Source of the DNA: an uncultured Pseudomonadales bacterium
GTDB taxonomy: Bacteria; Patescibacteriota; Microgenomatia; UBA1400; UBA1449
Length of the DNA: 64,000 bases
Assembly: GCA_964386355.1 (NCBI GenBank)
Contig: CAYLQQ010000001.1
Location: forward strand, 12,256 to 76,255
Reading direction: 5' to 3'
Shown here: positions 1 through 64,000 of the stretch, piece after piece
Layout: the number at the start of each line of letters is the position of its first letter
How positions within the stretch are numbered: the stretch's first letter is position 1
The notes under the pieces: model-generated
Databases searched by the model: none
Seen by the model: only the letters and a program-made list of their open reading frames with translations
Told to the model about the DNA's origin: nothing
Program-made: the position numbers and the translations under genes

Positions 1-1133
1 TAATAATCCTTTAGCATCTCCTAAAAGCAGCAGCGAGTCATTTGATCGGCGGGGATTATATCCACCTATACCATTCCTAAATCCCCATACGGAATACACA
101 TGTGCAAATCTAACACCTTCTACTTTTACTCGCAATCCGTCTACATACATAAAGTCTATATTTATTGGTGTAGTACCAGTAAGCTCAGCTGGTAGTATCT
201 CAACCCTTGGAGGCTCTGTTCCCTCAGTACCTGTTAGACTTTCCAATCCCCAGGATCTTAATTGGTGTGGTTCAAACCCAGCTTGATTAGGTTTTCTTAC
301 TAAATAACGGTTTGCAAATACCGTGTACCGATTGGGAACTCTTGAATTTTGTTGAGGTTCCATTCGACAGTATTCATAAGCTGAATTAGCTGGCAAAAAC
401 CACTGAGGTAGAACACTTAAAGCGTCAATCAGGGCTTTACCGGGCTCATGAACAGTTATTATAGTTTCATCTATAAATATAGATTGATCCCGTTTATATT
501 TTAGCTGAAAAAACTCAGGAGACTTTGGATCAACTGGATCTTTTACAAGACCAGCCTCTCCATACCAAGCCCCAACCTCTGGCACCCAAGATCGAAAGGT
601 GATACCTTTGGCCAATTTGCCAGCATATGTAGCAGTAGTAGCTATTTTTAATCCCCTTCCATGTGCCCCAAGTGTCTGATCCTCTTCTTTTGAATCATGT
701 TGTGTAAGGACTACATTACCTGGACGTAAACCTTCACCACGTCGAATATGGTTACATACCTCAACTTTGCTAATCTTTTTTAATCCCAAAACCCCTACAA
801 TCTTTGACCCCACCTTCTTCTGATCAGATAAAAAGTGGACATAACTAACTGGCTCTTCATTTCCTTCGTAATATACTTTGATTTCAGGTGGACCTTTTGA
901 CCAGTCATTAAAATCTAGCGCTCCTTGAAGTATCTCATACCAATATCCCGGCCATGGATTTCTTTCATTTGATACTGCTCTTACCATGTCTCTTACTTCA
1001 TTTTGTTCGCCCAGATAAGAAGTGTCTCTACTTTTAACATCACCTATTTCTAAATCGCATAGGGACTGTAAACCGTGAGGTTGTCTTAATGTGTCAGGTT
1101 TTGGTGTTGATCGGTCAACTTTAAACAGTCCCA
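1..1133 (-). CDS. hypothetical protein; start codon at 1131-1133, C-terminus runs off the window edge
   Basis: Manual reverse translation from ATG at 1133 gives more than 377 codons with no stop before position 1. It is not in the ORF track because it is truncated. No recognisable motif. Confidence 0.5.
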
Positions 1134-1219
1134 TAACTAGATATAATATAATGTAAGTTTGTACAATAGTATATAATTAGATGAGTTACTTATTTTTTAT
1201 ATAATTATTCATATTACCT

Positions 1220-1879
1220 ATGTCACACGTTGAAAAGAGCGCTCTCCATACTAAAAGGATAAGGGGTATTGATGAACCAAAAGAAAGTGAGCCAATTAGA
1301 ATTATCGCTGGAGCTGTTGAACGTGTTAGTTTCCAGGGACCCGAACGTCACCAGGGAAACGAGCAGTTGTTTGCTATGCTTGACCGAGCAAGAGAGCTTA
1401 CAAAATTAGGGGACCCTTTAACTTCCCAAGATGGTGAAGAAATGCCAACACAGGTACTTATCGTACCTGTAGAAACTCTCGATCCTCTAGCTACAAAAAG
1501 ACAGAAAGGCGCTATCAGAAGTCTAATCAGTAGAATACTATCTCCAAAAACTGCTACTCCCGTGAGCCATAAATGGCATGCACGTGATGCTGCGATGTGT
1601 TTTGCAACACGAGCACGGCATCCCAGCGCAGCATGGGAAGGTTCAATCAGTGGAATTGTAGTGATGTCTCAGGAATCAATTAATATTTTTTATAGAGAAT
1701 TAAATGGTAATCCAGTCCGTCTATTTGATCTCATACAAGAGGTAAATAGAGGACCAATCAATTGTACTGATGGTACCAGAGCAGAAGTTACTCCAGGAAA
1801 ATGTATAGCTATACTTCCAAATAAAGCTTATGGGGGGGGACTTGACCATGTAGCTAAGACTAAACCCTTTACTCAATAA
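1220..1879 (+). CDS. hypothetical protein (R/A/G-rich, unlike neighbouring K/N/I-rich proteins)
   Basis: 219-aa ORF with an AT-rich upstream region. No family motif recognised. Confidence 0.4.
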   Translation: MSHVEKSALHTKRIRGIDEPKESEPIRIIAGAVERVSFQGPERHQGNEQLFAMLDRARELTKLGDPLTSQDGEEMPTQVLIVPVETLDPLATKRQKGAIRSLISRILSPKTATPVSHKWHARDAAMCFATRARHPSAAWEGSISGIVVMSQESINIFYRELNGNPVRLFDLIQEVNRGPINCTDGTRAEVTPGKCIAILPNKAYGGGLDHVAKTKPFTQ

Positions 1880-2077
1880 ATTCATTAATATATGTGATAG
1901 TTTCATTTACCTATTTAATCTTGTGTTTTTTATTAAACAAATTCAGAGATCACTTAATCCCTCGACTGTATCGGTCAGAATACTAAATAAGGACGAATTA
2001 GATCATATCTATAAATTGATAGAATAATTGTAGTTTACATTAACAGACCGTTAGTGCTTATATTTATTCATATCTCA

Positions 2078-3256
2078 TCACAAATCCACCCGCTGTTCAC
2101 ATCGCTTACCACAAGCAAGTGAGGCAAAAAAACTGACCACCATCAAACCACCAGCCAGGATAAAGACATGAGCCATCGACCGTCCGATTACCACACCCGC
2201 AAGCAATGGCCCAATAATTTGGCCAAGTGAAGTATATCCTTGGCTAATACCCAAAATTCCCCCCTGATCCTCGGCTTTAGTATTTTGGGTTATCAAAGCA
2301 CTTAGGACCGGTAAAATCGCGGCTCCAAACACACCGCTTAATAGAACAATAATAATAAATGGGGTCACTGTGGAAACAAGCGAGATGAGCATGAGATTTA
2401 GTCCGGATAAAAGTAAAGAAACTTGCAAACTTCGTTTCATTCCCCCTAATACCTTAATGATCCACTTCACCCCTATTCCTTGCATGACAATACCTACTAA
2501 GCCTACCAAAGAAAATATTAAGCCAATTGTTCGAGCTGATAACTTTAGCACATCAACAGTAAAAGATTGGAAACCAAGTATCCAGGCGTTTTGACCTACT
2601 GAAACAATAAAGGTGATGATTAGCAGTAGTCCAACCGATGGACTGGTAAGGGCTGTGATAAGGTTGTGCGGTTTGACCAATGCCTTGCGTTCGATGTGTG
2701 TTTTATCAAGTGTTTCAGGTAAAAAGAAAAATCCAAACGCTGCACCAATAAATGCCAAAAAGGCCGAAAACCAGTACGGCGCTGTTAGACTTATACCACT
2801 CAATAAACCTCCAATTGCAGAGCCAATTAAAAACCCAAACCCAAATGCTGCTCCCAATATACCGAAATATTTGGCCCGCTCTTCCTGTTTGGTTGTATCA
2901 GTAATTACTGCTTGAGCAACGGAGTTATTACCTCCTGTCAGTCCATCCAATATACGTGCGACAAACAAAACCCAGGCTGATCCAGCCAGAGCAAACAGTA
3001 CCTGCGAAGCAGCCGTACCAAACAGACAAAAAACCAACAATGGCTTCCTCCCCCACCTATCAGACAGCCTGCCAATAATTGGCGTTGAGATAAACTGGGC
3101 AATAGAAAACGAGGCAAACAGAAATGATAATCCCTGGGCATTTATGCCAAAACGTGCTGCGTATGGGTAAAGCAATGGAATAATTACCCCATATGAAATG
3201 GCATTAATCAGCATGACTGCTGAAAGAAACATGAGGGTCTTATTTGCTTGCGGCAT
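2078..3256 (-). CDS. MFS-type transporter
   Basis: 392 aa with about 12 predicted hydrophobic helices. Has the MFS loop motif GRLSDRWGRKP between TM2 and TM3. Confidence 0.8.
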   Translation of the reverse strand: MPQANKTLMFLSAVMLINAISYGVIIPLLYPYAARFGINAQGLSFLFASFSIAQFISTPIIGRLSDRWGRKPLLVFCLFGTAASQVLFALAGSAWVLFVARILDGLTGGNNSVAQAVITDTTKQEERAKYFGILGAAFGFGFLIGSAIGGLLSGISLTAPYWFSAFLAFIGAAFGFFFLPETLDKTHIERKALVKPHNLITALTSPSVGLLLIITFIVSVGQNAWILGFQSFTVDVLKLSARTIGLIFSLVGLVGIVMQGIGVKWIIKVLGGMKRSLQVSLLLSGLNLMLISLVSTVTPFIIIVLLSGVFGAAILPVLSALITQNTKAEDQGGILGISQGYTSLGQIIGPLLAGVVIGRSMAHVFILAGGLMVVSFFASLACGKRCEQRVDL

Positions 3257-3405
3257 ATTTGGTTATAAATATGGGAATTTTGAAAAGACTAGTTAGTATA
3301 AATGGATAAATTTACTAGTGCAATGGTAAAACGGAAAGAATTTCGAACATGCTCTCTTATTCAGTTTTGATATTTTGTATTTGGTATTTGATTTTTGGAT
3401 TTCTA

Positions 3406-4914
3406 TTAGTGTGTGCCTTGCAGACCTTGCCCAGCTGAAGTGATTTGCCTAAGTGGTGAAGGGTCAATCTTATGTAGATCGCTAATCGAAGCAACTCCTC
3501 GAAAAACTAAACTTAAGATAACATCCTCAATTAAAAAAAGCATATTTTCGGCTATTGTTGGTTTGAAATGGGGTACATAGCTTTTGTATGCCTTTGTCGT
3601 TTCACCTTCCACAAAAGAAGGAATACCAAAACCAAGTACTTTTCCATCTTGATATTTAGTTCGAGCTGAAGCTTCACCTCCATACGGTTTGAACCAATTA
3701 CCTTTATCGTCTACCAAATACAGTAATCCACCGGGGGATTCGATTGTTCCGCCTCCTGCCATACGTGTCACCCCAATTCCACTCGCACCAAGAAGCAAGG
3801 TTACTCCAACTTGTTCGCTGGCTCCACCTTCCACAATTGCCGGAATACGTATCTCTCCTCTCATCTGCCATAGAAGCTCAGGCCAGTTAACGGTTGATCC
3901 CGACCTCACTGCTGTAATACACCTGCCTCCTCCGCCAATTCCAAGATAGAGTCCATCTGCACCAGCCTTTTGCAACTCTTTAGCTTGTGAAACCGATGCA
4001 ACTTGCCCTGCAAATATTTCTATATCCTTACCTAATTCTTTTCGCAAAGCTTTCACCGTGAGTACTGCTTCTTTACCCGGTTCGGGTGAGTACACACGGA
4101 ATGTGCGGATGCCAGTTTGGTAAAGAAGCTGAGCCCGTTTAATACTAGTGCCGTGATCAGGTTCTATAACCCCCACAATATTATGTTTCCACCTTTCAAG
4201 TAATATATCCTTGTCATCTCTGAAGTTTAATAGTGGTTCACTTTCCATCCAAGTAAATGCAGCCTTAGCTAAGTCTGCCTGACGTTTTGCGTCAGAAAAG
4301 AGACCATTACGCGGTAGACACACCAACGCATGGCACATCGCCATGGTTGCAAGAGCTGCAGTAGAACCAAAAATATCTGGCATAGCGCCACCAGCAAAAG
4401 GAATTCGACCATATTTTCCAAGTTTAATAAAAGGACCTGTCTCCAGAATTTTCCGTCTAGAGATCCGATCCCTGTCTGTTCCGACTACATTCATGCCCAG
4501 ATCATGTACAGAAAGAGATAAACCATCTCTCAATACTCGCTCCATCGTTTTATTTGATACTTTGGCTGGAGCAGAATATGGCTGCTTATCAACTTGGTAT
4601 AACTTTTCTAAACGTGAAGGATGATTAAAAAGCTCGAGAATGTACCAGCGAAACAAAAGCGTCTGCCAGAGATCTTCGTCGGTCAGTAATGTTTTGCCTA
4701 AAAACTGAAGGTAGTCAAATGGAGTCGTCAATAGTCCCTGTGAGGGATATATCTCTTTGGCTTCGCCTGTAATCTTGTACCATCGGTCAAAAAGTGTGTT
4801 TCTATTCTTTTCATACCCTCTCGTCAGCTTATGGATGTACTCTTCTCCCTTCTCGTTATTAAGAAGATTGTGGAAACTGATATGGCGATAGGCTTTGGGT
4901 TTATAGTACGGCAC
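3406..4914 (-). CDS. IMP dehydrogenase/GMP reductase-family TIM-barrel protein, no CBS domain, with a 170-aa N-terminal extension
   Basis: IPFAGGAMPDIFGSTAALATMA resembles the IMPDH barrel start. GIGGGGRCITAV resembles the catalytic Cys loop. IPAIVEGGASEQVGVTLLLGASGIGVTRMAGG and ESPGG resemble the IMPDH C-terminal phosphate-binding region. Confidence 0.6.
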   Translation of the reverse strand: MPYYKPKAYRHISFHNLLNNEKGEEYIHKLTRGYEKNRNTLFDRWYKITGEAKEIYPSQGLLTTPFDYLQFLGKTLLTDEDLWQTLLFRWYILELFNHPSRLEKLYQVDKQPYSAPAKVSNKTMERVLRDGLSLSVHDLGMNVVGTDRDRISRRKILETGPFIKLGKYGRIPFAGGAMPDIFGSTAALATMAMCHALVCLPRNGLFSDAKRQADLAKAAFTWMESEPLLNFRDDKDILLERWKHNIVGVIEPDHGTSIKRAQLLYQTGIRTFRVYSPEPGKEAVLTVKALRKELGKDIEIFAGQVASVSQAKELQKAGADGLYLGIGGGGRCITAVRSGSTVNWPELLWQMRGEIRIPAIVEGGASEQVGVTLLLGASGIGVTRMAGGGTIESPGGLLYLVDDKGNWFKPYGGEASARTKYQDGKVLGFGIPSFVEGETTKAYKSYVPHFKPTIAENMLFLIEDVILSLVFRGVASISDLHKIDPSPLRQITSAGQGLQGTH

Positions 4915-4988
4915 GCAAGCATGGTACTAAAAAATGGACGGGGATGTAAGGTGTAGGTGGTGTGTTGCTCAAGGTTAAAGTGAATTTA

Positions 4989-5771
4989 TTACTGAGCATG
5001 CACCATTTCATATAAACCTAATAATGGCTTGCTACATCCACCAACAAAAAGCTGACGAAACTCTTCCTTAGTAAGTTCAAAACTTTGGTAAGACGCATAC
5101 CTACGTTCAACTCCAGATCTCCTTTTATCAGACCGAGCTTTCGCTTTCTCGATTCTCTTGGCTTCTTTCTTGTATAGTTTATAAGCTCTATTTACAAAAT
5201 AGCCTACATAAGCTTCAGATGTAGGGAATCTTCTGATCAATTCTGCTCCCTGCATTCCATCACCAAATACTCTATTGATAACATTATAGCGCAATGTTTG
5301 AGAGAAAGGTAGGTCGTTACCATATATCTCAGCAGGAATTAAGTTAGGCATACGATATAAAGCAACACTTACTTGCTCTACTATCCCAGCAATATTTCGA
5401 TCCCGTATTTTTCTTTGAATTTCTTCTCTAGGCACACCTATTAATTCACCATACATATAAACAGGGTCTACCCCTGATAGCTCTAATGTACCTTCATCTT
5501 TTTGCGCTTCTAGTTCACCAATACGCTGTGCAGTTTTGGTTAATTCTCTACTCTGCTTCATAGCTCTCCGATACCTACCTGTAAATGGCAAAAGCGCAGA
5601 CATAGTAGTTCGTTGCATTGCTCTTAATATTCTCGTACGAGCAAGTCGGTGGGGTTCAATTAACTGACTAGTCTCCTTTATCAGCTCTTCATAAAAAGTT
5701 TCAATTTCATTTTCCGGAAAGTACACCTGATCACCTAGCATCTCTTTTAATGCAGGACCGGCTTGGTTCAT
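4989..5771 (-). CDS. hypothetical protein
   Basis: 260-aa ORF, R/K-rich. The ThyX RHRxxxS motif is absent and no family was recognised. Confidence 0.45.
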   Translation of the reverse strand: MNQAGPALKEMLGDQVYFPENEIETFYEELIKETSQLIEPHRLARTRILRAMQRTTMSALLPFTGRYRRAMKQSRELTKTAQRIGELEAQKDEGTLELSGVDPVYMYGELIGVPREEIQRKIRDRNIAGIVEQVSVALYRMPNLIPAEIYGNDLPFSQTLRYNVINRVFGDGMQGAELIRRFPTSEAYVGYFVNRAYKLYKKEAKRIEKAKARSDKRRSGVERRYASYQSFELTKEEFRQLFVGGCSKPLLGLYEMVHAQ

Positions 5772-6022
5772 CGCATTTCTTCCTCTATTTTTAATATATT
5801 TTAAGCGGAAATGAGCTCGGGCTACATATAATTAAGTATAGTTATGGAATAACGGTCGTAGTCAAAATGACCTAAGTTTATCTGATCATTAATACAATTA
5901 GGTTTAATGTTAAACCAAGTTCGTTACATATCTCACATCTATTTATAAATGCGCTAATTCATTTAATATCGCCAGATCAGATGCTTACTTATACCTTTTT
6001 GATATACATTTTACATATTTTA

Positions 6023-7534
6023 TTATGTAATTAAGATTTCCTCCTTCCCATCTTTTACCTCTATTTCCCTCTCTTTCAACTCTTCTCTAATCTCATCCGC
6101 TCCAGACCAGTTCTTTCCCCTTCTTGCTACTTCCCTTTGATCAATCAGATCAATAATATCTTGATTTAGTTCTTTTTGAGAAATAATTTTTACTCCTGTT
6201 TTAGTTCCGGTATATTCATACCTGTCACCTGTCACCTGTAAGCTATCAGCTATCCCTAACCCCAGCACCCTATCCCAATCCAACACCAAATTAACTTTAT
6301 CATTTTCAGATAGTTTTTCATCCTTGAGCATTTCCCAAATTAGAGCCAGAACCTCAGGCATCTGAAGGTCATTCGAGAGCGTGTCGATGAATTTTGTACT
6401 CCATACTTCATACTTCTTACTTCTTACTTCTTTTAAATTCTGAGGGGATCCTATCGCTTGCTTCAGGATGACGATCTTGTTAAGGAGATTATCTAAACTC
6501 CGCTTAGCATTCTCCAAACTCTCCCAAGTGAAATTGAGTGGCTGACGGTAGTGGCCAGTCAGATAAAAGTAGCGCAGGTGCTCAGGTTTGTAGCCCCGAT
6601 CCATAATATCCTTAAGTGTATAGGCATTCCCCAAAGACTTACCCATCCTTCCTCCATCAACCTGCAAAAACGCACCATGCATCCAGTATTTTACAAATGG
6701 TTTTTTACCCGTAGCGCACTCAGATTGGGCAATCTCATTAGGGTGATGTGTCGATTTGTGATCTTCACCACCTAGATGAATATCAAACTGATCCCCAAGA
6801 TATTTTTTAGACATTGCCGAGCACTCTATATGCCAGCCCGGAAAGCCAATGCCCCACGGACTCTCCCATTCCATTTGCCTTCGGGTATTTTCATCATCCT
6901 GTTTGGGATCAAAATCACGTCCGTTCGGATAGCTGAATTTCCAGAGTGCAAAATCACGGGAATCCTTCTTTCCAATATTTTCTTCAATTCTATTTTCGAT
7001 ATTATCTTTGTGAATATTTGACATAAGACCGTAGGAATTACCAGCCTTTTCATATGTCCCAACATTAAAATATAAACCATCAGATGTTTTGTAGGTAAAG
7101 CCCTTTGATTCAATTGCCTGAATCATTTCTATTTGCTCTTTTATATGATCAGTAGCTTTGCAAAATACTTTTGGCTCAATTAAATTAAGCAGTCTATACC
7201 CTTTTAAGAATTCTTCTGTATAAAATGATGCAATATCCCAAACTGTTCGATTCTCTTTCTTGGCCGCTTTTTCCAGTCTATCGTCACCTGAGCTGGCATC
7301 TCCCAAATTATCACCGGTTAAATGTCCAACATCTGTAATATTCATAACAAAATCAACTTCGTATCCTAAGTATCTAAGCGTTCGGATAAGCAAGTCTGAA
7401 AAAACAAATGTTCTCCAATTCCCTATGTGAGGGTAGAAATACACAGTCGGTCCGCACGTATATATACCGACCTTTTTATCATGAATGGGAACAAATTCTT
7501 CGATCTGGCGAGTAAGTGAGTTAAAGATTTTCAT
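6023..7534 (-). CDS. cysS: cysteinyl-tRNA synthetase
   Basis: Class I HIGH-like motif PHIGNWRT near the N-terminus and KMSKS-like RMGKSLGN. Overall CysRS layout at 503 aa. Confidence 0.9.
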   Translation of the reverse strand: MKIFNSLTRQIEEFVPIHDKKVGIYTCGPTVYFYPHIGNWRTFVFSDLLIRTLRYLGYEVDFVMNITDVGHLTGDNLGDASSGDDRLEKAAKKENRTVWDIASFYTEEFLKGYRLLNLIEPKVFCKATDHIKEQIEMIQAIESKGFTYKTSDGLYFNVGTYEKAGNSYGLMSNIHKDNIENRIEENIGKKDSRDFALWKFSYPNGRDFDPKQDDENTRRQMEWESPWGIGFPGWHIECSAMSKKYLGDQFDIHLGGEDHKSTHHPNEIAQSECATGKKPFVKYWMHGAFLQVDGGRMGKSLGNAYTLKDIMDRGYKPEHLRYFYLTGHYRQPLNFTWESLENAKRSLDNLLNKIVILKQAIGSPQNLKEVRSKKYEVWSTKFIDTLSNDLQMPEVLALIWEMLKDEKLSENDKVNLVLDWDRVLGLGIADSLQVTGDRYEYTGTKTGVKIISQKELNQDIIDLIDQREVARRGKNWSGADEIREELKEREIEVKDGKEEILIT

Positions 7535-7564
7535 ATGTTTATATTAACAGATTTTTTTAATTAC

Positions 7565-7586
7565 AAAAAACCTCCTTGTAGAGGTA
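7565..7586 (-). terminator. hairpin (ACCTC/GAGGT) plus T6 on the minus strand, 38 nt upstream of the cysS ATG
   Basis: Minus strand reads ACCTCTACAAGGAGGTTTTTTGTAATT. It shares the TTTTTTGTAA tail seen at other intrinsic terminators in this window. Confidence 0.4.
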
Positions 7587-7761
7587 ATTGAGTTGCTCAT
7601 AATTGATACTCACAAACAACAAAAATACCTCCGAAGAAACAGGGGTGAACAACAGGAAGACTTATTTAAGTATAATGAAATAATCATAGTGCAAATTTAA
7701 TCTAATACTAAACGAATGCAGTTTAGCCTACACATATATCGGAAGTGATAATCTTGGGAAA

Positions 7762-8241
7762 CTACCCCATCACTACCCCCTGCTCTCCTGACCTGGATTG
7801 CTGGGAACCCGGCATTCTGGCAGCCTCTTCTTCTTTTTTTCGCTCCTCTACCTTTTTTTGTTCTTTTTCCCACAGCTCCATTTTTTCTTCCTGGTCCCTG
7901 GCTACGTCTGTTCCCTGTTGCTGACCAATCTCATACTTCTTAATCTCCTGTTGTTTCTTAGCTCTGTATTCTTGTATATCCTGTTGGATTTTTTGGTAAT
8001 TCTGCTTTTTTAGTTTTTCATCCTGTTTCTTTTTCATCTCTAACTGCTCTGGTGTCATTTGGGGATCGGCTTTGCCGTAGAGCTGTTCGATCCAAGAACG
8101 ATGCTGCTGGGTATCATCCTGCTGTTGCTGTTGGTTCTGCTGACCTTGAGAGCTTTTAATTTGCTCGATAGCTTCTATACCCATCTCACGTGGTAAGTCA
8201 GATAAGGTTTCGAAGCTATCTTTAAGAAAGTCATCAAACAT
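7762..8241 (-). CDS. Q/E/K-rich low-complexity (coiled-coil-like) protein
   Basis: 159-aa ORF with strongly biased QQQ/EEK composition. The antisense F/L-rich ORF 7798..8013 is its shadow. Confidence 0.45.
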   Translation of the reverse strand: MFDDFLKDSFETLSDLPREMGIEAIEQIKSSQGQQNQQQQQDDTQQHRSWIEQLYGKADPQMTPEQLEMKKKQDEKLKKQNYQKIQQDIQEYRAKKQQEIKKYEIGQQQGTDVARDQEEKMELWEKEQKKVEERKKEEEAARMPGSQQSRSGEQGVVMG

Positions 8242-8306
8242 AAAATATATAATAACAAAGCATAGATCTAATAACTATAGCTAAGTCAGAGTGCTGATGT
8301 ATTACC

Positions 8307-9359
8307 TTACTTTTTTTTGACTACCAAAGATGCAAGTGCCTCTGACCGTATCTTTAGCAAGAAACGTGGACATAATAAGTTATGAATTAACTGACCTAAT
8401 CTCCGCCACCAAAAACGAAACAAGGCAATGGGTAAAAATAATGAGGCAACTAATACTGAAACCGGAAATGCCCATAAGGGTACCGTTCTCCACGTCTTGG
8501 CATACCCTACACATCCCATACTATTTCCTTTCAAGACAGGGCGAATACAAAGTGTATAGATATTATTACCCTCTCTAGTACTGTGATCACTAAAACAGTG
8601 GTCACCATACATTTTTGCATGACTGCCATAAGCATATGCAATTTGTCTAGATCTTTTTAGATCTGTTGCATTAGCAATATCGCAGCCTCCATCATTATTA
8701 TGGCCTGTATTGAGCCATAAATAAGCAGACATGATATGGCCGAGCAGCGTTTTTGATCCAAAAGTCCCAATCAAATAAAAAGGTATATCTTCCTGTTTCC
8801 TTTGATATTGTTGGTTAAACTTTCGCATATATTCAGTGTTGCTAAACTGAAAACAAGCTTGCTGCTTTTTATGACTCTTAAAATCTATAAGCAAGTTAAA
8901 AAATGAACTCATGCGCGAACCTGTATTGGGGGTGGCAACCAAAAAAACCGAATTTATTATATTTTTTTGTATCTTCTTTTGGCTTGCTTCAAACAAATCA
9001 CTGTCAATATATGCCCGAACTATGAGCCCGCCTAAACTAAACCCGACAAGTGTAATCTGCCGTTGGGGATACACTGTAACCAACGCTTCTATTTGATCAT
9101 TTAACCATGTAGCAAGTTGTTCAATACTAGGTGTCTCTACTTTTCCATTTTTATACTGCGCAAGGTATACCTCATACCCATCTGTCCGTAACCAATCTGG
9201 CAAATCATGAAATTGGCTTTTGAAGCCAGATGAGGTAATATGTATCAGCCTTGCCTCTTCGCAACAGTCCTTGCCTGTAATAACTGATGTAGTACGATGG
9301 CCGGGAACTAAGACAATAATGGGTTTTTCTTTGGTCATAAATCTCTTATTACTAACCAT
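8307..9359 (-). CDS. alpha/beta-hydrolase, lipase/esterase-like (PGAP1-like GxSxG)
   Basis: Nucleophile elbow VGFSLGGLI. The ORF track extends to 9449, but internal ATGs at 9359 or 9338 avoid overlap with the divergent acpS, so the start is uncertain. Confidence 0.6.
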   Translation of the reverse strand: MVSNKRFMTKEKPIIVLVPGHRTTSVITGKDCCEEARLIHITSSGFKSQFHDLPDWLRTDGYEVYLAQYKNGKVETPSIEQLATWLNDQIEALVTVYPQRQITLVGFSLGGLIVRAYIDSDLFEASQKKIQKNIINSVFLVATPNTGSRMSSFFNLLIDFKSHKKQQACFQFSNTEYMRKFNQQYQRKQEDIPFYLIGTFGSKTLLGHIMSAYLWLNTGHNNDGGCDIANATDLKRSRQIAYAYGSHAKMYGDHCFSDHSTREGNNIYTLCIRPVLKGNSMGCVGYAKTWRTVPLWAFPVSVLVASLFLPIALFRFWWRRLGQLIHNLLCPRFLLKIRSEALASLVVKKK

Positions 9360-9398
9360 AGTAAAAACTCTACCTAAAAAAAGCAACTGAAGGAATCT

Positions 9399-9764
9399 AT
9401 GCAAACTCGAATTGGAATAGACCTTGTGCATATCTCCCGCTTCCAGCATGAGATGAAACTAAATACTGAATATTTTTACCAGCATGTATTTAGCCAAGAA
9501 GAATTAAAAATACATACAAAAATAGAATCTCTGGCTGGAGCTTTTGCAGCAAAAGAGGCATGTATAAAAGCAAATCCTTCCTTTCAAGGTAAACTTAGCG
9601 ATCTGAAAATCTTAAAAACAAAAACCGGAAGACCCTACCTGGACAATCCTGCATTTTCACCTGATAATGGTTCTGTTGATATTTCAATCAGCCACGATGG
9701 TGAATATGCGATTGCAATTTGCCAGACAATTTCTCATGCAAACACTATACAGTCAACTTCATAG
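9399..9764 (+). CDS. acpS: holo-ACP synthase (4'-phosphopantetheinyl transferase, AcpS type)
   Basis: IGIDLVHISRF...ESLAGAFAAKEA...ISISHDGEYAIA matches the AcpS consensus layout. About 120 aa. Confidence 0.8.
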   Translation: MQTRIGIDLVHISRFQHEMKLNTEYFYQHVFSQEELKIHTKIESLAGAFAAKEACIKANPSFQGKLSDLKILKTKTGRPYLDNPAFSPDNGSVDISISHDGEYAIAICQTISHANTIQSTS

Positions 9765-12249
9765 TATCTTTGACTCAAATGCTGATCACGTATTTTTTGA
9801 TATTAAGCGTGGATTACGCCGCGAGCGCTTTAACGGAGCTGCGATTACAAGATATACAGACTCATTCTCAGGATTTCTGGCTTCCAAAGGTTTCAAATCT
9901 GGAGATGCATATCTGCTATGGGGACCAAATTGCCCCGAATGGGTGATAGCCTATCTAGCAGGTATCCGAAGCGGGTTTTGCACAGTTCCTATTGATGTGC
10001 GTTCCAACTGGAACACTGCCCAGGGGTATATTCACAAAACAAAACCTAAGTTTGCTATTATAAGCCGCTTTCTTCTCCCGTTTTACCAATCACAATTGCC
10101 GGTTTTTGTGCTGGAGGATATTGCCTCATATGCTGCAAGTGAAAAAACTAAACCCCAACCGGCTGACCCTGTAGAAATAGTGTTTACCTCAGGATCCAGC
10201 GGTACCCCAAAAGGTGTTATCATAACCCAGGATAACATACGTAGCCAAATGGATCAGGTGCTTGACCTGTTACCAAAGTTGCCAAAATACGAAACTGTTT
10301 CCATCCTGCCTCTCAGCCACATGTATGAACAAATGTACGGCTTATTTTTACCAATTTTTGCAGTGGGTACTGTCCACTACTTACCCAGAGTCAACCCTTT
10401 GACTATCAGGAAGGAGCTGAAACGTTCTAGCGCTACGTACCTACTCGCAGTCCCTCAAATGCTTCGGGTGATGTACGAAAATATTCTCAATAACGCCCGT
10501 ACTCAGGGGAAAGATACAGCCTTTTCCAAGCTCATCAAAATTAGTGGTTCACTACCAAAACCTATTCAAAGACGTATCTTCCGTCAAATCCATGAACAGT
10601 TCGGAGGCATGCTTGATGTGATTGCTACCGGTAGTGCCCCCCTTGAACCAAAACTAGCCAAATTTTGGGAGCATATGGGATTTAGGATTTTGGAAGGCTA
10701 TGGAGCATCTGAAACATCGGGTATGGCTACTATTTTGCCTTGGCAAAACCGTAAGTTTGGAACCGTCGGAAAACCTTCCAAGCATGCACAGCTTAAGCTT
10801 GACAAAGAACATCAAATTCTTATTAAAGGTCCTATTGTCAGCCCAGGCTACTTTGATGAAGCAGGAAAAACTCAGGAAAGCTTCCGAGACGGTTGGTATT
10901 ATACGGGAGATATTGGCAGCTTTGATGATGATGGGTTTTTAAAAATTACAGGCCGGATCAGTTCTCGCATAGTCTTAAACGATGGGACCAAAGTGTATCC
11001 TGAAGATATCGAGCGTTTACTTAATGACCAACCCGAGATACTCGATAGCTGTATAACTGAGGTTAAAAATGGAGATCATGTTATTGTGCACGCATGGGTG
11101 CTTGGACAAAACCTAAATACTTCAAAATTGTTCAAGGTTATTGAGCGTACAAATCAAAATCTTGAATCAAAACAGCAAATTTCATCATTTGAAGTTTGGC
11201 CGCAACCTGATTTCCCTAGATTACGAAGCCGCAAAGTAGACCGCCAAGCGGTACTTGCATATACCAGCACTAAACAAAATGCCCGCATCCATGATGATGC
11301 ACAAAACCAGCAAGCAAATACAAATGATTTGTATGCAATTCTCAAAGTCATTAGTGGTAAAAAAACTGTTACCAAATCTATGACCCTTGGCTCAGATCTG
11401 GGATTGGATTCACTCAGGCGAATTAATTTGGCTGCAATCGTAGAGCAGCAAATTGGGGTTGAGCTGCATGAGTTTGGTATAACAGCCCAAACGACAGTTT
11501 CACAGCTTGAGGAAATGTTGCACAGTAAATCTCCTCACGATAGTAAACACACAACTGAAGCAATCCTTCATCACTGGCGTTTTCATCGCTTTTTTTCAAA
11601 ACTACGGCCAACTTTACAGCATTTGTGTGTATTTCCTTTCCATAGCTTCTACGTCACACTCGCCATTAATGACTTTGACAAAAACATGCTTTCGAAACTG
11701 ACAGAACCAACACTACTACTTGTCAACCATCCGGGAATGTTTGATATCATCAGTATATTGCGCTGCCTACCAGCACATGTACGCTCAAAACTAGCGCTCC
11801 CCGTAACTGAAGAACGATGGGAAGATGGTAACAAAGGTATCTCAACGCTTATTGATCTGCTATTTGCCGGTTTTCCTATTGGCCAAAAAGGTGCCTGGAT
11901 GGGTATGGGTCTTGAGGCAATCGGCGAGTTGGTGGATAAGGGACACTCAATATTGCTAACCCCTGAAGGTAAAATGCAGCGTGAAGGAAAACAAAATCCA
12001 TTTTTACCAGGACTTGGATATCTTATTAAAGAATTAAAAATACCTGTTTTGATGTGTAAGATCAACGCCGATCAATACCGTACTATATGGCCAGCCCCAG
12101 CTCCCGGAAAGCTAGCTACAGACTCATCTTACTACTTGCCTAAGGCGAAAGGTACAGTTGAGCTTACTATAGCCTATGCGACAATTGATTCAAATCTAAA
12201 TAGTGATGAGCTAACAAAATCTGTTGAAAAACAATTTTCATATTTATGA
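9667..12249 (+). CDS. tri-domain fusion: fatty-acyl-AMP ligase/acyl-CoA synthetase, a phosphopantetheine carrier domain, and a PlsC-type lysophospholipid acyltransferase
   Basis: AMP-binding motifs TSGSSGTPKGV, YGASETSG and TGDIGSFDDDGFLKITGR. Carrier motif LGSDLGLDSLRRI. Acyltransferase HX4D motif VNHPGMFD and PEG motif LTPEGK. The true start is probably an internal ATG near 9697-9736, because the track ORF overlaps the acpS 3' end. Confidence 0.8.
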   Translation: MVLLIFQSATMVNMRLQFARQFLMQTLYSQLHSIFDSNADHVFFDIKRGLRRERFNGAAITRYTDSFSGFLASKGFKSGDAYLLWGPNCPEWVIAYLAGIRSGFCTVPIDVRSNWNTAQGYIHKTKPKFAIISRFLLPFYQSQLPVFVLEDIASYAASEKTKPQPADPVEIVFTSGSSGTPKGVIITQDNIRSQMDQVLDLLPKLPKYETVSILPLSHMYEQMYGLFLPIFAVGTVHYLPRVNPLTIRKELKRSSATYLLAVPQMLRVMYENILNNARTQGKDTAFSKLIKISGSLPKPIQRRIFRQIHEQFGGMLDVIATGSAPLEPKLAKFWEHMGFRILEGYGASETSGMATILPWQNRKFGTVGKPSKHAQLKLDKEHQILIKGPIVSPGYFDEAGKTQESFRDGWYYTGDIGSFDDDGFLKITGRISSRIVLNDGTKVYPEDIERLLNDQPEILDSCITEVKNGDHVIVHAWVLGQNLNTSKLFKVIERTNQNLESKQQISSFEVWPQPDFPRLRSRKVDRQAVLAYTSTKQNARIHDDAQNQQANTNDLYAILKVISGKKTVTKSMTLGSDLGLDSLRRINLAAIVEQQIGVELHEFGITAQTTVSQLEEMLHSKSPHDSKHTTEAILHHWRFHRFFSKLRPTLQHLCVFPFHSFYVTLAINDFDKNMLSKLTEPTLLLVNHPGMFDIISILRCLPAHVRSKLALPVTEERWEDGNKGISTLIDLLFAGFPIGQKGAWMGMGLEAIGELVDKGHSILLTPEGKMQREGKQNPFLPGLGYLIKELKIPVLMCKINADQYRTIWPAPAPGKLATDSSYYLPKAKGTVELTIAYATIDSNLNSDELTKSVEKQFSYL

Positions 12250-13067
12250 CGACCGAAGAATTCTCTCTATTTGTTCAAAACGGGAAATCAAACAATTGTA
12301 TACCGGTATTTGCACATCGCGGATTATCAAGCTTAGCACCAGATAATAGTATCGAGGCTTTTGAACTTGCTTTTTCTCATACGAATGTTAGCGGTGTTGA
12401 ATGCGATGTTCAACGTACAAAAGACGGCCAACTTATCATTTGTCATAACCGATCTGTTCTTATTAACCGTAAGCGTATGTGGCTTGAGGATATAACACTA
12501 TCTGATTACCGTTTAGTCAAACCCGCATCACTATCTCCCCTTTTAATAGATGTAATTAAACTCGTACAATCAAACAATAAAATACTGGATCTTGAACTTA
12601 AGAGCGCTCATATTGCTCAGAAGGTAATAGATCTGTGCAAAAGACACAAGCTCTACGATAGGGTGATTCTGACAACAATATATGAAGAAATATATTGGGA
12701 AATTAAAAAAGCTGATCCACAAGTGGCTATTATGTATGGATATCCCCGTGATAAAGGCAAGGATTTAGCCCAGCAAACATGTACCCAACCATTTGTTAAA
12801 GCGATTGTACAATTCATGAAATGGCGCGCTCCGTATACAGTGCAGGAAATATGTAATCATATTGATACACCATTTATCAGCCTATACCATAAAATTCTTT
12901 CGAAGGAATTAGTAGCTTTACTACATAAAAACAACAAGCTCTGTATCGGCTGTACGATTCGTTTACCCGGGGAAGGTTCATTTGAAGCAAAAAAAATAAT
13001 GGACAGTATGGTAAACATGGATGTTGATCTGATAAAAACAGATTTTCCACAGCTCACATTAAGCTAA
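12246..13067 (+). CDS. glycerophosphodiester phosphodiesterase (GDPD/UgpQ family)
   Basis: FAHRGLSSLAPDNSIEAFELA...ECDVQRTKDGQLIICHN matches the GDPD catalytic motifs HRG...E.D...T.DG..V..HD. Its ATG overlaps the upstream stop (ATGA at 12246-12249). Confidence 0.8.
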   Translation: MTTEEFSLFVQNGKSNNCIPVFAHRGLSSLAPDNSIEAFELAFSHTNVSGVECDVQRTKDGQLIICHNRSVLINRKRMWLEDITLSDYRLVKPASLSPLLIDVIKLVQSNNKILDLELKSAHIAQKVIDLCKRHKLYDRVILTTIYEEIYWEIKKADPQVAIMYGYPRDKGKDLAQQTCTQPFVKAIVQFMKWRAPYTVQEICNHIDTPFISLYHKILSKELVALLHKNNKLCIGCTIRLPGEGSFEAKKIMDSMVNMDVDLIKTDFPQLTLS

Positions 13068-13150
13068 ACTAATCATTGACGATCGATTTTTCTTAGGTAT
13101 AATATGAAAGTACCTACGTATTACATGTGTAACATGATACGTATAACACA

Positions 13151-13176
13151 AAAGCGGTACATCCCGCTTTTTTTAA
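13151..13176 (+). terminator. rho-independent terminator after the lipid operon
   Basis: AGCGG (13154-13158), a 6-nt loop, CCGCT (13165-13169), then a T7 run. Confidence 0.6.
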
Positions 13177-13184
13177 TGAGTACA

Positions 13185-13245
13185 CAAAAAAGTGAACCTC
13201 GTACTTTTGCAGGGGACAAGGTTCACTTTAGCACTTTTTTGGTGC
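13185..13245. terminator. 10-bp stem hairpin (AAGTGAACCT/AGGTTCACTT) flanked by A/T runs on both sides, possibly a bidirectional terminator
   Basis: Stems at 13191-13200 and 13220-13229 with a 19-nt loop. A T6 run follows the stem when read on either strand. Confidence 0.45.
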
Positions 13246-13458
13246 GTTTTTTGATTATAGCACTTACTGAAAATTTGTAACTAGCTTGAGTCAACTCCCC
13301 TGCGTTGTGAATACATGTCACATCGGCAAGATACTTCAATTTTTACACTTTTAATACCAAAAAGTGACTGTTTGCTCACTAAGGCAGCATACCTCTATCT
13401 GATATTCAGTTCAACTTCATTAATACTTTGTTTGACAATGATTTTATTTGCTTAAAAT

Positions 13459-15225
13459 TTATTTGGAAACACTGATAGTTGGAGTTACCTCTCCCCATGC
13501 ACTAGCTGTTATTTTGCCATTTTTGTCAGCAAAGATTGTATATCCGGTATCATCAGATGTTCCATCTAGAGGATCACGCGGGATAGTCTGTATGTATGTA
13601 GGAACTAACGGTATAGTATCTCCCGATGTAACAAGATCAAAGCAGCTCATGCCTGCACCAATACATGTAGCTGTAGTTGGAAATGGATTACCTTCAGCGG
13701 ATCTCGGTAATGCATTATTGTCTGCCTTATATAAAGAGAGCGCTGTAATAATTACTTCCAAATCTGACTTGCGCTTCGCATCCCTGGCTTGGGCATATGA
13801 TGATCCCAAAGGCGAATCGGTAGACTGTTTTTGTTGTTGAGCAGATTGCATTGTCTGCATAATTTGTTTAACAAACTCTTCAACCAAAACTGCATTTGCG
13901 GGAGTATCGATTGGAAGAGTTTTTCCAAAATCGGTAAGGCGAAGTGCCATCACCATGAGTACTGGTTTTGTTGGTACAGCAATGCCCGAGGGAAGTCCAC
14001 TAATTGCTCCGTTTTCAGAAGTAGTTTTTTGAGGGGTTTCAAATTTCATCGAAACCATCATTTTACGCATATAATAGTCTTTTTCATCGATCCACCATGT
14101 CAGTACTACATCTTTTGCATATGTTGATATGGGTTTTTTCTCAGGCGCTGTGAGGTATTGCTGCGAATTTACACCCAGTACTGAAGACGTATTTAGTTTT
14201 GGTAACTGTGTTTCCAAAGTCTGGTCTAGTTTATCTAGTAGTTCAGAGGTAGGTGCAAACTCCATTTTATATGCGTTGCGCCCATCCATTGTATCGTGGC
14301 TCAGTTTAAGATGAGGTAAGATATCTGTTTCAAGAAGCTTGAGGAGAATGGCTTGGGTTGCCTCAGTTTCCGGTGTTTGCGCTGTACGCATCTCCTGCAA
14401 TTGCTTTTGGGCATCTGTATTGAGAGTGGAGGTGTCATAACTAATCCAGTTGGTAATTATGGGTTCAATCTGATTGGCTTCAAGTCCAACTAAGGTATAC
14501 AAAATCGGTGGCACTTTATTGATTTTAAAATACAGCATCTTATCCTTTTTACGTATATCAAAATTAAAATCTTTGGTGATTGATCCATTCAAGGAGAATT
14601 GGGGATTGGCTGTGTCACTCACATCTGAGTAACCTGATATCTCAATATCGATACTATTGCCACCTACTAGGCTCTGGAAATCATCCGAAGATGCGGCCAG
14701 TGAAAAATTTAGACTACTTTTGAGAACCTTCTGATGAGCCAAAGCCGATTTCATTAAGATCACTTTTGGCGGCTTGGGTAAAAGTGGATTTGTAAGAACA
14801 AGCTTGTCTGCTATCAAACTGATTTGCTTATTAGGAATAGTAACCTTACCAGCTGATATTAGATACGCAAGCGCGTTAACAGAAGTTGCAAGTACAAGCA
14901 ATATACCAACTACAGCACCAACTATGAGAGGCAGCTTGCTCCTCTTGTGTGTTGTTGAAGGCAAGGAAGAGCCATCTGCCCCGATATTTCTGATAGTTTG
15001 GGGTGAGAATTGCCTAGTTTGATTCGTTTGAGAAGCTAAACTAGAGGGTTCTAAGACTGGTGAAGCTATCACCGAAACTTCTGGTATCGATATATACCAC
15101 CGATGAGCTTCTTCCAACTGCTCAGCATTCCACCCTGTTGACTTCAGTTGGGAAGATACGTTATCCCATAACAATTGGGATTTTTTACAAGAATCAAGAA
15201 ATGCAATTGAAGCAGTATCCAACAT
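13459..15225 (-). CDS. membrane-anchored protein with a C-terminal type IV pilin/pseudopilin-like domain
   Basis: One hydrophobic helix (LPLIVGAVVGILLVLATSV). The C-terminal ARDAKRKSDLEVIITALSLYKADNNALP resembles the conserved segment that follows the prepilin helix in GspG/PilA-type pilins, but here it sits at the C-terminal end of a 588-aa protein. Confidence 0.45.
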   Translation of the reverse strand: MLDTASIAFLDSCKKSQLLWDNVSSQLKSTGWNAEQLEEAHRWYISIPEVSVIASPVLEPSSLASQTNQTRQFSPQTIRNIGADGSSLPSTTHKRSKLPLIVGAVVGILLVLATSVNALAYLISAGKVTIPNKQISLIADKLVLTNPLLPKPPKVILMKSALAHQKVLKSSLNFSLAASSDDFQSLVGGNSIDIEISGYSDVSDTANPQFSLNGSITKDFNFDIRKKDKMLYFKINKVPPILYTLVGLEANQIEPIITNWISYDTSTLNTDAQKQLQEMRTAQTPETEATQAILLKLLETDILPHLKLSHDTMDGRNAYKMEFAPTSELLDKLDQTLETQLPKLNTSSVLGVNSQQYLTAPEKKPISTYAKDVVLTWWIDEKDYYMRKMMVSMKFETPQKTTSENGAISGLPSGIAVPTKPVLMVMALRLTDFGKTLPIDTPANAVLVEEFVKQIMQTMQSAQQQKQSTDSPLGSSYAQARDAKRKSDLEVIITALSLYKADNNALPRSAEGNPFPTTATCIGAGMSCFDLVTSGDTIPLVPTYIQTIPRDPLDGTSDDTGYTIFADKNGKITASAWGEVTPTISVSK

Positions 15226-15268
15226 ACGTACTAGTATAAAGGTGCTTTTTAGTGATATGCAAATGCAA

Positions 15269-16213
15269 TTACTTTTTCCTTAGTATTGCTACAAACATGG
15301 GGTCAAACCCCTCTTTTGGAAGTACCCTAAGTACCTTGTTCTGATTAAAACCACCTTCGGCCTGATTATGGAAAAGTGATGAACTTCTTACAGGAGTATC
15401 CCAACTTATCAGCTCAAGCTGGTCTCCTTTTTTCCTAAGAAACTCCCCTACTGTTCCCTCGTTTTCAAGCGTATTGACCGCACAGGTTGAGTAAACCATA
15501 GTGCCGCCAGGTTTGAGAGCCAGGAGCAAGCCCCCCAACAATGCCAATTGTCGCTGGTGCAACGTTTTGACCCGGTTTGGTGTCCATTGATTAAGATATT
15601 TGGAATCGTTCCATACATGTTTTTCGCTTGAGCAAGGAGCATCCAGTAAAATCTTATCGAAATGGTTAGGGTACTGTTTAAAAATTGTTTCTGCCAGCCT
15701 ACCCCATATCTCTACAGTTGACACCTGATATTCATCAAACGTATTTTTCATGCGCCTACGACGAGCTAGTGAGAGATCGTTTGCAATGATTGCTATGGGA
15801 AAAGAAGATTTTTGCTCGTTACATCTATAAACAACCCCCAAAGTCTTCCCTCCGGGGGCTGCACAAGCATCCAAAATGAGCTCACCTGGTTTTGCATCAA
15901 GCGCAACAACCGGTACTAGTGATGAGATATTCATGGGGTACAAAAGTTTCTCTTCAAAGCCGGGAACAGTTTCTCCAAAGGGAATTTCAGGCGGCCAGTA
16001 CAAAGCCTCGTTAAACCACTCAACCCTGCGCCAACTTAAACCAGACTTTCCCCACAGAAACCGTATCTGTTCCTCATATTCGGGATTGAAAATAAAAACG
16101 GGAGGATTTTTTTGTTCAAAACTAGTGACAAGTTCGGTAAAACCATCTTCGCCAAATTGTTGTGAGTAATAGCTGACAAATGCTTCTTTACCTTGTAGTT
16201 TCTGTTTTTTCAT
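15269..16213 (-). CDS. RsmB/NOL1/NOP2/Sun-family RNA (cytosine-C5) methyltransferase
   Basis: SAM motif ILDACAAPGGKT, catalytic DAPCS and YSTCA motifs. The track ORF extends to 16321, but the ATG at 16213 or 16234 is the more plausible start given the divergent neighbour. Confidence 0.75.
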   Translation of the reverse strand: MKKQKLQGKEAFVSYYSQQFGEDGFTELVTSFEQKNPPVFIFNPEYEEQIRFLWGKSGLSWRRVEWFNEALYWPPEIPFGETVPGFEEKLLYPMNISSLVPVVALDAKPGELILDACAAPGGKTLGVVYRCNEQKSSFPIAIIANDLSLARRRRMKNTFDEYQVSTVEIWGRLAETIFKQYPNHFDKILLDAPCSSEKHVWNDSKYLNQWTPNRVKTLHQRQLALLGGLLLALKPGGTMVYSTCAVNTLENEGTVGEFLRKKGDQLELISWDTPVRSSSLFHNQAEGGFNQNKVLRVLPKEGFDPMFVAILRKK

Positions 16214-16274
16214 ACCTGTCTTCCAATTAACCATCAAACAATTTTTGTTTGCTTTATAATATCTATTATACGCT

Positions 16275-17045
16275 ATGGATACTAAAGAACCAGAAAAAAC
16301 ACAACCTATCCGTCTAAACAAATACCTTGCTAACCTAGGTATTGCTTCAAGACGCAGTATCGATGAGTTTATTTCTCAAGGTAAAATAAAAATTAATGGA
16401 AAAATACTCAAAGATTTGGGAATAAAAGTTGATCCACAAAAGGATGATATTGAGGTTAACGGTAAAAAGATCGCTCAGCAAACACAAGAGCTGACTTACA
16501 TTATTCTCAATAAACCAAGAGGTGTTTTATCGACTGCTGAAGATGAATCAGGCAGAGTAAGCGTTGTTGATTTGGTCAAGCTTCCAATGCGGCTGTATCC
16601 CGTAGGCAGATTGGATAAGGAGTCCCACGGTTTGATCCTGCTCACGAATGACGGCGATTTGGCTTACAAACTTACCCATCCCAAATTTCATGTCCCAAAA
16701 GTATACCGCGCCAAGATGAGAGGATTTGTAACCAATGAGAATATTGCAAAAATGAGACGGGGTGTCTATCTGGAAGACGGGAAAACTGCACCAGCTAAAG
16801 TTAGAACCATCTATCGTAACAGCAATGAAACCATGTTGGAAATTACATTGTATGAGGGCAAAAAACGCCAGATCCGCCGTATGAGCGCCCACCTCCATAT
16901 AAACCTCCTCGACCTGCAACGCATCGCCATTGGAGCAATTCCATTGGGAGAACTGCAAATGGGTAAGTGGAGAAAGCTGAGTGAAAATGAAGTAGCTAGC
17001 TTAAAAAACTGTGCACTTAACCAACAACAAAGAACCAACAACTAA
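16275..17045 (+). CDS. pseudouridine synthase, RsuA/RluB family, with an S4 domain
   Basis: S4 RNA-binding N-terminus (IRLNKYLANLGIASRR) and catalytic motif VGRLDKESHGLILLTNDG. Confidence 0.8.
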   Translation: MDTKEPEKTQPIRLNKYLANLGIASRRSIDEFISQGKIKINGKILKDLGIKVDPQKDDIEVNGKKIAQQTQELTYIILNKPRGVLSTAEDESGRVSVVDLVKLPMRLYPVGRLDKESHGLILLTNDGDLAYKLTHPKFHVPKVYRAKMRGFVTNENIAKMRRGVYLEDGKTAPAKVRTIYRNSNETMLEITLYEGKKRQIRRMSAHLHINLLDLQRIAIGAIPLGELQMGKWRKLSENEVASLKNCALNQQQRTNN

Positions 17046-17056
17046 CAACCCATCTC

Positions 17057-17635
17057 CTATTCTTCTTTCTCAAACTCCTTATTCTTTTCCATGTCTTTTT
17101 CAATCAACCGGCGTAAATATACTGCCCGTGGCATTTTTTTCTTTTTGGCGATCCAATCCAAATAGTTTACAATATTTGGAGAAACAAAGAAATTAAACCG
17201 AACATCCATTTGGTCTTTAGTGATATCTATATAATCTTCTAAAACATCTCTCAGCGTGTCTCTCGTATATTCTACAATATATAAACTATCTTCTCCTTCA
17301 TCGCGTAACAGATGAGGCTCACAACCCGGCATATGTATGGCAATTACTTGTTTACCATTCGCTATTGCAGAGGCAATTTCTTGTCCAACACCAAAACTTG
17401 GTGTGGTAACCTCAGCAATAACCAAATCTGCATATTTTTTTCGTTTTGTCATGATCCTTTGAACTGCTAAAGCTTGTTCTTCAGTTTGATTTTTTATATC
17501 GTCAGCTTTTTTATTAATCAGATGATCTGCAAACACGTTATGACCCAAATCTTGTAGTTTTTTTATAATTAATGCATAGTTTTCTCTTATTTCTGATGTA
17601 GCCCTTGAAATTGGTCCGGTAAAATATATTTTCAT
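17057..17635 (-). CDS. nucleoside 2-deoxyribosyltransferase-like domain fused to a C-terminal ribbon-helix-helix-like segment
   Basis: MKIYFTGP...VIAEVTTPSFGVGQEIASAIANGKQVIAI fits the NDT/LOG-like Rossmann layout. The C-terminal VRFNFFVSPNIVNYLDWIAKKKKMPRAVYLRRLIEKDM has the beta-alpha-alpha pattern of CopG/Arc RHH domains. Confidence 0.5.
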   Translation of the reverse strand: MKIYFTGPISRATSEIRENYALIIKKLQDLGHNVFADHLINKKADDIKNQTEEQALAVQRIMTKRKKYADLVIAEVTTPSFGVGQEIASAIANGKQVIAIHMPGCEPHLLRDEGEDSLYIVEYTRDTLRDVLEDYIDITKDQMDVRFNFFVSPNIVNYLDWIAKKKKMPRAVYLRRLIEKDMEKNKEFEKEE

Positions 17636-17662
17636 AGTTAAAATTATAATAAATGAGCTTAT

Positions 17663-18361
17663 TTATCTTTTCACAACAAAGCAGTCTTCACATCTAGGTT
17701 CATATGATACTACAGATGATGGAGGAAGCAACTCAGGCTCATCAATTGTGGCTGCTTTACCATCAATAAGCCTTTGTGAATATTTATAGGCTTTTCTTCC
17801 ACACATTTGGCATGTAGCATACAAATTATATGTTTTGTTAGCTTTAAATGTTAATAAGTCGCTTAAAATAAATTCACCACCCTGACTCGTATATAATAAG
17901 CCCATTGCAATTAACCAACCTCCACGCTCAATAAATAGCTTAATTTCATACATTAAGTAGCTCTGTAAATTTGCCGGGGTAAATTGGATTTCATCTATAA
18001 AAATAACATCATTTTCGTGGAACATTTTTTCAATATCACTTTTATTTGAAAATGAAGTTATATGAAGAGACAAACCAGATCTTGATAGGATTTTATCCTT
18101 GGGAACATCTGCTCTATCTAATAAAGGCTGACTAAAGTAAGCTTTTCGATTGCCAATTTTTTGTTTTTTTAAGTTTTCGTTTAAATAAATTGCAACAATA
18201 GATTTACCACTCCTCTCAGGACCATATATAAAAATAATGCCCCCCTCGTCTATAGGCGATCCTGCAATCATATCAGTAATTTCGTCAGCAGTATTTTTTG
18301 CATTTTTTAATACAAAAGCATATATACCGTTAACTTTAGATTTAGGTTCAATTTGTTTCAT
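17663..18361 (-). CDS. tdk: thymidine kinase
   Basis: P-loop IYGPERSGKS, VIFIDEIQF in place of DEAQFF, and a C-terminal zinc ribbon CQMCG...CEDC. Confidence 0.8.
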   Translation of the reverse strand: MKQIEPKSKVNGIYAFVLKNAKNTADEITDMIAGSPIDEGGIIFIYGPERSGKSIVAIYLNENLKKQKIGNRKAYFSQPLLDRADVPKDKILSRSGLSLHITSFSNKSDIEKMFHENDVIFIDEIQFTPANLQSYLMYEIKLFIERGGWLIAMGLLYTSQGGEFILSDLLTFKANKTYNLYATCQMCGRKAYKYSQRLIDGKAATIDEPELLPPSSVVSYEPRCEDCFVVKR

Positions 18362-18384
18362 AGATAATTTATGTTAAATAATGG

Positions 18385-18990
18385 CTATAGTTCGCGCCTA
18401 CCCTCAAAAGCCCGGGAAAGAGTCGTTTCATCCGCATACTCCAGGTCTGCACCTGTAGGCAAACCTCTTCCCAAACGAGTTATGCGGGTAAATATCCCCT
18501 CTTTTTCTAGCAAGCGTTGTAAATATAAAGCGGTAGCCTCACCCTCCATTGTCGGGTTGGTGGCTACCACGATTTCGGTGACTGTATCACCAGATTTTAT
18601 TCTCGGTATTATATCATACAAATGTAATTGGTCAGGGCCTATATTATCTAAGGGGTTTATAGTGCCGTGCAAAACATGATACAGACCTAAGTAGGCGCCG
18701 CTTTTTTCAATAGCCATAATATCCAGGGGTTGTTCAACGACACAGATTATTGTTTTGTCACGCCCTTCATCACTGCAAATGGGACAGGGATCAGTTTCAG
18801 AAATATTAAAACAGGTTGAACACATTTTTGTATTGCGTTTAAGATCTGCTACAGACTTAGAAAAAAAATCCAATTGCTCTTGAGGAACGTGAAGCAAATA
18901 GTATGTCAGACGCTGGGCTGTTTTTGGCCCGATTCCCGGAAGTTTATGAAATGCATCGATACAGTTTTGAATAGATTTTGGTGTCTTCAT
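18385..18990 (-). CDS. recR: recombination protein RecR
   Basis: HhH motif LPGIGPKTAQRL, a C4 zinc finger, and a Toprim region with VVEQPLD. Confidence 0.9.
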   Translation of the reverse strand: MKTPKSIQNCIDAFHKLPGIGPKTAQRLTYYLLHVPQEQLDFFSKSVADLKRNTKMCSTCFNISETDPCPICSDEGRDKTIICVVEQPLDIMAIEKSGAYLGLYHVLHGTINPLDNIGPDQLHLYDIIPRIKSGDTVTEIVVATNPTMEGEATALYLQRLLEKEGIFTRITRLGRGLPTGADLEYADETTLSRAFEGRREL

Positions 18991-19082
18991 GGGAATAGCT
19001 ATTTATCTGTCTAGATTAAAAAAGTCTCATCACCAATCTCCTAATACTATGTTTAAATACGCATCATTTAATTAGCTGCTAT

Positions 19083-20051
19083 CTAAACAAAGTTTTCTCT
19101 TAAACGGTTATCAAAAATTGGCCGGGAAAACGTGTGATTTGTTGTTCCATATTCTTCTAAAACATATGATGCTGCAGTTGCTCCCATCTGACCCGCCTCT
19201 ATTAGAGTTTTACCATTGAGATATCCACTTAAAAATCCAGCAATATAAGCATCTCCAATTCCTGTGGGATCTTGAATTTGACGCGGCCTGGCTATACCAA
19301 CCACGATTTCTTCTCTTCCTTTTTGATGAATAACTGAGCCTTTTTCACCAACTGTTTTTATGACTATACTACCCCGATCTAATAGCTGTTCTTCAGTCAA
19401 ACCCGCTTTTTCAAGCATTTGGGCAATTTCGTAGTCATTTCCTATGATAATATTTGCACCTGTAATGCCGGCGAGCATATCCTCACGACTAAAATTGGGG
19501 GTTTGTTGAGCCGGAGCAAACAAGTAACGCAATTTAAGATTGTTCGCTTCATGGATAAACTTAACCATGGCCTCTGATGAGGTTGGAGCTAAGACAAGAA
19601 AAGCGTCTTCCGGTGCAACCACAAGTGTATCTAGAGTATTTTCAAGGGAAAGTTCCGTGTCCCGTTTCATAGCTCCCTCATAAAAACCTGAAATTTGACA
19701 ATCATCCTGGTCAGTTATGACAACAAAGCTCGCTGAATAATCATAGGTAATTTTTTGGATAAACTGCGTATTTACATTATTTTTCTCTAAAAAATGTACG
19801 TAATCCGCCCCATCTTTACCGATACTTGCCAAACAGACAACCTTTTCACCCAAGAGCCCAAGGTTATAGCAAATGTTTCCCGCTGTGCCTCCTTGATTTT
19901 TCTCTAAATGATCAATGGTGAACGAGGTTGATATGATATGACTCATACCAGGTTTTATTTGATCAGCAATTGCACCTGGGTAGAGCATGATCTGATCAAA
20001 AGCGAGTGAGCCAGTGACAATAATATGCATATTCCTGTTTATCATCTTCAA
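19083..20051 (-). CDS. PfkB-family carbohydrate/nucleoside kinase (ribokinase/adenosine kinase-like)
   Basis: PfkB signature DPTGIGDAYIAGFL near the C-terminus and a GG dipeptide region near the N-terminus. Substrate not assignable. Confidence 0.7.
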   Translation of the reverse strand: MKMINRNMHIIVTGSLAFDQIMLYPGAIADQIKPGMSHIISTSFTIDHLEKNQGGTAGNICYNLGLLGEKVVCLASIGKDGADYVHFLEKNNVNTQFIQKITYDYSASFVVITDQDDCQISGFYEGAMKRDTELSLENTLDTLVVAPEDAFLVLAPTSSEAMVKFIHEANNLKLRYLFAPAQQTPNFSREDMLAGITGANIIIGNDYEIAQMLEKAGLTEEQLLDRGSIVIKTVGEKGSVIHQKGREEIVVGIARPRQIQDPTGIGDAYIAGFLSGYLNGKTLIEAGQMGATAASYVLEEYGTTNHTFSRPIFDNRLRENFV

Positions 20052-20171
20052 GCGAGTGAAACTCGTAATAGAATTACATTCGCAACAAAGTTAGTTTATA
20101 TATTACCTACGTATTTAAAAAAAACGTTTCGATTTGATTTTTTATCGGGCCTCTAAGACTATTTTAGTAGC

Positions 20172-20477
20172 TTATTGTCCCATTCCTTTTAACAGGCCTG
20201 AAAGTCCCCCGCTCATATCCTGCATTTTCTTCGCTGCCAGTTCTTGTGATTTTTTAAGAGCTTTATTTAAGGCATTCACTACCCGCATATTGGGAGAGCC
20301 ATCAACGATAAGTTCTTCAATCTTCTGATCACCCGTAACAATGACTGTGACCCCGTCTTCGGTAACTTCTGTTTTGATTGCTGCGAGTTGTTTCTGCAAT
20401 GCCATTGCCTGGTCGCGCATTTTTTTAAGCTCACCCATTTGTTTTACTTTGTCAAAAACGGACATGATACTATTCAA
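20172..20477 (-). CDS. ybaB: nucleoid-associated protein YbaB/EbfC
   Basis: About 100 aa with MGELKKMRDQAMALQKQL and a VTVIVTGDQKI core typical of YbaB. It sits in the conserved dnaX-ybaB-recR arrangement. Confidence 0.85.
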   Translation of the reverse strand: MNSIMSVFDKVKQMGELKKMRDQAMALQKQLAAIKTEVTEDGVTVIVTGDQKIEELIVDGSPNMRVVNALNKALKKSQELAAKKMQDMSGGLSGLLKGMGQ

Positions 20478-20532
20478 TAATCAAAGATAAATGTTTTAAA
20501 CATTTGATAATTGATAATTGAAAATTATGAAA

Positions 20533-22134
20533 TTAACTAAAGATTTCTTCTACATTCTTTTCTAGCTCATGGTCTTTGGCTGTGTCAATAATCTGTTTTT
20601 CACTCTTATCTCCAAGTACATATTGTAGCTTGAGTTTAACCCCAAACATATCATAAAAAACAGATTCTACAATCTTTAAATACCTATCTGATTCCAGCTG
20701 TTGCTTATGAAGTCCATAGTACACGGTTATAGTCAAAATGTCACCTTCTAACAGTGATAAAACACTTCCCCGCAACAAACTTTCCAAAGACCTATTTTTA
20801 GGTTTGACCTCCTGCAGGACAGTATCCCATTTTGACTTGATCTGATCTATTGAAATTGTAAGTTTAGGTGAAGTTTCCTTCTTAGGCATTGTGATATCAT
20901 GTGCTTGAGATTCAGCCGATTCAGACATGACGGAGCTAGTTTCTGATATGCTAATTTCTGTAGATTTTTGTTTTTCACTTAGTCCTGAATTTGGAATGTT
21001 AACCTTTTGGTTTTCAGGTTTTTTAATAATTAGATTATCTGAGCCTGGTGTATCTTCTAATTTTTTTGCTGGTTTTGTGTTTTGAACCTTGGATGGTTTT
21101 GAACTGTCTTCTCCTACCCACTTTGCGACCAAGAGCTCCAAAGGCAATGTCTCAATAAGCGTAGTTTTCTGCTCACTGGCTGCTTGCATACATATTGTAA
21201 TCATTTCTATTATATCTGACTGTTCTATAGTTTTATATTTACTCGTTTCTTTTCTCAATTTTCGAAGTAGTTCAGCTTGCAACTGTTCGAGAATATTTCG
21301 GAATATATTTGTAAAGTCTGCACCATTTGTTTCCTGTTTTTTTATCCATTCCAGCGCCTTCACAGCGTCACTTGAAAACAGAAATTCTAAAAATTGTTCC
21401 GTCTGGTCTTGTCCAAAGGTTGCTTCAAACTGTTCCACGGTAATAGTTTTTGACCCAAATGCCAGCTGCTCGAGCAGCTTTACACTGTCTCTAAACCCCC
21501 CGCGGGTTCTTGTAGTAATGTGCTCCAAGACTCCAGCTTCAACGTCAAGTTTTTCGCCTGTAGCTACCCTTGAAAGTGATCGTACTAGCTCTGTTTCACT
21601 AGCACGCTGAAACTGAACATGAAAGGAGCGGGACTGTATCGTCTCGGGGACTTTGTTGGGTTCTGTAGTTGCCAGGATAAAGACTACATGACTGGGTGGT
21701 TCTTCCAATGTTTTTAGAAGAGCATTGAACGCTTCTTTGGTCAGCATGTGTACTTCATCGATAATGTATACCTTTTTTTGCAAGCGCATTGGAGCTAAAG
21801 ATACTGTTTCCCTCAAAGTACGGATATCATCAATACCTCGGTTGCTTGCACCATCTACTTCAATCACGTCAGGACTGCTTCCTTTTGTAATAGAAACGCA
21901 AGCCTCACACGTATTGCATGGTTCTATAGTATCCTTTCGATTTTTCGGTGCAATTTCGCAATTGAGTACTTTTGCAACGATACGTGCTGCAGAGGTTTTA
22001 CCCAATCCCCGAGAACCTGAAAATAAAAATGCGTGTGGAACGGATTTGGCTGAAAGCGCCTCTTTTAGTTGTTTACGCACTTTTTCAAGGTCAAGCTCAT
22101 CAATTGTTTGCGGTCGGTACTTAAGGTAAAAAGT
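20533..22134 (-). CDS. dnaX: DNA polymerase III subunit gamma/tau
   Basis: Walker A GSRGLGKTSAARI, a C4 zinc module (CNTCEACV), and IIDEVHMLT...LKTLEEPP. The likely start is MTFYLKYRPQ at 22134 rather than the track start at 22194. Confidence 0.9.
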   Translation of the reverse strand, partial: TFYLKYRPQTIDELDLEKVRKQLKEALSAKSVPHAFLFSGSRGLGKTSAARIVAKVLNCEIAPKNRKDTIEPCNTCEACVSITKGSSPDVIEVDGASNRGIDDIRTLRETVSLAPMRLQKKVYIIDEVHMLTKEAFNALLKTLEEPPSHVVFILATTEPNKVPETIQSRSFHVQFQRASETELVRSLSRVATGEKLDVEAGVLEHITTRTRGGFRDSVKLLEQLAFGSKTITVEQFEATFGQDQTEQFLEFLFSSDAVKALEWIKKQETNGADFTNIFRNILEQLQAELLRKLRKETSKYKTIEQSDIIEMITICMQAASEQKTTLIETLPLELLVAKWVGEDSSKPSKVQNTKPAKKLEDTPGSDNLIIKKPENQKVNIPNSGLSEKQKSTEISISETSSVMSESAESQAHDITMPKKETSPKLTISIDQIKSKWDTVLQEVKPKNRSLESLLRGSVLSLLEGDILTITVYYGLHKQQLESDRYLKIVESVFYDMFGVKLKLQYVLGDKSEKQIIDTAKDHELEKNVEEIFS

Positions 22135-22280
22135 CATAATTAGTAAATCAAAATTACAAAAATCCAAAGCACAAAACAAGTAGTGATCGATCAAATATCG
22201 TCACTGGCAACTTTATACCAGAAAACTACTACAAAGTCAGTCATGGTTAGATGGTTGAAACTTAAATTAATCAATGCTAA

Positions 22281-22898
22281 TTAAGCTTCGGTTTTGGGTT
22301 CCTGAGGGATTAAGATTGTTCTAGTTCGTTCAGCTTGTTCTTGTGTTATTGATCCCCGTTCTAATAATTGTGCTAAAGTTGCTTCAACTAATTGGGGGGC
22401 TATCCCTTGATGATTTGCTCCTTCGCGAGCAATTGACACAAAACCCATTACTTTTCTTAGATTAGTTAAAACTTGTAATGACACGTCTTGAGGTCCTCCC
22501 TTAAGCTCCACTGGAACTTGTATACGGGTAACGGTTGTTTCAATTAAACCTGCAAGTGCTTCCTGCAATCGTTGCCGTCCCTCGTTTTCAGAACCATAAT
22601 ATTTATCCTGCTTTCCAATTAATGGGGAAAATCCCGCAGAAGAGGGCTCCATTCGCCGCGGCTCAGCTGGAGGCAAGCCATATCTTCGAAAATATTTCTC
22701 TTCCGCGAGCCTGTTTATCTGTTCACCAAATTGTTTACCTACTTGTTCACCTGCTTGTTCAGCCAAATGTTCAAAGTCTAACGGTTTTTGTGATTCTGTT
22801 GGAGACATAACTGCATTTTCTGTATTTTGCTCTGCTCCTTGTCCAGCCCCTTGAGGATTAAATGTTCCTTCTTCTACCATAGAACCTCCTTGATTCAA
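22281..22898 (-). CDS. hypothetical protein
   Basis: 205-aa ORF preceded by a good SD (AAGGAGG 5 nt upstream). No family recognised. Confidence 0.5.
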   Translation of the reverse strand: MNQGGSMVEEGTFNPQGAGQGAEQNTENAVMSPTESQKPLDFEHLAEQAGEQVGKQFGEQINRLAEEKYFRRYGLPPAEPRRMEPSSAGFSPLIGKQDKYYGSENEGRQRLQEALAGLIETTVTRIQVPVELKGGPQDVSLQVLTNLRKVMGFVSIAREGANHQGIAPQLVEATLAQLLERGSITQEQAERTRTILIPQEPKTEA

Positions 22899-22943
22899 TC
22901 ATTTAACTGTTTATAAAACTAATATATCACAGAAAGCAATATC

Positions 22944-22977
22944 TCGCGTTTGAATTTGTATAAACGCGATGTTTTAG
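22944..22977. other. 8-bp stem-loop (TCGCGTTT/AAACGCGA) between ybeY and the downstream gene
   Basis: Perfect inverted repeat with a 10-nt loop. A T-rich tail is present only on the plus strand, while both neighbours are on the minus strand. Confidence 0.35.
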
Positions 22978-23035
22978 ATTGCCACACTTGATACACTACG
23001 TGACCATGTTCTCAATGATAAACAAAAAAAACAGT

Positions 23036-23449
23036 CTACTCATGGTGTATCCCGAGTAAATGCAGCATACCGTGCTCGACAAGTCTATTGATCTCTTCAT
23101 CAGTCGTAATATTGTGCTCGTTAGCTTGTTTCTGAGCTACAGGGTATGAAACCACAATAGATCCTAAACGCAATATACCATCTGGATCAATAAAGTCAGT
23201 ATTTGCATCAGGTTTTGCCCTATTAAATATATAGCTCTCGTGTAAGGGGAAAGAGAGAACATCAGTCGTTCCCTCCTCTTTCATAAACTGTTCATGAAGC
23301 TGAGTCATCTTCCGGTCACCTACAAATGAAAGTTCAACCTCAACCACATCTTCAACTTTAAGGGTAGAAAGTACGTTTTGGACAGTTTCTTTAAGCTGTT
23401 TACGCCGAATGGGATATCGGGAACTGGAAGTAATTATAAGACTAAGCAT
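23036..23449 (-). CDS. ybeY: rRNA maturation endoribonuclease YbeY (short form)
   Basis: DVLSFP motif and the zinc-binding HGMLHLLGIHHE at the C-terminus. The protein ends right after the motif. Confidence 0.8.
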   Translation of the reverse strand: MLSLIITSSSRYPIRRKQLKETVQNVLSTLKVEDVVEVELSFVGDRKMTQLHEQFMKEEGTTDVLSFPLHESYIFNRAKPDANTDFIDPDGILRLGSIVVSYPVAQKQANEHNITTDEEINRLVEHGMLHLLGIHHE

Positions 23450-23611
23450 GATTTATTTTTTATATACAAAGCATAATGTAAGTCAAACTGTAGTCATTTC
23501 AATATTCTATTACTTCTCTTTTATTACGTAGTCTAGTAACTGATTGTGAAGTCTATCAACTTATTTGTCTTAAGTGGATGGCTAGGAAAGACAATTAATA
23601 TAACCATTTCT

Positions 23612-24043
23612 TTATACCTTGCTCCGCACCACTTCACTCACCAACTTCCCCTCCGCTTTTCCCGCTACCATTGCCATTGTTTTCTGCATAATCTGACCGA
23701 AATTAGCTTCATCCCCCAATTCTGCTTTTGCCTGGTCAACCAGTTTTTCAATCTCTTCCCTGGGCATTTGAGCCGGCAGGTATGTATGGATCAAATCCAG
23801 CTCATACTGCTCTTTATCAGCCAAATCCTGGCGGTTACCGCGCTTGTATAGTTCTATCGATTCCTCACGCTTTTTTGCTTCACTACGTAAGATTTTGATT
23901 ACATCATCATCTGAAAGTTCTTTGCGGGTATCAACCTCAACTTGTTTAAGTGAGGCCTCCAGACCACGCAAAGCATCAGCCCGTTTTGTTTCACGAGCTT
24001 TCAACGCTATGAGAAAGTCCTCTCTGATTTGCTTACGTAACAT
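23612..24043 (-). CDS. GatB/YqeY-domain protein
   Basis: 143 aa with the YqeY-like pattern (ALKARE...LRSEAKKR...YLP). Conserved ybeY/yqeY/rpsU neighbourhood. Confidence 0.75.
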   Translation of the reverse strand: MLRKQIREDFLIALKARETKRADALRGLEASLKQVEVDTRKELSDDDVIKILRSEAKKREESIELYKRGNRQDLADKEQYELDLIHTYLPAQMPREEIEKLVDQAKAELGDEANFGQIMQKTMAMVAGKAEGKLVSEVVRSKV

Positions 24044-24106
24044 GTTGTTATGGATAGGGACAGCTGATCCAACTTATCGCCGGATAGATCTTTGCCCTTA
24101 CAGAAT

Positions 24107-24328
24107 TTAATGATGCGCACGTCTGGCTGCCTGTTGGCGGCGTTTTTTGCGCTTACGGATTTCATCCCGTTTTTCCTTCAAAACTAGGGATGGTTTTTTG
24201 TAAAATTCTTTTTCTTTGAGTTTGGTAAGAATATCTTCCTGTTGGACTTTTTTCTTGAATTTCTTGATTATCTGGTCATTTGTATCTTGCGGACCAGCTA
24301 CTACTACTGTAGCCATGCTTGAAAACAC
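24107..24328 (-). CDS. rpsU: 30S ribosomal protein S21
   Basis: 73 aa, basic C-terminus (RKRKKRRQQAARRAHH), and the central EFYKKPS motif typical of bS21. Confidence 0.8.
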   Translation of the reverse strand: MFSSMATVVVAGPQDTNDQIIKKFKKKVQQEDILTKLKEKEFYKKPSLVLKEKRDEIRKRKKRRQQAARRAHH

Positions 24329-24443
24329 CTCCCCTCCAAATTAGAGGTACATATTGTTAATATACCAAAAAGTATTAAACGTCCATTGATTATACTAAAA
24401 AGAGACAGAAGTTTGAAGTATGAATAATGAAGTGACGCAATTA

Positions 24444-25280
24444 TTAGCTTATCAGATTAATAAGTTCTTCAACTTGTAATTTAGAAAATTTTGAATTTGG
24501 ATTTTTATAGCTTCCGTTTAAGAGCATTTTTTTACTCGGGTGCAGATACCAGGTGGCATCAGGATCGGCATGCTTGGCATTTTCACAAACCTGTGTCAGA
24601 TCTACTTCACTATCCGGCCTACCCTTGATACGCACCATTCCCACAGGATCTTTGCGAATAGTGAGCACATAGCCTTGTTTCTGAGCAACAGTCAAAACCT
24701 CATCATTTTTTGTTTCGATAGCAATTCCCCTTCCCCATGGGCTGTCAAACTGTCTGCCTTTCTCTAGTTCTTTTTCGGCATCAATCTTAAGCTTCATACT
24801 GGTATATACGCCGTCTAGGCAAGTAGAACCAAGATCAATCAACCCCTGATCAGTGAGAGTATTGTTTTGCTTAAGTCCATCCAAGATCGCACTCATCATG
24901 AAACTATAGCGGTCAGAGAGAGGCTCTGGCCACTTCACTTCATCAAAGTGGTCATCACCCACAATCACTTCCACCATACGGGCTAGCGCTTCATCCTCAG
25001 AAATATACTCAAACCGTTCCTGTAGGTGTTCTAGTATTAATTTGGCTGCTGATGTTCTGGTCAGGCCTCTATCCGGCTGGTGATGGTCAAATTTACCTAA
25101 TCCGGTATCAACATGAACAATATCCGGATCGCTGTCAACACGCTGATCCTGATATGTCCCACCCGCCGGCACAAAAGCGACACTTGCTTCGCTCCAGTCT
25201 TGGTCAAAACGCCTCAAAAGCCACACGCTTGTGATTGCATCTGGATCGGGGTTGTGGTGGGTTACTATTAGTTTTGACAT
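24444..25280 (-). CDS. DHH-family phosphoesterase (NrnA-like, DHH domain only)
   Basis: HHNPDPDAITS and the DHH motif (GKFDHHQ). No clear DHHA1 GGGH motif. Confidence 0.6.
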   Translation of the reverse strand: MSKLIVTHHNPDPDAITSVWLLRRFDQDWSEASVAFVPAGGTYQDQRVDSDPDIVHVDTGLGKFDHHQPDRGLTRTSAAKLILEHLQERFEYISEDEALARMVEVIVGDDHFDEVKWPEPLSDRYSFMMSAILDGLKQNNTLTDQGLIDLGSTCLDGVYTSMKLKIDAEKELEKGRQFDSPWGRGIAIETKNDEVLTVAQKQGYVLTIRKDPVGMVRIKGRPDSEVDLTQVCENAKHADPDATWYLHPSKKMLLNGSYKNPNSKFSKLQVEELINLIS

Positions 25281-27020
25281 TTATATTTGACCTAACTTCC
25301 CAATTACCTCTTCAATTCCTAATAACTCGCTCTCTTTCTCACTTCTTCTTTTCCACTCCACTTTCTCCCCAGTTCTTGGTGAGACAACCAACCTCACCGG
25401 ACAGCCAATCAGATCCCCGTCAGCAAACTTCTGACCGGCTGTAACATCCGCTCTATCGTCATATAAAACCTCTATTCCACTATCGACAAGTTTTTGGTAG
25501 ATAGCATCGGCTTTCTCAATCAGTCCCCGATCATTATTTGCAATTGCTACCAAGTACACTGTATATGGGGCTACAGCTTCCGGCCATTCAATTCCTTTTT
25601 CATCATGGTGCATTTCAACAATTGTTTGTAAATTGCGTCCGATTCCAATACCATAGCAACCCATGTAGTATGGTTTTTGTGTCCCATCTTTATCTGTAAA
25701 TGTGGCCCCCTCCATCAAATGTGAGTAGTGGTAGCCAAGCTGGAATATGTTCCCAACTTCAATTCCGCGTTTGGCAATCAGCTTCGCACCACTTTCTGCC
25801 ATATAACCTTCTTTTGCCAGTGCAATATCTCCCTCTATCTCATGCTTAAAATCCCTACCGTAATTGACATCAATACTGTCTGTTGTCTCTTCTTTTTGGC
25901 CGCCAATAAAGTTTCTTACCGTATATAATGATGGATCAGCTACATATATTACTTTACATGTCCGGTCCTCAGTTTTGGCGGGACGCGGGGCTATAAACGT
26001 ATGTCCCCAAGCATGTACGTATCCCGGTTTGGTCCCCAATGCTGCTAAATCTTCTTCGGTTGCCGGCTCCAAAGGCACAACTTCATGTAATACATGCTGG
26101 AGTTTAACTGGGTTAACTTCTAAATCCCCTCTGATAGTTGCAACAACTATGTCACCTTGAAAATTACGGTAAACTACATTTTTAAGACAGTACTTTGCTT
26201 CTTTTCCGTAGTGTTTATATACATCCTCCATGGTGTGCACCCATTCAGGCTGGTCGATGATCTGCATCGGCCTCATCTCCTCTTCCAGATTAATATCATC
26301 TAGCTTAAACTTAGCTACTTCCTCATGGGCACAATACGATCCATCTTCAGCCTCTAAGAATTTTGTTTCTCCGTCTTTGTGCTCGACTACAAATTCATGG
26401 CAGTAGTCGCCACCAATATAACCGTTATCCGACTCAACGACTTTGGTTTCATATCCTAGACGTTTAAATATCATTGTGTAGGTGTCCCACATTTTTTTAT
26501 ATTCTTTTTTAAAATCCTCTTCGTCCTTGTCAAAACTGTAGGCGTCTTTCATGACAAATTCCCTTACCCTAAGCAAACCACCTCTGGCTCGCAGTTCATC
26601 CCGGAATTTGGTTGAAAACTGGTAAATATTGAATGGTAAATCCCTATATGAAAGCGGGAACTTGCGCACCACATCCACAAACATCTCCTCTGCCGTTCCT
26701 CCCAAAGCAAACTTAGCCCCCCTTCTATCTTTGACCTGCATCAGCTCGAATCCGGCAGCATTGTTGCGGTTTGTCTCTTCCCACAGCTCCAGCGGATGCA
26801 ACACGGGCGTGATCATCTCCTGTGCTCCGGCCTTGTCCATCTCTTCTTTGATGATAGCCATTATTTTCTGTTGAACACGTATCCCAAGAGGCAGCATGAA
26901 ATATCGTCCGGCTGTTGACTCACGGATAAAGCCACCCTGGACTAAAAGCTTGTGAGAAGGAAGCTTGATATCATTGCTGACGGTTTTAGTTGTTTTGCCG
27001 AATAGTTTTGAGTAACGCAT
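25281..27020 (-). CDS. proS: prolyl-tRNA synthetase
   Basis: Class II aaRS, 579 aa. The N-terminus MRYSKLFGKTTK...SHKLLVQGGFIRE...GRYFMLPLG matches ProRS. Confidence 0.9.
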   Translation of the reverse strand: MRYSKLFGKTTKTVSNDIKLPSHKLLVQGGFIRESTAGRYFMLPLGIRVQQKIMAIIKEEMDKAGAQEMITPVLHPLELWEETNRNNAAGFELMQVKDRRGAKFALGGTAEEMFVDVVRKFPLSYRDLPFNIYQFSTKFRDELRARGGLLRVREFVMKDAYSFDKDEEDFKKEYKKMWDTYTMIFKRLGYETKVVESDNGYIGGDYCHEFVVEHKDGETKFLEAEDGSYCAHEEVAKFKLDDINLEEEMRPMQIIDQPEWVHTMEDVYKHYGKEAKYCLKNVVYRNFQGDIVVATIRGDLEVNPVKLQHVLHEVVPLEPATEEDLAALGTKPGYVHAWGHTFIAPRPAKTEDRTCKVIYVADPSLYTVRNFIGGQKEETTDSIDVNYGRDFKHEIEGDIALAKEGYMAESGAKLIAKRGIEVGNIFQLGYHYSHLMEGATFTDKDGTQKPYYMGCYGIGIGRNLQTIVEMHHDEKGIEWPEAVAPYTVYLVAIANNDRGLIEKADAIYQKLVDSGIEVLYDDRADVTAGQKFADGDLIGCPVRLVVSPRTGEKVEWKRRSEKESELLGIEEVIGKLGQI

Positions 27021-27064
27021 ATTGCTAATTTTATCACAGAAGAATAGGTGAAATTGGAGGTAAT

Positions 27065-27511
27065 TTAGGGTTTACGAACCAGAAGCAAGCGGTGTTTGCC
27101 CTCACCAAAATAGTTTTCTTTCCAGGCCTCGATCTCAAATCCTGATTTTAGATAGCAAATAATGGCACCTGTATTTTGAGGGTGAGTAACCAACCAGAAT
27201 TTCTTATTAGGATGCTCTAAAAAAATATGATCAAGCACCTGCCTGCCATGCCCCTGACCTTGGTATTGTGGTAGAAGAGCCAATGATGTCAATTCGATGG
27301 AATCAATTTTATCTTCTTCAAGGCAATAATAACCAATCAATTCTTGTTCTTCATTATAAATGAGCCAAACGTCACTTTTCCCATAAAATGTGAATAGCTG
27401 GTCCTTTTGTTCTGTATGTATATCAAATGGTCGAGTAAAGGTTTGGGAATCAATATTGAAAATGTCATCCAGACTGTCGTGCAAGTATATTTGCTTAAAT
27501 TTAAGTTGCAT
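27065..27511 (-). CDS. GNAT-family N-acetyltransferase
   Basis: Acetyl-CoA-binding motif LALLPQYQGQGHGRQVL. Confidence 0.7.
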   Translation of the reverse strand: MQLKFKQIYLHDSLDDIFNIDSQTFTRPFDIHTEQKDQLFTFYGKSDVWLIYNEEQELIGYYCLEEDKIDSIELTSLALLPQYQGQGHGRQVLDHIFLEHPNKKFWLVTHPQNTGAIICYLKSGFEIEAWKENYFGEGKHRLLLVRKP

Positions 27512-27865
27512 ACATTTGCTATTTCAAAGCATCTGAGTGAAAATGAGCAAAATTCATCGCCTTTGTTTCTAATAACATTATTTCTAGTTGAGATAATCCC
27601 GGAGCATGCGCTTGTTCGGTAAGCTCTTTTAGTCTAGCCGTGCAAGCATCTCGATATGTTTATACTGCAATAGGATCACCTGTTTGAGCATTAAGCTTTA
27701 ACATTTCCAACGATGGTGGTAAACCAAATTCTGTTAACATATATGGTTAATTTTTAATATCAGTATTTTACCACACAAAGGGTAACTTAATTTTTATTCC
27801 TGCACCCCCACCCCCACTTCTTTTCTCTGGGCTTCCTGCCAGGCGCGTCTGGTTGTCTGAACGTG

Positions 27866-28288
27866 CTACTTGGTGCTTTCCATAAGATAATTAAGGACCC
27901 GTTTCAGTTCAACATCATCACTTTCAAAAACTTCAAAGAACTTACACTCCAGCAAAGCCTGTTCCTGCGCATAGGCATTACTCACAGCTTGCAGATAGGT
28001 AAAGTTCGTGGCTTGAGCTTCTAAGATAAGCCTATGCCGGTACTCCATCGAAAATTTTATTGTCTGAGGATTAAACCGGGTTTGGTTAAACAAAACCTTA
28101 CCGTTATGAATATGGTTTCCCAATAATTTTAAAGCTCTTGCATGATATTTTTCCTCTTCACTTATCTTGAGCCAAAATTCTTTTTTATCAGGGAAGCGGT
28201 CTGCGTAAACTTCGTACAACTTTGATATATACAGTTCATTTTGCATCAGGAGCTGTATCATTTCCTCCTGTTTTGAGTGGTCTGACAT
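27866..28288 (-). CDS. hypothetical protein (possibly ferritin-like helical)
   Basis: 140-aa predicted all-helical ORF with EEKYHARAL. Weak resemblance only. Confidence 0.4.
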   Translation of the reverse strand: MSDHSKQEEMIQLLMQNELYISKLYEVYADRFPDKKEFWLKISEEEKYHARALKLLGNHIHNGKVLFNQTRFNPQTIKFSMEYRHRLILEAQATNFTYLQAVSNAYAQEQALLECKFFEVFESDDVELKRVLNYLMESTK

Positions 28289-28353
28289 ATGTACAGTAAT
28301 TTTTTTACAGTACTACTATACACAAATTGAAATGAAGATTAAGAGAGAGATTT

Positions 28354-29466
28354 TTAACCGCCCCTGACTATTCGCAATACATCTGCAACGGTAATTAGTA
28401 CCATCAAGGTAACCAGAATTGCCATGCCAGCCATATTGATGTAAGCCTCGATCTTGGGCTTGATACGCTTGCCAATAGCTTTTTCCAGCATAATAAAGGC
28501 AAATCGTCCGCCATCCAGAGCCGGAAATGGCAGTATGTTTATGACAGCCAGATTGATCGATAAGATCCCCATAAATTTGATAACCGGAAGTATACCCTCT
28601 GCGGCAACTGTTTTGGTAATTTCATAGATCCCGACCACTCCACGAACTTCTGGTTTTTGTCCGGCAAATAAGCCAGATATCATCTGCCATAGACCCTCAA
28701 ACATCATCTTAGTCCAAGCAAACGCCTCTTCCAGGCCCACCTTGGTGCCTCTAAAGGGCATCTGCCAGGCAGGGTAAAACACATTGTCATAATTTGAAAC
28801 AGCCACACCAACTGCCCCTTCGCCTTCCGGAGGATTAACTCGGGGAGTTAGTTCAACAGCTACTTGCTGACTGTTTCTCTCAAGTAAAATAGCAACTGGC
28901 TGACCGGCTTTTGTTTTTAGATACTCAACAAATTCTGCTGTTTTAGCTTGGGTAAGCCCATCTATAGCCAATACCTTATCACCAGTTTGTATGCCCGCAG
29001 CCTGGGCTGGAGAATTAGGAGCTATTCCATCAACCACAATATAATCAACTTCCTGAGGTATGCCCCGTAATGAGTAAATTACAGAAAAACATACTATAGC
29101 CAAAACCATATTCATAAATACGCCGGCTAAAATAATTGCTACCCGTTGTTTTTTTGATTTGTTAAAAAATGCCCGCGGGTCTTTTGAGCCTTCAGCCTCA
29201 GCCTCCTGCTCGCCAAACATCCGCACAAATCCGCCAAAGGGTAACCAATTGATCGAATAAATTGTCTCGCCTACCTTTTTACCTATAGCTCTAGGAGGAT
29301 ATCCAAACCCAAATTCCTCAACTTTTACCCCTGTCCATTTGGCAACCAAGAAATGCCCCAGCTCATGGATAAGAACCACAATTGATAAAATAATTAAAAA
29401 TGTCAGAATTGGTGGTAACACAAAATACAGTATGAAGTATGAAGTATGAAGTATGTCCTTTCCCAC
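28354..29466 (-). CDS. rseP: RIP zinc metalloprotease RseP (site-2 protease with PDZ domain)
   Basis: HELGHF zinc motif inside the first TM helix, a PDZ region, and a C-terminal LDGG motif. An alternative GTG start at 29425 is possible. Confidence 0.85.
   Translation of the reverse strand: MGKDILHTSYFILYFVLPPILTFLIILSIVVLIHELGHFLVAKWTGVKVEEFGFGYPPRAIGKKVGETIYSINWLPFGGFVRMFGEQEAEAEGSKDPRAFFNKSKKQRVAIILAGVFMNMVLAIVCFSVIYSLRGIPQEVDYIVVDGIAPNSPAQAAGIQTGDKVLAIDGLTQAKTAEFVEYLKTKAGQPVAILLERNSQQVAVELTPRVNPPEGEGAVGVAVSNYDNVFYPAWQMPFRGTKVGLEEAFAWTKMMFEGLWQMISGLFAGQKPEVRGVVGIYEITKTVAAEGILPVIKFMGILSINLAVINILPFPALDGGRFAFIMLEKAIGKRIKPKIEAYINMAGMAILVTLMVLITVADVLRIVRGG
29431..29455. repeat. tandem heptamer repeat (TATGAAG x3.5); related copies sit at 6403-6430 and 58260-58290
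   Basis: Direct reading shows GAAGTAT/GAAGTAA heptamers in tandem at three separate loci. Confidence 0.6.
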
Positions 29467-29500
29467 TTCTTACTACGTACAACTTACTACCTGCAACTAT

Positions 29501-30070
29501 TTATACTTTCATTATCTCTTCTTCTTTTTCCTTAATGGCGTTGTCAATGGTTTCGATAGCGTTATCAGTGATCTTCTGTAATTCCTCAAGATCACGTTTG
29601 ATCATATCTTCGGATATACCAGCACCCTTCTCGTCTTCAATTAATTTTTTGTAGTGTGATCGTTCAGCTCTCACCATCGCCCTATGTGATTCAGCTTTTT
29701 GATTTATCAGTTTAACCAAATCCCTTCTAGTTTCCTCAGTTAAAGCAGGAATATTGATCCTGATTATTTCTCCGCTAACATTTGGATTTAACTTCAGATC
29801 AGACTCAGCAATACCCCGAACCAGATCTTTCATGATCGACTTATCCCAGGGTGTAATTACGATTGTTGCAGCATCAGGAGCAGAAATACTAGCAAGTTCC
29901 CTGACTTCCATCCAGCTCTGGTAGACATTCACTTTTAGGTTCTCAACTAAACTCGGTTTTGCCCGTCCGGTCTTTACTGTAGCTAAATCTTGACTAAAAA
30001 GTGTGGTAATTTTACCTGTTTTTTCTTCAAATTCTTGTAAGAATTGATTCATATGTATAATTGAATGCAA
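29501..30070 (-). CDS. frr: ribosome recycling factor
   Basis: About 185 aa. LKVNVYQSWMEVRELASISAPDAATIVITPWD and ALTEETRRDLVK match the RRF consensus. The start may be the internal ATG at 30052. Confidence 0.9.
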   Translation of the reverse strand: MHSIIHMNQFLQEFEEKTGKITTLFSQDLATVKTGRAKPSLVENLKVNVYQSWMEVRELASISAPDAATIVITPWDKSIMKDLVRGIAESDLKLNPNVSGEIIRINIPALTEETRRDLVKLINQKAESHRAMVRAERSHYKKLIEDEKGAGISEDMIKRDLEELQKITDNAIETIDNAIKEKEEEIMKV

Positions 30071-30151
30071 TGTGCATTCAAAACCTCTGATATTTGCTTA
30101 TTATAATAGCAAGAAAACTGTAATCAGCCAAACCCAATCTCAGAATAACGC

Positions 30152-31126
30152 TTGCTTGCAGATGCGAAAATACTTTATACTGTATATAGTATAAAAATAC
30201 AAAATCTGCCTATGTCACAAGATACTGCATTCACATTCAATAACAACCAAGGTGCTACTGTACAAGACATCACAATCCCCCCAGTCACCACACCTGTACC
30301 AAATACACCACTGCCTTCAGCTCCAGTAGGTTCAAACCAGCCAGTAATATCTTCTGTTATGGCTCCTCCTCCACCTCCTCAGACAATAATGACAGGAACT
30401 AATCAGGGTTTACCGAGCATATCAACTTTTGATTCATTTGACCCAAGTTCTAAAATACCCGTAGATGTACCTGCAACTGTCGTGAGTGAACCACAAAACA
30501 CTGTCGAACCTGAAACAACTGTATTACCAAGCTCAAACCAGAGTATGACTAGCCCTGTAAACATACCTATCCTAAATGCGGTTCCCACAGTACCTACTAC
30601 ACCTACACAACCTACATCGGATACAAACACAACCGCTACAGCTACTCCTGATTTTAGAGCACTAGCTGAAGAAATTGTCTCACACACTCCTGAACCACCA
30701 AACATACAAACGCAGGATAGTTCTATTCCACCGGAAATAAATGCTCTCCCTCAAACTCCACTCGCAAGCCCAGCAACTACACCGGTAGTAGATCCTCCTA
30801 CCCAAACCCCACCTCCACTTCCATCTACTGCCCCCGAACCGCAACTTGAAGCAGATCCATTTATACAAGAAGTTCATGAACAGGATGTAAAAGTTGAGCG
30901 TGATGCCCTAGAAACACTGATTAGCAGTAGCCGTATTGATCCGGAACTTAAAGAACACCTTAAAATAGAATTGTTGAAATTTAAAGAGATTGAGAACGAT
31001 ACGATCCCTCTTGGCCAGGATATAAATACAATTGCCGCTGAAGTCATGGCACCTGAAGCATCAGTAGAATCGCAAACACCCAATACTAATCCCATACAAA
31101 CGCTTCCACCCGAAATACCGATGTAA
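30152..31126 (+). CDS. proline/threonine-rich intrinsically disordered protein
   Basis: 324-aa ORF with more than 35% P/T/S/Q, no TM segment and no signal peptide recognised. Confidence 0.5.
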   Translation: MLADAKILYTVYSIKIQNLPMSQDTAFTFNNNQGATVQDITIPPVTTPVPNTPLPSAPVGSNQPVISSVMAPPPPPQTIMTGTNQGLPSISTFDSFDPSSKIPVDVPATVVSEPQNTVEPETTVLPSSNQSMTSPVNIPILNAVPTVPTTPTQPTSDTNTTATATPDFRALAEEIVSHTPEPPNIQTQDSSIPPEINALPQTPLASPATTPVVDPPTQTPPPLPSTAPEPQLEADPFIQEVHEQDVKVERDALETLISSSRIDPELKEHLKIELLKFKEIENDTIPLGQDINTIAAEVMAPEASVESQTPNTNPIQTLPPEIPM

Positions 31127-31135
31127 TTTTACCTT

Positions 31136-31456
31136 ATGGTGCATAGATATATATCATTGCCATGGAGCATCAGGCCAAAAATTAGAATAGTTTCCTATTA
31201 TTTAATTATTTTTCTAATATTTCTCATTGTTGGCATCATGATGCAGACAATGGCTCCCCCAAAGGTTTGGCTTGGCTCTCTCCCTTTACCCTTAGGCTTA
31301 GCTATTCAACATATAGAAGGAGTTTTTGTGATTCTCTTTGCAGTCTTGGGACTAGGTATTATGCTGTTTGTGAGCACAAAGCCAATCGTACAAATCCATT
31401 CTGATAAAATCTATATCTGCCGGCGCGTAAGCTCGAAATTCCATTTTCGGATTTAA
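31136..31456 (+). CDS. small membrane protein (2 predicted TM helices)
   Basis: 106 aa. The hydrophobic helices are IVSYYLIIFLIFLIVGIMM and VFVILFAVLGLGIMLFV. Confidence 0.4.
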   Translation: MVHRYISLPWSIRPKIRIVSYYLIIFLIFLIVGIMMQTMAPPKVWLGSLPLPLGLAIQHIEGVFVILFAVLGLGIMLFVSTKPIVQIHSDKIYICRRVSSKFHFRI

Positions 31457-31650
31457 AAGAAGTGCAAATTGCAGAAGATACATCGTTTAACATACATTGG
31501 CTCATGCTATATATGCACGATCCAAAAAAATATGCAGCCTAAGAAAAATTATCAAAAAACAACGATCTTAATGATGGTGCCGATCTGATTCTGGATTTTT
31601 CTCTGACTTCAAGACAGAACTGGCTGGCAGCATACGACTTGATTACAGAG

Positions 31651-31687
31651 TATATCAAAATAAAAAGGGCACATCAGTGATGTGCCC
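31651..31687 (-). terminator. rho-independent terminator of the rpsB-tsf operon
   Basis: Perfect 9-bp stem GGGCACATC/GATGTGCCC with a 3-nt loop, followed on the minus strand by TTTTTATTTT. Confidence 0.7.
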
Positions 31688-31709
31688 TAAAACTTCCAAT
31701 TCACAATTT

Positions 31710-32168
31710 CTATTCCCCTATCGCCATCCGGTGCATTTCCAGCACTACGATATTCTCACCCATCTTGGCTATAGCGGCTTTAACTAAATCCCCGATAGTC
31801 TGTTTGGGATCACGGATGTAAGCCTGTTCAAGAAGTTCTTCAATAGTCTGAGCATTCATGGAAGCTGTCTGCATAGCAATCTCTTTACACAAAGCCTGGT
31901 ATTCTTCAGTGTTAGCAACAAAATCAGTTTCACAACCGATTTTAACCAGAGCTCCCAATCTTCCATTATTATGAATGTAGGCATAAACTAAACCATCACC
32001 GGTTTGCCTATCAGCTTTTTTGGCTGCTTTTGCCAAACCCTGTTCTACCAGCCAAGCCTTAGCTTTTTCCATATCGCCTTTCGCTTCTTCCAAAGCTTTT
32101 TTTACTTCCATAACCCCGGCTTTGGTTTCTGCCCTGAGTTTTTTGATTTGATCCATTGAAATTGACAT
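31710..32168 (-). CDS. tsf: elongation factor Ts (short form)
   Basis: N-terminal UBA-like motif (IKKLRAETKAGVMEVKKALEEA) and the classic position immediately downstream of rpsB. Only 152 aa. Confidence 0.8.
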   Translation of the reverse strand: MSISMDQIKKLRAETKAGVMEVKKALEEAKGDMEKAKAWLVEQGLAKAAKKADRQTGDGLVYAYIHNNGRLGALVKIGCETDFVANTEEYQALCKEIAMQTASMNAQTIEELLEQAYIRDPKQTIGDLVKAAIAKMGENIVVLEMHRMAIGE

Positions 32169-32250
32169 AAAATAAAATGTTATTTGTCAGATGGTTAATT
32201 TTAAAAAACATATCCCCTTTTAACCATCTATCCAGCTAAACATCTAGCAA

Positions 32251-32970
32251 TTAATTATTAGTTTTCTCAGCTATCCCTTTTGCCTCAACGATATAGTCAG
32301 TAAATAGTTTGGTTAATAAACTTACTGAACGAACTGCATCGTCGTTGCCCGGAATAGGAAAATCAACCAGATTTGGATTGGCGTTCGAGTCTATGAGAGC
32401 AAATACCGGGATCTTTTTGGCACGTGCTTCACGCAATGCAGTTTTTTCTCTGGTAATATCTACGATAAACAATGCATCGGGTGGAGTTTTTAGATCCGCC
32501 ACACCGCCAAAAAATCTCTTGAGCCGCGACATTTCTTTCTCAAGGAGTACCCGTTCCTTTTTAGTGTAGTGTTTGAAAGATCCTGTCTCTAAACCTTTTT
32601 CAATCTCATGTATCCGTTTGATTGATTTTGAGATCTGATCCCAATTGCTAATCGTTCCACCTGGCCAACGGGTAACCATGTACGGCATTCCAGCTCGTAT
32701 GGCCTCATCCCGCACAAGAGCTGAAGCTTGACGCTTGGAAGCTACGAAGAGAATATTTTTCCCTGATAAAACCAGCTGTTTGGCAGCCTCACCTGCTTTA
32801 GCCAACGCTTCAGCTGTTTTGAGAAGATCAAAAATATGGATCCCATCTCGCGATTGCCAGATATAGGGAGCTACGTGTGGGTCCCAACGTTTTGACTGGT
32901 GGCCAAAGTGGACACCCGCTTCAAGCATTGTTTGTAATAACTGGGGAGAAATTGCAGAAACATCTGCCAT
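32251..32970 (-). CDS. rpsB: 30S ribosomal protein S2
   Basis: QLLQTMLEAGVHFGHQSKRWDP...IHIFDL matches the uS2 N-terminus. The likely start is MADVSAIS at 32970. Confidence 0.9.
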   Translation of the reverse strand: MADVSAISPQLLQTMLEAGVHFGHQSKRWDPHVAPYIWQSRDGIHIFDLLKTAEALAKAGEAAKQLVLSGKNILFVASKRQASALVRDEAIRAGMPYMVTRWPGGTISNWDQISKSIKRIHEIEKGLETGSFKHYTKKERVLLEKEMSRLKRFFGGVADLKTPPDALFIVDITREKTALREARAKKIPVFALIDSNANPNLVDFPIPGNDDAVRSVSLLTKLFTDYIVEAKGIAEKTNN

Positions 32971-33085
32971 AAAAACCTCCTTTTTCTTCCGATAAATCGG
33001 AACCTCCACATCTTAGGATTGTGTCATACTAATCTCGATTTAGTATAACGTATCCAGGACGGTATAGATGTGTGTGAGTTAAATA

Positions 33086-35923
33086 ATGTATTATAGTTCT
33101 GTAATACAGAACAAAACGTTATTTTATCAAAATATTTTCAGGTGCGCAAAACTAAATTCAAACATCAATCTTATGGATGTCAGTTCTGCATTTCGTTTAC
33201 ATATCAAGTATAATAGTCGCATGCCCGTATCTACTGCTCAAGAAACGCCACCTTTATCTTTTTTTGAGGTCCGCGTTCCCAAAACTTCAGAAACGTCGCC
33301 TGAGGCAATGGCAGCCTGTTTTCAGGGTTTGCCCCTTCCAAAATCATCACTTCTAGGCTTTTTGTTTAAAACGCATTACAGTTTATCCTTTGAGATCGTA
33401 GCTTGGAACCAGCGGATTTATTTTTTAGTAGCAGCTCCAACTCCGCTTGCTAGCTATTTTTCTAGCCAACTCATCGCACAGTATCCACAGGCCTTAGTCT
33501 CTCCAGTATCTGACTATTTTCCTCATTTATTCCCACCAAACTTGCCCCAAAAAGAACAGCTACTGTTTGTAACCTTGGGTAAGATGACCATGGCCTCACC
33601 ATACTATTTACCTTTCAAAACATACAAAGATTTTACAGATATTGATCCCTTATCCACAATCTTAGGTGCTCTGGCAAAAACTAATCCGGAGGACAAGATT
33701 ATTCTCCAGCATATTGTCACCAAAGCCCCAAGTAACTGGCAGCAGGAAGGCTACCATGTTGCCCAAAAAACGTATCCTACCTCTGATCCAAATAAAGTAA
33801 TTCCCAACCCCCAGAAATCACTGATCGAGCAAAAGATTGCCCAAACTGGTCTAACTGTTTCGATCCGCATCCTAGTTGTGGGTAAAGATCCATTCAAACG
33901 GGAAGCGCTGTTACAACAAATTGCCGGATCATATAGCGCTCTAGCTCACGGAGAGGCTAACAGGTTTGTACTCAAAAAACCGCTCCCTCTCACCAAAGAG
34001 AGATTTTTAGATCAGATAAGAAACCGTAGTCTTGACTATGGCAGCAGAATGCATGTCCTCACCGCTACTGAACTGGCAACCATATTTCACCTGCCTAACC
34101 AGAACCTGGTCAATATCCGTAATATAGCTTGGGGCGGAACTTTAAAAGGAGAACCTCCTGAAAATTTACCCATCGCAACAAATATGGCTGAAGAGGAAAA
34201 AACAGACGTAAACTTTTTTGCCAAAACGGAATTTAAAAACCAGGAAACGGTATTTGGAATCAAACGAAATGACCGACGCAAACACATGTACATTATTGGA
34301 AAGACAGGTACAGGTAAATCGACACTTATTGCCAACATGGCTATAAACGACATGCGCAATAACGAGGGCGTCTGTGTCATCGACCCTCACGGTGATTTGT
34401 GTGATATTATGCTTGATTACATTCCAAAGCATCGGATTAATGATGTTATCTACCTTGACCCAAACAATGCTGACTCTCCGTTCCGTATCAATCCTCTAGA
34501 AGTAACTAACCCTGAACAGGGTGAACTTGTAGCATCAGGAATCGTAGCTATTTTTCATAAGCTCTTTGCATATTCGTGGGGGCCCAGACTTGAATACATA
34601 CTGCGCAATACCATTCTCTCGCTTACCCATCACCCGAATGCAACGCTCTTAGATGTTCCCAGAATTCTTACCAACCAAAGTTTTCGGGCGAAAGTTGTAG
34701 ATCGCATTCCCGACGAGATGTTAAAGAGGTTTTGGATTGAAGAGTTTAATCAGCTTGACCAGCGAGCTAGAAACGAAGCTATTTCTCCTATTCTAAATAA
34801 GGTAGGCCAGTTTACGACGTTCCCAAAGATTAGGGCAATTCTTGAAAGACCTAAGTCAAGCGTTTCCATAGAAGACGCAATGAATACCGGAAAGATTATG
34901 ATCTTAAACCTTTCTCAGGGAAAAATTGGTGAGGACAACGCTGCACTTTTGGGTGCTATGATGATTACCCGCATCCAACTGGCTGCCATGAGCCGTGTCA
35001 ATATCCCCGAAGATCAGCGGCGAGATTTTTACCTCTACGTTGATGAGTTTCAAAATTTTGCCACTTCATCATTTGTCAAAATTCTTTCTGAAGCGCGAAA
35101 GTACCGGCTTAATCTGGTCGTTGCCAACCAGTACAGGGCTCAGGTACCAGAAGAAGTTCAACAGGCTATTTTTGGCAACGTCGGAACGCTGGCTTCATTT
35201 CTGGTCGGTGCAGATGACGCAGCAGTTCTCAAAAAAGAGTATGGCGGAACGTATGAAGAATCTGACCTTGTGAACCTTAACAACTTTGAGATCGTGCTCA
35301 AACTTTCTATTGAAAATAAAACTTCGTTACCTTTCCCCGCCAAAACCCTACCACTACCCTACTCCAAAAACCAAAACCGGGAGAAAGTAATCAGGCTCTC
35401 GACAGAGCGATATGGAAAACCAAATAAAATACTGCAAGACACTGACTATCAAACACCATTAGTTACGACAGATAAACCAGATAGTATTATTAGTCAGAAT
35501 AAACGGTTTGTAGTCGAAGAGGTGGGTCAGAAAACTGCAAGTACACCACCCCAACTTGATACCCACTTTCAGAAATTGGCAGTTCCTTTTGATGTTTCTT
35601 CACAAAGCCAAGAGAAAACTCATAACCAAAACAATAAATCAGTATCTCCCCAACGAAAGGCTGCTGAAGAGGCTTTAGCAAAGCTGGGCCTAGCAACTGT
35701 TATGCCAACAACAACAACTCCTAAAACCTATACGCCCCAAAAACATCACCAGGAAAAACAAACACAAAGTCAGCTTCAAGACGCACGCACCAATAAACAA
35801 CAGAAACACCCTAAAACTCACCAGGCAAAACCAAAAGCGATATTTGAATCTGCAAAAAAGTCATCCAAACCAATCTCTCATATAAAACGGCCGAGGTTTG
35901 TGGTGGAAGAGGTCAAAGAGTAA
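33086..35923 (+). CDS. VirD4/TraD-like P-loop ATPase (type IV coupling-protein-like) with an N-terminal domain and a long low-complexity C-terminal tail
   Basis: Walker A HMYIIGKTGTGKST, VIDPHGD, and a TraG-D_C-like segment FYLYVDEFQNF...ARKYRLNLVVANQ. The C-terminal 200 aa are K/Q/T/P-rich. The true start is possibly the ATG near 33221. Confidence 0.55.
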   Translation: MYYSSVIQNKTLFYQNIFRCAKLNSNINLMDVSSAFRLHIKYNSRMPVSTAQETPPLSFFEVRVPKTSETSPEAMAACFQGLPLPKSSLLGFLFKTHYSLSFEIVAWNQRIYFLVAAPTPLASYFSSQLIAQYPQALVSPVSDYFPHLFPPNLPQKEQLLFVTLGKMTMASPYYLPFKTYKDFTDIDPLSTILGALAKTNPEDKIILQHIVTKAPSNWQQEGYHVAQKTYPTSDPNKVIPNPQKSLIEQKIAQTGLTVSIRILVVGKDPFKREALLQQIAGSYSALAHGEANRFVLKKPLPLTKERFLDQIRNRSLDYGSRMHVLTATELATIFHLPNQNLVNIRNIAWGGTLKGEPPENLPIATNMAEEEKTDVNFFAKTEFKNQETVFGIKRNDRRKHMYIIGKTGTGKSTLIANMAINDMRNNEGVCVIDPHGDLCDIMLDYIPKHRINDVIYLDPNNADSPFRINPLEVTNPEQGELVASGIVAIFHKLFAYSWGPRLEYILRNTILSLTHHPNATLLDVPRILTNQSFRAKVVDRIPDEMLKRFWIEEFNQLDQRARNEAISPILNKVGQFTTFPKIRAILERPKSSVSIEDAMNTGKIMILNLSQGKIGEDNAALLGAMMITRIQLAAMSRVNIPEDQRRDFYLYVDEFQNFATSSFVKILSEARKYRLNLVVANQYRAQVPEEVQQAIFGNVGTLASFLVGADDAAVLKKEYGGTYEESDLVNLNNFEIVLKLSIENKTSLPFPAKTLPLPYSKNQNREKVIRLSTERYGKPNKILQDTDYQTPLVTTDKPDSIISQNKRFVVEEVGQKTASTPPQLDTHFQKLAVPFDVSSQSQEKTHNQNNKSVSPQRKAAEEALAKLGLATVMPTTTTPKTYTPQKHHQEKQTQSQLQDARTNKQQKHPKTHQAKPKAIFESAKKSSKPISHIKRPRFVVEEVKE

Positions 35924-35924
35924 C

Positions 35925-36755
35925 CTATTTAAGTAGATTGTTGATCTGTTGGTTATAATTGATAACAACCTTACGAGATTCCTCAGCAAAGTTATCTCTA
36001 TCAGAAGCAAAAATTACACTTCTAGAAGCATTGACTATAAAATTACGTCCGCGCAATGCGCGCAAGTCATTAATATCACCCCCCTGAGCTCCTAAACCAG
36101 CTATAAGAAAAAACTGATCAGTTGGTGATAGGTCAATGACCCGTTTAAGTACTTTAGGATACGTTAATGGGCATTCGATTAGAATATTTCCTGTTTTGTT
36201 CCAGAAATTGCATACAAGCTTTGTAACGTGTTCATATAGAAAATCACCATTTTTCAAAACCACATCCTGAACTTCACCTGCAGAAGGATTAGAATCGTGG
36301 CATAGTACAAACGCAGCTTTACCCTCGCAATGTAAAAATGGTTCTAATGTATCAAACCCAAACCAAGGGGTAATGGTAAATGCGTCAAAAAGTAGTTCGT
36401 CAAAAAGCTCTCTAGCTACCAATTCAGCACTTCGTTTCATTTCACTTCTCTTGCAATCAGCGATGATTCTAATTTCAGGATAGTTCTTTTTGATATATTC
36501 ATTTGTCTTTTTGAGGGTTTTAATTCCTTCTATTCCGTAACCTGCATAAAACGAGTTATTCATTTTATATAATGAGGCAATATCTGCAGTGCTATCAATG
36601 ATAGCTTTATTGAATATAAACAGTGCTTTTCCAAGAGTATTGTTCTTTTTTACAATGTCCGGTAGTTTTTCATAATCAGAATCTAGCCCAACACAGATAT
36701 GGGATTTTTTAATACTTATTTGATCGGCTACATGTTTTACAAAAAGTGTATTCAT
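35925..36755 (-). CDS. pyrF: orotidine 5'-phosphate decarboxylase (type 2)
   Basis: ICVGLD, IIADCKR (catalytic Lys) and a C-terminal GLGAQGG phosphate-binding motif. Confidence 0.8.
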   Translation of the reverse strand: MNTLFVKHVADQISIKKSHICVGLDSDYEKLPDIVKKNNTLGKALFIFNKAIIDSTADIASLYKMNNSFYAGYGIEGIKTLKKTNEYIKKNYPEIRIIADCKRSEMKRSAELVARELFDELLFDAFTITPWFGFDTLEPFLHCEGKAAFVLCHDSNPSAGEVQDVVLKNGDFLYEHVTKLVCNFWNKTGNILIECPLTYPKVLKRVIDLSPTDQFFLIAGLGAQGGDINDLRALRGRNFIVNASRSVIFASDRDNFAEESRKVVINYNQQINNLLK

Positions 36756-36771
36756 ATTTAGACATTAATAC

Positions 36772-38013
36772 TTAATAATCTAAGTATCTTCCAGAGTCTT
36801 TTTTAGCTTGAATATCGGGCACTGCTTGAGGTGCTAATTTATCCAAATCAGCTTGAATTGGATACGTCCCAACTATTTCTACTCCATTTGCTTCAAAAGC
36901 TGCAAATTTTGTTCTATTATTAGATGCGACTCTCGCAGCTTTTAATCCAGTAATTTGCCTCACAACAGATACTAATTCGTAGGTACGTAAATCTCCTGGT
37001 AATCCCAACTCAGACTCGCGTGCCGTTAAGAGGTCTGTTACTCCACGACCAGTGTATTGTGTCTGGGCAAATTTAAGTGCTAAACCAAGATCCATTCCTT
37101 CTTCATCACCATATATTATCATGCCTGAACCATGTTCTTGAATATACCCCAATGTCTGCTGTAATTGGAAATGGCAATCACATCCATTACCACCTAGTTC
37201 AGCTGTAATACAAGCAGAGTGATATCTAACAACTGGAATAGTGTTGGCAATATCTCCCACACTAAATACGTAATGTCGCTTAGGTCTCTTGTTATAGTCT
37301 CGAATTTCCGATTTTACAGGCTCTTCAATTACTCTTAATCTCGCCGGATTACCACCACGAAACGTTACCGGTATATCGGCAGTGAGAATAAAGGGGCTAC
37401 CCTTCGAACCTCTATATATTTCCAACGCCCTTGGTGAAGCCAGTAATTTATTTCTTGTTGAGCAAGGTCCTGCAAGAAATGGAGAATTATATCTAATATC
37501 AGAAACACCCATGCCCCTTAAAATATCGCGCATCGTTTGAGGACTATCCACTGGGGGTGTAAATGTATCCAGAGAAACATACATTGCTGCAGTAGGGTCA
37601 GTATTGTATAGGCTTTGGATAGCAGTTTCTTTTCTATCTCCACAGCCACAATCTACATCGAAATATCCACCTGGACATAGAGTATCCATTTCAACTAATG
37701 CTTCATTTCGCAACTCAGCTTGAGAACCATGGCTGTAAACAATATGCCGCAATGCACCATAATCAGGGCTATAACTGCCCAATAAATGCATAGCTTCCAA
37801 TTCTCCAGGTTGTGAAGCAACCATTTGCTCACCTCTTGCTAAATAAACCACTGAAGAAGATACCTTCCCAATCAATTCATAGCCTGGAAGTCGAGCAAGA
37901 CCGCTCCGCTGAGCTAACAGTGCTCGTTCGTTAACAACTGCAGCATCTAACAGTCCATTCGGAAATGTTGGCCATTCATACCTACTACCAATATTACCTA
38001 ATCTTTCTGCCAT
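36772..38013 (-). CDS. two-domain protein: a novel 220-aa N-terminal domain plus a GTP cyclohydrolase II (RibA)-like C-terminal domain with a non-canonical motif
   Basis: VRYHSACITAELGGNGCDCHFQLQQTLGYIQEHGSGMIIY parallels RibA VRVHSECLTGD...CDCGFQL...G.GVLLY, with the zinc Cys triad pattern retained. The downstream GDEEGMDLGL replaces the RibA QEGRGIGL motif. Confidence 0.55.
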   Translation of the reverse strand: MAERLGNIGSRYEWPTFPNGLLDAAVVNERALLAQRSGLARLPGYELIGKVSSSVVYLARGEQMVASQPGELEAMHLLGSYSPDYGALRHIVYSHGSQAELRNEALVEMDTLCPGGYFDVDCGCGDRKETAIQSLYNTDPTAAMYVSLDTFTPPVDSPQTMRDILRGMGVSDIRYNSPFLAGPCSTRNKLLASPRALEIYRGSKGSPFILTADIPVTFRGGNPARLRVIEEPVKSEIRDYNKRPKRHYVFSVGDIANTIPVVRYHSACITAELGGNGCDCHFQLQQTLGYIQEHGSGMIIYGDEEGMDLGLALKFAQTQYTGRGVTDLLTARESELGLPGDLRTYELVSVVRQITGLKAARVASNNRTKFAAFEANGVEIVGTYPIQADLDKLAPQAVPDIQAKKDSGRYLDY

Positions 38014-38019
38014 ACTTAC

Positions 38020-38044
38020 AAAAAACCAACCTTTCGGTTGGTTT
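38020..38044 (-). promoter_or_regulatory. hairpin CCAACC-GAAA-GGTTGG, then U6, then GUAAGU-AUG, abutting the start codon of the RibA-like gene
   Basis: Perfect 6-bp stem (38026-38031 and 38036-38041) with a GNRA-type loop. The T run is 6 nt from the ATG at 38013 and there is no SD. Confidence 0.5.
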
Positions 38045-38215
38045 AATTTACATTGTTAATATATGCTTTCCCTATACATTGTATACGTGTATGTTGTGAA
38101 CGACTTATCTGATCGGAGATTGGGACAGTTTTTATCATAAAAAAACCAGTTGCATATGCACACTGGGATTGTAGTATAGCAAATGTATATTGGATGTGTC
38201 AAACAGAGGAGATGT

Positions 38216-39733
38216 TTATATGACAATAGAATATCTATCAAAACCAAGAGTCTTATACAATTGTTCAGATCTGCGCCGGTACCTTTCTGCTCCATCCAGA
38301 TCATCTATGTCGCAAATATTAGTAAGCCTATCATCCATGAGGTTTATCTTGTAACCACGCTCTCTGGCTATTTCAATGCCAGCAATAATACCTGTGTCTC
38401 CATTATTTGGTAATTGTAGCCATTTCCGTTTTACTTTGTCAGATAAACCAGCTGCAAGCAATTTACCCTTATTCTGCTGGGTTTCCTGCATCAGACCTCC
38501 TGAAATATAAACTTCATCTATATTTAAAGGCAGACGCATCGCAATATGTCGTCCAAGCCCACAATAGACTGCTGCAGTAACTTCAATTTTGGTTTGAATA
38601 TCGGCAGATGCAAGCTCACTCCAGCTATATGGTTTTCCGGATTCATCATATATTCCTCCTTTACATCCTGGAAACATATCTTCGGGAATAAAAAAGAAGC
38701 GATTATTTGCAAGATTTACTACGCCTTCTCCAGCCCATTCGTCAATCTTAGCAAACCAATCATTAGGGTCTTTAAACGAATGTAATTCTTTTGTCCAAAG
38801 TGGAAATAAAATATCTGTATTTACACTAGCGCCATTTATTTTCTTGTGCTTGCCATAAACATTATAATCTGGGAAAAATGCTCGTGCATAATCATTTGTA
38901 CCATAGTAAGCAAGCTTACATATTGTATCTGCTTCGATATATACTGCCCGTTCAACCTCAAGACCGCTTGAGATAATCTCATGCTCTGCCATGACTTTCA
39001 TTTGATAGTCTCCTGCTCCTCTAGCAGTTTTGCCATTTGGCAGTTGAAGGACTCGGTGCTGCCTCATGTCATATTGATGAGGAAGTAACCCCATAGCCTC
39101 CATTACTTTTGGTAATATGTTATGTGCTACATCCCATCCATAATCTCCACCAATCCATGGTTTCCATTCATGTTCATGGAAGCCATATCTCAGTCCAGTT
39201 GCAAGACGAATATAAGCTGATATCGCTGGTTCAACATATAAATCACCAACAGTAAGCTTTGGAATACCACTCTCAGCAGCAAACTTATCTAAGTTAGATA
39301 TAACCGTAGCAAAGCGAAGAAGTGGGTTTGTTTTATCTTTCCAATCGTATACTACACCAAGTGGCTTGAGTCTCTCTTTAATATCTGGGCTGATCTTGAC
39401 CGGAAATACAGTTTTTGTTGTTAATCCAATCAAGGGTAGTCCGTATGAATCTGATATGATTAACTGCCTACGATAAGAACCGGTTACTCCAATATCTACA
39501 CCATATGCATCTCTAAGCCAAGGGACAATACTTTCAAAATTAATTGCAGCCACATCTCTATTCCACATATTAACTTTATTCCTAAATCCAGGTATTCTCT
39601 GCCTGCTGCCAACTGCCGTAACCCATTCAGCAGAATAAAAATCCAATTCGTCATCAAAGTTTACATAGCCTGCTGAACGACGATAATTTGTTGAACCAAC
39701 ATCAATAGTTCTAATAATATCTGGACTTACCAT
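38216..39733 (-). CDS. hypothetical protein, possibly an actin-fold (ASKHA) ATPase/kinase
   Basis: N-terminal IDVGSTNYR (phosphate-1-like DxGxT) and C-terminal VYISGGL / GDTGIIAG (adenosine-like and phosphate-2-like). This is pattern resemblance only. Confidence 0.35.
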   Translation of the reverse strand: MVSPDIIRTIDVGSTNYRRSAGYVNFDDELDFYSAEWVTAVGSRQRIPGFRNKVNMWNRDVAAINFESIVPWLRDAYGVDIGVTGSYRRQLIISDSYGLPLIGLTTKTVFPVKISPDIKERLKPLGVVYDWKDKTNPLLRFATVISNLDKFAAESGIPKLTVGDLYVEPAISAYIRLATGLRYGFHEHEWKPWIGGDYGWDVAHNILPKVMEAMGLLPHQYDMRQHRVLQLPNGKTARGAGDYQMKVMAEHEIISSGLEVERAVYIEADTICKLAYYGTNDYARAFFPDYNVYGKHKKINGASVNTDILFPLWTKELHSFKDPNDWFAKIDEWAGEGVVNLANNRFFFIPEDMFPGCKGGIYDESGKPYSWSELASADIQTKIEVTAAVYCGLGRHIAMRLPLNIDEVYISGGLMQETQQNKGKLLAAGLSDKVKRKWLQLPNNGDTGIIAGIEIARERGYKINLMDDRLTNICDIDDLDGAERYRRRSEQLYKTLGFDRYSIVI

Positions 39734-39758
39734 AAAAAAACCAACCCTATGGTTGGTA
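39734..39758 (-). promoter_or_regulatory. hairpin CCAACC-AUAG-GGUUGG, then U7, directly abutting the AUG of the ASKHA-like gene
   Basis: Same stem sequence as the element at 38020-38044. The T7 run is immediately followed by the ATG at 39733, with no SD. Confidence 0.5.
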
Positions 39759-39844
39759 TAAAATAAATAAGCAAAGAAGATTACAACCCAGCCATATTCC
39801 GGATTTGGATTGTATAAAGATGAAATAGAAGTGTCAATGATAGA

Positions 39845-40618
39845 TTATAGGCTTATGATCCCATTCAAAAGCTTCTTCATTTTTTCACTTTGAGCTTGAG
39901 CATTGGTTACCACATCTGTATGGTCATGTTTGACAAACGCGAGGTTAGTTACACATGACAGGCCTAGCACTTGTAATCCCAAACTGTTTGCCATGATCGT
40001 CTCAGGTACGGTGCTCATCCCGACACAGTCAGCTCCCAATTCAGCCAAAGCGCGCTTGTCTGCAAAACTCTCATAGTGGGGTCCGCGGACATACGCGTAT
40101 ATACCTTGCTGATATCTAATACTGTATTGTTTGTTTACCTCAATTGCTCTATTTTTCAATTCCGTATCAAATGGTTGAGACAGGTCTACAAAATGTGCTC
40201 CCTGAATCGGACTTTGGCAAAAAAGAGTGAGAATATCGTCTAAAATAACAATATCTCCCACCTGATATTCACCGTTTAAGCCGCCTGATGCAGAAGTTAT
40301 AACTACCTGTTTAACCCCTAATTGTGCGAATGCCTGAATAGGTCGGGTAACTTCCTCACTCGTATATCCTTCATAGGTGTGAAATCTTCCCGCCATGATC
40401 CAGACTGGCTTCCCTGTGAGTCTACCCAAAATAAGCTCCCCTTTGTGTCCAGCTACACCTGAGCCCTTGCCAAACATTTCATCAAACCCGAAGCGTTTTT
40501 CTACTTCCATATCTTGAACTACATCATTCCATCCAGAACCGAGAATCATGAGAGTTTCTGATCGATCGTCGAAAGAATGTAAGTTATGGATGATTTGTTC
40601 GACAGCTTGTATTGACAT
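39845..40618 (-). CDS. purine nucleoside phosphorylase (PNP/MTAP family)
   Basis: ILGSGWN...GHKGELILGRL.GKPVWIMAGRFHTYEGY...GMSTVPE matches the PNP family-2 consensus. A good SD (GGGAGGTAGGAG) is present. Confidence 0.8.
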   Translation of the reverse strand: MSIQAVEQIIHNLHSFDDRSETLMILGSGWNDVVQDMEVEKRFGFDEMFGKGSGVAGHKGELILGRLTGKPVWIMAGRFHTYEGYTSEEVTRPIQAFAQLGVKQVVITSASGGLNGEYQVGDIVILDDILTLFCQSPIQGAHFVDLSQPFDTELKNRAIEVNKQYSIRYQQGIYAYVRGPHYESFADKRALAELGADCVGMSTVPETIMANSLGLQVLGLSCVTNLAFVKHDHTDVVTNAQAQSEKMKKLLNGIISL

Positions 40619-40654
40619 TATGACTCCTACCTCCCGCTTTCAGACTACCCCTGT

Positions 40655-41260
40655 CTAGAGGGAATTTATTACAAAATATTCGACTGCTTGCCTATCAAAG
40701 CCAAAGCTGATAAATCGCTCTTTGATCTGCTCATCTCCCACACCTTCGCCTTTCCATTTAGGAGTTAGCTGGTGAATTGTTTCTCTAACCTCATAGGGAA
40801 ACACAATCCAGTCACTTGTTTGTATGCCATAGTAATCCGGTTTTATCTTTGAGTGAGGTTTATAAAAAACCGTAGCAGTTTTGATGTGCTCAATTCCTTT
40901 AGCATGCAAGTAGTCTTTTACAAACAACAGTGACTCTCCTGTATCAGCCACGTCATCAAACAGAAGTATATTTTCGCCATTGATATCAACAGGTAACTGC
41001 TGATAGATGATAGGTTTTTCGCAGCGCTCATTCACTCCGCAGTAAAACTTGACCCCGATGCTGGCAACTTCTTTTACACCCAAAAGGTCAACGAGGGAAC
41101 GTGTCATCGGCCAACCACCCTTGGCAAGCGTAACAATACGATCTATCTTGATTCCGTCTGCCTGTATCTGTTTTGCAACCTCAAATATAAACTGCTGGAG
41201 CTGGTCCCAGGATGGAGTCAGATAGCTAATACCGTTGTGAGATGAGTTGGTCGGGTGCAT
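40655..41260 (-). CDS. purine phosphoribosyltransferase, xanthine-guanine PRT (Gpt)-like
   Basis: PRPP-binding motif ILLFDDVADTGESL and the Gpt-like C-terminal WIVFPYE. Confidence 0.75.
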   Translation of the reverse strand: MHPTNSSHNGISYLTPSWDQLQQFIFEVAKQIQADGIKIDRIVTLAKGGWPMTRSLVDLLGVKEVASIGVKFYCGVNERCEKPIIYQQLPVDINGENILLFDDVADTGESLLFVKDYLHAKGIEHIKTATVFYKPHSKIKPDYYGIQTSDWIVFPYEVRETIHQLTPKWKGEGVGDEQIKERFISFGFDRQAVEYFVINSL

Positions 41261-41329
41261 GGCAGGTAAAAAAGTATGTTATGGAGAATTATCATAGGAG
41301 AAAATGAAGAGTTGTGCAAAGGGGAAAAG

Positions 41330-43531
41330 CTAATCGCCACCCTGACGCTTGGCAAAATTGTATGCAGCAGTTACGTAACCACGAGGTCGCGCTGATTTAT
41401 AGGGTGCAGTTAACGAGACAATTTCATCCCATAATATTTTCGAAGCTCTAGAATCAGCTGCTCTTGTATATACATCTTCTGGCAATCCTTTAGGTACATA
41501 CAGCCTACCATTTTTTATGATTAGCATAATCATTTGCTCAGGTGCTTGAAAAGCCAATCGGACTAACGCATTCTTAGCTCCCTCATCTAGTATTCGCAGC
41601 CACGCCCGCGGACCAATACCCCCAGCAATAGGTAGATAGTCATCTTGCCAATAGTTAGCTTGAGATGCATCCATCATTCTGGCTAAAACCATTCCATTAG
41701 ATACAGTCCAATTTCCTATTTGGGGATTAGTTACATCTGGGGCTTTTTTAACATCCTCTGGAGCATAGCCAACAGTGTCTCTAGCATATTTCTTGATTAT
41801 AGATCCTAAATCATTCAGCAACTCATCGCGCGCGCGACCAATCAAACCTAAATGATCAGCTAATGATTCAATAGTATTTCCACCAGCTTGCTCGTTTACC
41901 ATCTGCCTCATATCTCTCCAATCTAATCCTAATTTTTCCCAATATGATTCCCAATCAACATGCAACGGGTTCCACGTAACTACTTGTAGTTGCCTTAATG
42001 CATGGTGTCTACTAGCTGTTTGTTCATCTAGTATCCTAAGCACTAATTGCTTATATAACATTTGTTTATACGGATCTGGTTCAAGCCGATCAATATCTTG
42101 GGTGAGCATACCTAATCTCTCCTCTGGATTTGTAAGTAATCTTACTATGCTTACTGGTATTTGACGCTCAGTGTTGGGATTTTTAGTACCGGTGATTAGA
42201 AAATCTAGAGCTGCACCCCAGGAATCTACATCATGTAAAAAGACATGCATTTGCTTGTCTTGACAGGTATAGGCAATTTCAACTGATAAGCTTCCAAGCA
42301 AACCAGGATCAGCAGCCAAAAACCCTGCCCATAAACGCTCAATTGCCTGTCCTTCTGCTTTAAGTGCTTGTGCAACTGTAAATATAGTTAGCTCTTCTAT
42401 ATCCTGCCTTTCAAGTACTTGATCAATATTCACATCTTCCCAATCTCTAATAACCAGATTACCTGTTGAGTCAAAAACAAAATCTAGGTTTACCTCTTTA
42501 TATGGGGTTCTTGCATGAGCATTGCTTTCTTTTTCACCCTGAACAACGCGATTTGGTTTATCCCCATATACCACAGCTGCTTTGACTTTGAATACTGTCT
42601 GACCTTTTTGGTCGACAATATCTTGCAGCTCAAACCTCATGTTTCCCCCAAGGGTAGATGCCACTGCTTCACTGGCAAAGCCTTTCAGTGCGGTTAGCTC
42701 ATCAGATTTGTGCAGCACAAATACGTTCATGTGATATCCTGGATTACGTCTGATAATTTGCTCTGCCATTTTTTCTAAATATTCTTTTTGTAAGCTTGGT
42801 AAGATTTCAAAACCTGGCAGTGAGCTGCTAAATTCATCCCCTTCTCTGGGGCATAACCTGACATATAACCCATGGCCTTTTTGTGACTCCTCCTCAAAAA
42901 ACCCAGCTAAATTAGCAATTTCTCCTGTTACGGTTTCATAAATTTCTCCTCGCACTCTTGCCCCTGAAACACTTCTAATTGTCTCGCCTTGTTCTGTCAG
43001 AGCATCATTAGTTGCTATTACATCATTAATAACGTAATCAAGAAGCGGATCATGAGTTTGGGCGACAGTTCTCACGAGCCCTCGCTTAAGTACTTTAACG
43101 TGCAGATTAGGACTTTCTGGTGAGGGTAAATGGAGAAGCTCCCTAACCCTTGTCAATAACTCTTTTGGTCTGTTTAAGAGAGGGCCTTTTCTGGGATCTC
43201 TTACATCTATACTTGCTGGAGATGCAAATACAGTGTCAGGCTGTTCATCATCCAAGCTGACTTGCACACCTGCATTAGCCGGCATATCCGTATCTTCATA
43301 TATAGTAGTTTGTTTTCCTGAACCATTCCTACCATCTCCTCTGCCATCAGAAAAACTACCAACTACTGCTACATCGGAGGATGAATTATTACCAGAATAA
43401 ACATAGCGGGGTTCACCGCCAGACTCTCCAATGCAAACTAAAACAGCTTGATCAGGAGCAATTTGTAGATCAGCTCCCTCTTGTCCACTTGAAATAACAA
43501 CTTGTTCGGATACACGCTCTTGATGAGCCAT
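41330..43531 (-). CDS. large hypothetical protein (733 aa) with a G/S/D-rich N-terminal segment
   Basis: Long ORF with no recognisable catalytic motif. Its own extended -10 promoter and a palindromic operator-like site lie upstream. Confidence 0.5.
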   Translation of the reverse strand: MAHQERVSEQVVISSGQEGADLQIAPDQAVLVCIGESGGEPRYVYSGNNSSSDVAVVGSFSDGRGDGRNGSGKQTTIYEDTDMPANAGVQVSLDDEQPDTVFASPASIDVRDPRKGPLLNRPKELLTRVRELLHLPSPESPNLHVKVLKRGLVRTVAQTHDPLLDYVINDVIATNDALTEQGETIRSVSGARVRGEIYETVTGEIANLAGFFEEESQKGHGLYVRLCPREGDEFSSSLPGFEILPSLQKEYLEKMAEQIIRRNPGYHMNVFVLHKSDELTALKGFASEAVASTLGGNMRFELQDIVDQKGQTVFKVKAAVVYGDKPNRVVQGEKESNAHARTPYKEVNLDFVFDSTGNLVIRDWEDVNIDQVLERQDIEELTIFTVAQALKAEGQAIERLWAGFLAADPGLLGSLSVEIAYTCQDKQMHVFLHDVDSWGAALDFLITGTKNPNTERQIPVSIVRLLTNPEERLGMLTQDIDRLEPDPYKQMLYKQLVLRILDEQTASRHHALRQLQVVTWNPLHVDWESYWEKLGLDWRDMRQMVNEQAGGNTIESLADHLGLIGRARDELLNDLGSIIKKYARDTVGYAPEDVKKAPDVTNPQIGNWTVSNGMVLARMMDASQANYWQDDYLPIAGGIGPRAWLRILDEGAKNALVRLAFQAPEQMIMLIIKNGRLYVPKGLPEDVYTRAADSRASKILWDEIVSLTAPYKSARPRGYVTAAYNFAKRQGGD

Positions 43532-43536
43532 AAAAT

Positions 43537-43550
43537 AGAATTTAAATTCT
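43537..43550. promoter_or_regulatory. perfect 14-bp palindrome AGAATTTAAATTCT, 5 nt upstream of the 733-aa gene start codon
   Basis: Exact inverted repeat lying between the putative extended -10 (TGTATAAT on the minus strand, 43601-43608) and the ATG at 43531. Confidence 0.4.
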
Positions 43551-43600
43551 GTGCGTACTTTATCAAAAAGTGTGTGAGAATTACGTTAAATTATTGAAGT

Positions 43601-43608
43601 ATTATACA
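43601..43608 (-). promoter_or_regulatory. putative extended -10 promoter element (TGTATAAT) internal to the island
   Basis: The TGn-TATAAT match reads on the minus strand about 70 nt upstream of the 733-aa gene ATG. No properly spaced -35. Confidence 0.3.
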
Positions 43609-43650
43609 TCTGCTTGTCAAATGAAGCAAAATATTAGAAACACACATAGT

Positions 43651-44379
43651 TTATGTTATCAATTTTCTTCTTTTTATTTCTTTAAGTCTTCGAAGGGAAC
43701 CCATCATCTCTTGAAAGTCTTGCTGAACCAACTCTCTTGCAGTCGCATTTTGTCTTAAAGTAGGTTTTATAGCCATTAACACCTCTGGTCCTGATTCATC
43801 TGGATATAATGGTGCTGTATCAAGACCTACTTTTATACAGGCGTCATAAAATTCATTCATTGGTTGTTCATTAAATCTATTTGGTTCAAACTGATTACGA
43901 AATACTGCTTTAAGAACTCCTCCTGGTGTTAATTTTCTGAATATAGTTTCTATTGCTCTTCTAGGTAATGTACTATACCCCAAAGAATGAACAGCTAAAA
44001 AACAACCTACAGAATTATCATCGTATGGATCTAACGATTCTACTGATGTTATATCTATATTTTCTCTTCCGAAAAACTGTTCATGTTCAGGTATATGAGT
44101 AAGTGCAGTTGCTCTGAATTGTAGACTATGACCTTCATAGGCTTGCGAAAGATCACTTATACCTTCTGATGTTCCACAACCAATATCTACTACTAATTTA
44201 TGCGGAAGTTGTGCAATATACCCAATGGTTGAATCTAGACCCAATAACACCGTAACATACGCACTACCATCTCTATCAACAGTATAAGATTCCTCAGGGT
44301 TATCTAATTCAAGAGCTACCGCTCTAGTTGTTTGTTGAAGTACCATTTCTCTTTCTTGTGGTAATAAGACCATAATCAA
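43651..44379 (-). CDS. class I SAM-dependent methyltransferase-like protein
   Basis: Motif I VVDIGCGTSEG and the spacing to downstream acidic and hydrophobic motifs are consistent with a Rossmann-fold MTase. Substrate unknown. Confidence 0.5.
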   Translation of the reverse strand: MIMVLLPQEREMVLQQTTRAVALELDNPEESYTVDRDGSAYVTVLLGLDSTIGYIAQLPHKLVVDIGCGTSEGISDLSQAYEGHSLQFRATALTHIPEHEQFFGRENIDITSVESLDPYDDNSVGCFLAVHSLGYSTLPRRAIETIFRKLTPGGVLKAVFRNQFEPNRFNEQPMNEFYDACIKVGLDTAPLYPDESGPEVLMAIKPTLRQNATARELVQQDFQEMMGSLRRLKEIKRRKLIT

Positions 44380-44409
44380 TAATTATACAGTATAATCCTA
44401 TATTATTTT

Positions 44410-45720
44410 TCAATTTCTCTTTTTTCTTTTATGTTCAGCAACTCCTGTTGCTCTTTTAAACATTAATTGTAATCTATTAGCTAAACTTTCTTCCAGATCA
44501 TCTACATCGTCTCCAACAAAATCCGTATTAGCAAAACGCTGTACGACACAAGAGCCTCTTTTCTTAACGTCATAGTCAAGCTTATCTAGAGCAGCTTTGA
44601 TTACCCAATATCTATGTGGTGCCGACCCGAGCACGGCCATGTCTTTCATAAACATATATGCAGCATTTGCGGGATCTGCAGCCAAAAGATTATCCACAAG
44701 TAGAATATGTCTGCGTGCAATTGGATGCTCTGATTCAAACCCTCCGTTCGCAAAAGGGTTTATTTCCATTGATAAAATTTCTTCTGGTAACAACGGTGTC
44801 ATGAGAAGTTGGTGTCTTGTTCGAAATACAACTCCCTTAACAGGAGTATCCTCTTCAATAGGCCATATAACCCTTTTATTTGAACCATTCTTTTTGGGCT
44901 TTGATTTTTCTAGAGCAGGATCATATTCGGGCATTCTAAATAAACAGACAGCTTCACCGAAGTTTATATGAACCTCAAATAATGAAGTTGGATCTCTAAA
45001 AAGAGTTGAAAATAATAGTAGTTGTCTAGTTTTTGTCTCTTCTTTGCTTTCGCCTTCTTTAGGTTTATGAAGAGCGGTTATTTGACCTGTTAAAGGATCT
45101 TTGACTGTGACTATTACATCTCCACCTAAAGATAATACATATGGCGATCCAGGTGTATCAGCTACAATACCTGCTCTTTCATCTTGTAAGTTCCTAATAA
45201 GAGCTCGAATGTCCGTGCATCCCTGCATATCCCTAGCTTTAGAATATGCTACTACACCGGCGGCGGCATCAAAGTGATTCAATTCTGCACCCGGTTTACA
45301 TTTAGATCCTGCCACAAATACTCCCGGCGCTAAATAACCCATACCTGCAATTGTGTTTACCACCTTACTTGATTCTCTTTCTGAACGAGCTAGGACTGCT
45401 GCAACCTGGTTTCCTTGTAGTCTTTCACGAACCTGCTCCATCTCAGTACGTACCTTTGGGTCTTTCATTATATGTTCGAGAAAACCAGGTATACCTCGCG
45501 TAACTTCTCTTTTGAATTCATCTAAATCAAAATGTACTATGGGATGCATATCAATCATCTTTATATATGGATCAACTTTTTCTCTAATATACCTAGCTAG
45601 ATCTTTTTCAGGAGATGAACATTGTGCACCGTCAACTTGGGTATGACCGTTTCTATTCTCCCCGAACGCTACAGGTACTGAGTTGCATTGTAATAATGAT
45701 CGTAAGTCAACAGGTAACAT
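44410..45720 (-). CDS. hypothetical protein (436 aa)
   Basis: Long ORF with a basic C-terminal tail (HKRKKRN). No family recognised. Confidence 0.5.
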   Translation of the reverse strand: MLPVDLRSLLQCNSVPVAFGENRNGHTQVDGAQCSSPEKDLARYIREKVDPYIKMIDMHPIVHFDLDEFKREVTRGIPGFLEHIMKDPKVRTEMEQVRERLQGNQVAAVLARSERESSKVVNTIAGMGYLAPGVFVAGSKCKPGAELNHFDAAAGVVAYSKARDMQGCTDIRALIRNLQDERAGIVADTPGSPYVLSLGGDVIVTVKDPLTGQITALHKPKEGESKEETKTRQLLLFSTLFRDPTSLFEVHINFGEAVCLFRMPEYDPALEKSKPKKNGSNKRVIWPIEEDTPVKGVVFRTRHQLLMTPLLPEEILSMEINPFANGGFESEHPIARRHILLVDNLLAADPANAAYMFMKDMAVLGSAPHRYWVIKAALDKLDYDVKKRGSCVVQRFANTDFVGDDVDDLEESLANRLQLMFKRATGVAEHKRKKRN

Positions 45721-45725
45721 ATTAC

Positions 45726-45752
45726 AAAAAACCGCCCTAAAAGAGCGGTTTA
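45726..45752 (-). promoter_or_regulatory. hairpin AACCGC, 9-nt loop, GCGGUU, then U-run, then GUAAU-AUG, abutting the start of the 436-aa gene
   Basis: Stems at 45730-45735 and 45745-45750. The T run is 5 nt from the ATG at 45720. No SD. Confidence 0.45.
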
Positions 45753-45869
45753 TTAATACACAGTATATATGTTTGGTAACATTGTTTGCCAGCCATATGG
45801 TATTGTCTGATACGGCTGAGCCTATGTCAAGCAGAGCTTAGGCTTATAATAACTATCATTCTATAATGT

Positions 45870-46625
45870 TTATTTCTGTTTCATGCCTTGAGCTGTATAT
45901 TGTTCCAACGCCTCTACCGCAGGCTTTCCGCCACTAAATATCACTTTGTACAAGAGGAAAGGATCAGGCTTAATCCTATCTACTAGTGTTACCGGCGTCA
46001 TTGAACCATCTGGTAGCAGGTGAGTGGTACATATCTCCATACTTCCCCTTGTTGATGTAAGTAATTCCCAACCGATATCAGTTATAGGTAATGATCCAGC
46101 AACCTCGAGCACATAACCAGTGTGATCCACTAGACGTTTTGCATCAGCATGGGGAAAGGCATGTAGCTGAGTTTCAATAATTGTTACATCTGTTGTTGGT
46201 CTAAAACCGTTGCGACCAAAATAGGTAGTGGCAGCACAGTCATATACGGTAGTGTCATTATGTGTCAATAATGCCAGTTGTTCTAAAGCTCTTTCTGGTG
46301 TTCCGGGTTTTTCCAATGTTACCCATCGGCCATTAATTAAAACTACCCTCACTGTATCTGCAGTCTGAAATACGCATTCTTCTCCTCCCGCCTCTTTTGA
46401 AGTCAGAATTTGTTTTGCGGCAGTAGCTTTTGCATCTGACATCCATGCTACATACTGAGCTGGGTCGGCAGGCCTGCGAGCTAGTACGTCTTTTCTGATC
46501 CCATATTCATCAAACACGCCTTCGGGTGAAACTGGGGCAAGATGCAAACCAACAGCCCTTGCTTTCCATCCTGCAATAGCAAGCCGATGATGGGCAGATG
46601 TTACTGGAGAGAATTCTTTAAACAT
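45870..46625 (-). CDS. hypothetical protein (251 aa)
   Basis: A/R/G/T-rich ORF with no recognisable motif. Confidence 0.5.
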   Translation of the reverse strand: MFKEFSPVTSAHHRLAIAGWKARAVGLHLAPVSPEGVFDEYGIRKDVLARRPADPAQYVAWMSDAKATAAKQILTSKEAGGEECVFQTADTVRVVLINGRWVTLEKPGTPERALEQLALLTHNDTTVYDCAATTYFGRNGFRPTTDVTIIETQLHAFPHADAKRLVDHTGYVLEVAGSLPITDIGWELLTSTRGSMEICTTHLLPDGSMTPVTLVDRIKPDPFLLYKVIFSGGKPAVEALEQYTAQGMKQK

Positions 46626-46627
46626 AC

Positions 46628-46654
46628 AAAAAACCCGCCTTGAACGTGCGGGTT
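46628..46654 (-). promoter_or_regulatory. hairpin CCCGC, 9-nt loop, GCGGG, then U6, then GU-AUG, abutting the start of the 251-aa gene; a classic intrinsic-terminator shape
   Basis: Stems at 46634-46638 and 46648-46652. T6 is followed by GT and the ATG at 46625. It lies 75 nt downstream of the Gmk-like gene stop. Confidence 0.5.
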
Positions 46655-46728
46655 AGAAATACAATTTTGACTTAAGTTTATAACGCGGTGGATACATGAC
46701 TCATTATGCCTAATGAGTAACTGATACG

Positions 46729-47541
46729 TCAAGTATAAAATTGTTGAGGTATAGCTTCCAAACCGGGACGCACACCTGTATAGCTTGGCATACGAGCAAG
46801 TTCGTTGCGGATAATGTGACAAAACTGAGCTGCTACCACAGGCAACTGACCATCTACATTAAGAAGTACAAACTTTGACAAAGTAACTCCTCTCATATCT
46901 TCATCAATTTTCCTTAAGCGATCTCTCACTTGTTCAGGGGAAGATCCTGGACGATTACGTAAACGGTTCTCTAAAACTTCCTTTGATTCTGGCATAACAA
47001 AAATTGGAACTATTGCTGTATTTCTTAGTATTTGGTTACCTTGCCATAGTTCCAGTACACGCTGTGCTCCATCATGTTCAACCCGCAACACAGAAATTCC
47101 ATTATGTCTTTCTACTCGCTCTAATTCAGTAAAACTTGTACCCTTAAAATCATCAACTCCATAAGGTATATGTTCAACAAATTTGTGATTTACTATCATT
47201 TGTCCAAATGTTTCCTTATTAACAAAATGGTAATGTACCCCGTCAATCTCGCCCGGCCTTGTTTTACGCGTTGTATGAGTGACAATCCGTTGCAACAATC
47301 CTCGTGACTCAAGTTGTTCGAGAATCCCATCTTTTCCGGCTCCTGATAATCCCATGAGAATAACCATTAATGAATGGGCGAAAGTTAATCGCTCTGGAGT
47401 ATTAAGTTCACTACTTGAAACTCTATATACATACGGTATCTCAAAAGATAAACCCACTCCTTGGTCTTCAACTTGCATTTCATACCAGGTTTGAAACTGA
47501 GTAATAACGTTTGGTACTCTTGGTACTCTTTCTTGAGACAT
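46729..47541 (-). CDS. guanylate kinase-like P-loop kinase with a 60-aa N-terminal extension
   Basis: ILMGLSGAGKDG (P-loop), then RIVTHTTRKTRPGEIDGVHYHFV...HIPYGVDDFKGTS, parallels Gmk (SGPSGAGK...TTR.PRPGE.DG.DY.FV...Y.GT). Confidence 0.6.
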   Translation of the reverse strand: MSQERVPRVPNVITQFQTWYEMQVEDQGVGLSFEIPYVYRVSSSELNTPERLTFAHSLMVILMGLSGAGKDGILEQLESRGLLQRIVTHTTRKTRPGEIDGVHYHFVNKETFGQMIVNHKFVEHIPYGVDDFKGTSFTELERVERHNGISVLRVEHDGAQRVLELWQGNQILRNTAIVPIFVMPESKEVLENRLRNRPGSSPEQVRDRLRKIDEDMRGVTLSKFVLLNVDGQLPVVAAQFCHIIRNELARMPSYTGVRPGLEAIPQQFYT

Positions 47542-47595
47542 AACCGAAGAATTATACCAGAGAGAGAAGAAATATTCAGAGAGGAAGTAGTATGT

Positions 47596-49032
47596 TTAGA
47601 GTAAGCCTTTTTGTTTGATCTGTTTTATTATCTGTTGATGAACTTCTTCGATAGTCTTTGAAGCATCTACGACAATCCAACGTCCGTGGTCGTTACGCTT
47701 TGCTAGTTTAAGGTAACCGGCACGTACTTTGTCGTGAAAATCTTTTTGTTCCAGATCCAAACGATTCATCACTTCGGAAGCACTCCTTCGAGCTAGACCT
47801 AGCTCTGACTTAATATCCAAAAGCATCGTCAGATCAGGATACAGGTTTTGTGTGGAAATATTATTCAGCTGTTCAATCAGGTCTTCTCCAAAGCCCCGTA
47901 CTATTCCTTGATAGACTACGGATGAGTCTCTTGTGCGGTCACACAAAACCACCTTACCTGTTTCTAGAGCTGGAATGATCAACTCCTGATAAATCTGTGC
48001 CCGAGCTGCCTGGAATAACAAAACTTCAGTCCCAAATGCCATACCAGTATTTTTTGTATGTAAGACAATTTCTCTGATTTGCTCAGAAATTGCCGTACCC
48101 CCTGGTTCTCTGGTGATAAGTACTTCTTTGCCTGTTTTGATTAACAAATCTGCCAATAGTTTTATCTGGACTGTTTTACCAGCCCCTTCTCCACCTTCAA
48201 ACGATATAAGAAGGCCTTTTTTATTAATTTTCTTTTGAGCAACATGATGTAAACCATTGATAGATGAAAAGTGGTGTTTTTCGCATTTGGGGAAATAGTT
48301 ATATGACACTTTACCAACCAGCATGAGCGCGTCAGAGTTAAACGATGCCGGCTTATCATCCAGATTAAGCTGGGTAAAGATAGCCGGATTCTGACATTGA
48401 GGTTCGCTACAGCGGGCAGAAAGCACCAGCATCAGGTCAGCGTGGCCAAATAAGGCTCTGTTGTTTTCCCATTGAATCCGTTTATATGAAAAATCAAGTC
48501 CGGCAATAACTAAAGTTATTCTTTTTTCATTAATAATTTTTATTAAAGATCGAAACTCGGAAGCATCAACCTTAGCTCTATCACAAAAGTGCCATTCATC
48601 AATTAACACAACTGTCCCTGGCTTGACATCGTGTAAATAAGTTTCTAGATCACTGAGGTCTTTATACACTTGAGCCGGGTATTCCTTACCGGAGCCCCAT
48701 GATTTTATGACAGCCTTATCACTCGTACGCTGCATATCCTTCTGATGTGTAAAGGCTTGTATACGTAATTTTTTTACTGAGGAAAGTAGTAGTAACAGGG
48801 CAGTTTTTCCCGATCCCATAGGCCCACAAATACCGATAATTCCCCCGTTTGGATGAGCCTCTATATAGTCGATTATCCGTTTAAGTGCCGGGAAGTGGTG
48901 TTGGTTATAGCCTTTCTGTTTACTTTCAGATGGGTCAGAATACCAGTAGGCTTTGCTTTTTCCAACTGTAAGTGTGGAAACAGGGTACGGAATAAGATCT
49001 TTGTTCTGGTCATTTACAGCTATTTCAGACAT
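47596..49032 (-). CDS. bifunctional fusion: N-terminal thymidine kinase-like domain plus C-terminal thymidylate kinase domain
   Basis: TK-like: GICGPMGSGKT, VLIDEWHFC, AGLDFSYKR, and a zinc ribbon CSEPQC...PKCEKHH. TMPK: LISFEGGEGAGKT, ITREPGGT, LLFQAARAQIY...VLCDRTRDSSVVYQG. Confidence 0.75.
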   Translation of the reverse strand: MSEIAVNDQNKDLIPYPVSTLTVGKSKAYWYSDPSESKQKGYNQHHFPALKRIIDYIEAHPNGGIIGICGPMGSGKTALLLLLSSVKKLRIQAFTHQKDMQRTSDKAVIKSWGSGKEYPAQVYKDLSDLETYLHDVKPGTVVLIDEWHFCDRAKVDASEFRSLIKIINEKRITLVIAGLDFSYKRIQWENNRALFGHADLMLVLSARCSEPQCQNPAIFTQLNLDDKPASFNSDALMLVGKVSYNYFPKCEKHHFSSINGLHHVAQKKINKKGLLISFEGGEGAGKTVQIKLLADLLIKTGKEVLITREPGGTAISEQIREIVLHTKNTGMAFGTEVLLFQAARAQIYQELIIPALETGKVVLCDRTRDSSVVYQGIVRGFGEDLIEQLNNISTQNLYPDLTMLLDIKSELGLARRSASEVMNRLDLEQKDFHDKVRAGYLKLAKRNDHGRWIVVDASKTIEEVHQQIIKQIKQKGLL

Positions 49033-49056
49033 ACATGGTTAAGTATATTCATTTTC

Positions 49057-49989
49057 TTACATTTGTAAAACGGCTGATTGCCGGTGATGTGCTGCATTGG
49101 GGACAAGTACACGAGCCTGTGAATTCTCTGGTGTGCGTAATTCGTTGACCCAGTCCATAAACTGTTTCCATGTAGGGTCTCCGCGCCATCCACTGGCTGC
49201 AAAATCAATCCACAACTGTCCTGTAATATCAAATACCCAGTCAATATTAGGCACACCCCTGAGGTGACGCTGGATATTTGTGTCAATATCAATCCCTCCA
49301 TTTAAATAAGCTCTGTGAATCTCTTCAGAATGTAAGATTGCCCCACAGGCTTTGCGTTTATAAGCAATGAGGGTATCAACAAGGCGGCTAAACGGCATCT
49401 GTTTTTGTTGACTGAGGAAATCGTCCCATGTTAGTTGGAGCAAGCTATGTACCTTGGTGGTAATCCGAGGTAGGCCATCAACGGGACTGTATGCACCCGC
49501 AGACGTAGCCATGAGCACTTCAATGGCATTGCTGGTAAGCTGCGTCTCAACCATGAGAGCAGTCTCAGCCTCATCCCTTGGTTTAAACAAGACTGCCGAG
49601 CCATTATCCTGATATGCAACTACAACCATATCTTTTGCAATTTCCGGAACTACCAAGCCTTGTGCCATCTGCCCAAGCATTTGAGGTTGCTCAAGCTGGC
49701 TATGTAGACTGCTGGCTACTTTTGAAGCTGCCAACATTTGTGTAAACCAGTTGGGTAGCCACTCTGTATTGCGTGCTTCCACCAGCATCACCCGCTCGTT
49801 AGGATGCGTATGCATCCCAAGTGACTCTCTAAGCGCTACTTGAATAGCGTACTCATCATAACAGGAAGGCAAAGGTTGAGAGGGAATGCCAAACTGCTCA
49901 AAGTAATCCTTAAAAACGGGCTGAACGCCCCCTTCTCCATTTCGCATGGACATGTGGGGGAACGCAAACTCAATATCAGGCTTCGGCAT
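49057..49989 (-). CDS. hypothetical protein (310 aa), first gene of the island array
   Basis: ORF with no recognisable motif. A 109-nt intergenic region lies upstream. Confidence 0.45.
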   Translation of the reverse strand: MPKPDIEFAFPHMSMRNGEGGVQPVFKDYFEQFGIPSQPLPSCYDEYAIQVALRESLGMHTHPNERVMLVEARNTEWLPNWFTQMLAASKVASSLHSQLEQPQMLGQMAQGLVVPEIAKDMVVVAYQDNGSAVLFKPRDEAETALMVETQLTSNAIEVLMATSAGAYSPVDGLPRITTKVHSLLQLTWDDFLSQQKQMPFSRLVDTLIAYKRKACGAILHSEEIHRAYLNGGIDIDTNIQRHLRGVPNIDWVFDITGQLWIDFAASGWRGDPTWKQFMDWVNELRTPENSQARVLVPNAAHHRQSAVLQM

Positions 49990-50098
49990 AGGAGTCAGAG
50001 AAACTATACAGATTACTATCTCTTACAACAGAGTTCTCAGTATGCTAACGGGTTAATATGGCTAATGCAAGAGCTAGATTAGGTGAATGTAAAAACAC

Positions 50099-51190
50099 TT
50101 ATTCCTGAATTGGAGAATTTACGTATTTCTCAAAAAATATCAAATCCCGCTCCACTACCTGATTCCAGGAGCCTGCCATATTGTGGTCAGCATAGGGATA
50201 GGTGTAGTACTTGTAATTTTTTTTAAGTTCTTTGAGTTTTTTGACAAACTCATTTGACCACTTGAGTGGTACAGCATCATCCGCTCCACCTTGATGAATC
50301 TGAAGAGGTGCCTGTACAAGGTCAAAGTAGTCACTGATCGAGTACTGCCTGGCGTCATAATCGTTTTCAAGCCTGGCAACCTCAGCCCGCAACGCCTTCC
50401 CCTCATCTTCAAACTCATCTGTAAAAAAGAGAATGGCAAATGGAAATGGCTTGGTAACGGGTGCCCATAAAGTAGTTGGGATATTTTGCCGGGAAATCTC
50501 CAACACGGAAAGGGCAATCTGCCCCCCATTACTGTGCGCCCAGATTCCGATTTTTTCAGGGTCAGCTTGGTCAAGTGTCTTAATAGATGCTAAGAGGTTG
50601 AGCACTTGGACGGGGTTATTAAACCGTTCCCACCACACATCGTTTTCTGGCATATCTGATTTTCCATAACCTAGAAAGTCAGGTGCTAAGGTGATATAGC
50701 CATTCTGGGCAAATACCCCAGCCGCCCGTTTGGTGCCAATACCGGATTCATACATATCTCTATCTACAAAGCCCCGAAGCATCACAAGTACGGGATACTT
50801 CCCGTTTAGGGGTATCTGAAGCAATGCCGATTCACTCGCTTCCTGTGCAGAATCTGAAGCTGTTGGCGGCAATGGAATATTTATCTGTCCTGAGACCCGT
50901 TTCCCATCTGATACAAAGAAAAACAGGTGTGATTTGTACCGGTCTTCAGCTTCTGTTTCAGTGTTGAGTTGTTTGTCAATCTCAATCTGGCTACCTCTAT
51001 ATTCACGTTTGCTCAGATTATCAAATGTAAATTTCTCTAGAGGTTTCTCGGTTGGTACAGGGACAAAATTTGGCTTAACTTGGACTATATTTGAGCGATA
51101 TTGTGTGAAGTAATAAATTCCTGTATACGCTCCAATTCCCAAAAGCAACACATTCAACACGATAAGAAAAACAATTAATGCTTTATTCAT
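50099..51190 (-). CDS. membrane-anchored alpha/beta-hydrolase (dienelactone hydrolase/S9-like)
   Basis: N-terminal TM helix and the nucleophile elbow GIWAHSNGG. Native-like K-rich composition. Confidence 0.6.
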   Translation of the reverse strand: MNKALIVFLIVLNVLLLGIGAYTGIYYFTQYRSNIVQVKPNFVPVPTEKPLEKFTFDNLSKREYRGSQIEIDKQLNTETEAEDRYKSHLFFFVSDGKRVSGQINIPLPPTASDSAQEASESALLQIPLNGKYPVLVMLRGFVDRDMYESGIGTKRAAGVFAQNGYITLAPDFLGYGKSDMPENDVWWERFNNPVQVLNLLASIKTLDQADPEKIGIWAHSNGGQIALSVLEISRQNIPTTLWAPVTKPFPFAILFFTDEFEDEGKALRAEVARLENDYDARQYSISDYFDLVQAPLQIHQGGADDAVPLKWSNEFVKKLKELKKNYKYYTYPYADHNMAGSWNQVVERDLIFFEKYVNSPIQE

Positions 51191-51275
51191 ATTATAGGAT
51201 TTACAATTATACCGTACATATGTATAATTACCAGCTCTTAAACATTTACCTGTATCTTAGATTGACCAAAATTGT

Positions 51276-52922
51276 ATGGCGTTATTAGAAAGAATTATTC
51301 ATCAAGCATATGAAGGTGGACAACACCCAATTATAACTGAAGATCCTGACAACACCAATGGAGCTTTTTTTGTATTGCAAATACCTACTCCTGAATTATT
51401 GGGATTTGAACGCAGGAACTCGATGGATGCTATTATAAAAGAGGCTCAACAGCTTGATCCTCTAACTGTGATTACACTAAATGAATCAACTGAGCTAGTA
51501 GTCGGAACCACCTTCAACGCATCTCCTCACTCTCCATTTTTTGTTCCCAAAGAATCGTTTAATCAAGTATGGCAAATAGAGCCACAACAACAAGAACAAG
51601 ATCTACCAGATTATGTTCCTTTACATCATGTTATTTGGGTCACTATACGACAACTCCAACCTGACGGTTCCTATGTGTATACCCAAGTGGATAGCTATGA
51701 CTTGGTTGGTGCTAGAGCTGAAACACTGAATACCCTGATTCCTGGTGTAAATAATGATCAAATACAGACAGCCTTACCAACAGCCTATGAAGATATTGCA
51801 AAACGTGCACATAGGTCGGCAGCTGCTCTCTCAACTTTATATAACGAGCTGGTACGTCCACAGTTAAATATTCAACTTGCTTCTAAACTCTTCCAACTAG
51901 GGTGCGCTACTACTGAATTAGAACTTTTCCCCAAAAGACAGCATGCTTTTTTAGCAGAAGGGATCGGACAAAGTGAACATATCGAAATAGGGACTCCTTT
52001 CAATGTACAAGGGTTCGGCCGCGGACCCCAGTCTGTAAAAAACAAACATGTACAACTTGCTCTGTATGTATCTATCGAGGAAATTGAGCAGATAATTGAA
52101 ACAGTCAATACGGCTAACCCTTTCGTTAGTAAACTAGAAATATTACAAGCTGTATTAAATACATTACAAACTGATGAGACTGATCCTATATATCCAATAC
52201 GAGGTTCACTTACGCTCAGGCCTATAGAGCAGCTCCGTGATGATCAAATTTTAAAGCATGTCGATCCCTATGGATTTATCGCTACCGAAGTGCTAGATCC
52301 GGTCGTCAAATCGTGGCTAAATGCTCACTTTGCACAACTTGATCCAAACATCCAGGTTAGGAAGTTTGAAGATGTCAGTAGTCGAGATCAGCTGACCCAA
52401 AGGTTTGCAACTGGGTGGGAGATTGAGATACCAAAAACTATGTTAGCTCAAGGATTGGCTTTAACTGGGGAATTTGAGAGCCAGATGTATAGTTTTTGGA
52501 AAGAAATAATTAAACAATATGAACAATGGTACCGAACAGGTTCTGATGAAGAGTTGAAAACATACATTGATACGTTACCGATAGAAGATCCAAGAGATAA
52601 AATATATCTCCTCAGACTTATAAAAATAGTCCAACCGACTGAAGAACAGCTTCAAGAATGGAATATGATGCGCAAGCAAGAATTGATCCTAACATATGAG
52701 GGACAGGATACTAACCCAGCTACTCAAGTTGCAATTTCTCTTAAGCAACAAGTATTGCCAGAATATAATCAGGGATACAATCTGCCAAATGTACCTGGTC
52801 TAGGATTCTCCGTAAAGATCAATGGAGTTGATACGGTACTCCTCAGAATACGACCGATTCTTGATCTCAATGGTCTAGCTGAAAATATCTCAAGTTTGGT
52901 ACTTGCAAGAAAAACATATTAA
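51276..52922 (+). CDS. hypothetical protein (548 aa, Q/E/L-rich)
   Basis: Long ORF with no family recognised. Confidence 0.5.
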   Translation: MALLERIIHQAYEGGQHPIITEDPDNTNGAFFVLQIPTPELLGFERRNSMDAIIKEAQQLDPLTVITLNESTELVVGTTFNASPHSPFFVPKESFNQVWQIEPQQQEQDLPDYVPLHHVIWVTIRQLQPDGSYVYTQVDSYDLVGARAETLNTLIPGVNNDQIQTALPTAYEDIAKRAHRSAAALSTLYNELVRPQLNIQLASKLFQLGCATTELELFPKRQHAFLAEGIGQSEHIEIGTPFNVQGFGRGPQSVKNKHVQLALYVSIEEIEQIIETVNTANPFVSKLEILQAVLNTLQTDETDPIYPIRGSLTLRPIEQLRDDQILKHVDPYGFIATEVLDPVVKSWLNAHFAQLDPNIQVRKFEDVSSRDQLTQRFATGWEIEIPKTMLAQGLALTGEFESQMYSFWKEIIKQYEQWYRTGSDEELKTYIDTLPIEDPRDKIYLLRLIKIVQPTEEQLQEWNMMRKQELILTYEGQDTNPATQVAISLKQQVLPEYNQGYNLPNVPGLGFSVKINGVDTVLLRIRPILDLNGLAENISSLVLARKTY

Positions 52923-52932
52923 AATTCCTCTA

Positions 52933-53451
52933 TCACCTAATATTGTATTCTAAAAGTATTGTTCCCTCTTCTCCCAGCTTTTGACTATTTACTAAATCAA
53001 GTCTGAATTCGTGTAAACTTTGATTAAACAGTTTCAGACCTGCCCCAAAGACCACCGGTTCTACAGTCAATAACATCCTATTTACCAGCTTTGCCTTCAT
53101 AAAAAGGGTATAAATAGTTGATCCCCCACATATTGCCACCTGCTCATACCCCCTACCCTCCAGCTCTGCCAAAAGCTGTTTGGGGTCTTTGTTGGTAAAC
53201 TCCAGATTAGGAAACTGAAACTGTCTAGCCGAAACCTCCGGTTCCATACTAAAGACAATATTCTGCCTATTAGGCAGCGGTTTTCCAATGGTTTGGAAGG
53301 TATTCCAACCCATCACCATAACACCAATCTCTTTGGTAGTTTTTGCAAACCACAAGCGATCTGCTTTGCTCGTCCAAGCAGTCGAAACTTGAGAAGTCTC
53401 TCTGGCAATAAAGCCATCAGCGGTAAGAGCGGCGATAAGAATTACTTCCAT
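52933..53451 (-). CDS. folA: dihydrofolate reductase
   Basis: About 170 aa. The N-terminal ILIAALTADGFIA, WFAKTT...VVMGWNTFQTIGKPLPNRQNIVFS and GGSTIY fit the DHFR motifs. Confidence 0.75.
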   Translation of the reverse strand: MEVILIAALTADGFIARETSQVSTAWTSKADRLWFAKTTKEIGVMVMGWNTFQTIGKPLPNRQNIVFSMEPEVSARQFQFPNLEFTNKDPKQLLAELEGRGYEQVAICGGSTIYTLFMKAKLVNRMLLTVEPVVFGAGLKLFNQSLHEFRLDLVNSQKLGEEGTILLEYNIR

Positions 53452-53501
53452 AAGTTCTTTTGTAGATTTACACGCTTAACATAACATCTTACCATGAGTA
53501 C

Positions 53502-54911
53502 ATGCAACATAAAATCGTGGTGTTAGTTATTGCATGTATATGCTTTTTCTTGTATGTCATTTCAAAAGACACAACATATTTTCTCAGGGATGATTTTGAT
53601 TTTTTACTGTATGCCAAATATCCAATTTCAAACACGCTGCTTATTCCCCATAATCAGCATATCGTTATTTTACCCCGGCTCCTTTTTGCAATTGAATCAA
53701 TTCTGTTTGGCATGAATCACAATCTCTATTTAATAGTATCAATACTATTACACGGCTTAGTTCTGTATGGTATGTACAGAGTTATACAAATAATTACTAA
53801 GAGTAAAAAATTTTCATTGCTCTTTACTTTAATATGTGTAGTGCCTGGTTCATCATACAAAGTAATTGCATTAGCAAATAGCCAAATGTTCCTTCTAGCT
53901 AGCCTTTTGGGATTACTCAGCATCTTAGTTTTGCTTCTATTTAAAAAGACAAACAATAGTCTATATCCCATTATTAGCTGTATTGCTGGTCTTTTGGCTA
54001 GCTGGTGCCATGGGATTGGTCTTGCAGTTTTATTGGCATCTGTCTGTGTGTGTGTATTAAACAAAAGAATATCTTGGAAATTAAAACTTACAACTCTTTT
54101 GATTGGAATTGCAGGGGTAGTGACATATATTCTATTTGTAGGATCATCCCTCAGATCTGATTTGAATAGCCAAGCAATACAAACTAAAGTCCCAATGATA
54201 CAACACTTTATTCAAAAGGGAATTATTGACGGAAGCATGTGGGGCATAATTATGCCAAGATTTACCTACAACAATATATCCCCCAACCTAATCCCTCCAT
54301 TACTGATTGCGTTAATGTTAGTCAGTATACTGGTATTTTTTCAACTACGAAATCAGCTTAAAAATATGTGGAATTCTATTGAAATTTTTATTATTTTTAT
54401 CTTATCTCACTTTTTTATTTTAAGTATAGGAAGGGCAAACAATCTTATGTATTCAGTAAGCCCCCAATTTACGTATTTCCCAAAAGTGCTTATCACTGTA
54501 CTACTTGCTACTATTTTATTTCAGTATTGGATGATAAATTCTACAAGAATTACTAAGCTTATTTTGGTAAGTTTTGTATTGTGTGTCTTCTTTGTCCAAT
54601 TTATGTTTTATACCGATAGACTCAATGCATTTGAACCACGTATCGTCTTTACAAAAACATATATACAAGCAATCTTACACACAACTACAACACAAAAAGA
54701 GGTTATCAATTTCCCATTACCTGATTGTATAAATTCTAATATGCATTTCCAAGATATTGCATATGTATATAAAGTGAAAAATAGTCCTCACTATATAGAT
54801 CAAAAACACATTCCTGATATTAATAGCTATATAAATAGCATCCAAGATCCTATTGTAAAAGAAACGTACCATACAGCCCTACATCATCTGGATATGTTCA
54901 GTAGTAATTAA
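53502..54911 (+). CDS. polytopic integral membrane protein (possible GT-C-type glycosyltransferase)
   Basis: 469 aa with at least 10 hydrophobic helices. No catalytic motif confirmed. Confidence 0.45.
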   Translation: MQHKIVVLVIACICFFLYVISKDTTYFLRDDFDFLLYAKYPISNTLLIPHNQHIVILPRLLFAIESILFGMNHNLYLIVSILLHGLVLYGMYRVIQIITKSKKFSLLFTLICVVPGSSYKVIALANSQMFLLASLLGLLSILVLLLFKKTNNSLYPIISCIAGLLASWCHGIGLAVLLASVCVCVLNKRISWKLKLTTLLIGIAGVVTYILFVGSSLRSDLNSQAIQTKVPMIQHFIQKGIIDGSMWGIIMPRFTYNNISPNLIPPLLIALMLVSILVFFQLRNQLKNMWNSIEIFIIFILSHFFILSIGRANNLMYSVSPQFTYFPKVLITVLLATILFQYWMINSTRITKLILVSFVLCVFFVQFMFYTDRLNAFEPRIVFTKTYIQAILHTTTTQKEVINFPLPDCINSNMHFQDIAYVYKVKNSPHYIDQKHIPDINSYINSIQDPIVKETYHTALHHLDMFSSN

Positions 54912-55016
54912 ATTACATCCTGTCACTTGTAACCTGTCAATTCACTTGTTATATTAGGTCAGCTTTACAAACAATTTAATATGGGTTTTATGATGCGCTC
55001 CTAAAATCCCAATCTT

Positions 55017-55967
55017 ATGCCCCGACCAAGACATCCTGAATACCAGTACCTCGATCTCTTGCAAGATATCATGAAAAACGGAGTTGAGAAAGTCAGCCAT
55101 TCCACAGGCATGGGACTTAGGTCGGTTTTTGGTAGACAGATGCGTTATGACCTATCAAAAGGCTTCCCTCTGTTAACGACAAAAAAAGTATTTATGCGCG
55201 GAATTATCCATGAACTGATTTGGTTTTTATCGGGAAGCCCAAATATCAAGTATCTGGTTGATAATAACGTTCACATTTGGGACGACTGGGCATATAAAAA
55301 CTACCAAACTGCTATGAAAAAGGGTGAAGTTAAGAAAATGGATATCGATACCTTTGCCCAGCACATCAAAAATGATGATAAGTTTGCAAAAAAATGGGGA
55401 GATATTGGGCCTGTCTATGGCGTTCAGTGGCGAGACTGGCCGGTTGGTGATGGCCGCCACATTGACCAGATAGCCTGGATGCTTGAAAAAATGAAAAAGG
55501 AACCCCAGAAAAAACACTACATTATTTCTGCATGGAACTGCGGCTACATCTATGAAATGGCGCCATCAAGAGATGAATCCATGGCAATAGCCCCCTGTCA
55601 CACGTTTTTCCATGTCAATATTGCTGGAGATAAACTATCACTCCAACTTTACCAGAGAAGCGCTGATATGTTTTTGGGTGTACCTTTCAATATCGCCAGT
55701 TATGCCCTATTAACCTTAATGCTTGCCCAGGTAACTGGCTACAAGCCGGGTGAATTTATCCATACATTTGGCGATGCCCATGTATACCATAACCACTTTA
55801 AACAGGTCAAAGAGCAGTTAAAAAGGAAGCCACGCAAATGGCCGACAATGAAGATCAACCCGGCAGTCAAATCAATAGATGATTTTAAATTCGAAGATTT
55901 TAGTGTAGAAAATTACAATCCATATCCTCCAATCAAAGGTGAAATTACTGTGGTGGGAGGGTTTTAG
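55017..55967 (+). CDS. thyA: thymidylate synthase (ThyA)
   Basis: Active-site region [11 protein letters not shown] with the catalytic Cys, plus [22 protein letters not shown]. Confidence 0.9.
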
Positions 55968-58207
55968 ATACTACAGGCAGCAAAGCCACAAGCCTGGCAA
56001 GACTTACAACCCTCGTGGACCTGTAAAGTTCCCCCGCATTGCGGACAGGCATCGGCTTTGAGCTTAGAACTTCTAGCTTTTAATTTCCCCACAATAGTGT
56101 TTGATTTATTACTTTTCACTTTGGAGTTACTGCCTGTTCCTACATTGAGCACCTGCGTGGATCTTGAGGCATCACGGTAAATTGTAATCCCCTTGAGTTT
56201 GAGCTTCCAGGCAAGCATGAATGCCCTGCCTACATCTGCCACAGTTGAATCATGGCGCATGTTGATGGTTTTAGAAACCGCATTATCGGTATATTTTTGC
56301 CAGGCAGCTTGCATCTTGATATGATCTTCGATGGACAAGTCATGGGCAGTTACAAAAACTCTGCGGATTGAGACAGGGATTTGCTCAAGGTGTTGTATTG
56401 AACCTGCTTCCATAATTGACTGGATTTCGCCGTTATCAGCCATATGAGCTTTTTGAAGGGCTTTAAGAAGGTCCTGATTCATGTCGGGCAGTTTGTAACC
56501 TCCCATGACCTGCTTGTAAAATGCCAGTGCAAAGTGAGGTTCAATACCATAGGAGCATCCAGCAGCCATAGCAATAGAACCGGTTGGGGCAATGGTCGTA
56601 ATGGTTGCATTACGCATAGGCTTGAGGCCTTGTTTTTCCCACAGTGATCCCTTCCAATTAGGAAACTCACCTTTCTCTACTGCTAGCCTTTGACTTTCTT
56701 TACGGCCTTCATCTTCAATAAATGATGCTAGTTTTTCGGCCAGTTGTACGGCTTCCTTACTATTGTAAGCAACATCCAATCGTACAAGCATATCTGCCCA
56801 ACCCATAACACCCAACCCAATTTTCCGATTCGCTTTTACAACCCGATCAACCTTTTGTAGAGGATAACTGCAGATAGAAACCACGTTATCCAAGAAACGG
56901 ACCGAAAGCTGGACGGTCTCGCGGAGCTTATCCCAGTCTACGGAATAATTTATTACTTGTTGGCTGTTAGTTGTTGGTTGTTTGCCATTTCCCTTAATTC
57001 TTAATTCCTGAGTCTTAACTCGAGTGATGTGCTTAGCTAGATTAATACTCCCCAAATTACAGGCTTCGTATGGCAGCAGCGGCTGCTCTCCACAGAGATT
57101 GACTGACTCTATAGGCCCAACCTGCGGTGTGGGGTTATACTTGTTAATCTCATCTAAAAAGATCATGCCAGGATCGCCGTTTTTCCATGCCATCGTGGTT
57201 GCCAGGTCAAATATCGAGCGGGCATCAACTGAGTTTATTATCTCGCCCGTACGGGGGTTGATCATCGGCCATGCTTCATCTTTTTCAACCGCTTTCATGA
57301 ATTTACTCGTTAATCCAAGTGAGAAATTAATATGGTTAAGTGAGTTTTCATCTTCTTTACAGGTTAAAAACTCGAAAATATCCGGGTGAGTGACAGGTAA
57401 AACAACCATATTCCCAGATCGCCTACCACCTGCTTGCAAGAGCATGTCAGAGGCTTTGTTTAAAATGTGCATAATGGAAACCGGTCCGCATGCTCTGCCG
57501 GTGGTGGTTGCTACCAAATCACCTTTTGGCCGGATACGACCCATAGAAAACCCTACTCCGCCGCCGTTTTTTTTCAGAATTGATGACTCTTTAACCACCT
57601 GAAATACTCCATCGACGCTATCTGGCATAGGTAAGACAAAGCAGTTTGCCAACTGATTATTGATTGTGCCTGCATTAGCCAATGTCCGCCCGCCTGGTAA
57701 AAACCTAAACTCAGTCATGAGCTGATAAAACTTATCTTCCCATACTTTTTTATCCCTTTTCTCAGTTGCTGCTAGTGCTTTGGCGACTCTCTGGAACATT
57801 TCCCTAGGTGTTTCAATAATCTTGCCATTCTCGTCTTTTTGAAGGTACTTGTTGCCAATAACAATCAATTGGTTGTAGGATAAACCAAGATCATCCTTGA
57901 CTCCCAAACCCTTGCTGGCTCTTGCCTCTTGCCTCTGACGCTCCCTGGCAATGATGTAGGCTTTGGCAATATGGAACAGGTTTTCCTCTAAAAGTATGCG
58001 CTCTACCGTATCGCCGATATCATCCGTACCAATTACTGCTTCTTTATGTAAACGATTGTTAAGATCAGCATCCGCAAGATCGGCTATTCTGATCGCAATT
58101 TGCTCATCTAGCGCATTTATATTTTCCTGGGCACGCAGAATTGACCGGTAAATTTTATCCTTTTGGTAGGCCTGTGTTGACTTGGATCGTTTAATGACTT
58201 GCCACAT
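55964..58207 (-). CDS. nrdJ: class II (adenosylcobalamin-dependent) ribonucleotide reductase with an N-terminal ATP-cone and a C-terminal zinc ribbon
   Basis: Active-site VNLCGEQPL...ACNLGSINL. The C-terminal CPQCGG...CKSCQACG zinc ribbon is typical of monomeric NrdJ. Its stop overlaps the thyA stop. Confidence 0.85.
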
Positions 58208-58497
58208 GAGTGCAATTTAAAGTATGAATATTGAATTGGGAATTATGGAGAATGCGTTACCATACTTCTTACTTCATAACTCATACTTCCATTATTTATG
58301 GTGCCTAAAATTTATATCCCACTATGGGTAGTGTAGTCAATTGGAAAATTGAGAAATAATAAAGGGTTTATTTGTTGATAAATATTGTTCTATTAAAAGA
58401 TATTATTATGTAATATCTACCTTTTCTATGCTTATATATCCTGTTTAACTGTTCATCTGTAACTCGTTTCGTTTAAGTGTAAAGGAGATTAAGCATG

Positions 58498-60510
58498 CTA
58501 CTCTTGATTCTTAGAAGGTTTTGGCTTAGTCCAGGAAGCCCATTTGCACTCGGGGTATTTAGAACAGCCATAGAAGTGGCGACCTTTTTTGGTACGGCGC
58601 ATGATTACCTCACCGATCTTGCAGTCCGGACACGACATATTCTCAATTTTTTCGACATGGTTTTTCTTGAATTTACAATCTGGAAAGCGTGAGCAGGATA
58701 TAAATTTACCAAACCTACCGGTACGCACTACTAAGTCCCCTTCCTTACACTCGGGACACTTCTCACCGGTCGTTTCGGTGGCGATTTTGACCCGCTCGGC
58801 GTCCTTTTCTACACTTTTCACCTTATCAATAAATGGGTTATAGAAATCGGAAATAACAGGCACCCACTTAACTTGAGCCTGCGCAATCCTGTCCAGATCT
58901 TCCTCAACTTTGGCGGTAAAGTCATAATCCATGATCTTATCAAAATTGGTCTCCAAAAACTCAGTTACTGCCCGCCCGATTGCTGTCGGATGAAAGCGTT
59001 TTTCAATTTTTTCAACGTACTGGCGATCTTCAATCGTTGATATCGTTGGAGCATATGTCGAGGGCCTGCCGATACCTCTCTGTTCAAGAGCTTTAATGAG
59101 TGTACTTTCGCTGTACCGCGTAGGTGGCTCAGTAAATTTCTGCAATGATACCACCTCAATCAGACCCAATTTTTCACCCTGTGTAACCTCAGGCAAAACT
59201 ATCCGATCTTTTTCATCGCCACTCCCGTAGACTTTTCGCCAGCCATCAAACGTCTGAACCTCACCCACAGCCCGAAGGATGTATGTATCAGCTCTTACTA
59301 ACACGGTAGTTTTAAACACACGTGCTGCAGCCATCTGAGAGGCTAGGAATCGATTACTTATCAGCTGATAGAGTTTTTTACCCTGCACACCACAGGCTTC
59401 CGACACTGTATCCAAGGATAAGATCTTTGTTGGCCTGATAGCCTCGTGCGCCTCCTGGGCTAGTTTGCTCTGCGTTTTGAATACTCTGGTTTTCTCTGGA
59501 TAAAACTCCGGTCCGAACTCTTTGATAATGTGCTCTTTGGCCATTGCCAAAGCTTCACTGGAAAGATTGAGCGAATCCGTACGGTGGTATGTAATAAAGC
59601 CCTGTTCATAGAGCTGCTGGGCTGCCCGCATGGTATTTTTAGATGACCAGCCAAAGTGGTTGGCTGCAGACCGTTGCAAGGTTGAGGTAATAAACGGCGG
59701 CATCGGGCTTTGGGAAACTTCTTTTTGGTCGACAGAGTCTACACTATAAGAGGCTTTTTTGAGTTCATCCACTATCTTACCCGCATCTTTGCCATTTGTA
59801 ACCTTAGCCGTTTTACCATCAACTTTATAGAGTTCTGTTGTGAATTCATCTTTTTTCTGTTTTGACTCCCCACTCCGCTTCACGTCGGAGACTATAGTTT
59901 GAGTTTTGACATTTGCAGTTATTATCCAGTACTCCTCAGGTTTGAATGCCTCAATTTCTTTTTCGCGCTCGACAACTAGTTTAACAGTAACTGACTGAAC
60001 CCGTCCGGCAGACAAACCACGCCGAACTTTTTTCCACAAAACAGGGGAAAGCTTGTACCCTACCAGGCGGTCCAGGACTCTACGAGCCTGCTGGGCATCT
60101 ACAAGCGCTTCATTGATTTTTTCAGGATGATTGATTGCATGTTCAATTGCAGATCTCGTAATTTCATGAAATGTTGCCCGAACAAAATCAGGCTTCTTTT
60201 TTGCTTTTTTAAGGGCATCCTGCAAGAGCCATTGAACGTGATACCCTATCGCCTCACCCTCGCGATCAGGGTCTGTGGCAATGATAACAGTATCGGCTTT
60301 TTTTGCAGATACAGTAATTTTTTTAAGAACTTCACCTTTTTTATCAGCAATCTCATATGTTGGCTCAAAATTATGTTCCACATCGACACCTAAGCTGCTT
60401 TTAGGTAGATCACGTATATGACCCATAGAAGCCATAACTTCATAACCATCGCCCAAAAAACGAGACAGTGTTTTGGCTTTGGTGGGAGATTCAACAACGA
60501 TCAACTTCAT
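58498..60510 (-). CDS. topA: DNA topoisomerase I
   Basis: Toprim N-terminus MKLIVVESPTKAKTL, a catalytic tyrosine region, and C-terminal C4 zinc-ribbon repeats. The likely start is MKLIVV at 60510. Confidence 0.9.
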   Translation of the reverse strand: MKLIVVESPTKAKTLSRFLGDGYEVMASMGHIRDLPKSSLGVDVEHNFEPTYEIADKKGEVLKKITVSAKKADTVIIATDPDREGEAIGYHVQWLLQDALKKAKKKPDFVRATFHEITRSAIEHAINHPEKINEALVDAQQARRVLDRLVGYKLSPVLWKKVRRGLSAGRVQSVTVKLVVEREKEIEAFKPEEYWIITANVKTQTIVSDVKRSGESKQKKDEFTTELYKVDGKTAKVTNGKDAGKIVDELKKASYSVDSVDQKEVSQSPMPPFITSTLQRSAANHFGWSSKNTMRAAQQLYEQGFITYHRTDSLNLSSEALAMAKEHIIKEFGPEFYPEKTRVFKTQSKLAQEAHEAIRPTKILSLDTVSEACGVQGKKLYQLISNRFLASQMAAARVFKTTVLVRADTYILRAVGEVQTFDGWRKVYGSGDEKDRIVLPEVTQGEKLGLIEVVSLQKFTEPPTRYSESTLIKALEQRGIGRPSTYAPTISTIEDRQYVEKIEKRFHPTAIGRAVTEFLETNFDKIMDYDFTAKVEEDLDRIAQAQVKWVPVISDFYNPFIDKVKSVEKDAERVKIATETTGEKCPECKEGDLVVRTGRFGKFISCSRFPDCKFKKNHVEKIENMSCPDCKIGEVIMRRTKKGRHFYGCSKYPECKWASWTKPKPSKNQE

Positions 60511-60609
60511 ACGAAGCAATTCTAAAGGAAGTTAGCCTATCAGGCAATGAGGAAAGAGTTTACGAGTAAAAATATATGAGATATTTAATAATAGTATATG
60601 CGTGCTTTT

Positions 60610-61737
60610 TTAGGCTGCCATCCACACTCCATCTCCCAAATGCTTTATCATGCCCTTCAACTCTAACAAAGTCAAAGACGTAGTTAATAGAGGCAATGAC
60701 AGTTTCAACTCCCGACCTAATTCATCTACATGCCGTTGGCCATTTACCAGAAGCTGCCAGACCTGTTCCTGGGTTTTATCATCAAATTCCGGTTTTGTTA
60801 TCATTTGATGACCATTGGGTGCTGCGTTTACTGTTGTGTTTATATCAACAGAGGCAATATGAATTTCACTTAAGATATCCTCCACTGATAAAACCAGCTT
60901 AGCTCCCATCTGAATCAATTTAGCTGGTCCCTGTGACATTTGGGATGTAATAGGTCCGGGTATGGCGAATACTTCACGGTTTTGATCAACAGCCATCATA
61001 GCCGTAATGTTTGTACCGGACTGAGATGAACCTTCGGTAACCAGAACACCCAGTGAAAGACCAGAAACAATCCGGTTTCGTGCTGGAAAGTTACCCGGCA
61101 TCAGTTTTGTATGTGGTACAAATTCAGAAACAATCACACCCCTTTGTATCACTTCGGAAGCTAGCTGTTTATGTTCTGGAGGATATACTTCATCTAAACC
61201 ACATCCCAATACTGCAATTGTCCTTCCCCCTGCAGCTAGTGCAGCTTTATGAGCAATCCCATCAACTCCCCTAGCTAATCCAGATACAATAGTAAATCCT
61301 CTTGATACAAGCTGTGATACAAAACGTTCGGTGACTTCCCTGCCGTACGGAGTCACTTTACGGGTACCAACCACAGCCAGAGCCTTGGTATCGGTAGGTA
61401 CAAATGATCCTTTTATAAAAAGACCGATAGGACAATCAGGGATTTCCTGAAGCATCGAGGGAAATGTAGGATCACATTGTGGAAGGTATTGGATCTCAAA
61501 CCTTGCGAGCTGCTCTTTGACGTTTTTAAGATCAAACCTTGCTTTAGATAAAAAAACGGCTTCGATTATTTTAGGAGGAAATCCAAGTGAAAACCACTGG
61601 TCTTTAGGGGCAGTACATGCCAGCAGTGCATCACCAAAAGCCTGGACAACGAGCCTAAACCGTTTCGGGCCAATACCTTCGCAGTAATGAAAAAAAAGGT
61701 GGGCATCGGCTAGTGTGGAGGGTGATTGAGCGCTCAT
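60610..61737 (-). CDS. dprA: DNA processing protein DprA (Smf)
   Basis: HhH-like GIGPKRF and the Rossmann DprA core VVGTRKVTPYG...VSGLARGVDGIAHKAAL...VLGCGLD. Confidence 0.85.
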   Translation of the reverse strand: MSAQSPSTLADAHLFFHYCEGIGPKRFRLVVQAFGDALLACTAPKDQWFSLGFPPKIIEAVFLSKARFDLKNVKEQLARFEIQYLPQCDPTFPSMLQEIPDCPIGLFIKGSFVPTDTKALAVVGTRKVTPYGREVTERFVSQLVSRGFTIVSGLARGVDGIAHKAALAAGGRTIAVLGCGLDEVYPPEHKQLASEVIQRGVIVSEFVPHTKLMPGNFPARNRIVSGLSLGVLVTEGSSQSGTNITAMMAVDQNREVFAIPGPITSQMSQGPAKLIQMGAKLVLSVEDILSEIHIASVDINTTVNAAPNGHQMITKPEFDDKTQEQVWQLLVNGQRHVDELGRELKLSLPLLTTSLTLLELKGMIKHLGDGVWMAA

Positions 61738-63353
61738 TCGTGAACGTTTTTAAAATACTCAAGTAATAGCTCTCTTGCAAGAGGACCAGCTTTATCACTG
61801 CCCTGACCTGCTTCCTCAAGCAATACTGTAACTACAATCTCAGGATTTTCAACGGGGGCAAAGGCAGTTATCCAAGCATGCGTTGTTTCATTGAGTTTAC
61901 CGTGTTTGTCCATTCCCCCAATTTCTGCAGTACCTGTTTTACATGCGACCGGAATACGTGTCACAGTAGCTGATCCGCTTGCCTCTTCATAATAGTTTAT
62001 ACTATCTACAAGTTTTAGTAAGCTCTCGTTATCGACTCTAAAATTAAACAATGGCCAACCAGTTCCACCACTATCACACGCCCGCTTCATACCTTCTTTT
62101 ATAGTTGCCAGTGTCTGTTTTTGTATCCCTACATCAATACACCGTTTATAATCCTCACGTTCGCCAAGCTCAACTCCGGAAAGCGGTTTTTCCGTTATGA
62201 CAGCAATCACATCAGACGCACACCTCTGTCCCCCATTCGCTACAATTGTCGTCAGCATGTGCACCTGCAACGGTGTGACTTGCAGGTTTCCCTGGCCAAT
62301 GGACGTTATATAGGTATCGCCCGTATACCAGTCCTCACCCAATTGCTCTTGCTTCCATATTTCATCAGGAACCAAACCGAACGATTCTCCTTCAAGTGGA
62401 ATGCCAGTTTTTGAGCCAAACCCTAGCAAACGTGCCCACTGTGCTATTGTGGCTATTCCTGTCATTTCTCCAGCTTTATAAAAATAAATATCATTTGAAC
62501 GTTCTAAAGCTTTCACTACATCAACTTGACCATCTGTCCTGCCATATCCTGTGTAGTACCAGTTGCTATAGCTAAAATCACCAATCCTGATAATTCCCGT
62601 ATCTTCTATAAGCGTTTCCACATTGATTGCCTTGCTTTCAAGTCCAGCTATGGCAGTAACAATTTTAAATGTTGATGCTGGGGGATATAAACCGCCAATA
62701 GCCCGGTTAAAAAGTGGCATGGCTGTATTAGACAAGACTTGAGCAATTGCTGAAGTATCATGGTTTTCAAATATGTTGGGATCAAAATCAGGGAACGACA
62801 CTAAAGTAAGCAATTCTCCCTTGAGCGTACCAGCTAAGATCGCTCCCTGATATCCGGATTGTTGTAGAAGTTGTCGGGCTTTTGATTGCAGCCTGCTATC
62901 CAAACTAAGCTGTACATTTTTGCCTGAAATTGGTTCCCTTTGGGAATACTGCCTCAAAACTGTACCATCAGAACTGATTTCCTGAACTACTCCCCCGTTC
63001 AAACCAGCCAATACTTGATTCTCCTCTTTTTCGATACCCATTTTCCCAACCCTGCCACCAATTTCAACCCCAAAAAAACCAAGATCCTCTATATCTGCTT
63101 CACTCATGTAGCCAATAACATGAGAAAAGTCATTTGAGTAGAGATATCTTCGTTTTGCACCATCGTTGCCAACAACTAAAATGCCATTACGGTCAATTAT
63201 TTTGCCTCGATTTGCAAGGATTGGTTCTATACGAAAGCGGTTCTGGGCACTACGCTGAATAAAAGAGTTGCCCTGAATCAATTGTAATTGGATCAGGCGA
63301 ACAGTGAGGATAACAGAAATCAGAAGAATTACTACTCTAGATAGACCGGTCAT
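61734..63353 (-). CDS. penicillin-binding protein 2-type transpeptidase
   Basis: N-terminal TM anchor. SxxK (ASTFK), SxN (SNDIY) and KTG (CKTGTA) motifs are present. Confidence 0.85.
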   Translation of the reverse strand: MTGLSRVVILLISVILTVRLIQLQLIQGNSFIQRSAQNRFRIEPILANRGKIIDRNGILVVGNDGAKRRYLYSNDFSHVIGYMSEADIEDLGFFGVEIGGRVGKMGIEKEENQVLAGLNGGVVQEISSDGTVLRQYSQREPISGKNVQLSLDSRLQSKARQLLQQSGYQGAILAGTLKGELLTLVSFPDFDPNIFENHDTSAIAQVLSNTAMPLFNRAIGGLYPPASTFKIVTAIAGLESKAINVETLIEDTGIIRIGDFSYSNWYYTGYGRTDGQVDVVKALERSNDIYFYKAGEMTGIATIAQWARLLGFGSKTGIPLEGESFGLVPDEIWKQEQLGEDWYTGDTYITSIGQGNLQVTPLQVHMLTTIVANGGQRCASDVIAVITEKPLSGVELGEREDYKRCIDVGIQKQTLATIKEGMKRACDSGGTGWPLFNFRVDNESLLKLVDSINYYEEASGSATVTRIPVACKTGTAEIGGMDKHGKLNETTHAWITAFAPVENPEIVVTVLLEEAGQGSDKAGPLARELLLEYFKNVHE

Positions 63354-63437
63354 GAAGCAATTATATCAGTATAAAACAAAGACAGTTTCTGTATGATTTT
63401 AAGTCATCATATTTCTTTTTTGCTTGTACCTGTCTAT

Positions 63438-63986
63438 TTATGGGGCGACTTCTTGCCATGTATACTGATATATCTTAAACGCTTTAAGGTCTGAGGAGGT
63501 GTTTTTTAGCCGGTTAACCATTTCGGTATTTTGCATAAATTTTTCACCGGGAGTATTCTTATTTACCACCTCACCCAGATCGCGCCACAAATTTACTCCT
63601 TTCCAACTTATTAATCCACCTTTTATCTGTAACTGCACATCAACTGGAATTTCGGTGCTTGAGTTATTACTCTCATCTGTATATATCTCTCCGTCCGCTA
63701 TGAAAAAGCCGTGTGCTTCAGTCACTTGATACGTACTTTCATAATTAAACCAAATTGATCCCTTGGCAATAGCTACCACAATTCCAGTACTTGAAGCAAG
63801 TATATTAGTGGTAATACGAATATCTTTATTAAATAATATAGCAATTTCATTTTCAATTACATTAGATGCATACAGTTTTATTTCTGAGATGCTATCAGTT
63901 GCCTCCACTTCATATATGCCATTTTTTAAAAGTGCTAGATCTATAGAGCCTGTGCTGCCATTAAGCGGGATCAGGTAATCTGCCAA
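63438..63986 (-). CDS. hypothetical protein; may extend upstream beyond the window
   Basis: 182-aa ORF. The ATG at 63986 is only 14 nt from the window end, so the N-terminus is uncertain. Confidence 0.4.
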   Translation of the reverse strand: MADYLIPLNGSTGSIDLALLKNGIYEVEATDSISEIKLYASNVIENEIAILFNKDIRITTNILASSTGIVVAIAKGSIWFNYESTYQVTEAHGFFIADGEIYTDESNNSSTEIPVDVQLQIKGGLISWKGVNLWRDLGEVVNKNTPGEKFMQNTEMVNRLKNTSSDLKAFKIYQYTWQEVAP

Positions 63987-64000
63987 TTGCTTTGTCTGCC

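Follow-up and report, generated by a model that had tools for sequence, protein, structure and literature searches.

The Escherichia coli protein Aas (b2836) is a 2-acylglycerophosphoethanolamine acyltransferase/acyl-ACP synthetase with LplT as its partner. Its acyltransferase half precedes the adenylating half, and the carrier that it uses is soluble ACP. The domain order FAR-ACS-ACP-AGPAT is found in Myxococcus xanthus ElbD (MXAN_1528), a protein of ether-lipid biosynthesis; in vitro assays confirmed its ACS and ACP functions but could not demonstrate acyltransferase activity (PMC9131029). FAR-less “ElbD-like” homologues are mentioned for other phyla (PMC9131029). Surveys of fatty acyl-AMP ligases (FAALs) that deal with FadD32-type domains, mainly from Actinomycetota and Pseudomonadota, have also noted FAAL-LPLAT fusions (PMC8460268; PMC12820801). 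The fusion architecture described here belongs to a large family already present in this literature and is neither new nor unusual. What is distinctive to the clade of the present locus, which belongs to Patescibacteria, is the cassette in which the fusion gene stands between acpS and a gene for a glycerophosphodiester phosphodiesterase (GDPD).

Organization of the Cassette

The locus lies in a 64-kb window (the whole stretch of DNA analyzed) from a small bacterium of symbiotic type; the ribosomal protein S2 of the window is closest to that of Candidatus Beckwithbacteria. Three consecutive, overlapping reading frames occupy positions 9399-13067 of the forward strand: acpS (9399..9764, 121 aa), the fusion gene for an AMP-binding domain, a carrier and a PlsC-type acyltransferase (9736..12249, 837 aa from the ATG at 9736), and the GDPD gene (12246..13067, 273 aa). 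The start of the fusion gene is ambiguous, with candidate ATGs at 9667, 9697, 9706, and 9736. Gene callers select 9706 (847 aa) and the N-termini of homologues favor 9736 (837 aa); the overlap with acpS (29-98 nt) is present whichever ATG is chosen. At the other end, the fusion stop and the GDPD start share the ATGA at 12246-12249, as verified in the sequence. The initial annotation was thus right in placing acpS directly 5' of the fusion and the GDPD across its stop codon, and all the motifs that it quoted are found on the forward strand in a single frame. Translational coupling of the GDPD to the fusion gene is supported.

No transmembrane segments were found in the fusion protein. Its full-length AF2 model (pLDDT 84.3, pTM 0.77) contains three folded domains, with linkers of low confidence between them (residues 517-530 and 598-602). 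Like Aas, the protein unites an ANL-type acyl-activating domain with an HX4D/PEG LPLAT domain, and the earlier analogy with Aas holds for both halves (hhalign E 5e-37 for the AMP domain, with 26% identity to the Aas C-terminal domain, and 6.5e-11 for the acyltransferase against the Aas N-terminal domain). By analogy, the logic would also be shared, passing from free fatty acid to acyl-S-phosphopantetheine to lysolipid. The reverse domain order and the in-cis carrier were correctly recognized as well: the adenylating domain comes first here, the carrier is embedded between the two halves, and the partners are AcpS and a GDPD. No LplT-like transporter adjoins the cassette; the MFS gene found at a distance of 6 kb is of a Tet-like type.

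The Adenylation Domain

The adenylate-forming (ANL, acyl-CoA-synthetase-like) domain (9736..11283, forward strand, residues 1-516) matches Pfam AMP-binding at 1.2e-49. Its A3 motif is VFTSGSSGTPKGV (TSGSSGTPKG at 10186-10215), its A5 motif EGYGASETSG, and its A10 lysine is Lys500 (codon 11233-11235). No variation is seen across 38 homologues at T151, S152, G153, P158, K159, G160, Y322, G323, E326, and K500. The fold neighbors are MenE, MatB, FadD13, and 4CL, and the modeled domain superposes best on MenE and 4-chlorobenzoate ligase in their thioester-forming states (rmsd 3.7-3.9 Å).

The domain had been called a fatty-acyl-AMP ligase. In a functional sense the term can stand for a loader of the carrier, and the protein resembles the surveyed FAAL-LPLAT fusions in joining an adenylating domain dependent on a phosphopantetheine arm to an AGPAT-like acyltransferase. 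Unlike in those fusions, however, the domain has its closest solved relatives among CoA ligases, for instance FadD13, MatB, and MenE. Identity as a FadD32-type FAAL was rejected, since FadD13 matches at 2.6e-64 and the solved FAAL 3kxw at 5.6e-42.

Which carboxylic acid does the domain activate? A fatty acid seems probable. The best family models of the fusion protein (NCBIfam) are those of long-chain fatty-acid ligases and Aas, every score being far below its cutoff (144 bits against 1221 for the Aas equivalog), and homologues carry the JGI label “long-chain acyl-CoA synthetase.” Alternatively, a short, dicarboxylic or aromatic acid could be activated by what would be a minimal NRPS/PKS-like loading and offloading enzyme that makes a small acylated metabolite. 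The A-T organization is NRPS-like, and the top neighbors include MenE, malonyl- and oxalyl-CoA synthetases, 4-coumarate ligases, and NRPS A-PCP modules; the structural neighbors span ligases for malonate, oxalate, aryl acids, o-succinylbenzoate, and fatty acids. However, the offloading domain has a lipid acyltransferase fold with a preceding amphipathic helix, as in PlsC, the conserved neighbors encode a lipase and a GDPD, and no further biosynthetic genes lie near the cassette. A metabolite enzyme of this kind is therefore very improbable.

The Embedded Carrier and its AcpS

The carrier domain (11323..11526, forward strand, residues 530-597) presents its phosphopantetheine attachment site, Ser559 (codon 11410-11412), within LGSDLGLDSL. 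In the Pfam comparison that the initial annotation had proposed for the three domains, only AMP-binding passes in the window protein itself; PP-binding (18.7 bits, cutoff 20.8) and Acyltransferase (20.9 bits, cutoff 23) both fall slightly short. At the level of the family the carrier is recovered: PP-binding is matched by 35 of the 38 aligned homologues, D558 and S559 are invariant in all of them, and the C-terminal family profile matches solved ACPs (AcpM and FAS-type) at about 1e-10. The AF2 model folds this region as a helical bundle with ACPs among its fold matches. Profiles and model together confirm the predicted carrier domain.

The product of acpS is a group-I (AcpS-type) 4'-phosphopantetheinyl transferase (Pfam ACPS 4.6e-11, 43.2 bits, cutoff 25; TIGR00556 61.8 bits, cutoff 45.35). 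FAS-type ACPs are known clients of such transferases, and the resemblance of the embedded carrier to them argues for priming by AcpS. Of the 61 loci whose fusion gene is full-length, 11 have an acpS within 400 nt, among them all six of the window's clade and L090 from more distant Patescibacteria; the adjacency also occurs in Spirochaetia and in some Chloroflexota. A role for AcpS as a dedicated neighbor of the fusion protein is supported.

The Acyltransferase Domain

The PlsC/LPLAT-type domain (11554..12246, forward strand, residues 607-837) carries the NHPGMFD block at 11725-11745 (NH665x4D670, His665 codon 11728-11730) and the TPEG block with P743-E-G745 at 11962-11970. Pfam Acyltransferase is matched by 38 of 38 aligned homologues, in which N664, H665, P743, and G745 are invariant, position 670 is D or E, and position 744 is E or Q. 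Thermotoga maritima PlsC (5KYM) is the best solved-structure match by both profile and fold: the C-terminal family profile finds it at 4.5e-11, and a Foldseek search with the C-terminal part as modeled by AF2 (pLDDT 88) retrieves it first, followed by GPAT1, PatA, and LpxM, with ACPs also matched. E. coli PlsC is matched by hhalign at 1e-7. As in PlsC, a long amphipathic helix (residues 618-639) precedes the core. The HX4D/PEG acyltransferase read from the motifs is accordingly confirmed as a predicted domain by family profiles and by the model. It differs from PlsC in being fused to its own acyl donor and in lacking a conserved EGTR arginine.

This last difference bears on the acceptor, for which a lysophospholipid is one candidate. 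Just 16 of 38 members have K or R directly following PEG, and a phosphate-bearing acceptor is therefore not assured. It is possible that the acyltransferase modifies a non-phospholipid acceptor (a glycolipid, a lipoteichoic-acid-type anchor, an amino-lipid or a cell-surface polymer) in the manner of PatA, LpxL/M or OlsA. The appearance of PatA and LpxM among the fold matches agrees with such a role, as does the missing GDPD partner outside the window's clade. Nevertheless, PlsC, GPAT1, and the Aas acyltransferase rank highest in the sequence and fold comparisons, the surroundings of the cassette contain no genes for glycosyltransferases or lipid A, and the overlap of the GDPD start with the fusion stop in all six clade loci points to a glycerophospho-substrate. 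An acceptor of another kind is thus unlikely.

The GDPD and the Lipolytic Neighbor

The GDPD matches its Pfam family at 4.7e-17 (63.3 bits, cutoff 23.6) and the solved GDPDs 2pz0 (4.8e-12) and 1o1z, with which its HRG, ExD, His, and IE(I/L)K motifs align.

Divergent to the cassette lies a gene for a lipase/esterase-like alpha/beta hydrolase (8307..9338, reverse strand, 343 aa), outside the stretch covered by the initial annotation yet within the conserved neighborhood. The protein has a GFSLGG nucleophile elbow, a single C-terminal hydrophobic helix or transmembrane segment (residues 285-311), and weak Pfam matches to Abhydrolase_1, Lipase_2, DUF676, PGAP1, and Palm_thioest. Orthologues occupy the equivalent position in two other loci (L083 and L084), a GDSL lipase replaces it there in L088, and in L082 an alpha/beta hydrolase is found directly beyond the GDPD.

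Conservation and Distribution

The order acpS-fusion-GDPD is kept in all six loci of the window's clade, with frames that overlap or abut, and the overlap between fusion stop and GDPD start is 4 nt in every one. These loci share 43-76% identity and their flanks are otherwise dissimilar; five of the six have a lipolytic gene within about 1 kb, coding for either a GDSL lipase or an alpha/beta hydrolase of lipase-like type. Retention of the cassette between differing flanks, together with the lipolytic neighbor, strengthens the lipid-salvage reading first proposed from the motifs, in which the substrate and the acceptor are the presumptive parts. In the loci compared beyond this clade, the fusion gene has no GDPD partner.

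The fusion architecture itself is found in about 680 clusters at 50% identity, mostly from Chloroflexota and also from Patescibacteria and Spirochaetia. Chloroflexota is also a phylum from which BLAST homologues of ElbD have been reported (PMC11868695), and it is the commonest phylum of the fusion family. Could the protein then be an ElbD-type enzyme without its reductase, making a specialized lipid (an ether or other non-standard glycerolipid) on a pathway-specific acceptor instead of serving salvage? The ACS-ACP-AGPAT core on a single polypeptide is common to both proteins, a likeness of architecture only, and it includes the two ElbD activities confirmed in vitro; the FAR-less homologues in other phyla fit the same idea. 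However, a reductase (NAD_binding_4/FAR) is found in neither the window protein nor any of the 38 aligned members, which makes an ether bond by the ElbD-type route impossible, and elbB, elbC, elbE or agps-like genes are absent from a neighborhood whose conserved members are acpS, the GDPD, and lipases. Such an enzyme is improbable, slightly more so than a non-phospholipid acceptor.

Proposed Function

On balance, the cassette is somewhat more easily read as a self-contained scavenging and re-acylation module that places scavenged fatty acids onto glycerol-phosphate lipids. AcpS would move 4'-phosphopantetheine from CoA onto Ser559 of the carrier. The ANL domain would adenylate a carboxylic acid in free form, with fatty acids of medium or long chain length the likeliest substrates, and in its thioester-forming conformation pass the acyl group to the carrier thiol. 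The C-terminal PlsC/LPLAT domain would then receive the acyl thioester from the carrier and, through its His665/Asp670 dyad, may use it at the surface of the membrane to O-acylate an acceptor based on glycerol phosphate, candidates being a lysophospholipid, lysophosphatidic acid or glycerol-3-phosphate. The GDPD may supply or process the polar part by converting glycerophosphodiesters to glycerol-3-phosphate or, alternatively, act as a lysophospholipase D yielding lysophosphatidate. Foreign lipids could be the source from which the lipase-type hydrolase, presumably membrane-anchored, frees fatty acids and lysolipids.

No fab, acc, pls or cds genes, and no second ACP or LPLAT, were found within the 64-kb window, which is the extent to which the earlier remark that no FAS genes are visible holds. 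CPR bacteria are reported to be unable to make membrane lipids and to be enriched in lysolipids (PMC7242380). Both this deficit and the gene content of the window count in favor of the module, as does the FAS-type character of its carrier. In the family at large the picture may differ: most members belong to Chloroflexota with genomes of 2-4 Mb, where the conserved neighbor is a different one, a metallo-beta-lactamase-fold gene, so the ancestral role need not have been scavenging without FAS. In the window's clade, the cassette would probably serve a scavenging lifestyle.

Organization of the cassette

The cassette occupies positions 9399-13067 of the window and consists of three plus-strand genes that follow one another without gaps. 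The first, acpS (9399-9764, +), encodes a 121-residue protein that passes both the Pfam ACPS model (PF01648, 43.2 bits against a cutoff of 25) and TIGR00556 (61.8 against 45.35), and the second encodes the fusion protein (9736-12249, +). Four ATG codons (9667, 9697, 9706, and 9736) are candidate starts for the fusion, and each of them overlaps the end of acpS at 9764. Public gene calls begin at 9706, giving 847 residues; the N-termini of the homologues agree with 9736 (837 residues), from which residues are numbered here. At its 3' end the fusion gene reads TTT TCA TAT TTA TGA, and the ATGA at 12246-12249 supplies the start codon of the third gene, a GDPD (12246-13067, +; Pfam GDPD, PF03009, 63.3 bits against a cutoff of 23.6). 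The initial annotation had placed acpS directly upstream of the fusion and had described the overlap between the fusion stop and the GDPD start, and both arrangements are borne out; all the motifs it quoted are found in the fusion reading frame. A single terminator-like hairpin lies at 13231-13245, 164 nt past the GDPD stop, and the counts from a promoter and terminator scan were at chance level.

The acpS product is of the single-domain AcpS type of about 120 residues, with equivalog holo-ACP synthase models scoring below their cutoffs. Transferases of this type have FAS-type ACPs among their known clients, and priming of the fusion carrier by AcpS would fit because the carrier resembles those proteins. 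In the GDPD, alignment to 2pz0 reveals the HRG, ExD, and IExK motifs together with the catalytic His. Its best NCBIfam match, weak and partial, is to a staphylococcal lysophosphatidylglycerol phospholipase D model.

Domains of the fusion protein

The AMP-binding domain of the window fusion is unambiguous (Pfam, 1.2e-49). When this one sequence is searched, the two other domains fall just under their gathering scores, with 18.7 bits against 20.8 for PP-binding (PF00550) and 20.9 against 23 for Acyltransferase (PF01553). Since failed profile searches were what the initial annotation had said would tell against a carrier, the domains were examined at the level of the family. A protein search with the fusion returned thousands of matches; of the 120 best, nearly all have lengths of 820-850 residues and the precomputed annotation PF00501, PF00550, and PF01553. 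Among 38 aligned full-length homologues (31-76% identity), Acyltransferase is matched in all 38 and PP-binding in 35, in the Pfam order AMP-binding, PP-binding, Acyltransferase.

Conservation in this alignment follows the three activities. The residues of the A3 loop, the YG.(T/S)E motif, and the A10 lysine (K500) are invariant, as are D558-S559 in the carrier and N664-H665, P743, and G745 in the acyltransferase, where position 670 is D or E and position 744 is E or Q. A profile built from the last 316 residues matches both Thermotoga maritima PlsC (5kym, 4.5e-11) and FAS-type ACPs (AcpM, mitochondrial ACPs, and AcpP, at about 1e-10 to 1e-6). The AlphaFold2 model of the C-terminal region (pLDDT 88.4) retrieves PlsC (5kym) first in Foldseek, followed by GPAT1, PatA, and LpxM, and its carrier helical bundle matches ACP folds with TM-scores, normalized by target length, of 0.7-0.78. 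The three-domain fusion proposed from the sequence is thus upheld by family-wide domain matches and by profile and fold matches to PlsC and ACP. In the full-length model (pLDDT 84.3, pTM 0.77) three folded domains are joined by low-confidence linkers at residues 517-530 and 598-602. No transmembrane segment is predicted in the fusion, and, as in PlsC, the acyltransferase core has a long helix ahead of it (residues 618-639). As to the phosphate-binding arginines of PlsC, the family does not conserve the one in the EGTR block: 16 of the 38 members have K or R directly after PEG, and "TR" is absent. Where PlsC has its block II arginine, the aligned residue is Q, R, or K.

What kind of adenylating enzyme is the N-terminal domain? 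The initial annotation had called it a fatty-acyl-AMP ligase. The adenylating domain itself stands, and its assignment as a FadD32-type FAAL is ruled out, since both profile and fold rankings favor CoA ligases. In the profile search, oxalate-CoA ligase (4e-67), FadD13 (2.6e-64), MatB, and MenE rank at the top, far above the solved FAAL 3kxw (5.6e-42), and the fold neighbors of the modeled domain are the same CoA ligases. The model superposes best, at 3.7-3.9 A, on thioester-forming conformations. Several homologues carry the JGI name "long-chain acyl-CoA synthetase," and a fatty acid is the most likely candidate substrate. The one hint that the acyl-AMP may be passed to the carrier phosphopantetheine, with CoA rejected, is the presence of the carrier in cis.

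Comparison with Aas and ElbD

The analogy with Escherichia coli Aas is real at both catalytic halves, since each half aligns with its Aas counterpart (aas and plsC sequences were taken from strain MG1655). In hhalign, the family alignment for the adenylation half matches the C-terminal domain of Aas (probability 99.9, E 5.2e-37, 415 columns, 26% identity) and that for the acyltransferase half matches Aas residues 1-220 (probability 97.1, E 6.5e-11). The acyltransferase also matches E. coli PlsC at 1e-7, the match to the Aas N-terminus being slightly better. The two proteins differ in that Aas places its acyltransferase before the adenylation domain and uses soluble ACP, whereas the fusion runs from adenylation domain through embedded carrier to acyltransferase, and the fusion misses the Aas equivalog model PRK08633 widely (144 bits against a cutoff of 1221). 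There is no LplT-like transporter near the cassette, so that the partnership of Aas with LplT has no counterpart here; an MFS gene at 2078-3256 was considered as LplT and rejected, being Tet/Bcr-like by NCBIfam and having no significant similarity to E. coli LplT. Judged from its sequence, the fusion would function most like Aas.

A second relative by architecture is Myxococcus xanthus ElbD, a FAR-ACS-ACP-AGPAT protein; according to a review (PMC9131029), nearly all ElbD-like proteins from other phyla are without FAR, and they are unstudied. The fusion shares with ElbD the ACS-ACP-AGPAT core on a single polypeptide, a likeness in architecture only. Unlike ElbD, it has no FAR domain and starts directly at AMP-binding; no FAR or NAD-binding Pfam match was found in the window fusion or in the 38 homologues. 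The gene partners differ as well, ElbD having partners of the elbB/elbE type and the fusion having acpS, GDPD, and lipases as neighbors. Fusions of FAAL-like domains to lysophospholipid acyltransferases have been mentioned in passing (PMC8460268), and "ElbD homologues" have been counted by BLAST in Chloroflexota in environmental surveys (PMC11868695; bioRxiv 10.64898/2026.06.23.733905).

A conserved neighborhood in one clade

The fusion has 11 close relatives (43-76% identity), and the contigs of five of them were compared with the window, giving six clade loci. At all six, acpS abuts or overlaps the fusion start and the GDPD start overlaps the fusion stop by 4 nt. The genes beyond the cassette vary, and a lipolytic-type gene lies about 1 kb or less from it at five of the six loci. 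In the window and at two relative loci (L083 and L084) this is a divergent alpha/beta hydrolase some 50-60 nt upstream of acpS, which in the window (8307-9338, -) has a GFSLGG elbow and, at its C-terminus, a membrane helix. At a fourth locus (L082) an alpha/beta hydrolase lies just 3' of the GDPD and is followed by a second GDPD, and at a fifth (L088) the divergent gene upstream encodes a GDSL lipase. That different lipase families fill this one position speaks for selection on lipolytic function rather than on a particular protein. Homologues of the window hydrolase in a word-indexed search are limited to itself and one relative, and its sequence matches in the PDB are marginal (3lp5 at 0.003).

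Outside the clade the arrangement loosens. A more distant Patescibacterium (36% identity) keeps the acpS-fusion pair and not the GDPD. Among 61 loci with a full-length fusion gene, acpS lies within 400 nt at 11, and GDPD lies within the same distance at six, the clade loci only. A literature search found nothing specific on such a cassette in Patescibacteria or Saccharibacteria.

Two further observations concern the surroundings of the cassette. In a relative with 47% identity (L089:1000-4156, -), the stretch 1-5 kb upstream of the cassette contains genes for a CDP-alcohol phosphatidyltransferase, a PEP-utilizer-domain protein, and a UbiA-family prenyltransferase; this locus thus encodes head-group chemistry near the salvage genes. 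In the window, a 588-residue protein (13459-15225, -) with one transmembrane helix (residues 94-126) and no Pfam or NCBIfam match is syntenic beside the cassette at L083, where it has 585 residues; its C-terminal "ARDAKRKSDL..I..AL..Y" presumably resembles motifs of pilin-like proteins.

Distribution of the A-ACP-AT family

The fusion belongs to a widespread and already noticed family (A-ACP-AT or A-ACP-AGPAT) that has no characterized member. With a carrier and acyltransferase profile and a threshold of E <= 1e-30, an exhaustive HMMER search yielded 679 clusters (50% identity); the majority of the full-length members have 820-850 residues and carry the didomain at the C-terminus. Near-full-span matches in GTDB species genomes come overwhelmingly from Chloroflexota (Dehalococcoidia, SAR202, and Anaerolineae), the other carriers being Levybacteria, Gottesmanbacteria, Spirochaetia, and two Gammaproteobacteria. 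Ktedonobacteria and one further Patescibacterium appear in the protein search. Most of the family resides in genomes that are not reduced, and the Dehalococcoidia carriers have chromosomes of 2-4.6 Mb. In a rough neighbor-joining tree without support values, the six clade sequences group beside another Patescibacterial sequence, near Levybacteria and Ktedonobacteria and apart from the large Dehalococcoidia group.

Other arrangements occur elsewhere in the family. In a scan of genome contigs, a gene for a metallo-beta-lactamase-fold protein of about 244 residues, a conserved partner distinct from the Patescibacterial acpS and GDPD, lies about 70 nt upstream of the A-ACP-AT gene on the same strand at 23 loci, nearly all from Dehalococcoidia or other Chloroflexota (for example L010:5190-5924, +; Pfam Lactamase_B, 1.4e-26). 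Some Chloroflexota carry paralogous full-length pairs within 6 kb, as at L040 (257-2830 and 5992-8481) and L026 (3570-6047 and 8812-11340, with acpS in between). The gene is split into two or three reading frames in a Gottesmanbacteria MAG (L055, 5809-7143 and 7118-8350) and at L054 and L066, which could be due to a frameshift, to pseudogene formation, or to misassembly.

The genome that carries the cassette

The window comes from a Patescibacterial, Microgenomatia-like genome, because its ribosomal protein S2 shares 79% identity with one from Candidatus Beckwithbacteria, nucleotide-salvage genes are many, and lipid-synthesis genes are absent from the 64 kb. No second ACP or LPLAT occurs in the window. 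Genes for nucleotide salvage and dNTP metabolism are densely packed at 15000-20000 and 39800-58300, which fits a host-dependent lifestyle; among their products are two thymidine-kinase-domain proteins, a nucleoside deoxyribosyltransferase, a PfkB kinase, a PNP-family phosphorylase, a phosphoribosyltransferase, guanylate kinase, DHFR, ThyA, and a class I/II-type RNR. At 28354-30070 (-), frr (ribosome recycling factor) is directly followed by an RseP-like M50 protease with no uppS or cdsA in between, an order which we take to differ from that in many bacteria; cdsA is absent from the whole 64-kb window. An otherwise housekeeping region contains a 945-residue VirD4/TraG-like coupling ATPase (33086-35923, +; DUF87/HerA, TrwB_AAD_bind, and TraG-D_C). 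The 64 kb contain no tRNA genes and no Rfam families at the gathering threshold.

A candidate route for lipid salvage

The domains, catalytic residues, gene coupling, and synteny of the cassette are observed; from them we infer which substrates and acceptor it uses, in what sequence the reactions run, and what role it has in the cell. AcpS would prime Ser559 of the fusion. The ANL domain would adenylate a free fatty acid and then form a thioester on the in-cis phosphopantetheine, and the loaded carrier would swing to the PlsC-type domain, where, at the membrane surface, His665 and Asp670 may catalyze the O-acylation of an acceptor based on glycerol phosphate. The coupled GDPD could convert glycerophosphodiesters to glycerol-3-phosphate or act as a lysophospholipase D, while the anchored hydrolase would release fatty acids and lysolipids. 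Two observations speak against this reading: the EGTR arginine of PlsC is missing from most members, and the family resides mostly in genomes that are not reduced. The salvage operon envisaged in the initial annotation is in this form retained for its domains, its coupling to acpS and GDPD, and its likeness to Aas, and given up for the reading of its first domain as a true FAAL.

In a stronger version, which we regard as rather unlikely, the cassette would provide the clade with a complete FAS-independent route to membrane lipids. AcpS would be kept only for the embedded carrier in a genome without soluble ACP, the lipase and GDPD would degrade host lipids, releasing free fatty acids along with glycerol-3-phosphate or lysophosphatidate, and the fusion would re-esterify these products. 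If so, mainly mono-acyl (lyso) lipids could result, which would explain the lysolipid enrichment reported for CPR bacteria.

CPR bacteria are reported to be unable to make membrane lipids and to be enriched in lysolipids, and one study detected neither ACP-producing nor ACP-requiring machinery in the CPR genomes that it covered (PMC7242380). The combination of AcpS with an embedded ACP is worth testing for this latter reason, and it would give a FAS-less genome a reason to retain acpS. What this analysis contributes is the conserved acpS-fusion-GDPD cassette, with its lipase, in one Patescibacterial clade, and its candidate role in CPR lipid salvage. It bears on the question of where Patescibacteria obtain their membranes in the absence of fatty-acid and phospholipid synthesis, and because AcpS and a fusion of carrier, acid-activating, and PlsC-type domains adjoin a GDPD and a lipase, the cassette is a concrete, clonable candidate for such a route. 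More broadly, the A-ACP-AT family comprises about 680 clusters, is dominant in Dehalococcoidia and SAR202, and is at present read in surveys, as "ElbD homologues," to indicate ether-lipid potential. If the form without a reductase proves to re-acylate lipids in the manner of Aas, those ether-lipid inferences would change.

Follow-up and report, generated by a model that had tools for sequence, protein, structure and literature searches.

Is the run of eleven open reading frames (ORFs) on the minus strand at 36772-49989 an acquired unit encoding a single nucleotide-converting pathway, or does it belong to the chromosome in which it lies? The window, namely the whole 64,000-nt stretch of DNA analysed here, comes from an uncultured small-genome bacterium that is probably host-dependent. 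The eleven ORFs were confirmed, with intergenic gaps of 16-202 nt. Relatives display a conserved frame with variable content at this site. The region is thus not one acquired operon but a native plasticity zone that is flanked by two conserved anchors and contains at least five transcription units. The 13-kb array is probably best understood as a native nucleoside/nucleotide salvage neighbourhood that was neither acquired as a unit nor organised as a single operon. The features of the array and its surroundings are as follows.

33086-35923, plus strand: TraG/VirD4-like ATPase (DUF87/TrwB_AAD_bind, Pfam), anchor; convergent with pyrF and followed by rpsB-tsf
35925-36755, minus strand: type-2 orotidine-5'-phosphate decarboxylase PyrF, 276 aa (TIGR02127 pyrF_sub2, 185 bits, cut-off 110.6)
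36772-38013, minus strand: two-domain GTP-cyclohydrolase-II-family (RibA-like) protein, 413 aa (GCH II catalytic domain)
38014-38202, minus strand: post-PNP leader copy 2, with promoter-like site, hairpins, hairpin ACCAACC-GAAA-GGTTGG and a T-run that lies 9 nt ahead of the RibA-like ATG
38216-39733, minus strand: highly divergent FGGY-fold (ASKHA) kinase, 505 aa (AF2 model and Foldseek)
39734-39837, minus strand: post-PNP leader copy 1, with promoter-like site, hairpin 1, hairpin ACCAACC-ATAG-GGTTGG and T7; abuts the kinase ATG
39845-40618, minus strand: purine nucleoside phosphorylase (PNP), 257 aa (NF006054 equivalog, 249 bits, cut-off 218)
40655-41260, minus strand: type-I phosphoribosyltransferase (PRT), HGPRT/XPRT-like, 201 aa (Pfam Pribosyltran, 4e-19)
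41330-43531, minus strand: orphan ORF, 733 aa, immediately upstream of the PRT gene
43651-44379, minus strand: class-I SAM-methyltransferase-like protein, 242 aa (240 aa in the source-contig call; Pfam Methyltransf_11)
44410-45720, minus strand: orphan ORF, 436 aa, with no family or PDB match
45721-45830, minus strand: promoter-like site, leader and terminator-like hairpin; abuts the ATG of the 436-aa gene
45870-46625, minus strand: divergent Maf-like protein, 251 aa (Pfam Maf, 1.1e-9, 38.6 bits, cut-off 27)
46626-46732, minus strand: promoter-like site, leader, GC hairpin and T-run; abuts the Maf-like ATG
46729-47541, minus strand: guanylate-kinase-like (Gmk-like) protein, 270 aa, with an N-terminal extension of ~55 aa (Pfam Guanylate_kin, 2.5e-25)
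47596-49032, minus strand: thymidine kinase::thymidylate kinase (TK-TMK) fusion, 478 aa (Pfam TK and Thymidylate_kin)
49057-49989, minus strand: orphan ORF, 310 aa, flanked by the genes for the S9 hydrolase and TK-TMK
50099-51190, minus strand: membrane-anchored S9-type alpha/beta hydrolase, anchor (Pfam Peptidase_S9, 4e-12)

Composition of the array

The original prediction described an atypical GC content (42-53% against 32-35% in the flanks), but the island measures 0.406 and the rest of the window 0.402, and the per-gene comparison of the two gives a Mann-Whitney p of 0.98. The tetranucleotide distance of the island to the rest (0.0112) lies at the top of, yet within, the range of other 13-kb blocks (0.007-0.0113), while the tetranucleotide z-score of 5-kb windows peaks at +1.8 in the island versus +2.7 at 16-21 kb. 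Synonymous codon preferences follow the same rank order in the island and in the rest of the window. The proposed check of tetranucleotides and codon usage therefore reveals a host-like array, and a foreign composition or recent insertion finds no support in GC, tetranucleotides or codon usage. The amino-acid bias is real in direction, K+N+I being lower (median 0.138 vs 0.189, p = 0.002) and R+A+G slightly higher (0.198 vs 0.173, p = 0.047), but the shift is only modest. High GC1/GC2 combined with low GC3 (0.17-0.31) characterises seven of the eleven island genes and is also displayed by genes at 1.2-5.8 kb, 22.3 kb and 30.2 kb. As anticipated, there is no tRNA in the whole window and no Pfam integrase domain in the island and its immediate flanks; an Rfam search of the window gave no matches. 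The rest of the window carries housekeeping and further salvage genes, including the second, stand-alone TK that had been noted (17663-18361), a nucleoside deoxyribosyltransferase-like protein, a PfkB kinase, an IMPDH/GMP-reductase-like protein, an MFS nucleoside-type transporter, aminoacyl-tRNA synthetase genes, TopA and DprA.

A conserved frame with variable content

The frame common to relatives runs from the S9 hydrolase and TK-TMK to TraG-like–rpsB–tsf, with between 1 and 10 genes separating the anchors. The TraG-like protein is 64-75% identical and occupies the same position in the related loci L002, L004, L007, L010, L012 and L014, and the S9 hydrolase, which carries an N-terminal hydrophobic segment, shows 62% identity in L010 and holds the corresponding place there. 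The interval from TK-TMK to the TraG-like gene holds a single gene in L010 versus ten in the window. Gene order is RNR-ThyA-hydrolase-unknown-TK-TMK-unknown-TraG-rpsB in L010, orphan-PRT-PNP-RibA-like-pyrF-TraG-rpsB in L004, L007 and L002, Maf-PRT-GIY-YIG-PNP-kinase-TraG in L012 and PNP-kinase-TraG in L014. Thus, in a survey of relatives represented mostly by short contigs, the eleven genes do not travel together: L004 and L007 keep PRT-PNP-RibA-like-pyrF, L012 and L014 keep (Maf)-PRT-PNP-kinase and L010 keeps TK-TMK only, the sole travelling groups being RibA-like with pyrF, and PRT with PNP (with or without kinase and Maf). PyrF, taken in the original prediction as a native border, sits within the variable block as the constant partner of the RibA-like gene. 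It appears likely that relatives gained, lost or replaced genes in the zone between the anchors.

Salvage enzymes

The domain assignments made from sequence (PNP, type-I PRT, Gmk-like kinase, TK::TMK fusion, C-terminal GTP_cyclohydro2 and class-I SAM methyltransferase) were correct. Four proteins, PNP, PRT, TK-TMK and PyrF, are conserved and belong to ordinary salvage and pyrimidine metabolism. Curated cut-offs are passed by PNP, PyrF and the TMK domain, the last scoring 178 bits against a TIGR00041 cut-off of 83, while the Gmk-like, Maf-like and TK domains all fall under NCBIfam equivalog cut-offs. PNP is 67-84% identical in L002, L004, L007, L012 and L014, and PRT, which lies far under the HGPRT and XPRT model cut-offs, is 70-77% identical in L004, L007 and L012. 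In the fusion, TK spans residues 65-254 (4e-13) and Thymidylate_kin residues 278-468 (1e-47), with orthologs at 59% identity in L010 and 45% in L011. The Gmk-like protein carries the GMP-binding signature TTRxxRxGExxGxxYxF, scores 113.9 with TIGR03263 (cut-off 160) and matches PhnN weakly; a search of metagenome contigs found no close relatives of it. The 251-aa ORF, one of four described as lacking a recognisable motif, is Maf-like by Pfam, although under its NCBIfam subfamily cut-off (38 < 117); the 733-, 436- and 310-aa ORFs remain orphans. The L012 Maf-like gene lies directly upstream of PRT, and its product is barely alignable with that of the window (E = 0.027).

The RibA-like protein and its linkage to pyrF

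The 413-aa protein is a new relative of the riboflavin enzyme RibA, in which a Cys-rich N-terminal domain without family (residues ~1-240) precedes the GCH II catalytic domain (243-390). No structural match to the N-terminal domain was found. The Zn site and Arg128 are kept; in contrast to canonical RibA, Tyr105 is replaced by Thr and the Cys-rich domain is additional. Because of the Tyr105 replacement, the enzyme probably does not run the canonical full RibA reaction. The family, which is under equivalog cut-offs, is lineage-restricted and always linked to pyrF: the linkage holds in 8 of the 8 loci carrying the RibA-like gene, down to 37% identity. PyrF adjoins that gene or lies at most two genes away in L002-L009, and begins 16 nt downstream of it in the window. 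The pair persists in otherwise rearranged contexts that include Udk, amidohydrolase and PfkB.

A divergent kinase between duplicated leaders

The suggestion of an ASKHA-like protein is supported by the predicted structure. The AF2 model of the 505-aa kinase (pLDDT 77, pTM 0.76) matches FGGY kinases over the full length, with Foldseek retrieving glycerol, xylulose and rhamnulose kinases at E ~1e-14 and TM ~0.6, and a Pfam search gave no match. Five remote relatives were found among 1.84 billion representatives, and D11/G13, G241-D242 and G412-G413 are invariant. The kinase directly follows PNP in three lineages (the window, L012 and L014) and was not found on the available contigs of L002, L004 and L007. 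It is only 21-27% identical between relatives, whereas their PNP and TraG-like proteins are 71-92% identical. The Maf-like proteins and large orphans are as unalignable between relatives as the kinase is divergent; such divergence is unexpected for housekeeping enzymes.

Judged from sequence motifs, the array comprises several transcription units. Four of them open with a promoter-like site and a leader, and in each a terminator-like hairpin lies right against the ATG; there are at least four such internal junctions combining promoter-like and terminator-like elements. The Maf-like leader displays TTGACG-18-CATAAT at 46732-46703, followed by the hairpin AACCCGC…GCGGGTT, TTTTTGT and the ATG, while the leader of the 436-aa gene has TTGACA-17-GACAAT at 45830-45802 and a 10-bp hairpin with T-run at 45751-45729. 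Leader copy 1 has the promoter-like site TTGACA-17-TACAAT (39837-39809), and copy 2 has TTGACA-18-TATACT with TG (38202-38173) and a possible mini-ORF with an IGK core. The copy 1 leader precedes the kinase also in L012 and L014, and leaders homologous to copy 2 occur in L004, L007 and L002, with a consensus fold of two hairpins and no match in Rfam. This conserved two-hairpin leader after PNP, duplicated around the kinase gene, is new. The ACCAACC…GGTTGG pattern occurs only twice in the window. Direct repeats are lacking at the outer borders, as had been stated, but not inside the array, where a hairpin-bearing 34-nt repeat (38020-38053 and 39735-39768) brackets the 505-aa gene exactly; it is a duplicated regulatory leader native to the locus.

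Orphan proteins and methyltransferase

The 733-aa protein has itself as sole match among 5.8 billion proteins and gave no Pfam, PDB or viral match. Its slot in L004 is filled by a 642-aa orphan of marginal local similarity (pairwise E = 7e-4), which is 30% identical between L004 and L007. The 436-aa orphan has no relative in metagenome contigs, phages, plasmids or any fetched locus. The 310-aa orphan has no match in Pfam, NCBIfam, PHROG, PADLOC or PDB sequences and no relative among viral contigs, phages and plasmids, and an unrelated 426-aa ORF fills its slot in L010. The methyltransferase scores above threshold (Methyltransf_11, 4.8e-7, 30.8 bits > 21.2), its motif I reads VVDIGCGTSEG, and the fetched loci contain no homolog. 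With moderate confidence, the three orphans can be regarded as lineage-specific genes in hypervariable slots; the analysis found no links between them and the enzymes.

Alternative explanations and proposed function

A recent horizontal-transfer island lodged between pyrF and the folA-thyA-nrd block is highly improbable, being largely refuted by the host-like composition and the same chromosomal site in relatives. Variable gene content between the anchors, the modest amino-acid shift and the 34-nt repeat around one gene would suit such an event, but GC, tetranucleotides and codon usage cannot be told apart from those of the host, integrase and tRNA are missing, and the repeat is a native leader. 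Furthermore, PRT, PNP, the RibA-like gene and pyrF occupy the same site in relatives, at identities matching those of flanking core genes. It is also unlikely that some or all genes form a dedicated pathway from a purine (or pyrimidine) nucleotide to a modified nucleotide, cofactor or nucleoside analogue. Such a pathway would rely on the RibA-like enzyme to open the ring, on the methyltransferase and orphans to tailor the product, and on the kinases and Maf-like protein for its phosphorylation state. GCH II homologs do initiate non-riboflavin pathways elsewhere (toxoflavin, the URC pathway), the RibA-like family is not canonical, the methyltransferase and three orphans lie nearby and the window already has a second TK. 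Against this, the genes do not occur as a set in relatives, where the methyltransferase and orphans have no detectable homolog, the promoter-like and terminator-like junctions divide the array, and composition shows no sign of acquisition. The single eleven-gene pathway originally proposed is thus not upheld, and comparative evidence lends no support to a special product of the RibA-like enzyme, methyltransferase or orphans.

It is rather unlikely, too, that the hyper-divergent members (kinase, Maf-like protein and the 733/642-, 436- and 310-aa orphans) are engaged in an arms race. They would then be effectors of an episymbiont, secreted or aimed at the host and possibly handled by the adjacent TraG/VirD4-like ATPase as substrates, or else nucleotide-manipulating anti-phage factors. 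Their place in the salvage cluster would reflect action on a shared set of metabolite pools. The rate disparity is extreme (21-30% identity vs 71-92% for neighbours) and the kinase still keeps its active-site motifs. Each such gene has its own promoter-like site and leader, the members have a common, distinct amino-acid and GC3 signature, their families are extremely rare (five relatives in 1.84 billion for the kinase, none for the 733-aa protein) and the conserved TraG/VirD4-like gene bounds the variable zone on one side. In contrast, no signal peptides or transmembrane segments were found in these proteins, PADLOC and PHROG searches gave no matches to them, the TraG-like gene lies beside rpsB as a conserved part of the chromosome in this lineage, outside any evident secretion locus, and the lineage may simply be rich in fast-evolving and orphan genes. 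For the suggested defence system, the only PADLOC matches were generic ones of the TK-TMK fusion to P-loop and TMK models.

In the favoured native salvage neighbourhood, PNP would split purine nucleosides into base and ribose-1-phosphate, and PRT would join base and PRPP into NMP. The Gmk-like protein and TK-TMK would phosphorylate GMP and dT/dTMP, PyrF would give UMP, and the nearby ThyA, DHFR and RNR would complete dNTP supply. The Maf-like protein may be a house-cleaner of the nucleotide pyrophosphatase type, and the RibA-like enzyme may open the ring of GTP or UTP by Zn-dependent hydrolysis, releasing pyrophosphate. Through the common post-PNP leader, the kinase may share attenuator-like control with the RibA-like-pyrF pair. 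The FGGY-like kinase would phosphorylate the pentose freed by PNP (ribose or ribose-1-phosphate). There is precedent for PNP followed by a ribose-1-phosphate kinase, with R15P converted to PRPP via PhnN (PMC9700705). The known ribose-1-phosphate kinases belong to the PfkB family and not to FGGY (PMC9700705), whereas the kinase after PNP in the window has the FGGY fold and a separate PfkB kinase is already encoded there.

Composition and organization of the salvage gene cluster

The eleven minus-strand ORFs at 36772-49989 are real, encode proteins of 201-733 aa and are separated by gaps of 16-202 nt. They form a salvage gene cluster. Genes of this region that are discussed below include the following:

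35925-36755 (-), pyrF, 16 nt downstream of the cluster
36772-38013 (-), RibA-like protein of the GTP-cyclohydrolase-II (GCH II) family, 413 aa
38216-39733 (-), FGGY-fold kinase, 505 aa
39845-40618 (-), PNP
40655-41260 (-), phosphoribosyltransferase (PRT)
41330-43531 (-), orphan, 733 aa
44410-45720 (-), orphan, 436 aa
45870-46625 (-), Maf-like protein, 251 aa
49057-49989 (-), orphan, 310 aa

The original prediction of an inserted island serving one pathway is only partly right, as the ORFs and most of the domain assignments hold whereas the compositional argument and the single pathway do not. The proposed GC contrast is absent, with a GC content of 0.406 in the cluster against 0.402 in the remainder of the window. 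In 1-kb windows GC ranges from 0.35 to 0.47 within the cluster and from 0.32 to 0.45 outside, and per-gene GC is indistinguishable between cluster genes and other genes (Mann-Whitney p = 0.98). The tetranucleotide distance of the cluster (0.0112) is at the top of, yet inside, the range of the other 13-kb blocks (0.007-0.0113), while in 5-kb windows its maximum z of +1.8 stays below the +2.7 reached at 16-21 kb. Synonymous codon preferences rank as in the remainder of the window. Tests of GC skew, GC, tetranucleotides and codon usage gave no foreign signal for the cluster. The amino-acid bias does exist, although it is modest: median K+N+I is 0.138 versus 0.189 elsewhere (p = 0.002) and R+A+G is 0.198 versus 0.173 (p = 0.047). 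Seven cluster genes combine high GC1/GC2 with low GC3, as do several genes elsewhere in the window, and the odd amino-acid/GC3 signature falls largely on the fast-evolving or lineage-specific genes of the cluster. No tRNA or Rfam family was detected across the window and no integrase domain was found with Pfam in the cluster or its immediate flanks. The outer borders carry no direct repeats. The sole notable repeat is internal to the cluster and consists of a leader duplicated around the kinase gene.

Conserved anchors and variable content in relatives

Comparison of the window with loci of relatives (L002-L014), relative to the S9 hydrolase/TK-TMK and TraG-like-rpsB-tsf anchors, provides the decisive evidence. 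L004, L007 and L002 display the order large orphan-PRT-PNP-RibA-like-pyrF, convergent with a TraG/VirD4-like gene followed by rpsB-tsf. This is the order of the window minus the kinase gene, and their RibA-like proteins are 65% identical to that of the window. L012 carries three small ORFs-Maf-PRT-GIY-YIG-PNP-FGGY-like kinase-61-aa ORF-TraG-like, and L014 carries PNP-kinase-69-aa ORF-TraG-like, both with no RibA-like gene or pyrF at this position. L010 keeps the frame RNR-ThyA-S9 hydrolase-unknown-TK-TMK followed later by TraG-like-rpsB, with a 59% identical TK-TMK fusion, and has a single unrelated 351-aa gene where the window has ten. By these arrangements the anchors are conserved and the content between them is mosaic. 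The PRT-PNP core, the RibA-like-pyrF pair and the PNP-kinase pairing are conserved. Relatives hold different subsets at the same site rather than the cluster being present or absent as a block, and pyrF, which had been taken as a native border, belongs to the variable block and accompanies the RibA-like gene. The gene set does not co-occur among relatives and the array comprises several transcription units, so that a single-pathway island is not supported. The 95-aa GIY-YIG (homing-endonuclease-type) ORF between PRT and PNP in L012 (2922-3209) is further evidence of selfish or mobile genes entering the locus.

Adjacent genes of the locus diverge at very different rates.

Protein identity among relatives
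TraG-like: 64-81%
PNP: 67-92%
PRT: 70-77%
RibA-like: 65-81%
PyrF: 69-86%
FGGY-like kinase, same slot: 21-27%

Between L012 and L014 the TraG-like proteins are 79% and the PNPs 92% identical, against 27% for the kinases. Similarly, L004 and L007 share 30% identity in the large orphan 5' of PRT, against 74-86% in its flanks, and this orphan shows no more than marginal similarity to the 733-aa protein of the window. The Maf-like protein of the window can hardly be aligned with that of L012, and the hydrolase/TK-TMK slot is occupied by unrelated proteins of 310 aa in the window and 426 aa in L010. This extreme disparity provides a clean natural example for asking why some enzyme-fold proteins diversify explosively.

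The FGGY-fold kinase downstream of PNP

The 505-aa protein was rightly recognized as ASKHA-like, and an AF2 model with Foldseek searches narrows this to the FGGY fold. When 1.84 billion representatives were scanned in full with HMMER, five remote relatives emerged, and their alignment yielded a model with pLDDT 77 and pTM 0.76. Against the PDB the model gives a full-length FGGY match (E ~1e-14, TM 0.55-0.62); of 138 matches at E <= 1e-3, the best 50 are all FGGY-type carbohydrate kinases or kinase-like proteins. As in glycerol, xylulose, rhamnulose and ribulose kinases, the fold extends over the full length of ~500 aa. D11/G13, G241-D242 and G412-G413 are invariant and, as placed by eye, lie where the ASKHA phosphate-1 (DxG), catalytic GD and adenosine GG motifs would be expected. 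In contrast, identity to solved FGGY kinases is 10-15%, the family consists of six known members that are mutually <=28% identical, and the gene sits after PNP behind an attenuator-like leader. Pfam FGGY_N and FGGY_C do not match the protein even at E = 0.1, NCBIfam gives no match for it, and its five relatives have no Pfam match. As modelled, this is a kinase of FGGY fold that is very rare, hyper-divergent and coupled to PNP. The PNP itself scores above the NF006054 equivalog cut-off (249.4 > 218). A random insertion of the kinase gene was rejected, since L012 and L014 have the same PNP-kinase adjacency.

Nucleoside phosphorylase and R1P kinase genes are operon-linked in archaea, and a route R1P->R15P->PRPP (PhnN) has been proposed in E. 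coli, where it is still without its kinase; the known R1P kinases belong to the PfkB/ribokinase family, not FGGY (PMC9700705). The cluster resembles these routes in that the PNP gene is directly followed by a sugar-kinase gene, and the window also encodes a Gmk/PhnN-superfamily kinase and a PRPP-consuming PRT. Unlike in pentose-bisphosphate routes, no R15P isomerase or RuBisCO was seen. By analogy with phosphorylase and R1P kinase operons, the kinase would phosphorylate the pentose released by PNP, a tentative assignment that is rather unlikely to be correct. Were it correct, the PNP-coupled kinase might fill a long-missing ribose-1-phosphate-kinase-type step in bacteria.

The RibA-like protein and its association with PyrF

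The RibA-like protein has the GCH II catalytic domain and fold. Its C268/C278/C280 and R343 are shared by all seven sequences compared and correspond in the alignment to C54/C65/C67 and R128 of RibA, so that the Zn-binding Cys triad and Arg128, the nucleophile of pyrophosphate release, are kept. In contrast, relative to the E. coli RibA structure (2BZ0), Arg94 is replaced by an invariant Met and Tyr105 by an invariant Thr (Thr318). Ring opening and deformylation are reportedly the task of Tyr105 in RibA, according to Ren et al. 2005. The protein further differs from RibA by an additional ~240-residue N-terminal Cys-rich domain without structural match, by scores far below the RibA equivalog cut-offs (NF001591, 84.8 < 148; TIGR00505, 71.1 < 205.9) and by a constant neighbour gene, pyrF. 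A Pfam scan of 49 window ORFs, all but five small ones, revealed none of the dedicated riboflavin genes (ribD deaminase, ribH, ribE), and its only RibD_C-type match is the DHFR beside thyA. Only the C-terminal domain resembles 7EEV/7EJ3 (URC1-type, ~423 aa), termed UTP cyclohydrolase after their PDB titles, and this similarity is weak, with E-values of 2e-7 to UTP cyclohydrolase versus 1e-25 to RibA and a whole-chain TM of only ~0.38. In contrast to the URC pathway, no URC4-type or urea-amidolyase partners were seen.

The type-2 PyrF is confirmed by TIGR02127 (185.3 > 110.6), and its gene lies directly downstream of the cluster. All eight loci carrying the RibA-like gene also carry pyrF, down to 37% identity, and the linkage is kept in rearranged contexts with uridine kinase, amidohydrolase, PfkB kinase or histidine phosphatases. 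In two distant relatives, L005 (1957-2748) and L006 (6751-7500), the pair is adjoined by a His_Phos_1 phosphatase, the two being 41% identical to each other. It may be an extra member of the module there; as a third partner of the RibA-like gene it was rejected, being absent from L008 and the cluster of the window. Judged by these sequence features, the RibA-like protein is a new branch of the GCH II family, with two domains and a constant link to pyrF, and an uncharacterised branch of the wider GTP/UTP-cyclohydrolase family. With Thr in place of Tyr105 it could catalyse a non-canonical opening of the purine or pyrimidine ring of a nucleoside triphosphate, potentially a new nucleotide ring-opening reaction; this proposal is a serious possibility, although the balance tilts slightly against it.

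Leaders and transcription units

The array does not form a single operon. Four of its genes (Maf-like, 436-aa, kinase and RibA-like) each follow a TTGACA-type promoter-like site, a leader and a GC-rich hairpin with a T-run that abuts the ATG. The junctions of the 436-aa (45721-45830, (-)) and Maf-like (46626-46732, (-)) genes have different hairpin sequences. None of the four junctions shows a Shine-Dalgarno sequence, which raises the question of how transcription passes the hairpin and how translation starts. The leader that follows PNP (~110 nt) occurs at:

window 38014-38202 (-), before the RibA-like gene
window 39734-39837 (-), before the kinase gene
L004, 3866-3985
L007, 1781-1901
L012, 4040-4157
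L014, 228-345

It is kept at the DNA level in every PNP-bearing relative, whichever gene comes next, and consists of a TTGACA-type -35/-10 pair, hairpin 1, an A-rich linker and a second hairpin, ACCAACC-N4-GGTTGG, with a T-run. Chance alone predicts 0.12 copies of the latter hairpin in the window; there are exactly two, one on either side of the kinase gene, and each PNP-bearing relative has one. The consensus fold contains both hairpins, with two compensatory pairs in hairpin 1; the stem of hairpin 2 is invariant and so lends no covariation support to the structure. A mini-ORF stops 0-14 nt short of the terminator-like hairpin; its I-G-K core ([YC]-I-G-K) is conserved, and it shows synonymous differences at third codon positions. 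Rfam gave no match to the leader.

The pyrimidine genes pyrBI and pyrE of E. coli are controlled by leader-terminator attenuators. Like these, the post-PNP leader has a promoter and a small ORF stopping just before an intrinsic-terminator-like hairpin, which lies immediately 5' of the pyrimidine-related RibA-like-pyrF pair. Unlike these, it is A-rich rather than U-rich and also precedes a sugar-kinase gene. By this analogy the conserved leader RNA may be a new attenuator, and the kinase and RibA-like genes would be co-regulated through it. The conserved, duplicated leader element is one of the new items of the locus. Its two copies can explain the mosaic, as recombination between them would precisely delete the kinase gene and generate the L004/L007 arrangement. 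Alternatively, a kinase cassette may have been inserted together with a leader copy.

Other proteins of the cluster

The TMK half of the TK::TMK fusion scores 178 bits against a cut-off of 83. The PRT is type-I and HGPRT/XPRT-like and the SAM methyltransferase is class-I, both with domain matches weaker than curated level yet clear. The Gmk-like protein exceeds its Pfam threshold (89.7 > 25.2) but stays below the TIGR03263 equivalog cut-off (113.9 < 160.45). Its weak PhnN matches raised the option of a PhnN-type R15P kinase, but the intact Gmk GMP-binding signature led to rejection of this as the main reading. The 251-aa protein, previously counted among those of unknown family, is Maf-like by Pfam (38.6 > 27, beginning at profile position 36) and below TIGR00172 (38.4 < 117); its N-terminal S-x-S-P-R-R motif looks degenerate by eye (FSPVTS), and its PDB sequence search returned spurious antibody matches only.

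Among 5.8 billion proteins the 733-aa orphan matches only itself. PDB sequence searches returned nothing for the 733-, 436- and 310-aa orphans, viral scans nothing for the 733- and 310-aa orphans, and tblastn against phages and plasmids nothing for the 436- and 310-aa orphans. Metagenome 8-mer scans were likewise empty for the 436-aa and Gmk-like proteins, and nothing significant came from a relaxed BLAST comparison of every orphan with the ORFs of relatives. By these searches the 733-, 436- and 310-aa proteins are true orphans. The only paralogs within the window are the two TK domains.

Lineage and proposed role of the cluster

For the uS2 protein (32251-33009) the highest scores are to ribosomes of Bacillus, Thermus and Mycobacterium (210-226 bits) and the lowest to those of Acinetobacter, Pseudomonas and E. 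coli (183-197 bits), and EF-Ts (31710-32168) has 152 aa only. These sequences suggest that a Patescibacteria/CPR-like lineage fits better than Gammaproteobacteria. Relatives L007, L008 and L009 are labelled uncultured Gammaproteobacteria/Pseudomonadales, labels that look unreliable given uS2 and EF-Ts. Patescibacteria/CPR-like lineages are commonly without nucleotide biosynthesis (PMC7304191). Uncultured small-genome bacteria that lack the ability to make nucleotides rely on salvage, and how their salvage genes are arranged and controlled is therefore central to living off hosts. In the proposed scheme PNP would release base and ribose-1-phosphate, PRT would rebuild the NMP, the Gmk-like and TK-TMK proteins would phosphorylate, PyrF, ThyA, DHFR and RNR would complete the supply, and the Maf-like protein would clean the nucleotide pool.

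The locus is probably a native, mosaic nucleotide-salvage plasticity zone with several transcription units. Host-like GC, tetranucleotides and codon usage, the lack of integrase and tRNA and the mosaic relatives led to rejection of a recent horizontal-transfer island, which is essentially refuted; a foreign biosynthetic island would have mattered more, and is not supported. PHROGs and PADLOC do not support a phage or defence origin either; within the TK-TMK fusion the TMK and P-loop portions gave the only PADLOC matches, with no known defence family among them. A dedicated modified-nucleotide pathway formed by the RibA-like protein, the methyltransferase and the orphans is without any co-occurrence support and is improbable.

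An arms race or effector role of the hyper-divergent genes would explain the rate disparity; however, no signal peptides and no defence-family matches were found, and such a role is unlikely. These elements can be joined with the native plasticity zone in one reading, in which an episymbiont salvage core (Maf-like, PRT, PNP) would combine with alternative cargo, either the kinase (~25% identity versus >70% for its neighbours) or RibA-like with PyrF, behind one attenuator-like leader. In its boldest form the kinase would be a non-homologous R1P/nucleoside kinase leading to PRPP, the RibA-like protein would perform a new ring opening, and the hyper-divergent genes would be engaged in an arms race with host or phages over nucleotide pools. 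Taken as a whole, this combination has a small chance of being right.

Other genes of the window and its relatives

Outside the cluster, the window carries chromosomal housekeeping genes (CysRS, ProRS, RseP, TopA, DprA, PBP, RsmB, dnaX-ybaB-recR). Seven further ORFs, 205-588 aa long, lack a Pfam match, so that orphan genes are common across the whole window, beyond the flagged region:

1220-1879 (+), ORF without Pfam match
4989-5771 (-), ORF without Pfam match
13459-15225 (-), ORF without Pfam match
22281-22898 (-), ORF without Pfam match
30152-31126 (+), ORF without Pfam match
51276-52922 (+), ORF without Pfam match
53502-54911 (+), polytopic membrane protein, ~10 hydrophobic segments

Further salvage genes encode a second TK, a nucleoside-deoxyribosyltransferase-like protein, a PfkB kinase, an IMPDH/GMP-reductase-like protein and an MFS transporter. 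The nucleoside 2-deoxyribosyltransferase-like ORF (192 aa) adjoins the second, stand-alone TK (232 aa) at 17057-18361; this TK and the TK domain of TK-TMK share 27-28% identity, and both score below the NCBIfam equivalog cut-offs. The 502-aa protein at 3406-4914 has an IMPDH/GMP-reductase-type barrel only at residues ~253-497, its ~250-aa N-terminal half being without assignment, and shares the R/A/G-rich, low-GC3 signature of the cluster. It is adjoined by the MFS transporter (2078-3256), which has weak nucleoside-symporter similarity. ThyA of the window (55017-55967) stands alone, beside a DHFR matching both DHFR_1 and RibD_C, and the thymidylate synthase of L010 (4960-6468) is a 502-aa fusion with MtrA-like and pterin-binding DUF4346 domains. 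More distant relatives (L008 1758-2303 and 6546-8183; L013 1-51) encode a eukaryote-type DOT1-like methyltransferase domain, a fusion of argininosuccinate synthase and an MGS-like domain, and an AspRS-type synthetase with a B3_4 domain.

Follow-up and report, generated by a model that had tools for sequence, protein, structure and literature searches.

A two-domain GTP cyclohydrolase II-like protein of CPR bacteria: a predicted nucleotide cyclohydrolase, distinct from RibA, encoded beside an OMP decarboxylase paralogue

Introduction

A gene encoding a GTP cyclohydrolase II (GCH II)-like protein lies in the DNA analysed here, a stretch of 64,000 nucleotides referred to as the window, and raises the question of whether its product is a RibA of riboflavin synthesis or an enzyme acting on nucleotides in another pathway. 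GCH II was long regarded as a riboflavin-only enzyme; the UTP cyclohydrolase shows the same fold in pyrimidine breakdown. Nucleotide scavenging is a large part of the lifestyle of candidate phyla radiation (CPR) bacteria, and a search of the literature on GCH II in these bacteria found no paper. We predict that the protein is catalytically competent and belongs to the GCH II/UTP-cyclohydrolase superfamily as a zinc-dependent nucleotide cyclohydrolase, other than RibA and within a CPR-specific module, and give this reading an even chance of being correct.

Gene and family distribution

The gene encodes a protein of two domains, named here type A:

36772..38013, minus strand: whole gene, an ORF of 413 aa encoding the type A two-domain GCH II-like protein
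37351..38013, minus strand: N-terminal domain, residues 1-221, a putative degenerate second GCH II-like domain (Foldseek, hhalign)
36862..37287, minus strand: C-terminal GCH II domain, residues 243-384, predicted catalytic (Pfam PF00925)

The AF2 model of the whole protein shows a pLDDT of 74 and a pTM of 0.78. Seven full-length homologues were found among 5.8e9 proteins, and the type A family contains 12 clusters among 1.84e9 representatives, with one cluster member labelled Candidatus Beckwithbacteria. The protein is rare and occurs mainly in CPR bacteria. Residue conservation was read from an alignment of 15 sequences, 37-65% identical, and gene context from 11 independent loci, this window's included. 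A metagenome scan gave only two further near-identical loci, and a genome scan gave three further loci. The Gammaproteobacteria and Pseudomonadales labels on the added loci clash with the Beckwithbacteria label and were taken as loose MAG labels.

The C-terminal GCH II domain

The Pfam domain GTP_cyclohydro2 (PF00925) matches residues 243-384 with an E of 8e-22 and 77.9 bits (cut-off 23.3). A preliminary description of this DNA had proposed a GCH II-like domain here from the strings HSACITAE, CDCHFQL and GSGMIIY; these are present, and the Pfam match agrees. RibA (EC 3.5.4.25; PF00925; 2bz0/2bz1, 4rl4, 4i14) shares the fold of this half. E. coli RibA 2bz0 matches the 413-aa protein with an E of 9e-15 by sequence and of 1.5e-9 by fold (Foldseek with the whole model, TMt 0.82), and the type A family profile gives 103 bits against E. 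coli RibA versus 48 bits against the UTP cyclohydrolase 7ej3. The conserved features of this half are the following:

37174..37212, minus strand: zinc triad C268-x9-C278-D-C280 (CITAELGGNGCDC), invariant in 15 sequences
37093..37104, minus strand: E304-E-G306-M307 loop replacing RibA Q91-E-G-R94, Gly-Met invariant in 15
37060..37065, minus strand: Q317-T318 replacing RibA A104-Y105 (catalytic Tyr), invariant in 15
36985..36993, minus strand: D341-L-R343, counterpart of RibA D126-E-R128, D341 and R343 invariant in 15
36775..36846, minus strand: C-terminal tail with invariant D400, A403, K404 and Y410 (family alignment)

The motifs shared with RibA are the zinc Cys triad, the phosphate motif R-x-H-S, the D-x-R nucleophile motif and (S/T)NN..K, the last retained as SNNxxK. 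R263-x-H265-S266 precedes the triad, with all these residues invariant in the 15 sequences, and R263, H265, S266, C268, C278 and C280 align with RibA R49, H51, S52, C54, C65 and C67. The triad is spaced as CX9CXC and has Ala where CX2GX7CXC has Gly, a minor deviation from the three-Cys zinc motif whose role is described for RibA (PMC10366380). The string TYEL, previously taken for the catalytic Tyr region, belongs elsewhere: it sits in D341-L-R343-T-Y, which corresponds to RibA D126-E-R128-D-F, the conserved motif of Arg128, the nucleophile for pyrophosphate release (PMC10366380).

RibA and type A differ at the loop and at the catalytic Tyr. The alteration of QEGRG to GDEEGMDLGL, pointed out in the preliminary description, is real: Gly306-Met307 is invariant in the 15 members, with Met for RibA Arg94, whereas Gly-Arg is kept by RibA, by UrcA and by the CPR proteins named here type B (394 aa in locus L014 and 409 aa in L016) and type C (497 aa in L017). 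The position of RibA Tyr105 is an invariant Thr318, within AQTQY. Ren et al. reportedly found in 2005 that Tyr105 hydrogen-bonds the zinc water and that full conversion, formate release included, depends on it. A GCH II paralogue of Streptomyces coelicolor with Met at this Tyr is said to stop at a formamidopyrimidine (GCH III-like) product. This paralogue reportedly resembles type A in having lost the catalytic Tyr with the zinc site and the Arg nucleophile intact, and differs in being single-domain and in showing Met where type A has Thr; we know of no pyrF-type partner for it.

R332 is invariant in type A, within an "AR" motif in common with the UTP cyclohydrolase. The C-terminal tail is missing from the aligned solved RibA chains and can be aligned with that of the UTP cyclohydrolase, the UrcA alignment extending to profile position 406 (DieAKkrsg against EIDAKMAAG).

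Relationship to RibA

The preliminary description had suggested a comparison with RibA models and a placement on a GCH II tree, and both separate the protein from RibA. Its scores are 84.8 bits with NF001591 (cut-off 148) and 71.1 bits with TIGR00505 (cut-off 205.85), and it stays below every curated cut-off of the RibA, RibBA and domain models. The UrcA model PRK07198 gives 25.9 bits (cut-off 403). In an NJ tree of the C-terminal domain, type A forms a separate clade with RibA as the nearest one; the domain is 31-34% identical to RibA and 28% to UrcA, and contains the RibA signature C-D-C..Q, where UrcA has C-T-C..Y. As stated previously for the neighbourhood, riboflavin partners are absent: no ribD, ribB, ribH or ribE was found in the window ORFs scanned (about 13.5-63.9 kb, a few short ORFs excepted), nor in the type A neighbourhoods of the 11 loci.

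A genuine but divergent RibA, serving riboflavin synthesis with the other rib genes elsewhere in the genome, would fit a protein that has RibA as its best match in sequence and fold and a length similar to that of RibBA fusions. We regard this as most improbable, given the missed cut-offs, the separate clade and the 0/11 loci with rib genes. Tyr105 and Arg94 are moreover replaced in all members, the N-terminal domain is not a DHBP synthase (no PF00926, no PDB sequence match), and the family is far too rare for the ribA of a lineage.

The N-terminal domain

The degenerate N-terminal fold copy is, with the C-terminal tail, an addition of type A relative to RibA. The 220 aa of this region had been described as free of recognisable motifs, which is not the case. 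Its conserved Cys are at these positions:

37642..37677, minus strand: Cys motif C113-x8-C122-x-C124 (CPGGYFDVDCGC), coordinates verified
37462..37464, minus strand: invariant Cys184 (15/15 sequences)

H90, C113, C124 and C184 are invariant in 15/15 sequences and C122 is present in 14/15. With the N-terminal domain modelled alone (pLDDT 58), the top five PDB matches of Foldseek are all GCH II-family entries, and the matches include 4i14 at 2e-4, 2bz0 at 1.3e-3 and 7ej3/7eev. The order of secondary structure elements mirrors that of the C-terminal domain in the AF2 model. In hhalign, the profiles of the two halves (15 sequences) align with a P of 5.3e-4 in the register of the Cys triad, the N-terminal Cys motif falling on the catalytic triad, versus a P of 0.46 for the reversed control. 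The same comparison with 7-sequence profiles gives an E of 0.15, and BLASTP of one half against the other shows nothing significant. This domain is seen only as a fusion to a GCH II domain (12 clusters, 1.84e9 representatives).

The fold matches and the modest profile P-value suggest that the N-terminal copy is a degenerate second GCH II-like domain arising from an internal duplication. A tandem duplication of the GCH II fold would have given the two-domain protein, and the N-terminal copy would have shed its nucleotide-binding and catalytic residues, retaining only the Cys cluster. This cluster is probably a structural metal site, with Cys184 as a possible fourth ligand. RibA, with its Zn(Cys)3 site and Arg128, acts as a homodimer (PMC10366380); a single duplicated type A chain would therefore probably form an intramolecular pseudo-dimer.

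A RibB-like or other known N-terminal domain was rejected because the profile of this domain has no match among PDB sequences, 7eev/7ej3 included, or in Pfam. In 13 N-terminal domains, Pfam gives no match of any kind, DHBP synthase (PF00926) included, with an E allowed up to 10. A bifunctional RibBA was also rejected: PF00926 is absent from the N-terminus and the RibBA models match the C-terminal half only.

Genomic context

The gene downstream of type A encodes a variant of PyrF, and genes of purine salvage are located upstream:

35925..36755, minus strand: OMP-decarboxylase paralogue with D-C-K-R-S-E-M for D-x-K-x-x-D-I, 16 nt downstream
39845-40618, minus strand: purine nucleoside phosphorylase, upstream (NF006054, 249 bits, cut-off 218)
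40655-41260, minus strand: HGPRT-like PRTase, upstream, a weak match (HGPRTase, 52.6 bits)

The pyrF variant is at most three genes away from the type A gene in 10/11 loci and directly adjoins it in 8. The window's copy passes the cut-off of pyrF_sub2 (TIGR02127, type 2 OMP decarboxylase) with 185.3 bits versus 110.6, and the partners in L005, L004, L014 and L015 also pass it. The catalytic D-x-K-x-x-D reads D-x-K-R-x-E in 6/6 partners and in 115/119 closest homologues, whereas solved type-2 OMP decarboxylases show KRSDI or KRGDI at this motif. L014 and L017 contain a canonical pyrF alongside the DxKxxE paralogue, and these canonical copies read KRGDIG. The partner keeps Ser, Gln and Arg positions aligning with conserved positions of solved OMP decarboxylases.

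The combination of a GCH-like gene, the pyrF variant and PfkB is also seen with GCH II-like versions other than type A. Types B and C show the same two-domain layout as type A, occupy the same slot beside the pyrF variant and PfkB, and also have RibA Tyr105 replaced, by Glu or Leu; type B shows a similar C-terminal tail (HVQAKH..Y). They differ from type A in keeping the loop Arg, in being only 24-28% identical to it, and in N-terminal regions without the Cys motif or a match to the type A N-domain profile.

Other neighbours depend on the lineage: PfkB, uridine kinase (282 bits, cut-off 180), a HAD-like or His_Phos_1 phosphatase and a CodA-like amidohydrolase. L007, L013 and L014 have the uridine kinase and a cytosine-deaminase-like amidohydrolase as neighbours. 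The purine nucleoside phosphorylase and the HGPRT-like PRTase are common only to L005, L006, L009 and this window; Gmk (guanylate kinase), a Maf-type pyrophosphatase and numerous genes of salvage are near the type A gene, and the type C module of L017 adjoins adenosine deaminase, IMPDH-family genes and GMP synthase. The HAD-like neighbour of 263 aa has no NCBIfam or PDB match. The upstream ORF of 505 aa was ruled out as a conserved partner: nothing in Pfam, NCBIfam or PDB matches it, and the genes located upstream in L003 and L004 are not its homologues.

The extra OMP decarboxylase copy next to the gene makes nucleotide-base ring opening most likely, rather than riboflavin synthesis. A repurposed ring-opening module working with the surrounding kinases and methyltransferase had been proposed for this locus. 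The scores, the residues, the clade and the lack of nearby rib genes in the 11 loci support its first part, namely a repurposed GCH II-type ring-opening module that is not a riboflavin RibA. The second part falls away, as the other loci lack the 505-aa ORF, the methyltransferase and both kinase types (TK/TMPK and Gmk); the conserved partner is instead the pyrF variant.

Predicted function and alternatives

By analogy with RibA chemistry, the enzyme would bind a nucleoside triphosphate, Arg343 would attack the alpha-phosphate with departure of pyrophosphate, and a zinc-bound water would open the base ring. GTP, or a different purine NTP, is the most likely substrate; a GTP-like one is slightly favoured over a uridine-type one because the domain is closest to RibA, the C-D-C..Q signature is kept and the neighbours in the window include a guanosine/inosine phosphorylase, the HGPRT-like PRTase and guanylate kinase. 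The changes of Tyr to Thr and of the QEGRG Arg to Met suggest that the product is probably not the canonical riboflavin precursor; it may be a ring-opened (formamido)pyrimidine ribotide or similar, the type of product to which loss of the Tyr has reportedly been linked in the S. coelicolor paralogue. The product would be handed to the co-encoded DxKxxE OMP-decarboxylase paralogue and then, in other lineages, to a PfkB kinase and a phosphatase, the whole set constituting a CPR-specific nucleotide conversion or salvage module. With the QEGRG Arg lost, the ligand could also be other than a triphosphate. The universal partner is a pyrimidine-type enzyme, an observation that speaks against a purine substrate, as do the uridine kinase and the cytosine-deaminase-like amidohydrolase at L007, L013 and L014.

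The pyrimidine-type partner would suit an UrcA-like cyclohydrolase, an explanation that we consider unlikely; like Urc1p/UrcA in the URC pathway, such an enzyme would open the uracil ring of UTP or UMP. UrcA/yeast Urc1p (PRK07198; 7eev, 7ej3), the UTP cyclohydrolase reportedly described by Zhang et al. in ACS Catal in 2021 (cited in PMC12507026), is a precedent for a non-riboflavin, nucleotide-catabolic use of the GCH II fold. It shares with type A the length of about 420 aa, an N-terminal extension of roughly 230 aa before the GCH II-type domain, the "AR" motif and the D..AK tail; the two latter point towards a uridine nucleotide. The uridine nucleotide would come from the OMP-decarboxylase paralogue, with its kept Ser, Gln and Arg positions and its presence in 10/11 loci, and from the uridine kinase, and ribose phosphate would be regained via a phosphatase and the PfkB ribokinase-like enzyme for CPR fermentative metabolism; uridine kinase, CodA-like amidohydrolase, PfkB and His_Phos_1 or HAD-like phosphatases are indeed among the neighbours. 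However, the C-terminal domain is much closer to RibA, as the profile bits and identities given above show, PRK07198 is missed by far, and UrcA differs by retaining the loop Arg and by its C-T-C..Y. The N-terminal domains show no detectable sequence similarity, and in Foldseek only 276 columns of the whole type A model align with the UTP cyclohydrolase (TMq 0.38). The partners of UrcA are UPRT, URC4 and urea amidolyase (pathway outlined in PMC7530994 and PMC12507026), and none of UPRT, URC4 (DUF1688) and urea amidolyase was found at any locus examined. The type A partner is a paralogue and not the housekeeping OMP decarboxylase, so its production of UMP is only putative.

A house-cleaning nucleotide pyrophosphohydrolase, performing only the Arg128-type half-reaction (NTP to NMP and pyrophosphate), for example on damaged purine NTPs, is very unlikely in our view. 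Side activities of RibA are the conversion of GTP to GMP and an 8-oxo-(d)GTPase activity, and this explanation agrees with the invariant Arg343, Asp341 and R-x-H-S, with the loss of the Tyr105 and Arg94 equivalents and with the nearby Maf-type pyrophosphatase and salvage genes. It leaves the strict linkage to the pyrF variant unexplained, and it does not account for a zinc triad, with Asp between the second and third Cys, invariant across proteins 37-65% identical: the triad would be superfluous for pyrophosphate release alone, because this release does not need zinc in RibA (PMC10366380).

Ring opening by a predicted non-RibA cyclohydrolase is the reading preferred here, and a wider proposal is made tentatively, as rather doubtful: the GCH II-like enzyme, the DxKxxE OMP-decarboxylase paralogue and PfkB, with or without the phosphatase, may form an undescribed base-opening pathway of CPR bacteria. 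The base would be opened hydrolytically and the phosphoribosyl-pyrimidine product processed by a neofunctionalised OMP-decarboxylase barrel, either as a conversion from purine to pyrimidine type or as a ring opening whose released ribose phosphate would serve energy metabolism. At least three times, GCH II-like proteins that differ strongly from one another would have come to occupy the cyclohydrolase position; in type A, a pseudo-dimer would be fused into one chain, with a catalytic zinc site and a structural one. Beside RibA and the UTP cyclohydrolase, type A would make up a third branch of GCH II function, with an internally duplicated architecture and a changed active-site signature (Gly-Met, Gln-Thr). 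The pairing with the pyrF variant flags an unannotated step in CPR nucleotide metabolism: the DxKxxE paralogue is annotated everywhere as plain pyrF, despite coexisting canonical pyrF genes and the Glu in its catalytic tetrad. Calls of ribA and pyrF in CPR metabolic reconstructions may be wrong.

Upstream region

The region upstream of the type A gene shows a promoter-like site and a hairpin:

38173..38202, minus strand: promoter-like site TTGACA-18-TATACT, TG-extended, 11/12 consensus matches (consensus match only)
38023..38044, minus strand: conserved hairpin AAACCAACC-GAAA-GGTTGGTTT with a U-run, 8 nt before the ATG

A TTGACA-17-TAyAAT site is at the equivalent place in L005, L006, L009 and L010, also as a consensus match. 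The leader region has no match in Rfam, and folding prediction gives it no unusual stability (z = -1.46). The stem of the hairpin is invariant in 5 loci, while the flanking sequence diverges.

The type A protein and its C-terminal domain

The gene under study encodes a member of the two-domain, GCH II-like type A family, with an N-domain (residues 1-221) and a C-domain (residues 243-384).

36772..38013, minus strand: type A gene, 413-aa ORF (coordinates re-verified)

Pfam GTP_cyclohydro2 recognises residues 243-384 (E 8e-22; 77.9 bits, cut-off 23.3). Among solved relatives, the GTP cyclohydrolase II of E. coli, RibA (2bz0), comes closest in sequence (E 9e-15) as well as in fold (Foldseek: E 1.5e-9, TMt 0.82). 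The GCH II domain is therefore real and well above chance, as the preliminary description had claimed from motif strings which are all present. The protein scores below the curated criteria for RibA: the NCBIfam RibA subfamily model (cut-off 148) gives 84.8, TIGR00505 (cut-off 205.85) gives 71.1, and RibBA models cover only the C-terminal half. PRK07198, the model of UrcA-type UTP cyclohydrolases, gives 25.9 against 403.

Alignment of 15 type A sequences (36-65% identity to the window protein) shows as invariant R263, H265, S266 and C268 (RibA R49, H51, S52 and C54), C278-D279-C280 (RibA C65-D-C67), D341 and R343 (RibA D126 and R128), as well as N365, N366 and K369. PMC10366380 describes what the Cys triad and Arg128 (nucleophile, pyrophosphate release) do in RibA. 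Two RibA residues are replaced in every member: R94 of the QEGRG loop by Met307, which extends the altered motif noticed earlier to all 15 sequences, and the catalytic Tyr105 by Thr318, inside an invariant Gln-Thr. The TYEL string, previously taken as the catalytic Tyr region, belongs to the conserved nucleophile motif D-x-R-x-Y. The C-terminal tail (D400, A403, K404 and Y410 invariant) has no counterpart in solved RibA chains and aligns with the tail of UTP cyclohydrolase, and the invariant R332 corresponds to the Arg of the UrcA AR motif.

In a neighbour-joining tree of the C-domain, the 15 members form a single clade adjoining three bona fide RibAs; type A C-domains share 31-34% identity with RibA and 28% with UrcA. 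The tight grouping with RibA considered in the preliminary description is thus not observed, and a true RibA is very improbable given the scores below the RibA and TIGR00505 cut-offs, the replaced R94 and Tyr105 and the separate clade. Within the GCH II / UTP-cyclohydrolase superfamily, type A is a third branch, characterised by a duplicated architecture, a changed signature of the active site and a partner gene that is both conserved and new. Databases name these proteins hypothetical or GCH II domain-containing, and a literature search on the type A protein found no paper.

The family is rare. Among 5.8 billion proteins, a word-indexed search gave seven full-length relatives, and an exhaustive phmmer search with the N-terminal 221 aa against 1.84 billion cluster representatives gave 12 proteins: 11 of 413-426 aa with identical layout and one 148-aa fragment. 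The N-domain therefore occurs in these matches neither alone nor in another architecture. The cluster member PIP53180.1 (UniRef name GTP cyclohydrolase II domain-containing protein) belongs to Candidatus Beckwithbacteria. The MAG records of three type A loci (L006, L007 and L008) are titled uncultured Gammaproteobacteria or Pseudomonadales. These taxonomic labels are probably loose, since both the gene content of the records and the Beckwithbacteria-labelled member point to CPR/Patescibacteria.

N-terminal domain and internal duplication

The N-domain shows no match in Pfam or among PDB sequences, in agreement with its earlier assignment to an unknown family. The statement that it has no recognisable motif does not hold, since H90, C113, C124 and C184 are invariant in 15/15 sequences and C122 is present in 14/15, giving C-x8-C-x-C. 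The four Cys may form a structural metal site.

The AF2 model of the whole protein (pLDDT 74, pTM 0.78) predicts that strands and helices follow one another around the N-domain Cys motif just as they do around the catalytic triad. Modelled alone, the N-domain is less confident (pLDDT 58); in a Foldseek search of this model against 350,542 PDB chains, the best five matches are all GCH II-family entries, led by 4i14 (E 2e-4) and 2bz0 (E 1.3e-3), then 7ej3 and 7eev. Profile-profile comparison of the two halves gives P 5.3e-4 over 125 columns (P 0.46 for the reversed-profile control) and pairs H90 with H247, C113 with C268, C122 with C278 and C124 with C280. From the profile match, the Foldseek matches and the predicted element order, we conclude that the GCH II fold has been duplicated in tandem in the type A protein. 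Because RibA is a homodimer (PMC10366380), it is attractive to see the type A chain, by analogy, as an intramolecular pseudo-dimer in which one half would be catalytic and the other degenerate.

A pyrF variant as conserved partner

All-against-all BLAST of ORFs served to compare gene context among 11 independent type A loci (the window, L003-L007 and L009-L013). A pyrF-like gene alone is common to nearly all: it is present in 10/11 and directly adjoins the type A gene in eight. It is missing only from L013, a contig of 3.2 kb; in L007, a close relative of L013, it lies two genes further on. The kinases and methyltransferase formerly proposed as partners are not conserved across these loci, and neither is the 505-aa ORF of the window.

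35925-36755, minus strand: pyrF variant, 16 nt downstream of the type A gene

The partner passes pyrF_sub2 (185 against a cut-off of 110.6 bits) and its catalytic motif is D-x-K-R-x-E-(M/I), not D-x-K-x-x-D-I. Glu replaces the second Asp of DxKxxD in 115/119 closest homologues, that is, in all with a readable motif; source names on several of them are Beckwith-, Roizman- and Woesebacteria and other Patescibacteria. Variant and canonical (KRGDIG) pyrF coexist in at least two genomes: in L014 (Candidatus Roizmanbacteria, CP065004.1) the canonical gene shares a 20-kb region with pyrD and pyrK, and in L017 it adjoins a pyrE-like PRTase. This makes the partner a paralogue of the housekeeping enzyme rather than that enzyme itself. 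The large CPR clade of such variants carries the annotation OMP decarboxylase everywhere; it probably represents a paralogue that has acquired a new function.

The wider module was traced outward from the pyrF variant in four further loci.

L014:10001-10828: pyrF variant
L014:12415-13599, minus strand: type B GCH II-like gene, 394 aa
L015:10001-10840: pyrF variant
L016:225-1049: pyrF variant
L016:1891-3120, minus strand: type B GCH II-like gene, 409 aa
L017:6501-7994, plus strand: type C GCH II-like gene, 497 aa
L017:8001-8846: pyrF variant

Types B and C are two-domain proteins with 24-28% identity to type A, clustered with the pyrF variant and a PfkB kinase; like type A they lack Tyr105 and, unlike type A, they retain the loop Arg. 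L015 shows the same cluster without any GCH-like gene. Since the flanking genes of L007 and L014 are ~96% identical, yet their cyclohydrolases (23% identity) and HAD-like genes (47%) differ, the sequences suggest a cassette replacement. Other neighbours are lineage-specific: uridine kinase, a CodA-like amidohydrolase (PRK06886) and a HAD-like protein in L007, L013 and L014; His_Phos_1 phosphatases in L003, L004 and L015; PNP and an HGPRT-like PRTase in the window, L005, L006 and L009; and adenosine deaminase, IMPDH-family genes and GMP synthase in L017.

Putative function and substrate

The loss of two RibA-specific residues, the internal duplication, the rarity and the tight linkage to a variant OMPDC accompany a Zn and Arg catalytic apparatus which the alignment shows to be intact and under purifying selection. 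We infer that the type A protein is an active nucleotide cyclohydrolase with RibA-type chemistry that serves a CPR-specific module rather than riboflavin synthesis; Arg343 would mediate PPi release and a Zn-activated water would attack the base ring. The repurposed GCH II module of the preliminary description is thus retained as regards the non-RibA scores, the separate clade and the replaced R94 and Tyr105, and abandoned as regards its named partners. Closeness to RibA, the kept C-D-C..Q signature and the purine context of the window and L017 favour a purine NTP, and we give an even chance to a GTP-like substrate with a non-canonical product, probably of formamidopyrimidine type. An UrcA-like reaction on a uridine nucleotide, with a precedent in the URC pathway (PMC7530994, PMC12507026), agrees with the pyrimidine-type partner, the uridine kinase and CodA-like genes of other loci and the UrcA-like tail and AR motif, but is rather unlikely, as type A is nearer to RibA than to UrcA and keeps the C-D-C..Q signature. 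A pyrophosphatase-only role is improbable, and a non-catalytic or otherwise unforeseen role takes what is left.

Upstream elements

38202-38173, minus strand: near-consensus promoter TTGACA-18-TATACT, upstream of the type A gene
38023-38044, minus strand: hairpin AAACCAACC-GAAA-GGTTGGTTT with U-run, 3' of the promoter, ending 8 nt from the type A ATG
39739-39758: second hairpin copy in the window, 5' of the 505-aa ORF
L005:3949-3968, L006:1864-1883, L009:4838-4857, L010:213-232: same hairpin

Five loci keep the promoter position and the hairpin stem, with no more than 65% identity between their proteins. The general form is a perfect palindrome, AACCAACC-N4-GGTTGGTT, with a U-run, 6-20 nt 5' of the start codons of the GCH-like gene and the 505-aa ORF; it has no match in Rfam and could be a terminator, attenuator or operator. 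L003, L004, L012 and L017 show unrelated GC-rich hairpins with U-runs immediately 5' of the ATG.

Other genes of the window

The window (GC ~40%) looks like a CPR genome with an unusual density of nucleotide-salvage genes: a TK-TMPK fusion, Gmk, Maf, PNP, PRTase, thymidylate synthase (ThyA), DHFR, ribonucleotide reductase, an NDT-like (deoxyribosyltransferase-like) gene and PfkB. It also contains a VirD4/TraG-like gene. The absence of ribB, ribH and ribE reported before is confirmed among the ORFs scanned (~13.5-63.9 kb). The sole RibD_C match there, a 172-aa protein, is most simply DHFR and not RibD, because it matches DHFR_1 equally well and thyA lies ~1.6 kb away in divergent orientation.

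47596-49032, minus strand: thymidine kinase-thymidylate kinase fusion, 478 aa
17663-18361, minus strand: second, separate thymidine kinase
38216-39733, minus strand: 505-aa ORF between PNP and the type A gene, confined to the window's lineage
41330-43531, minus strand: 733-aa ORF
44410-45720, minus strand: 436-aa ORF, in the same strand block as the 733-aa ORF
31710-32168, minus strand: elongation factor Ts gene, only 152 aa, roughly half the length usual in bacteria

The 505-aa ORF shows no match in Pfam, NCBIfam or PDB, and the 733-aa and 436-aa ORFs none in Pfam or NCBIfam. On visual inspection, two stretches of the 505-aa protein, IDVGSTNYR close to its N-terminus and YISGGL close to its C-terminus, resemble motifs of ASKHA-type sugar/nucleoside kinases. 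A 642-aa homologue of the 733-aa ORF lies 5' of the PRTase in L005, L006 and L009. The short elongation factor Ts matches Pfam EF_TS at the first 75 of 204 model positions only.
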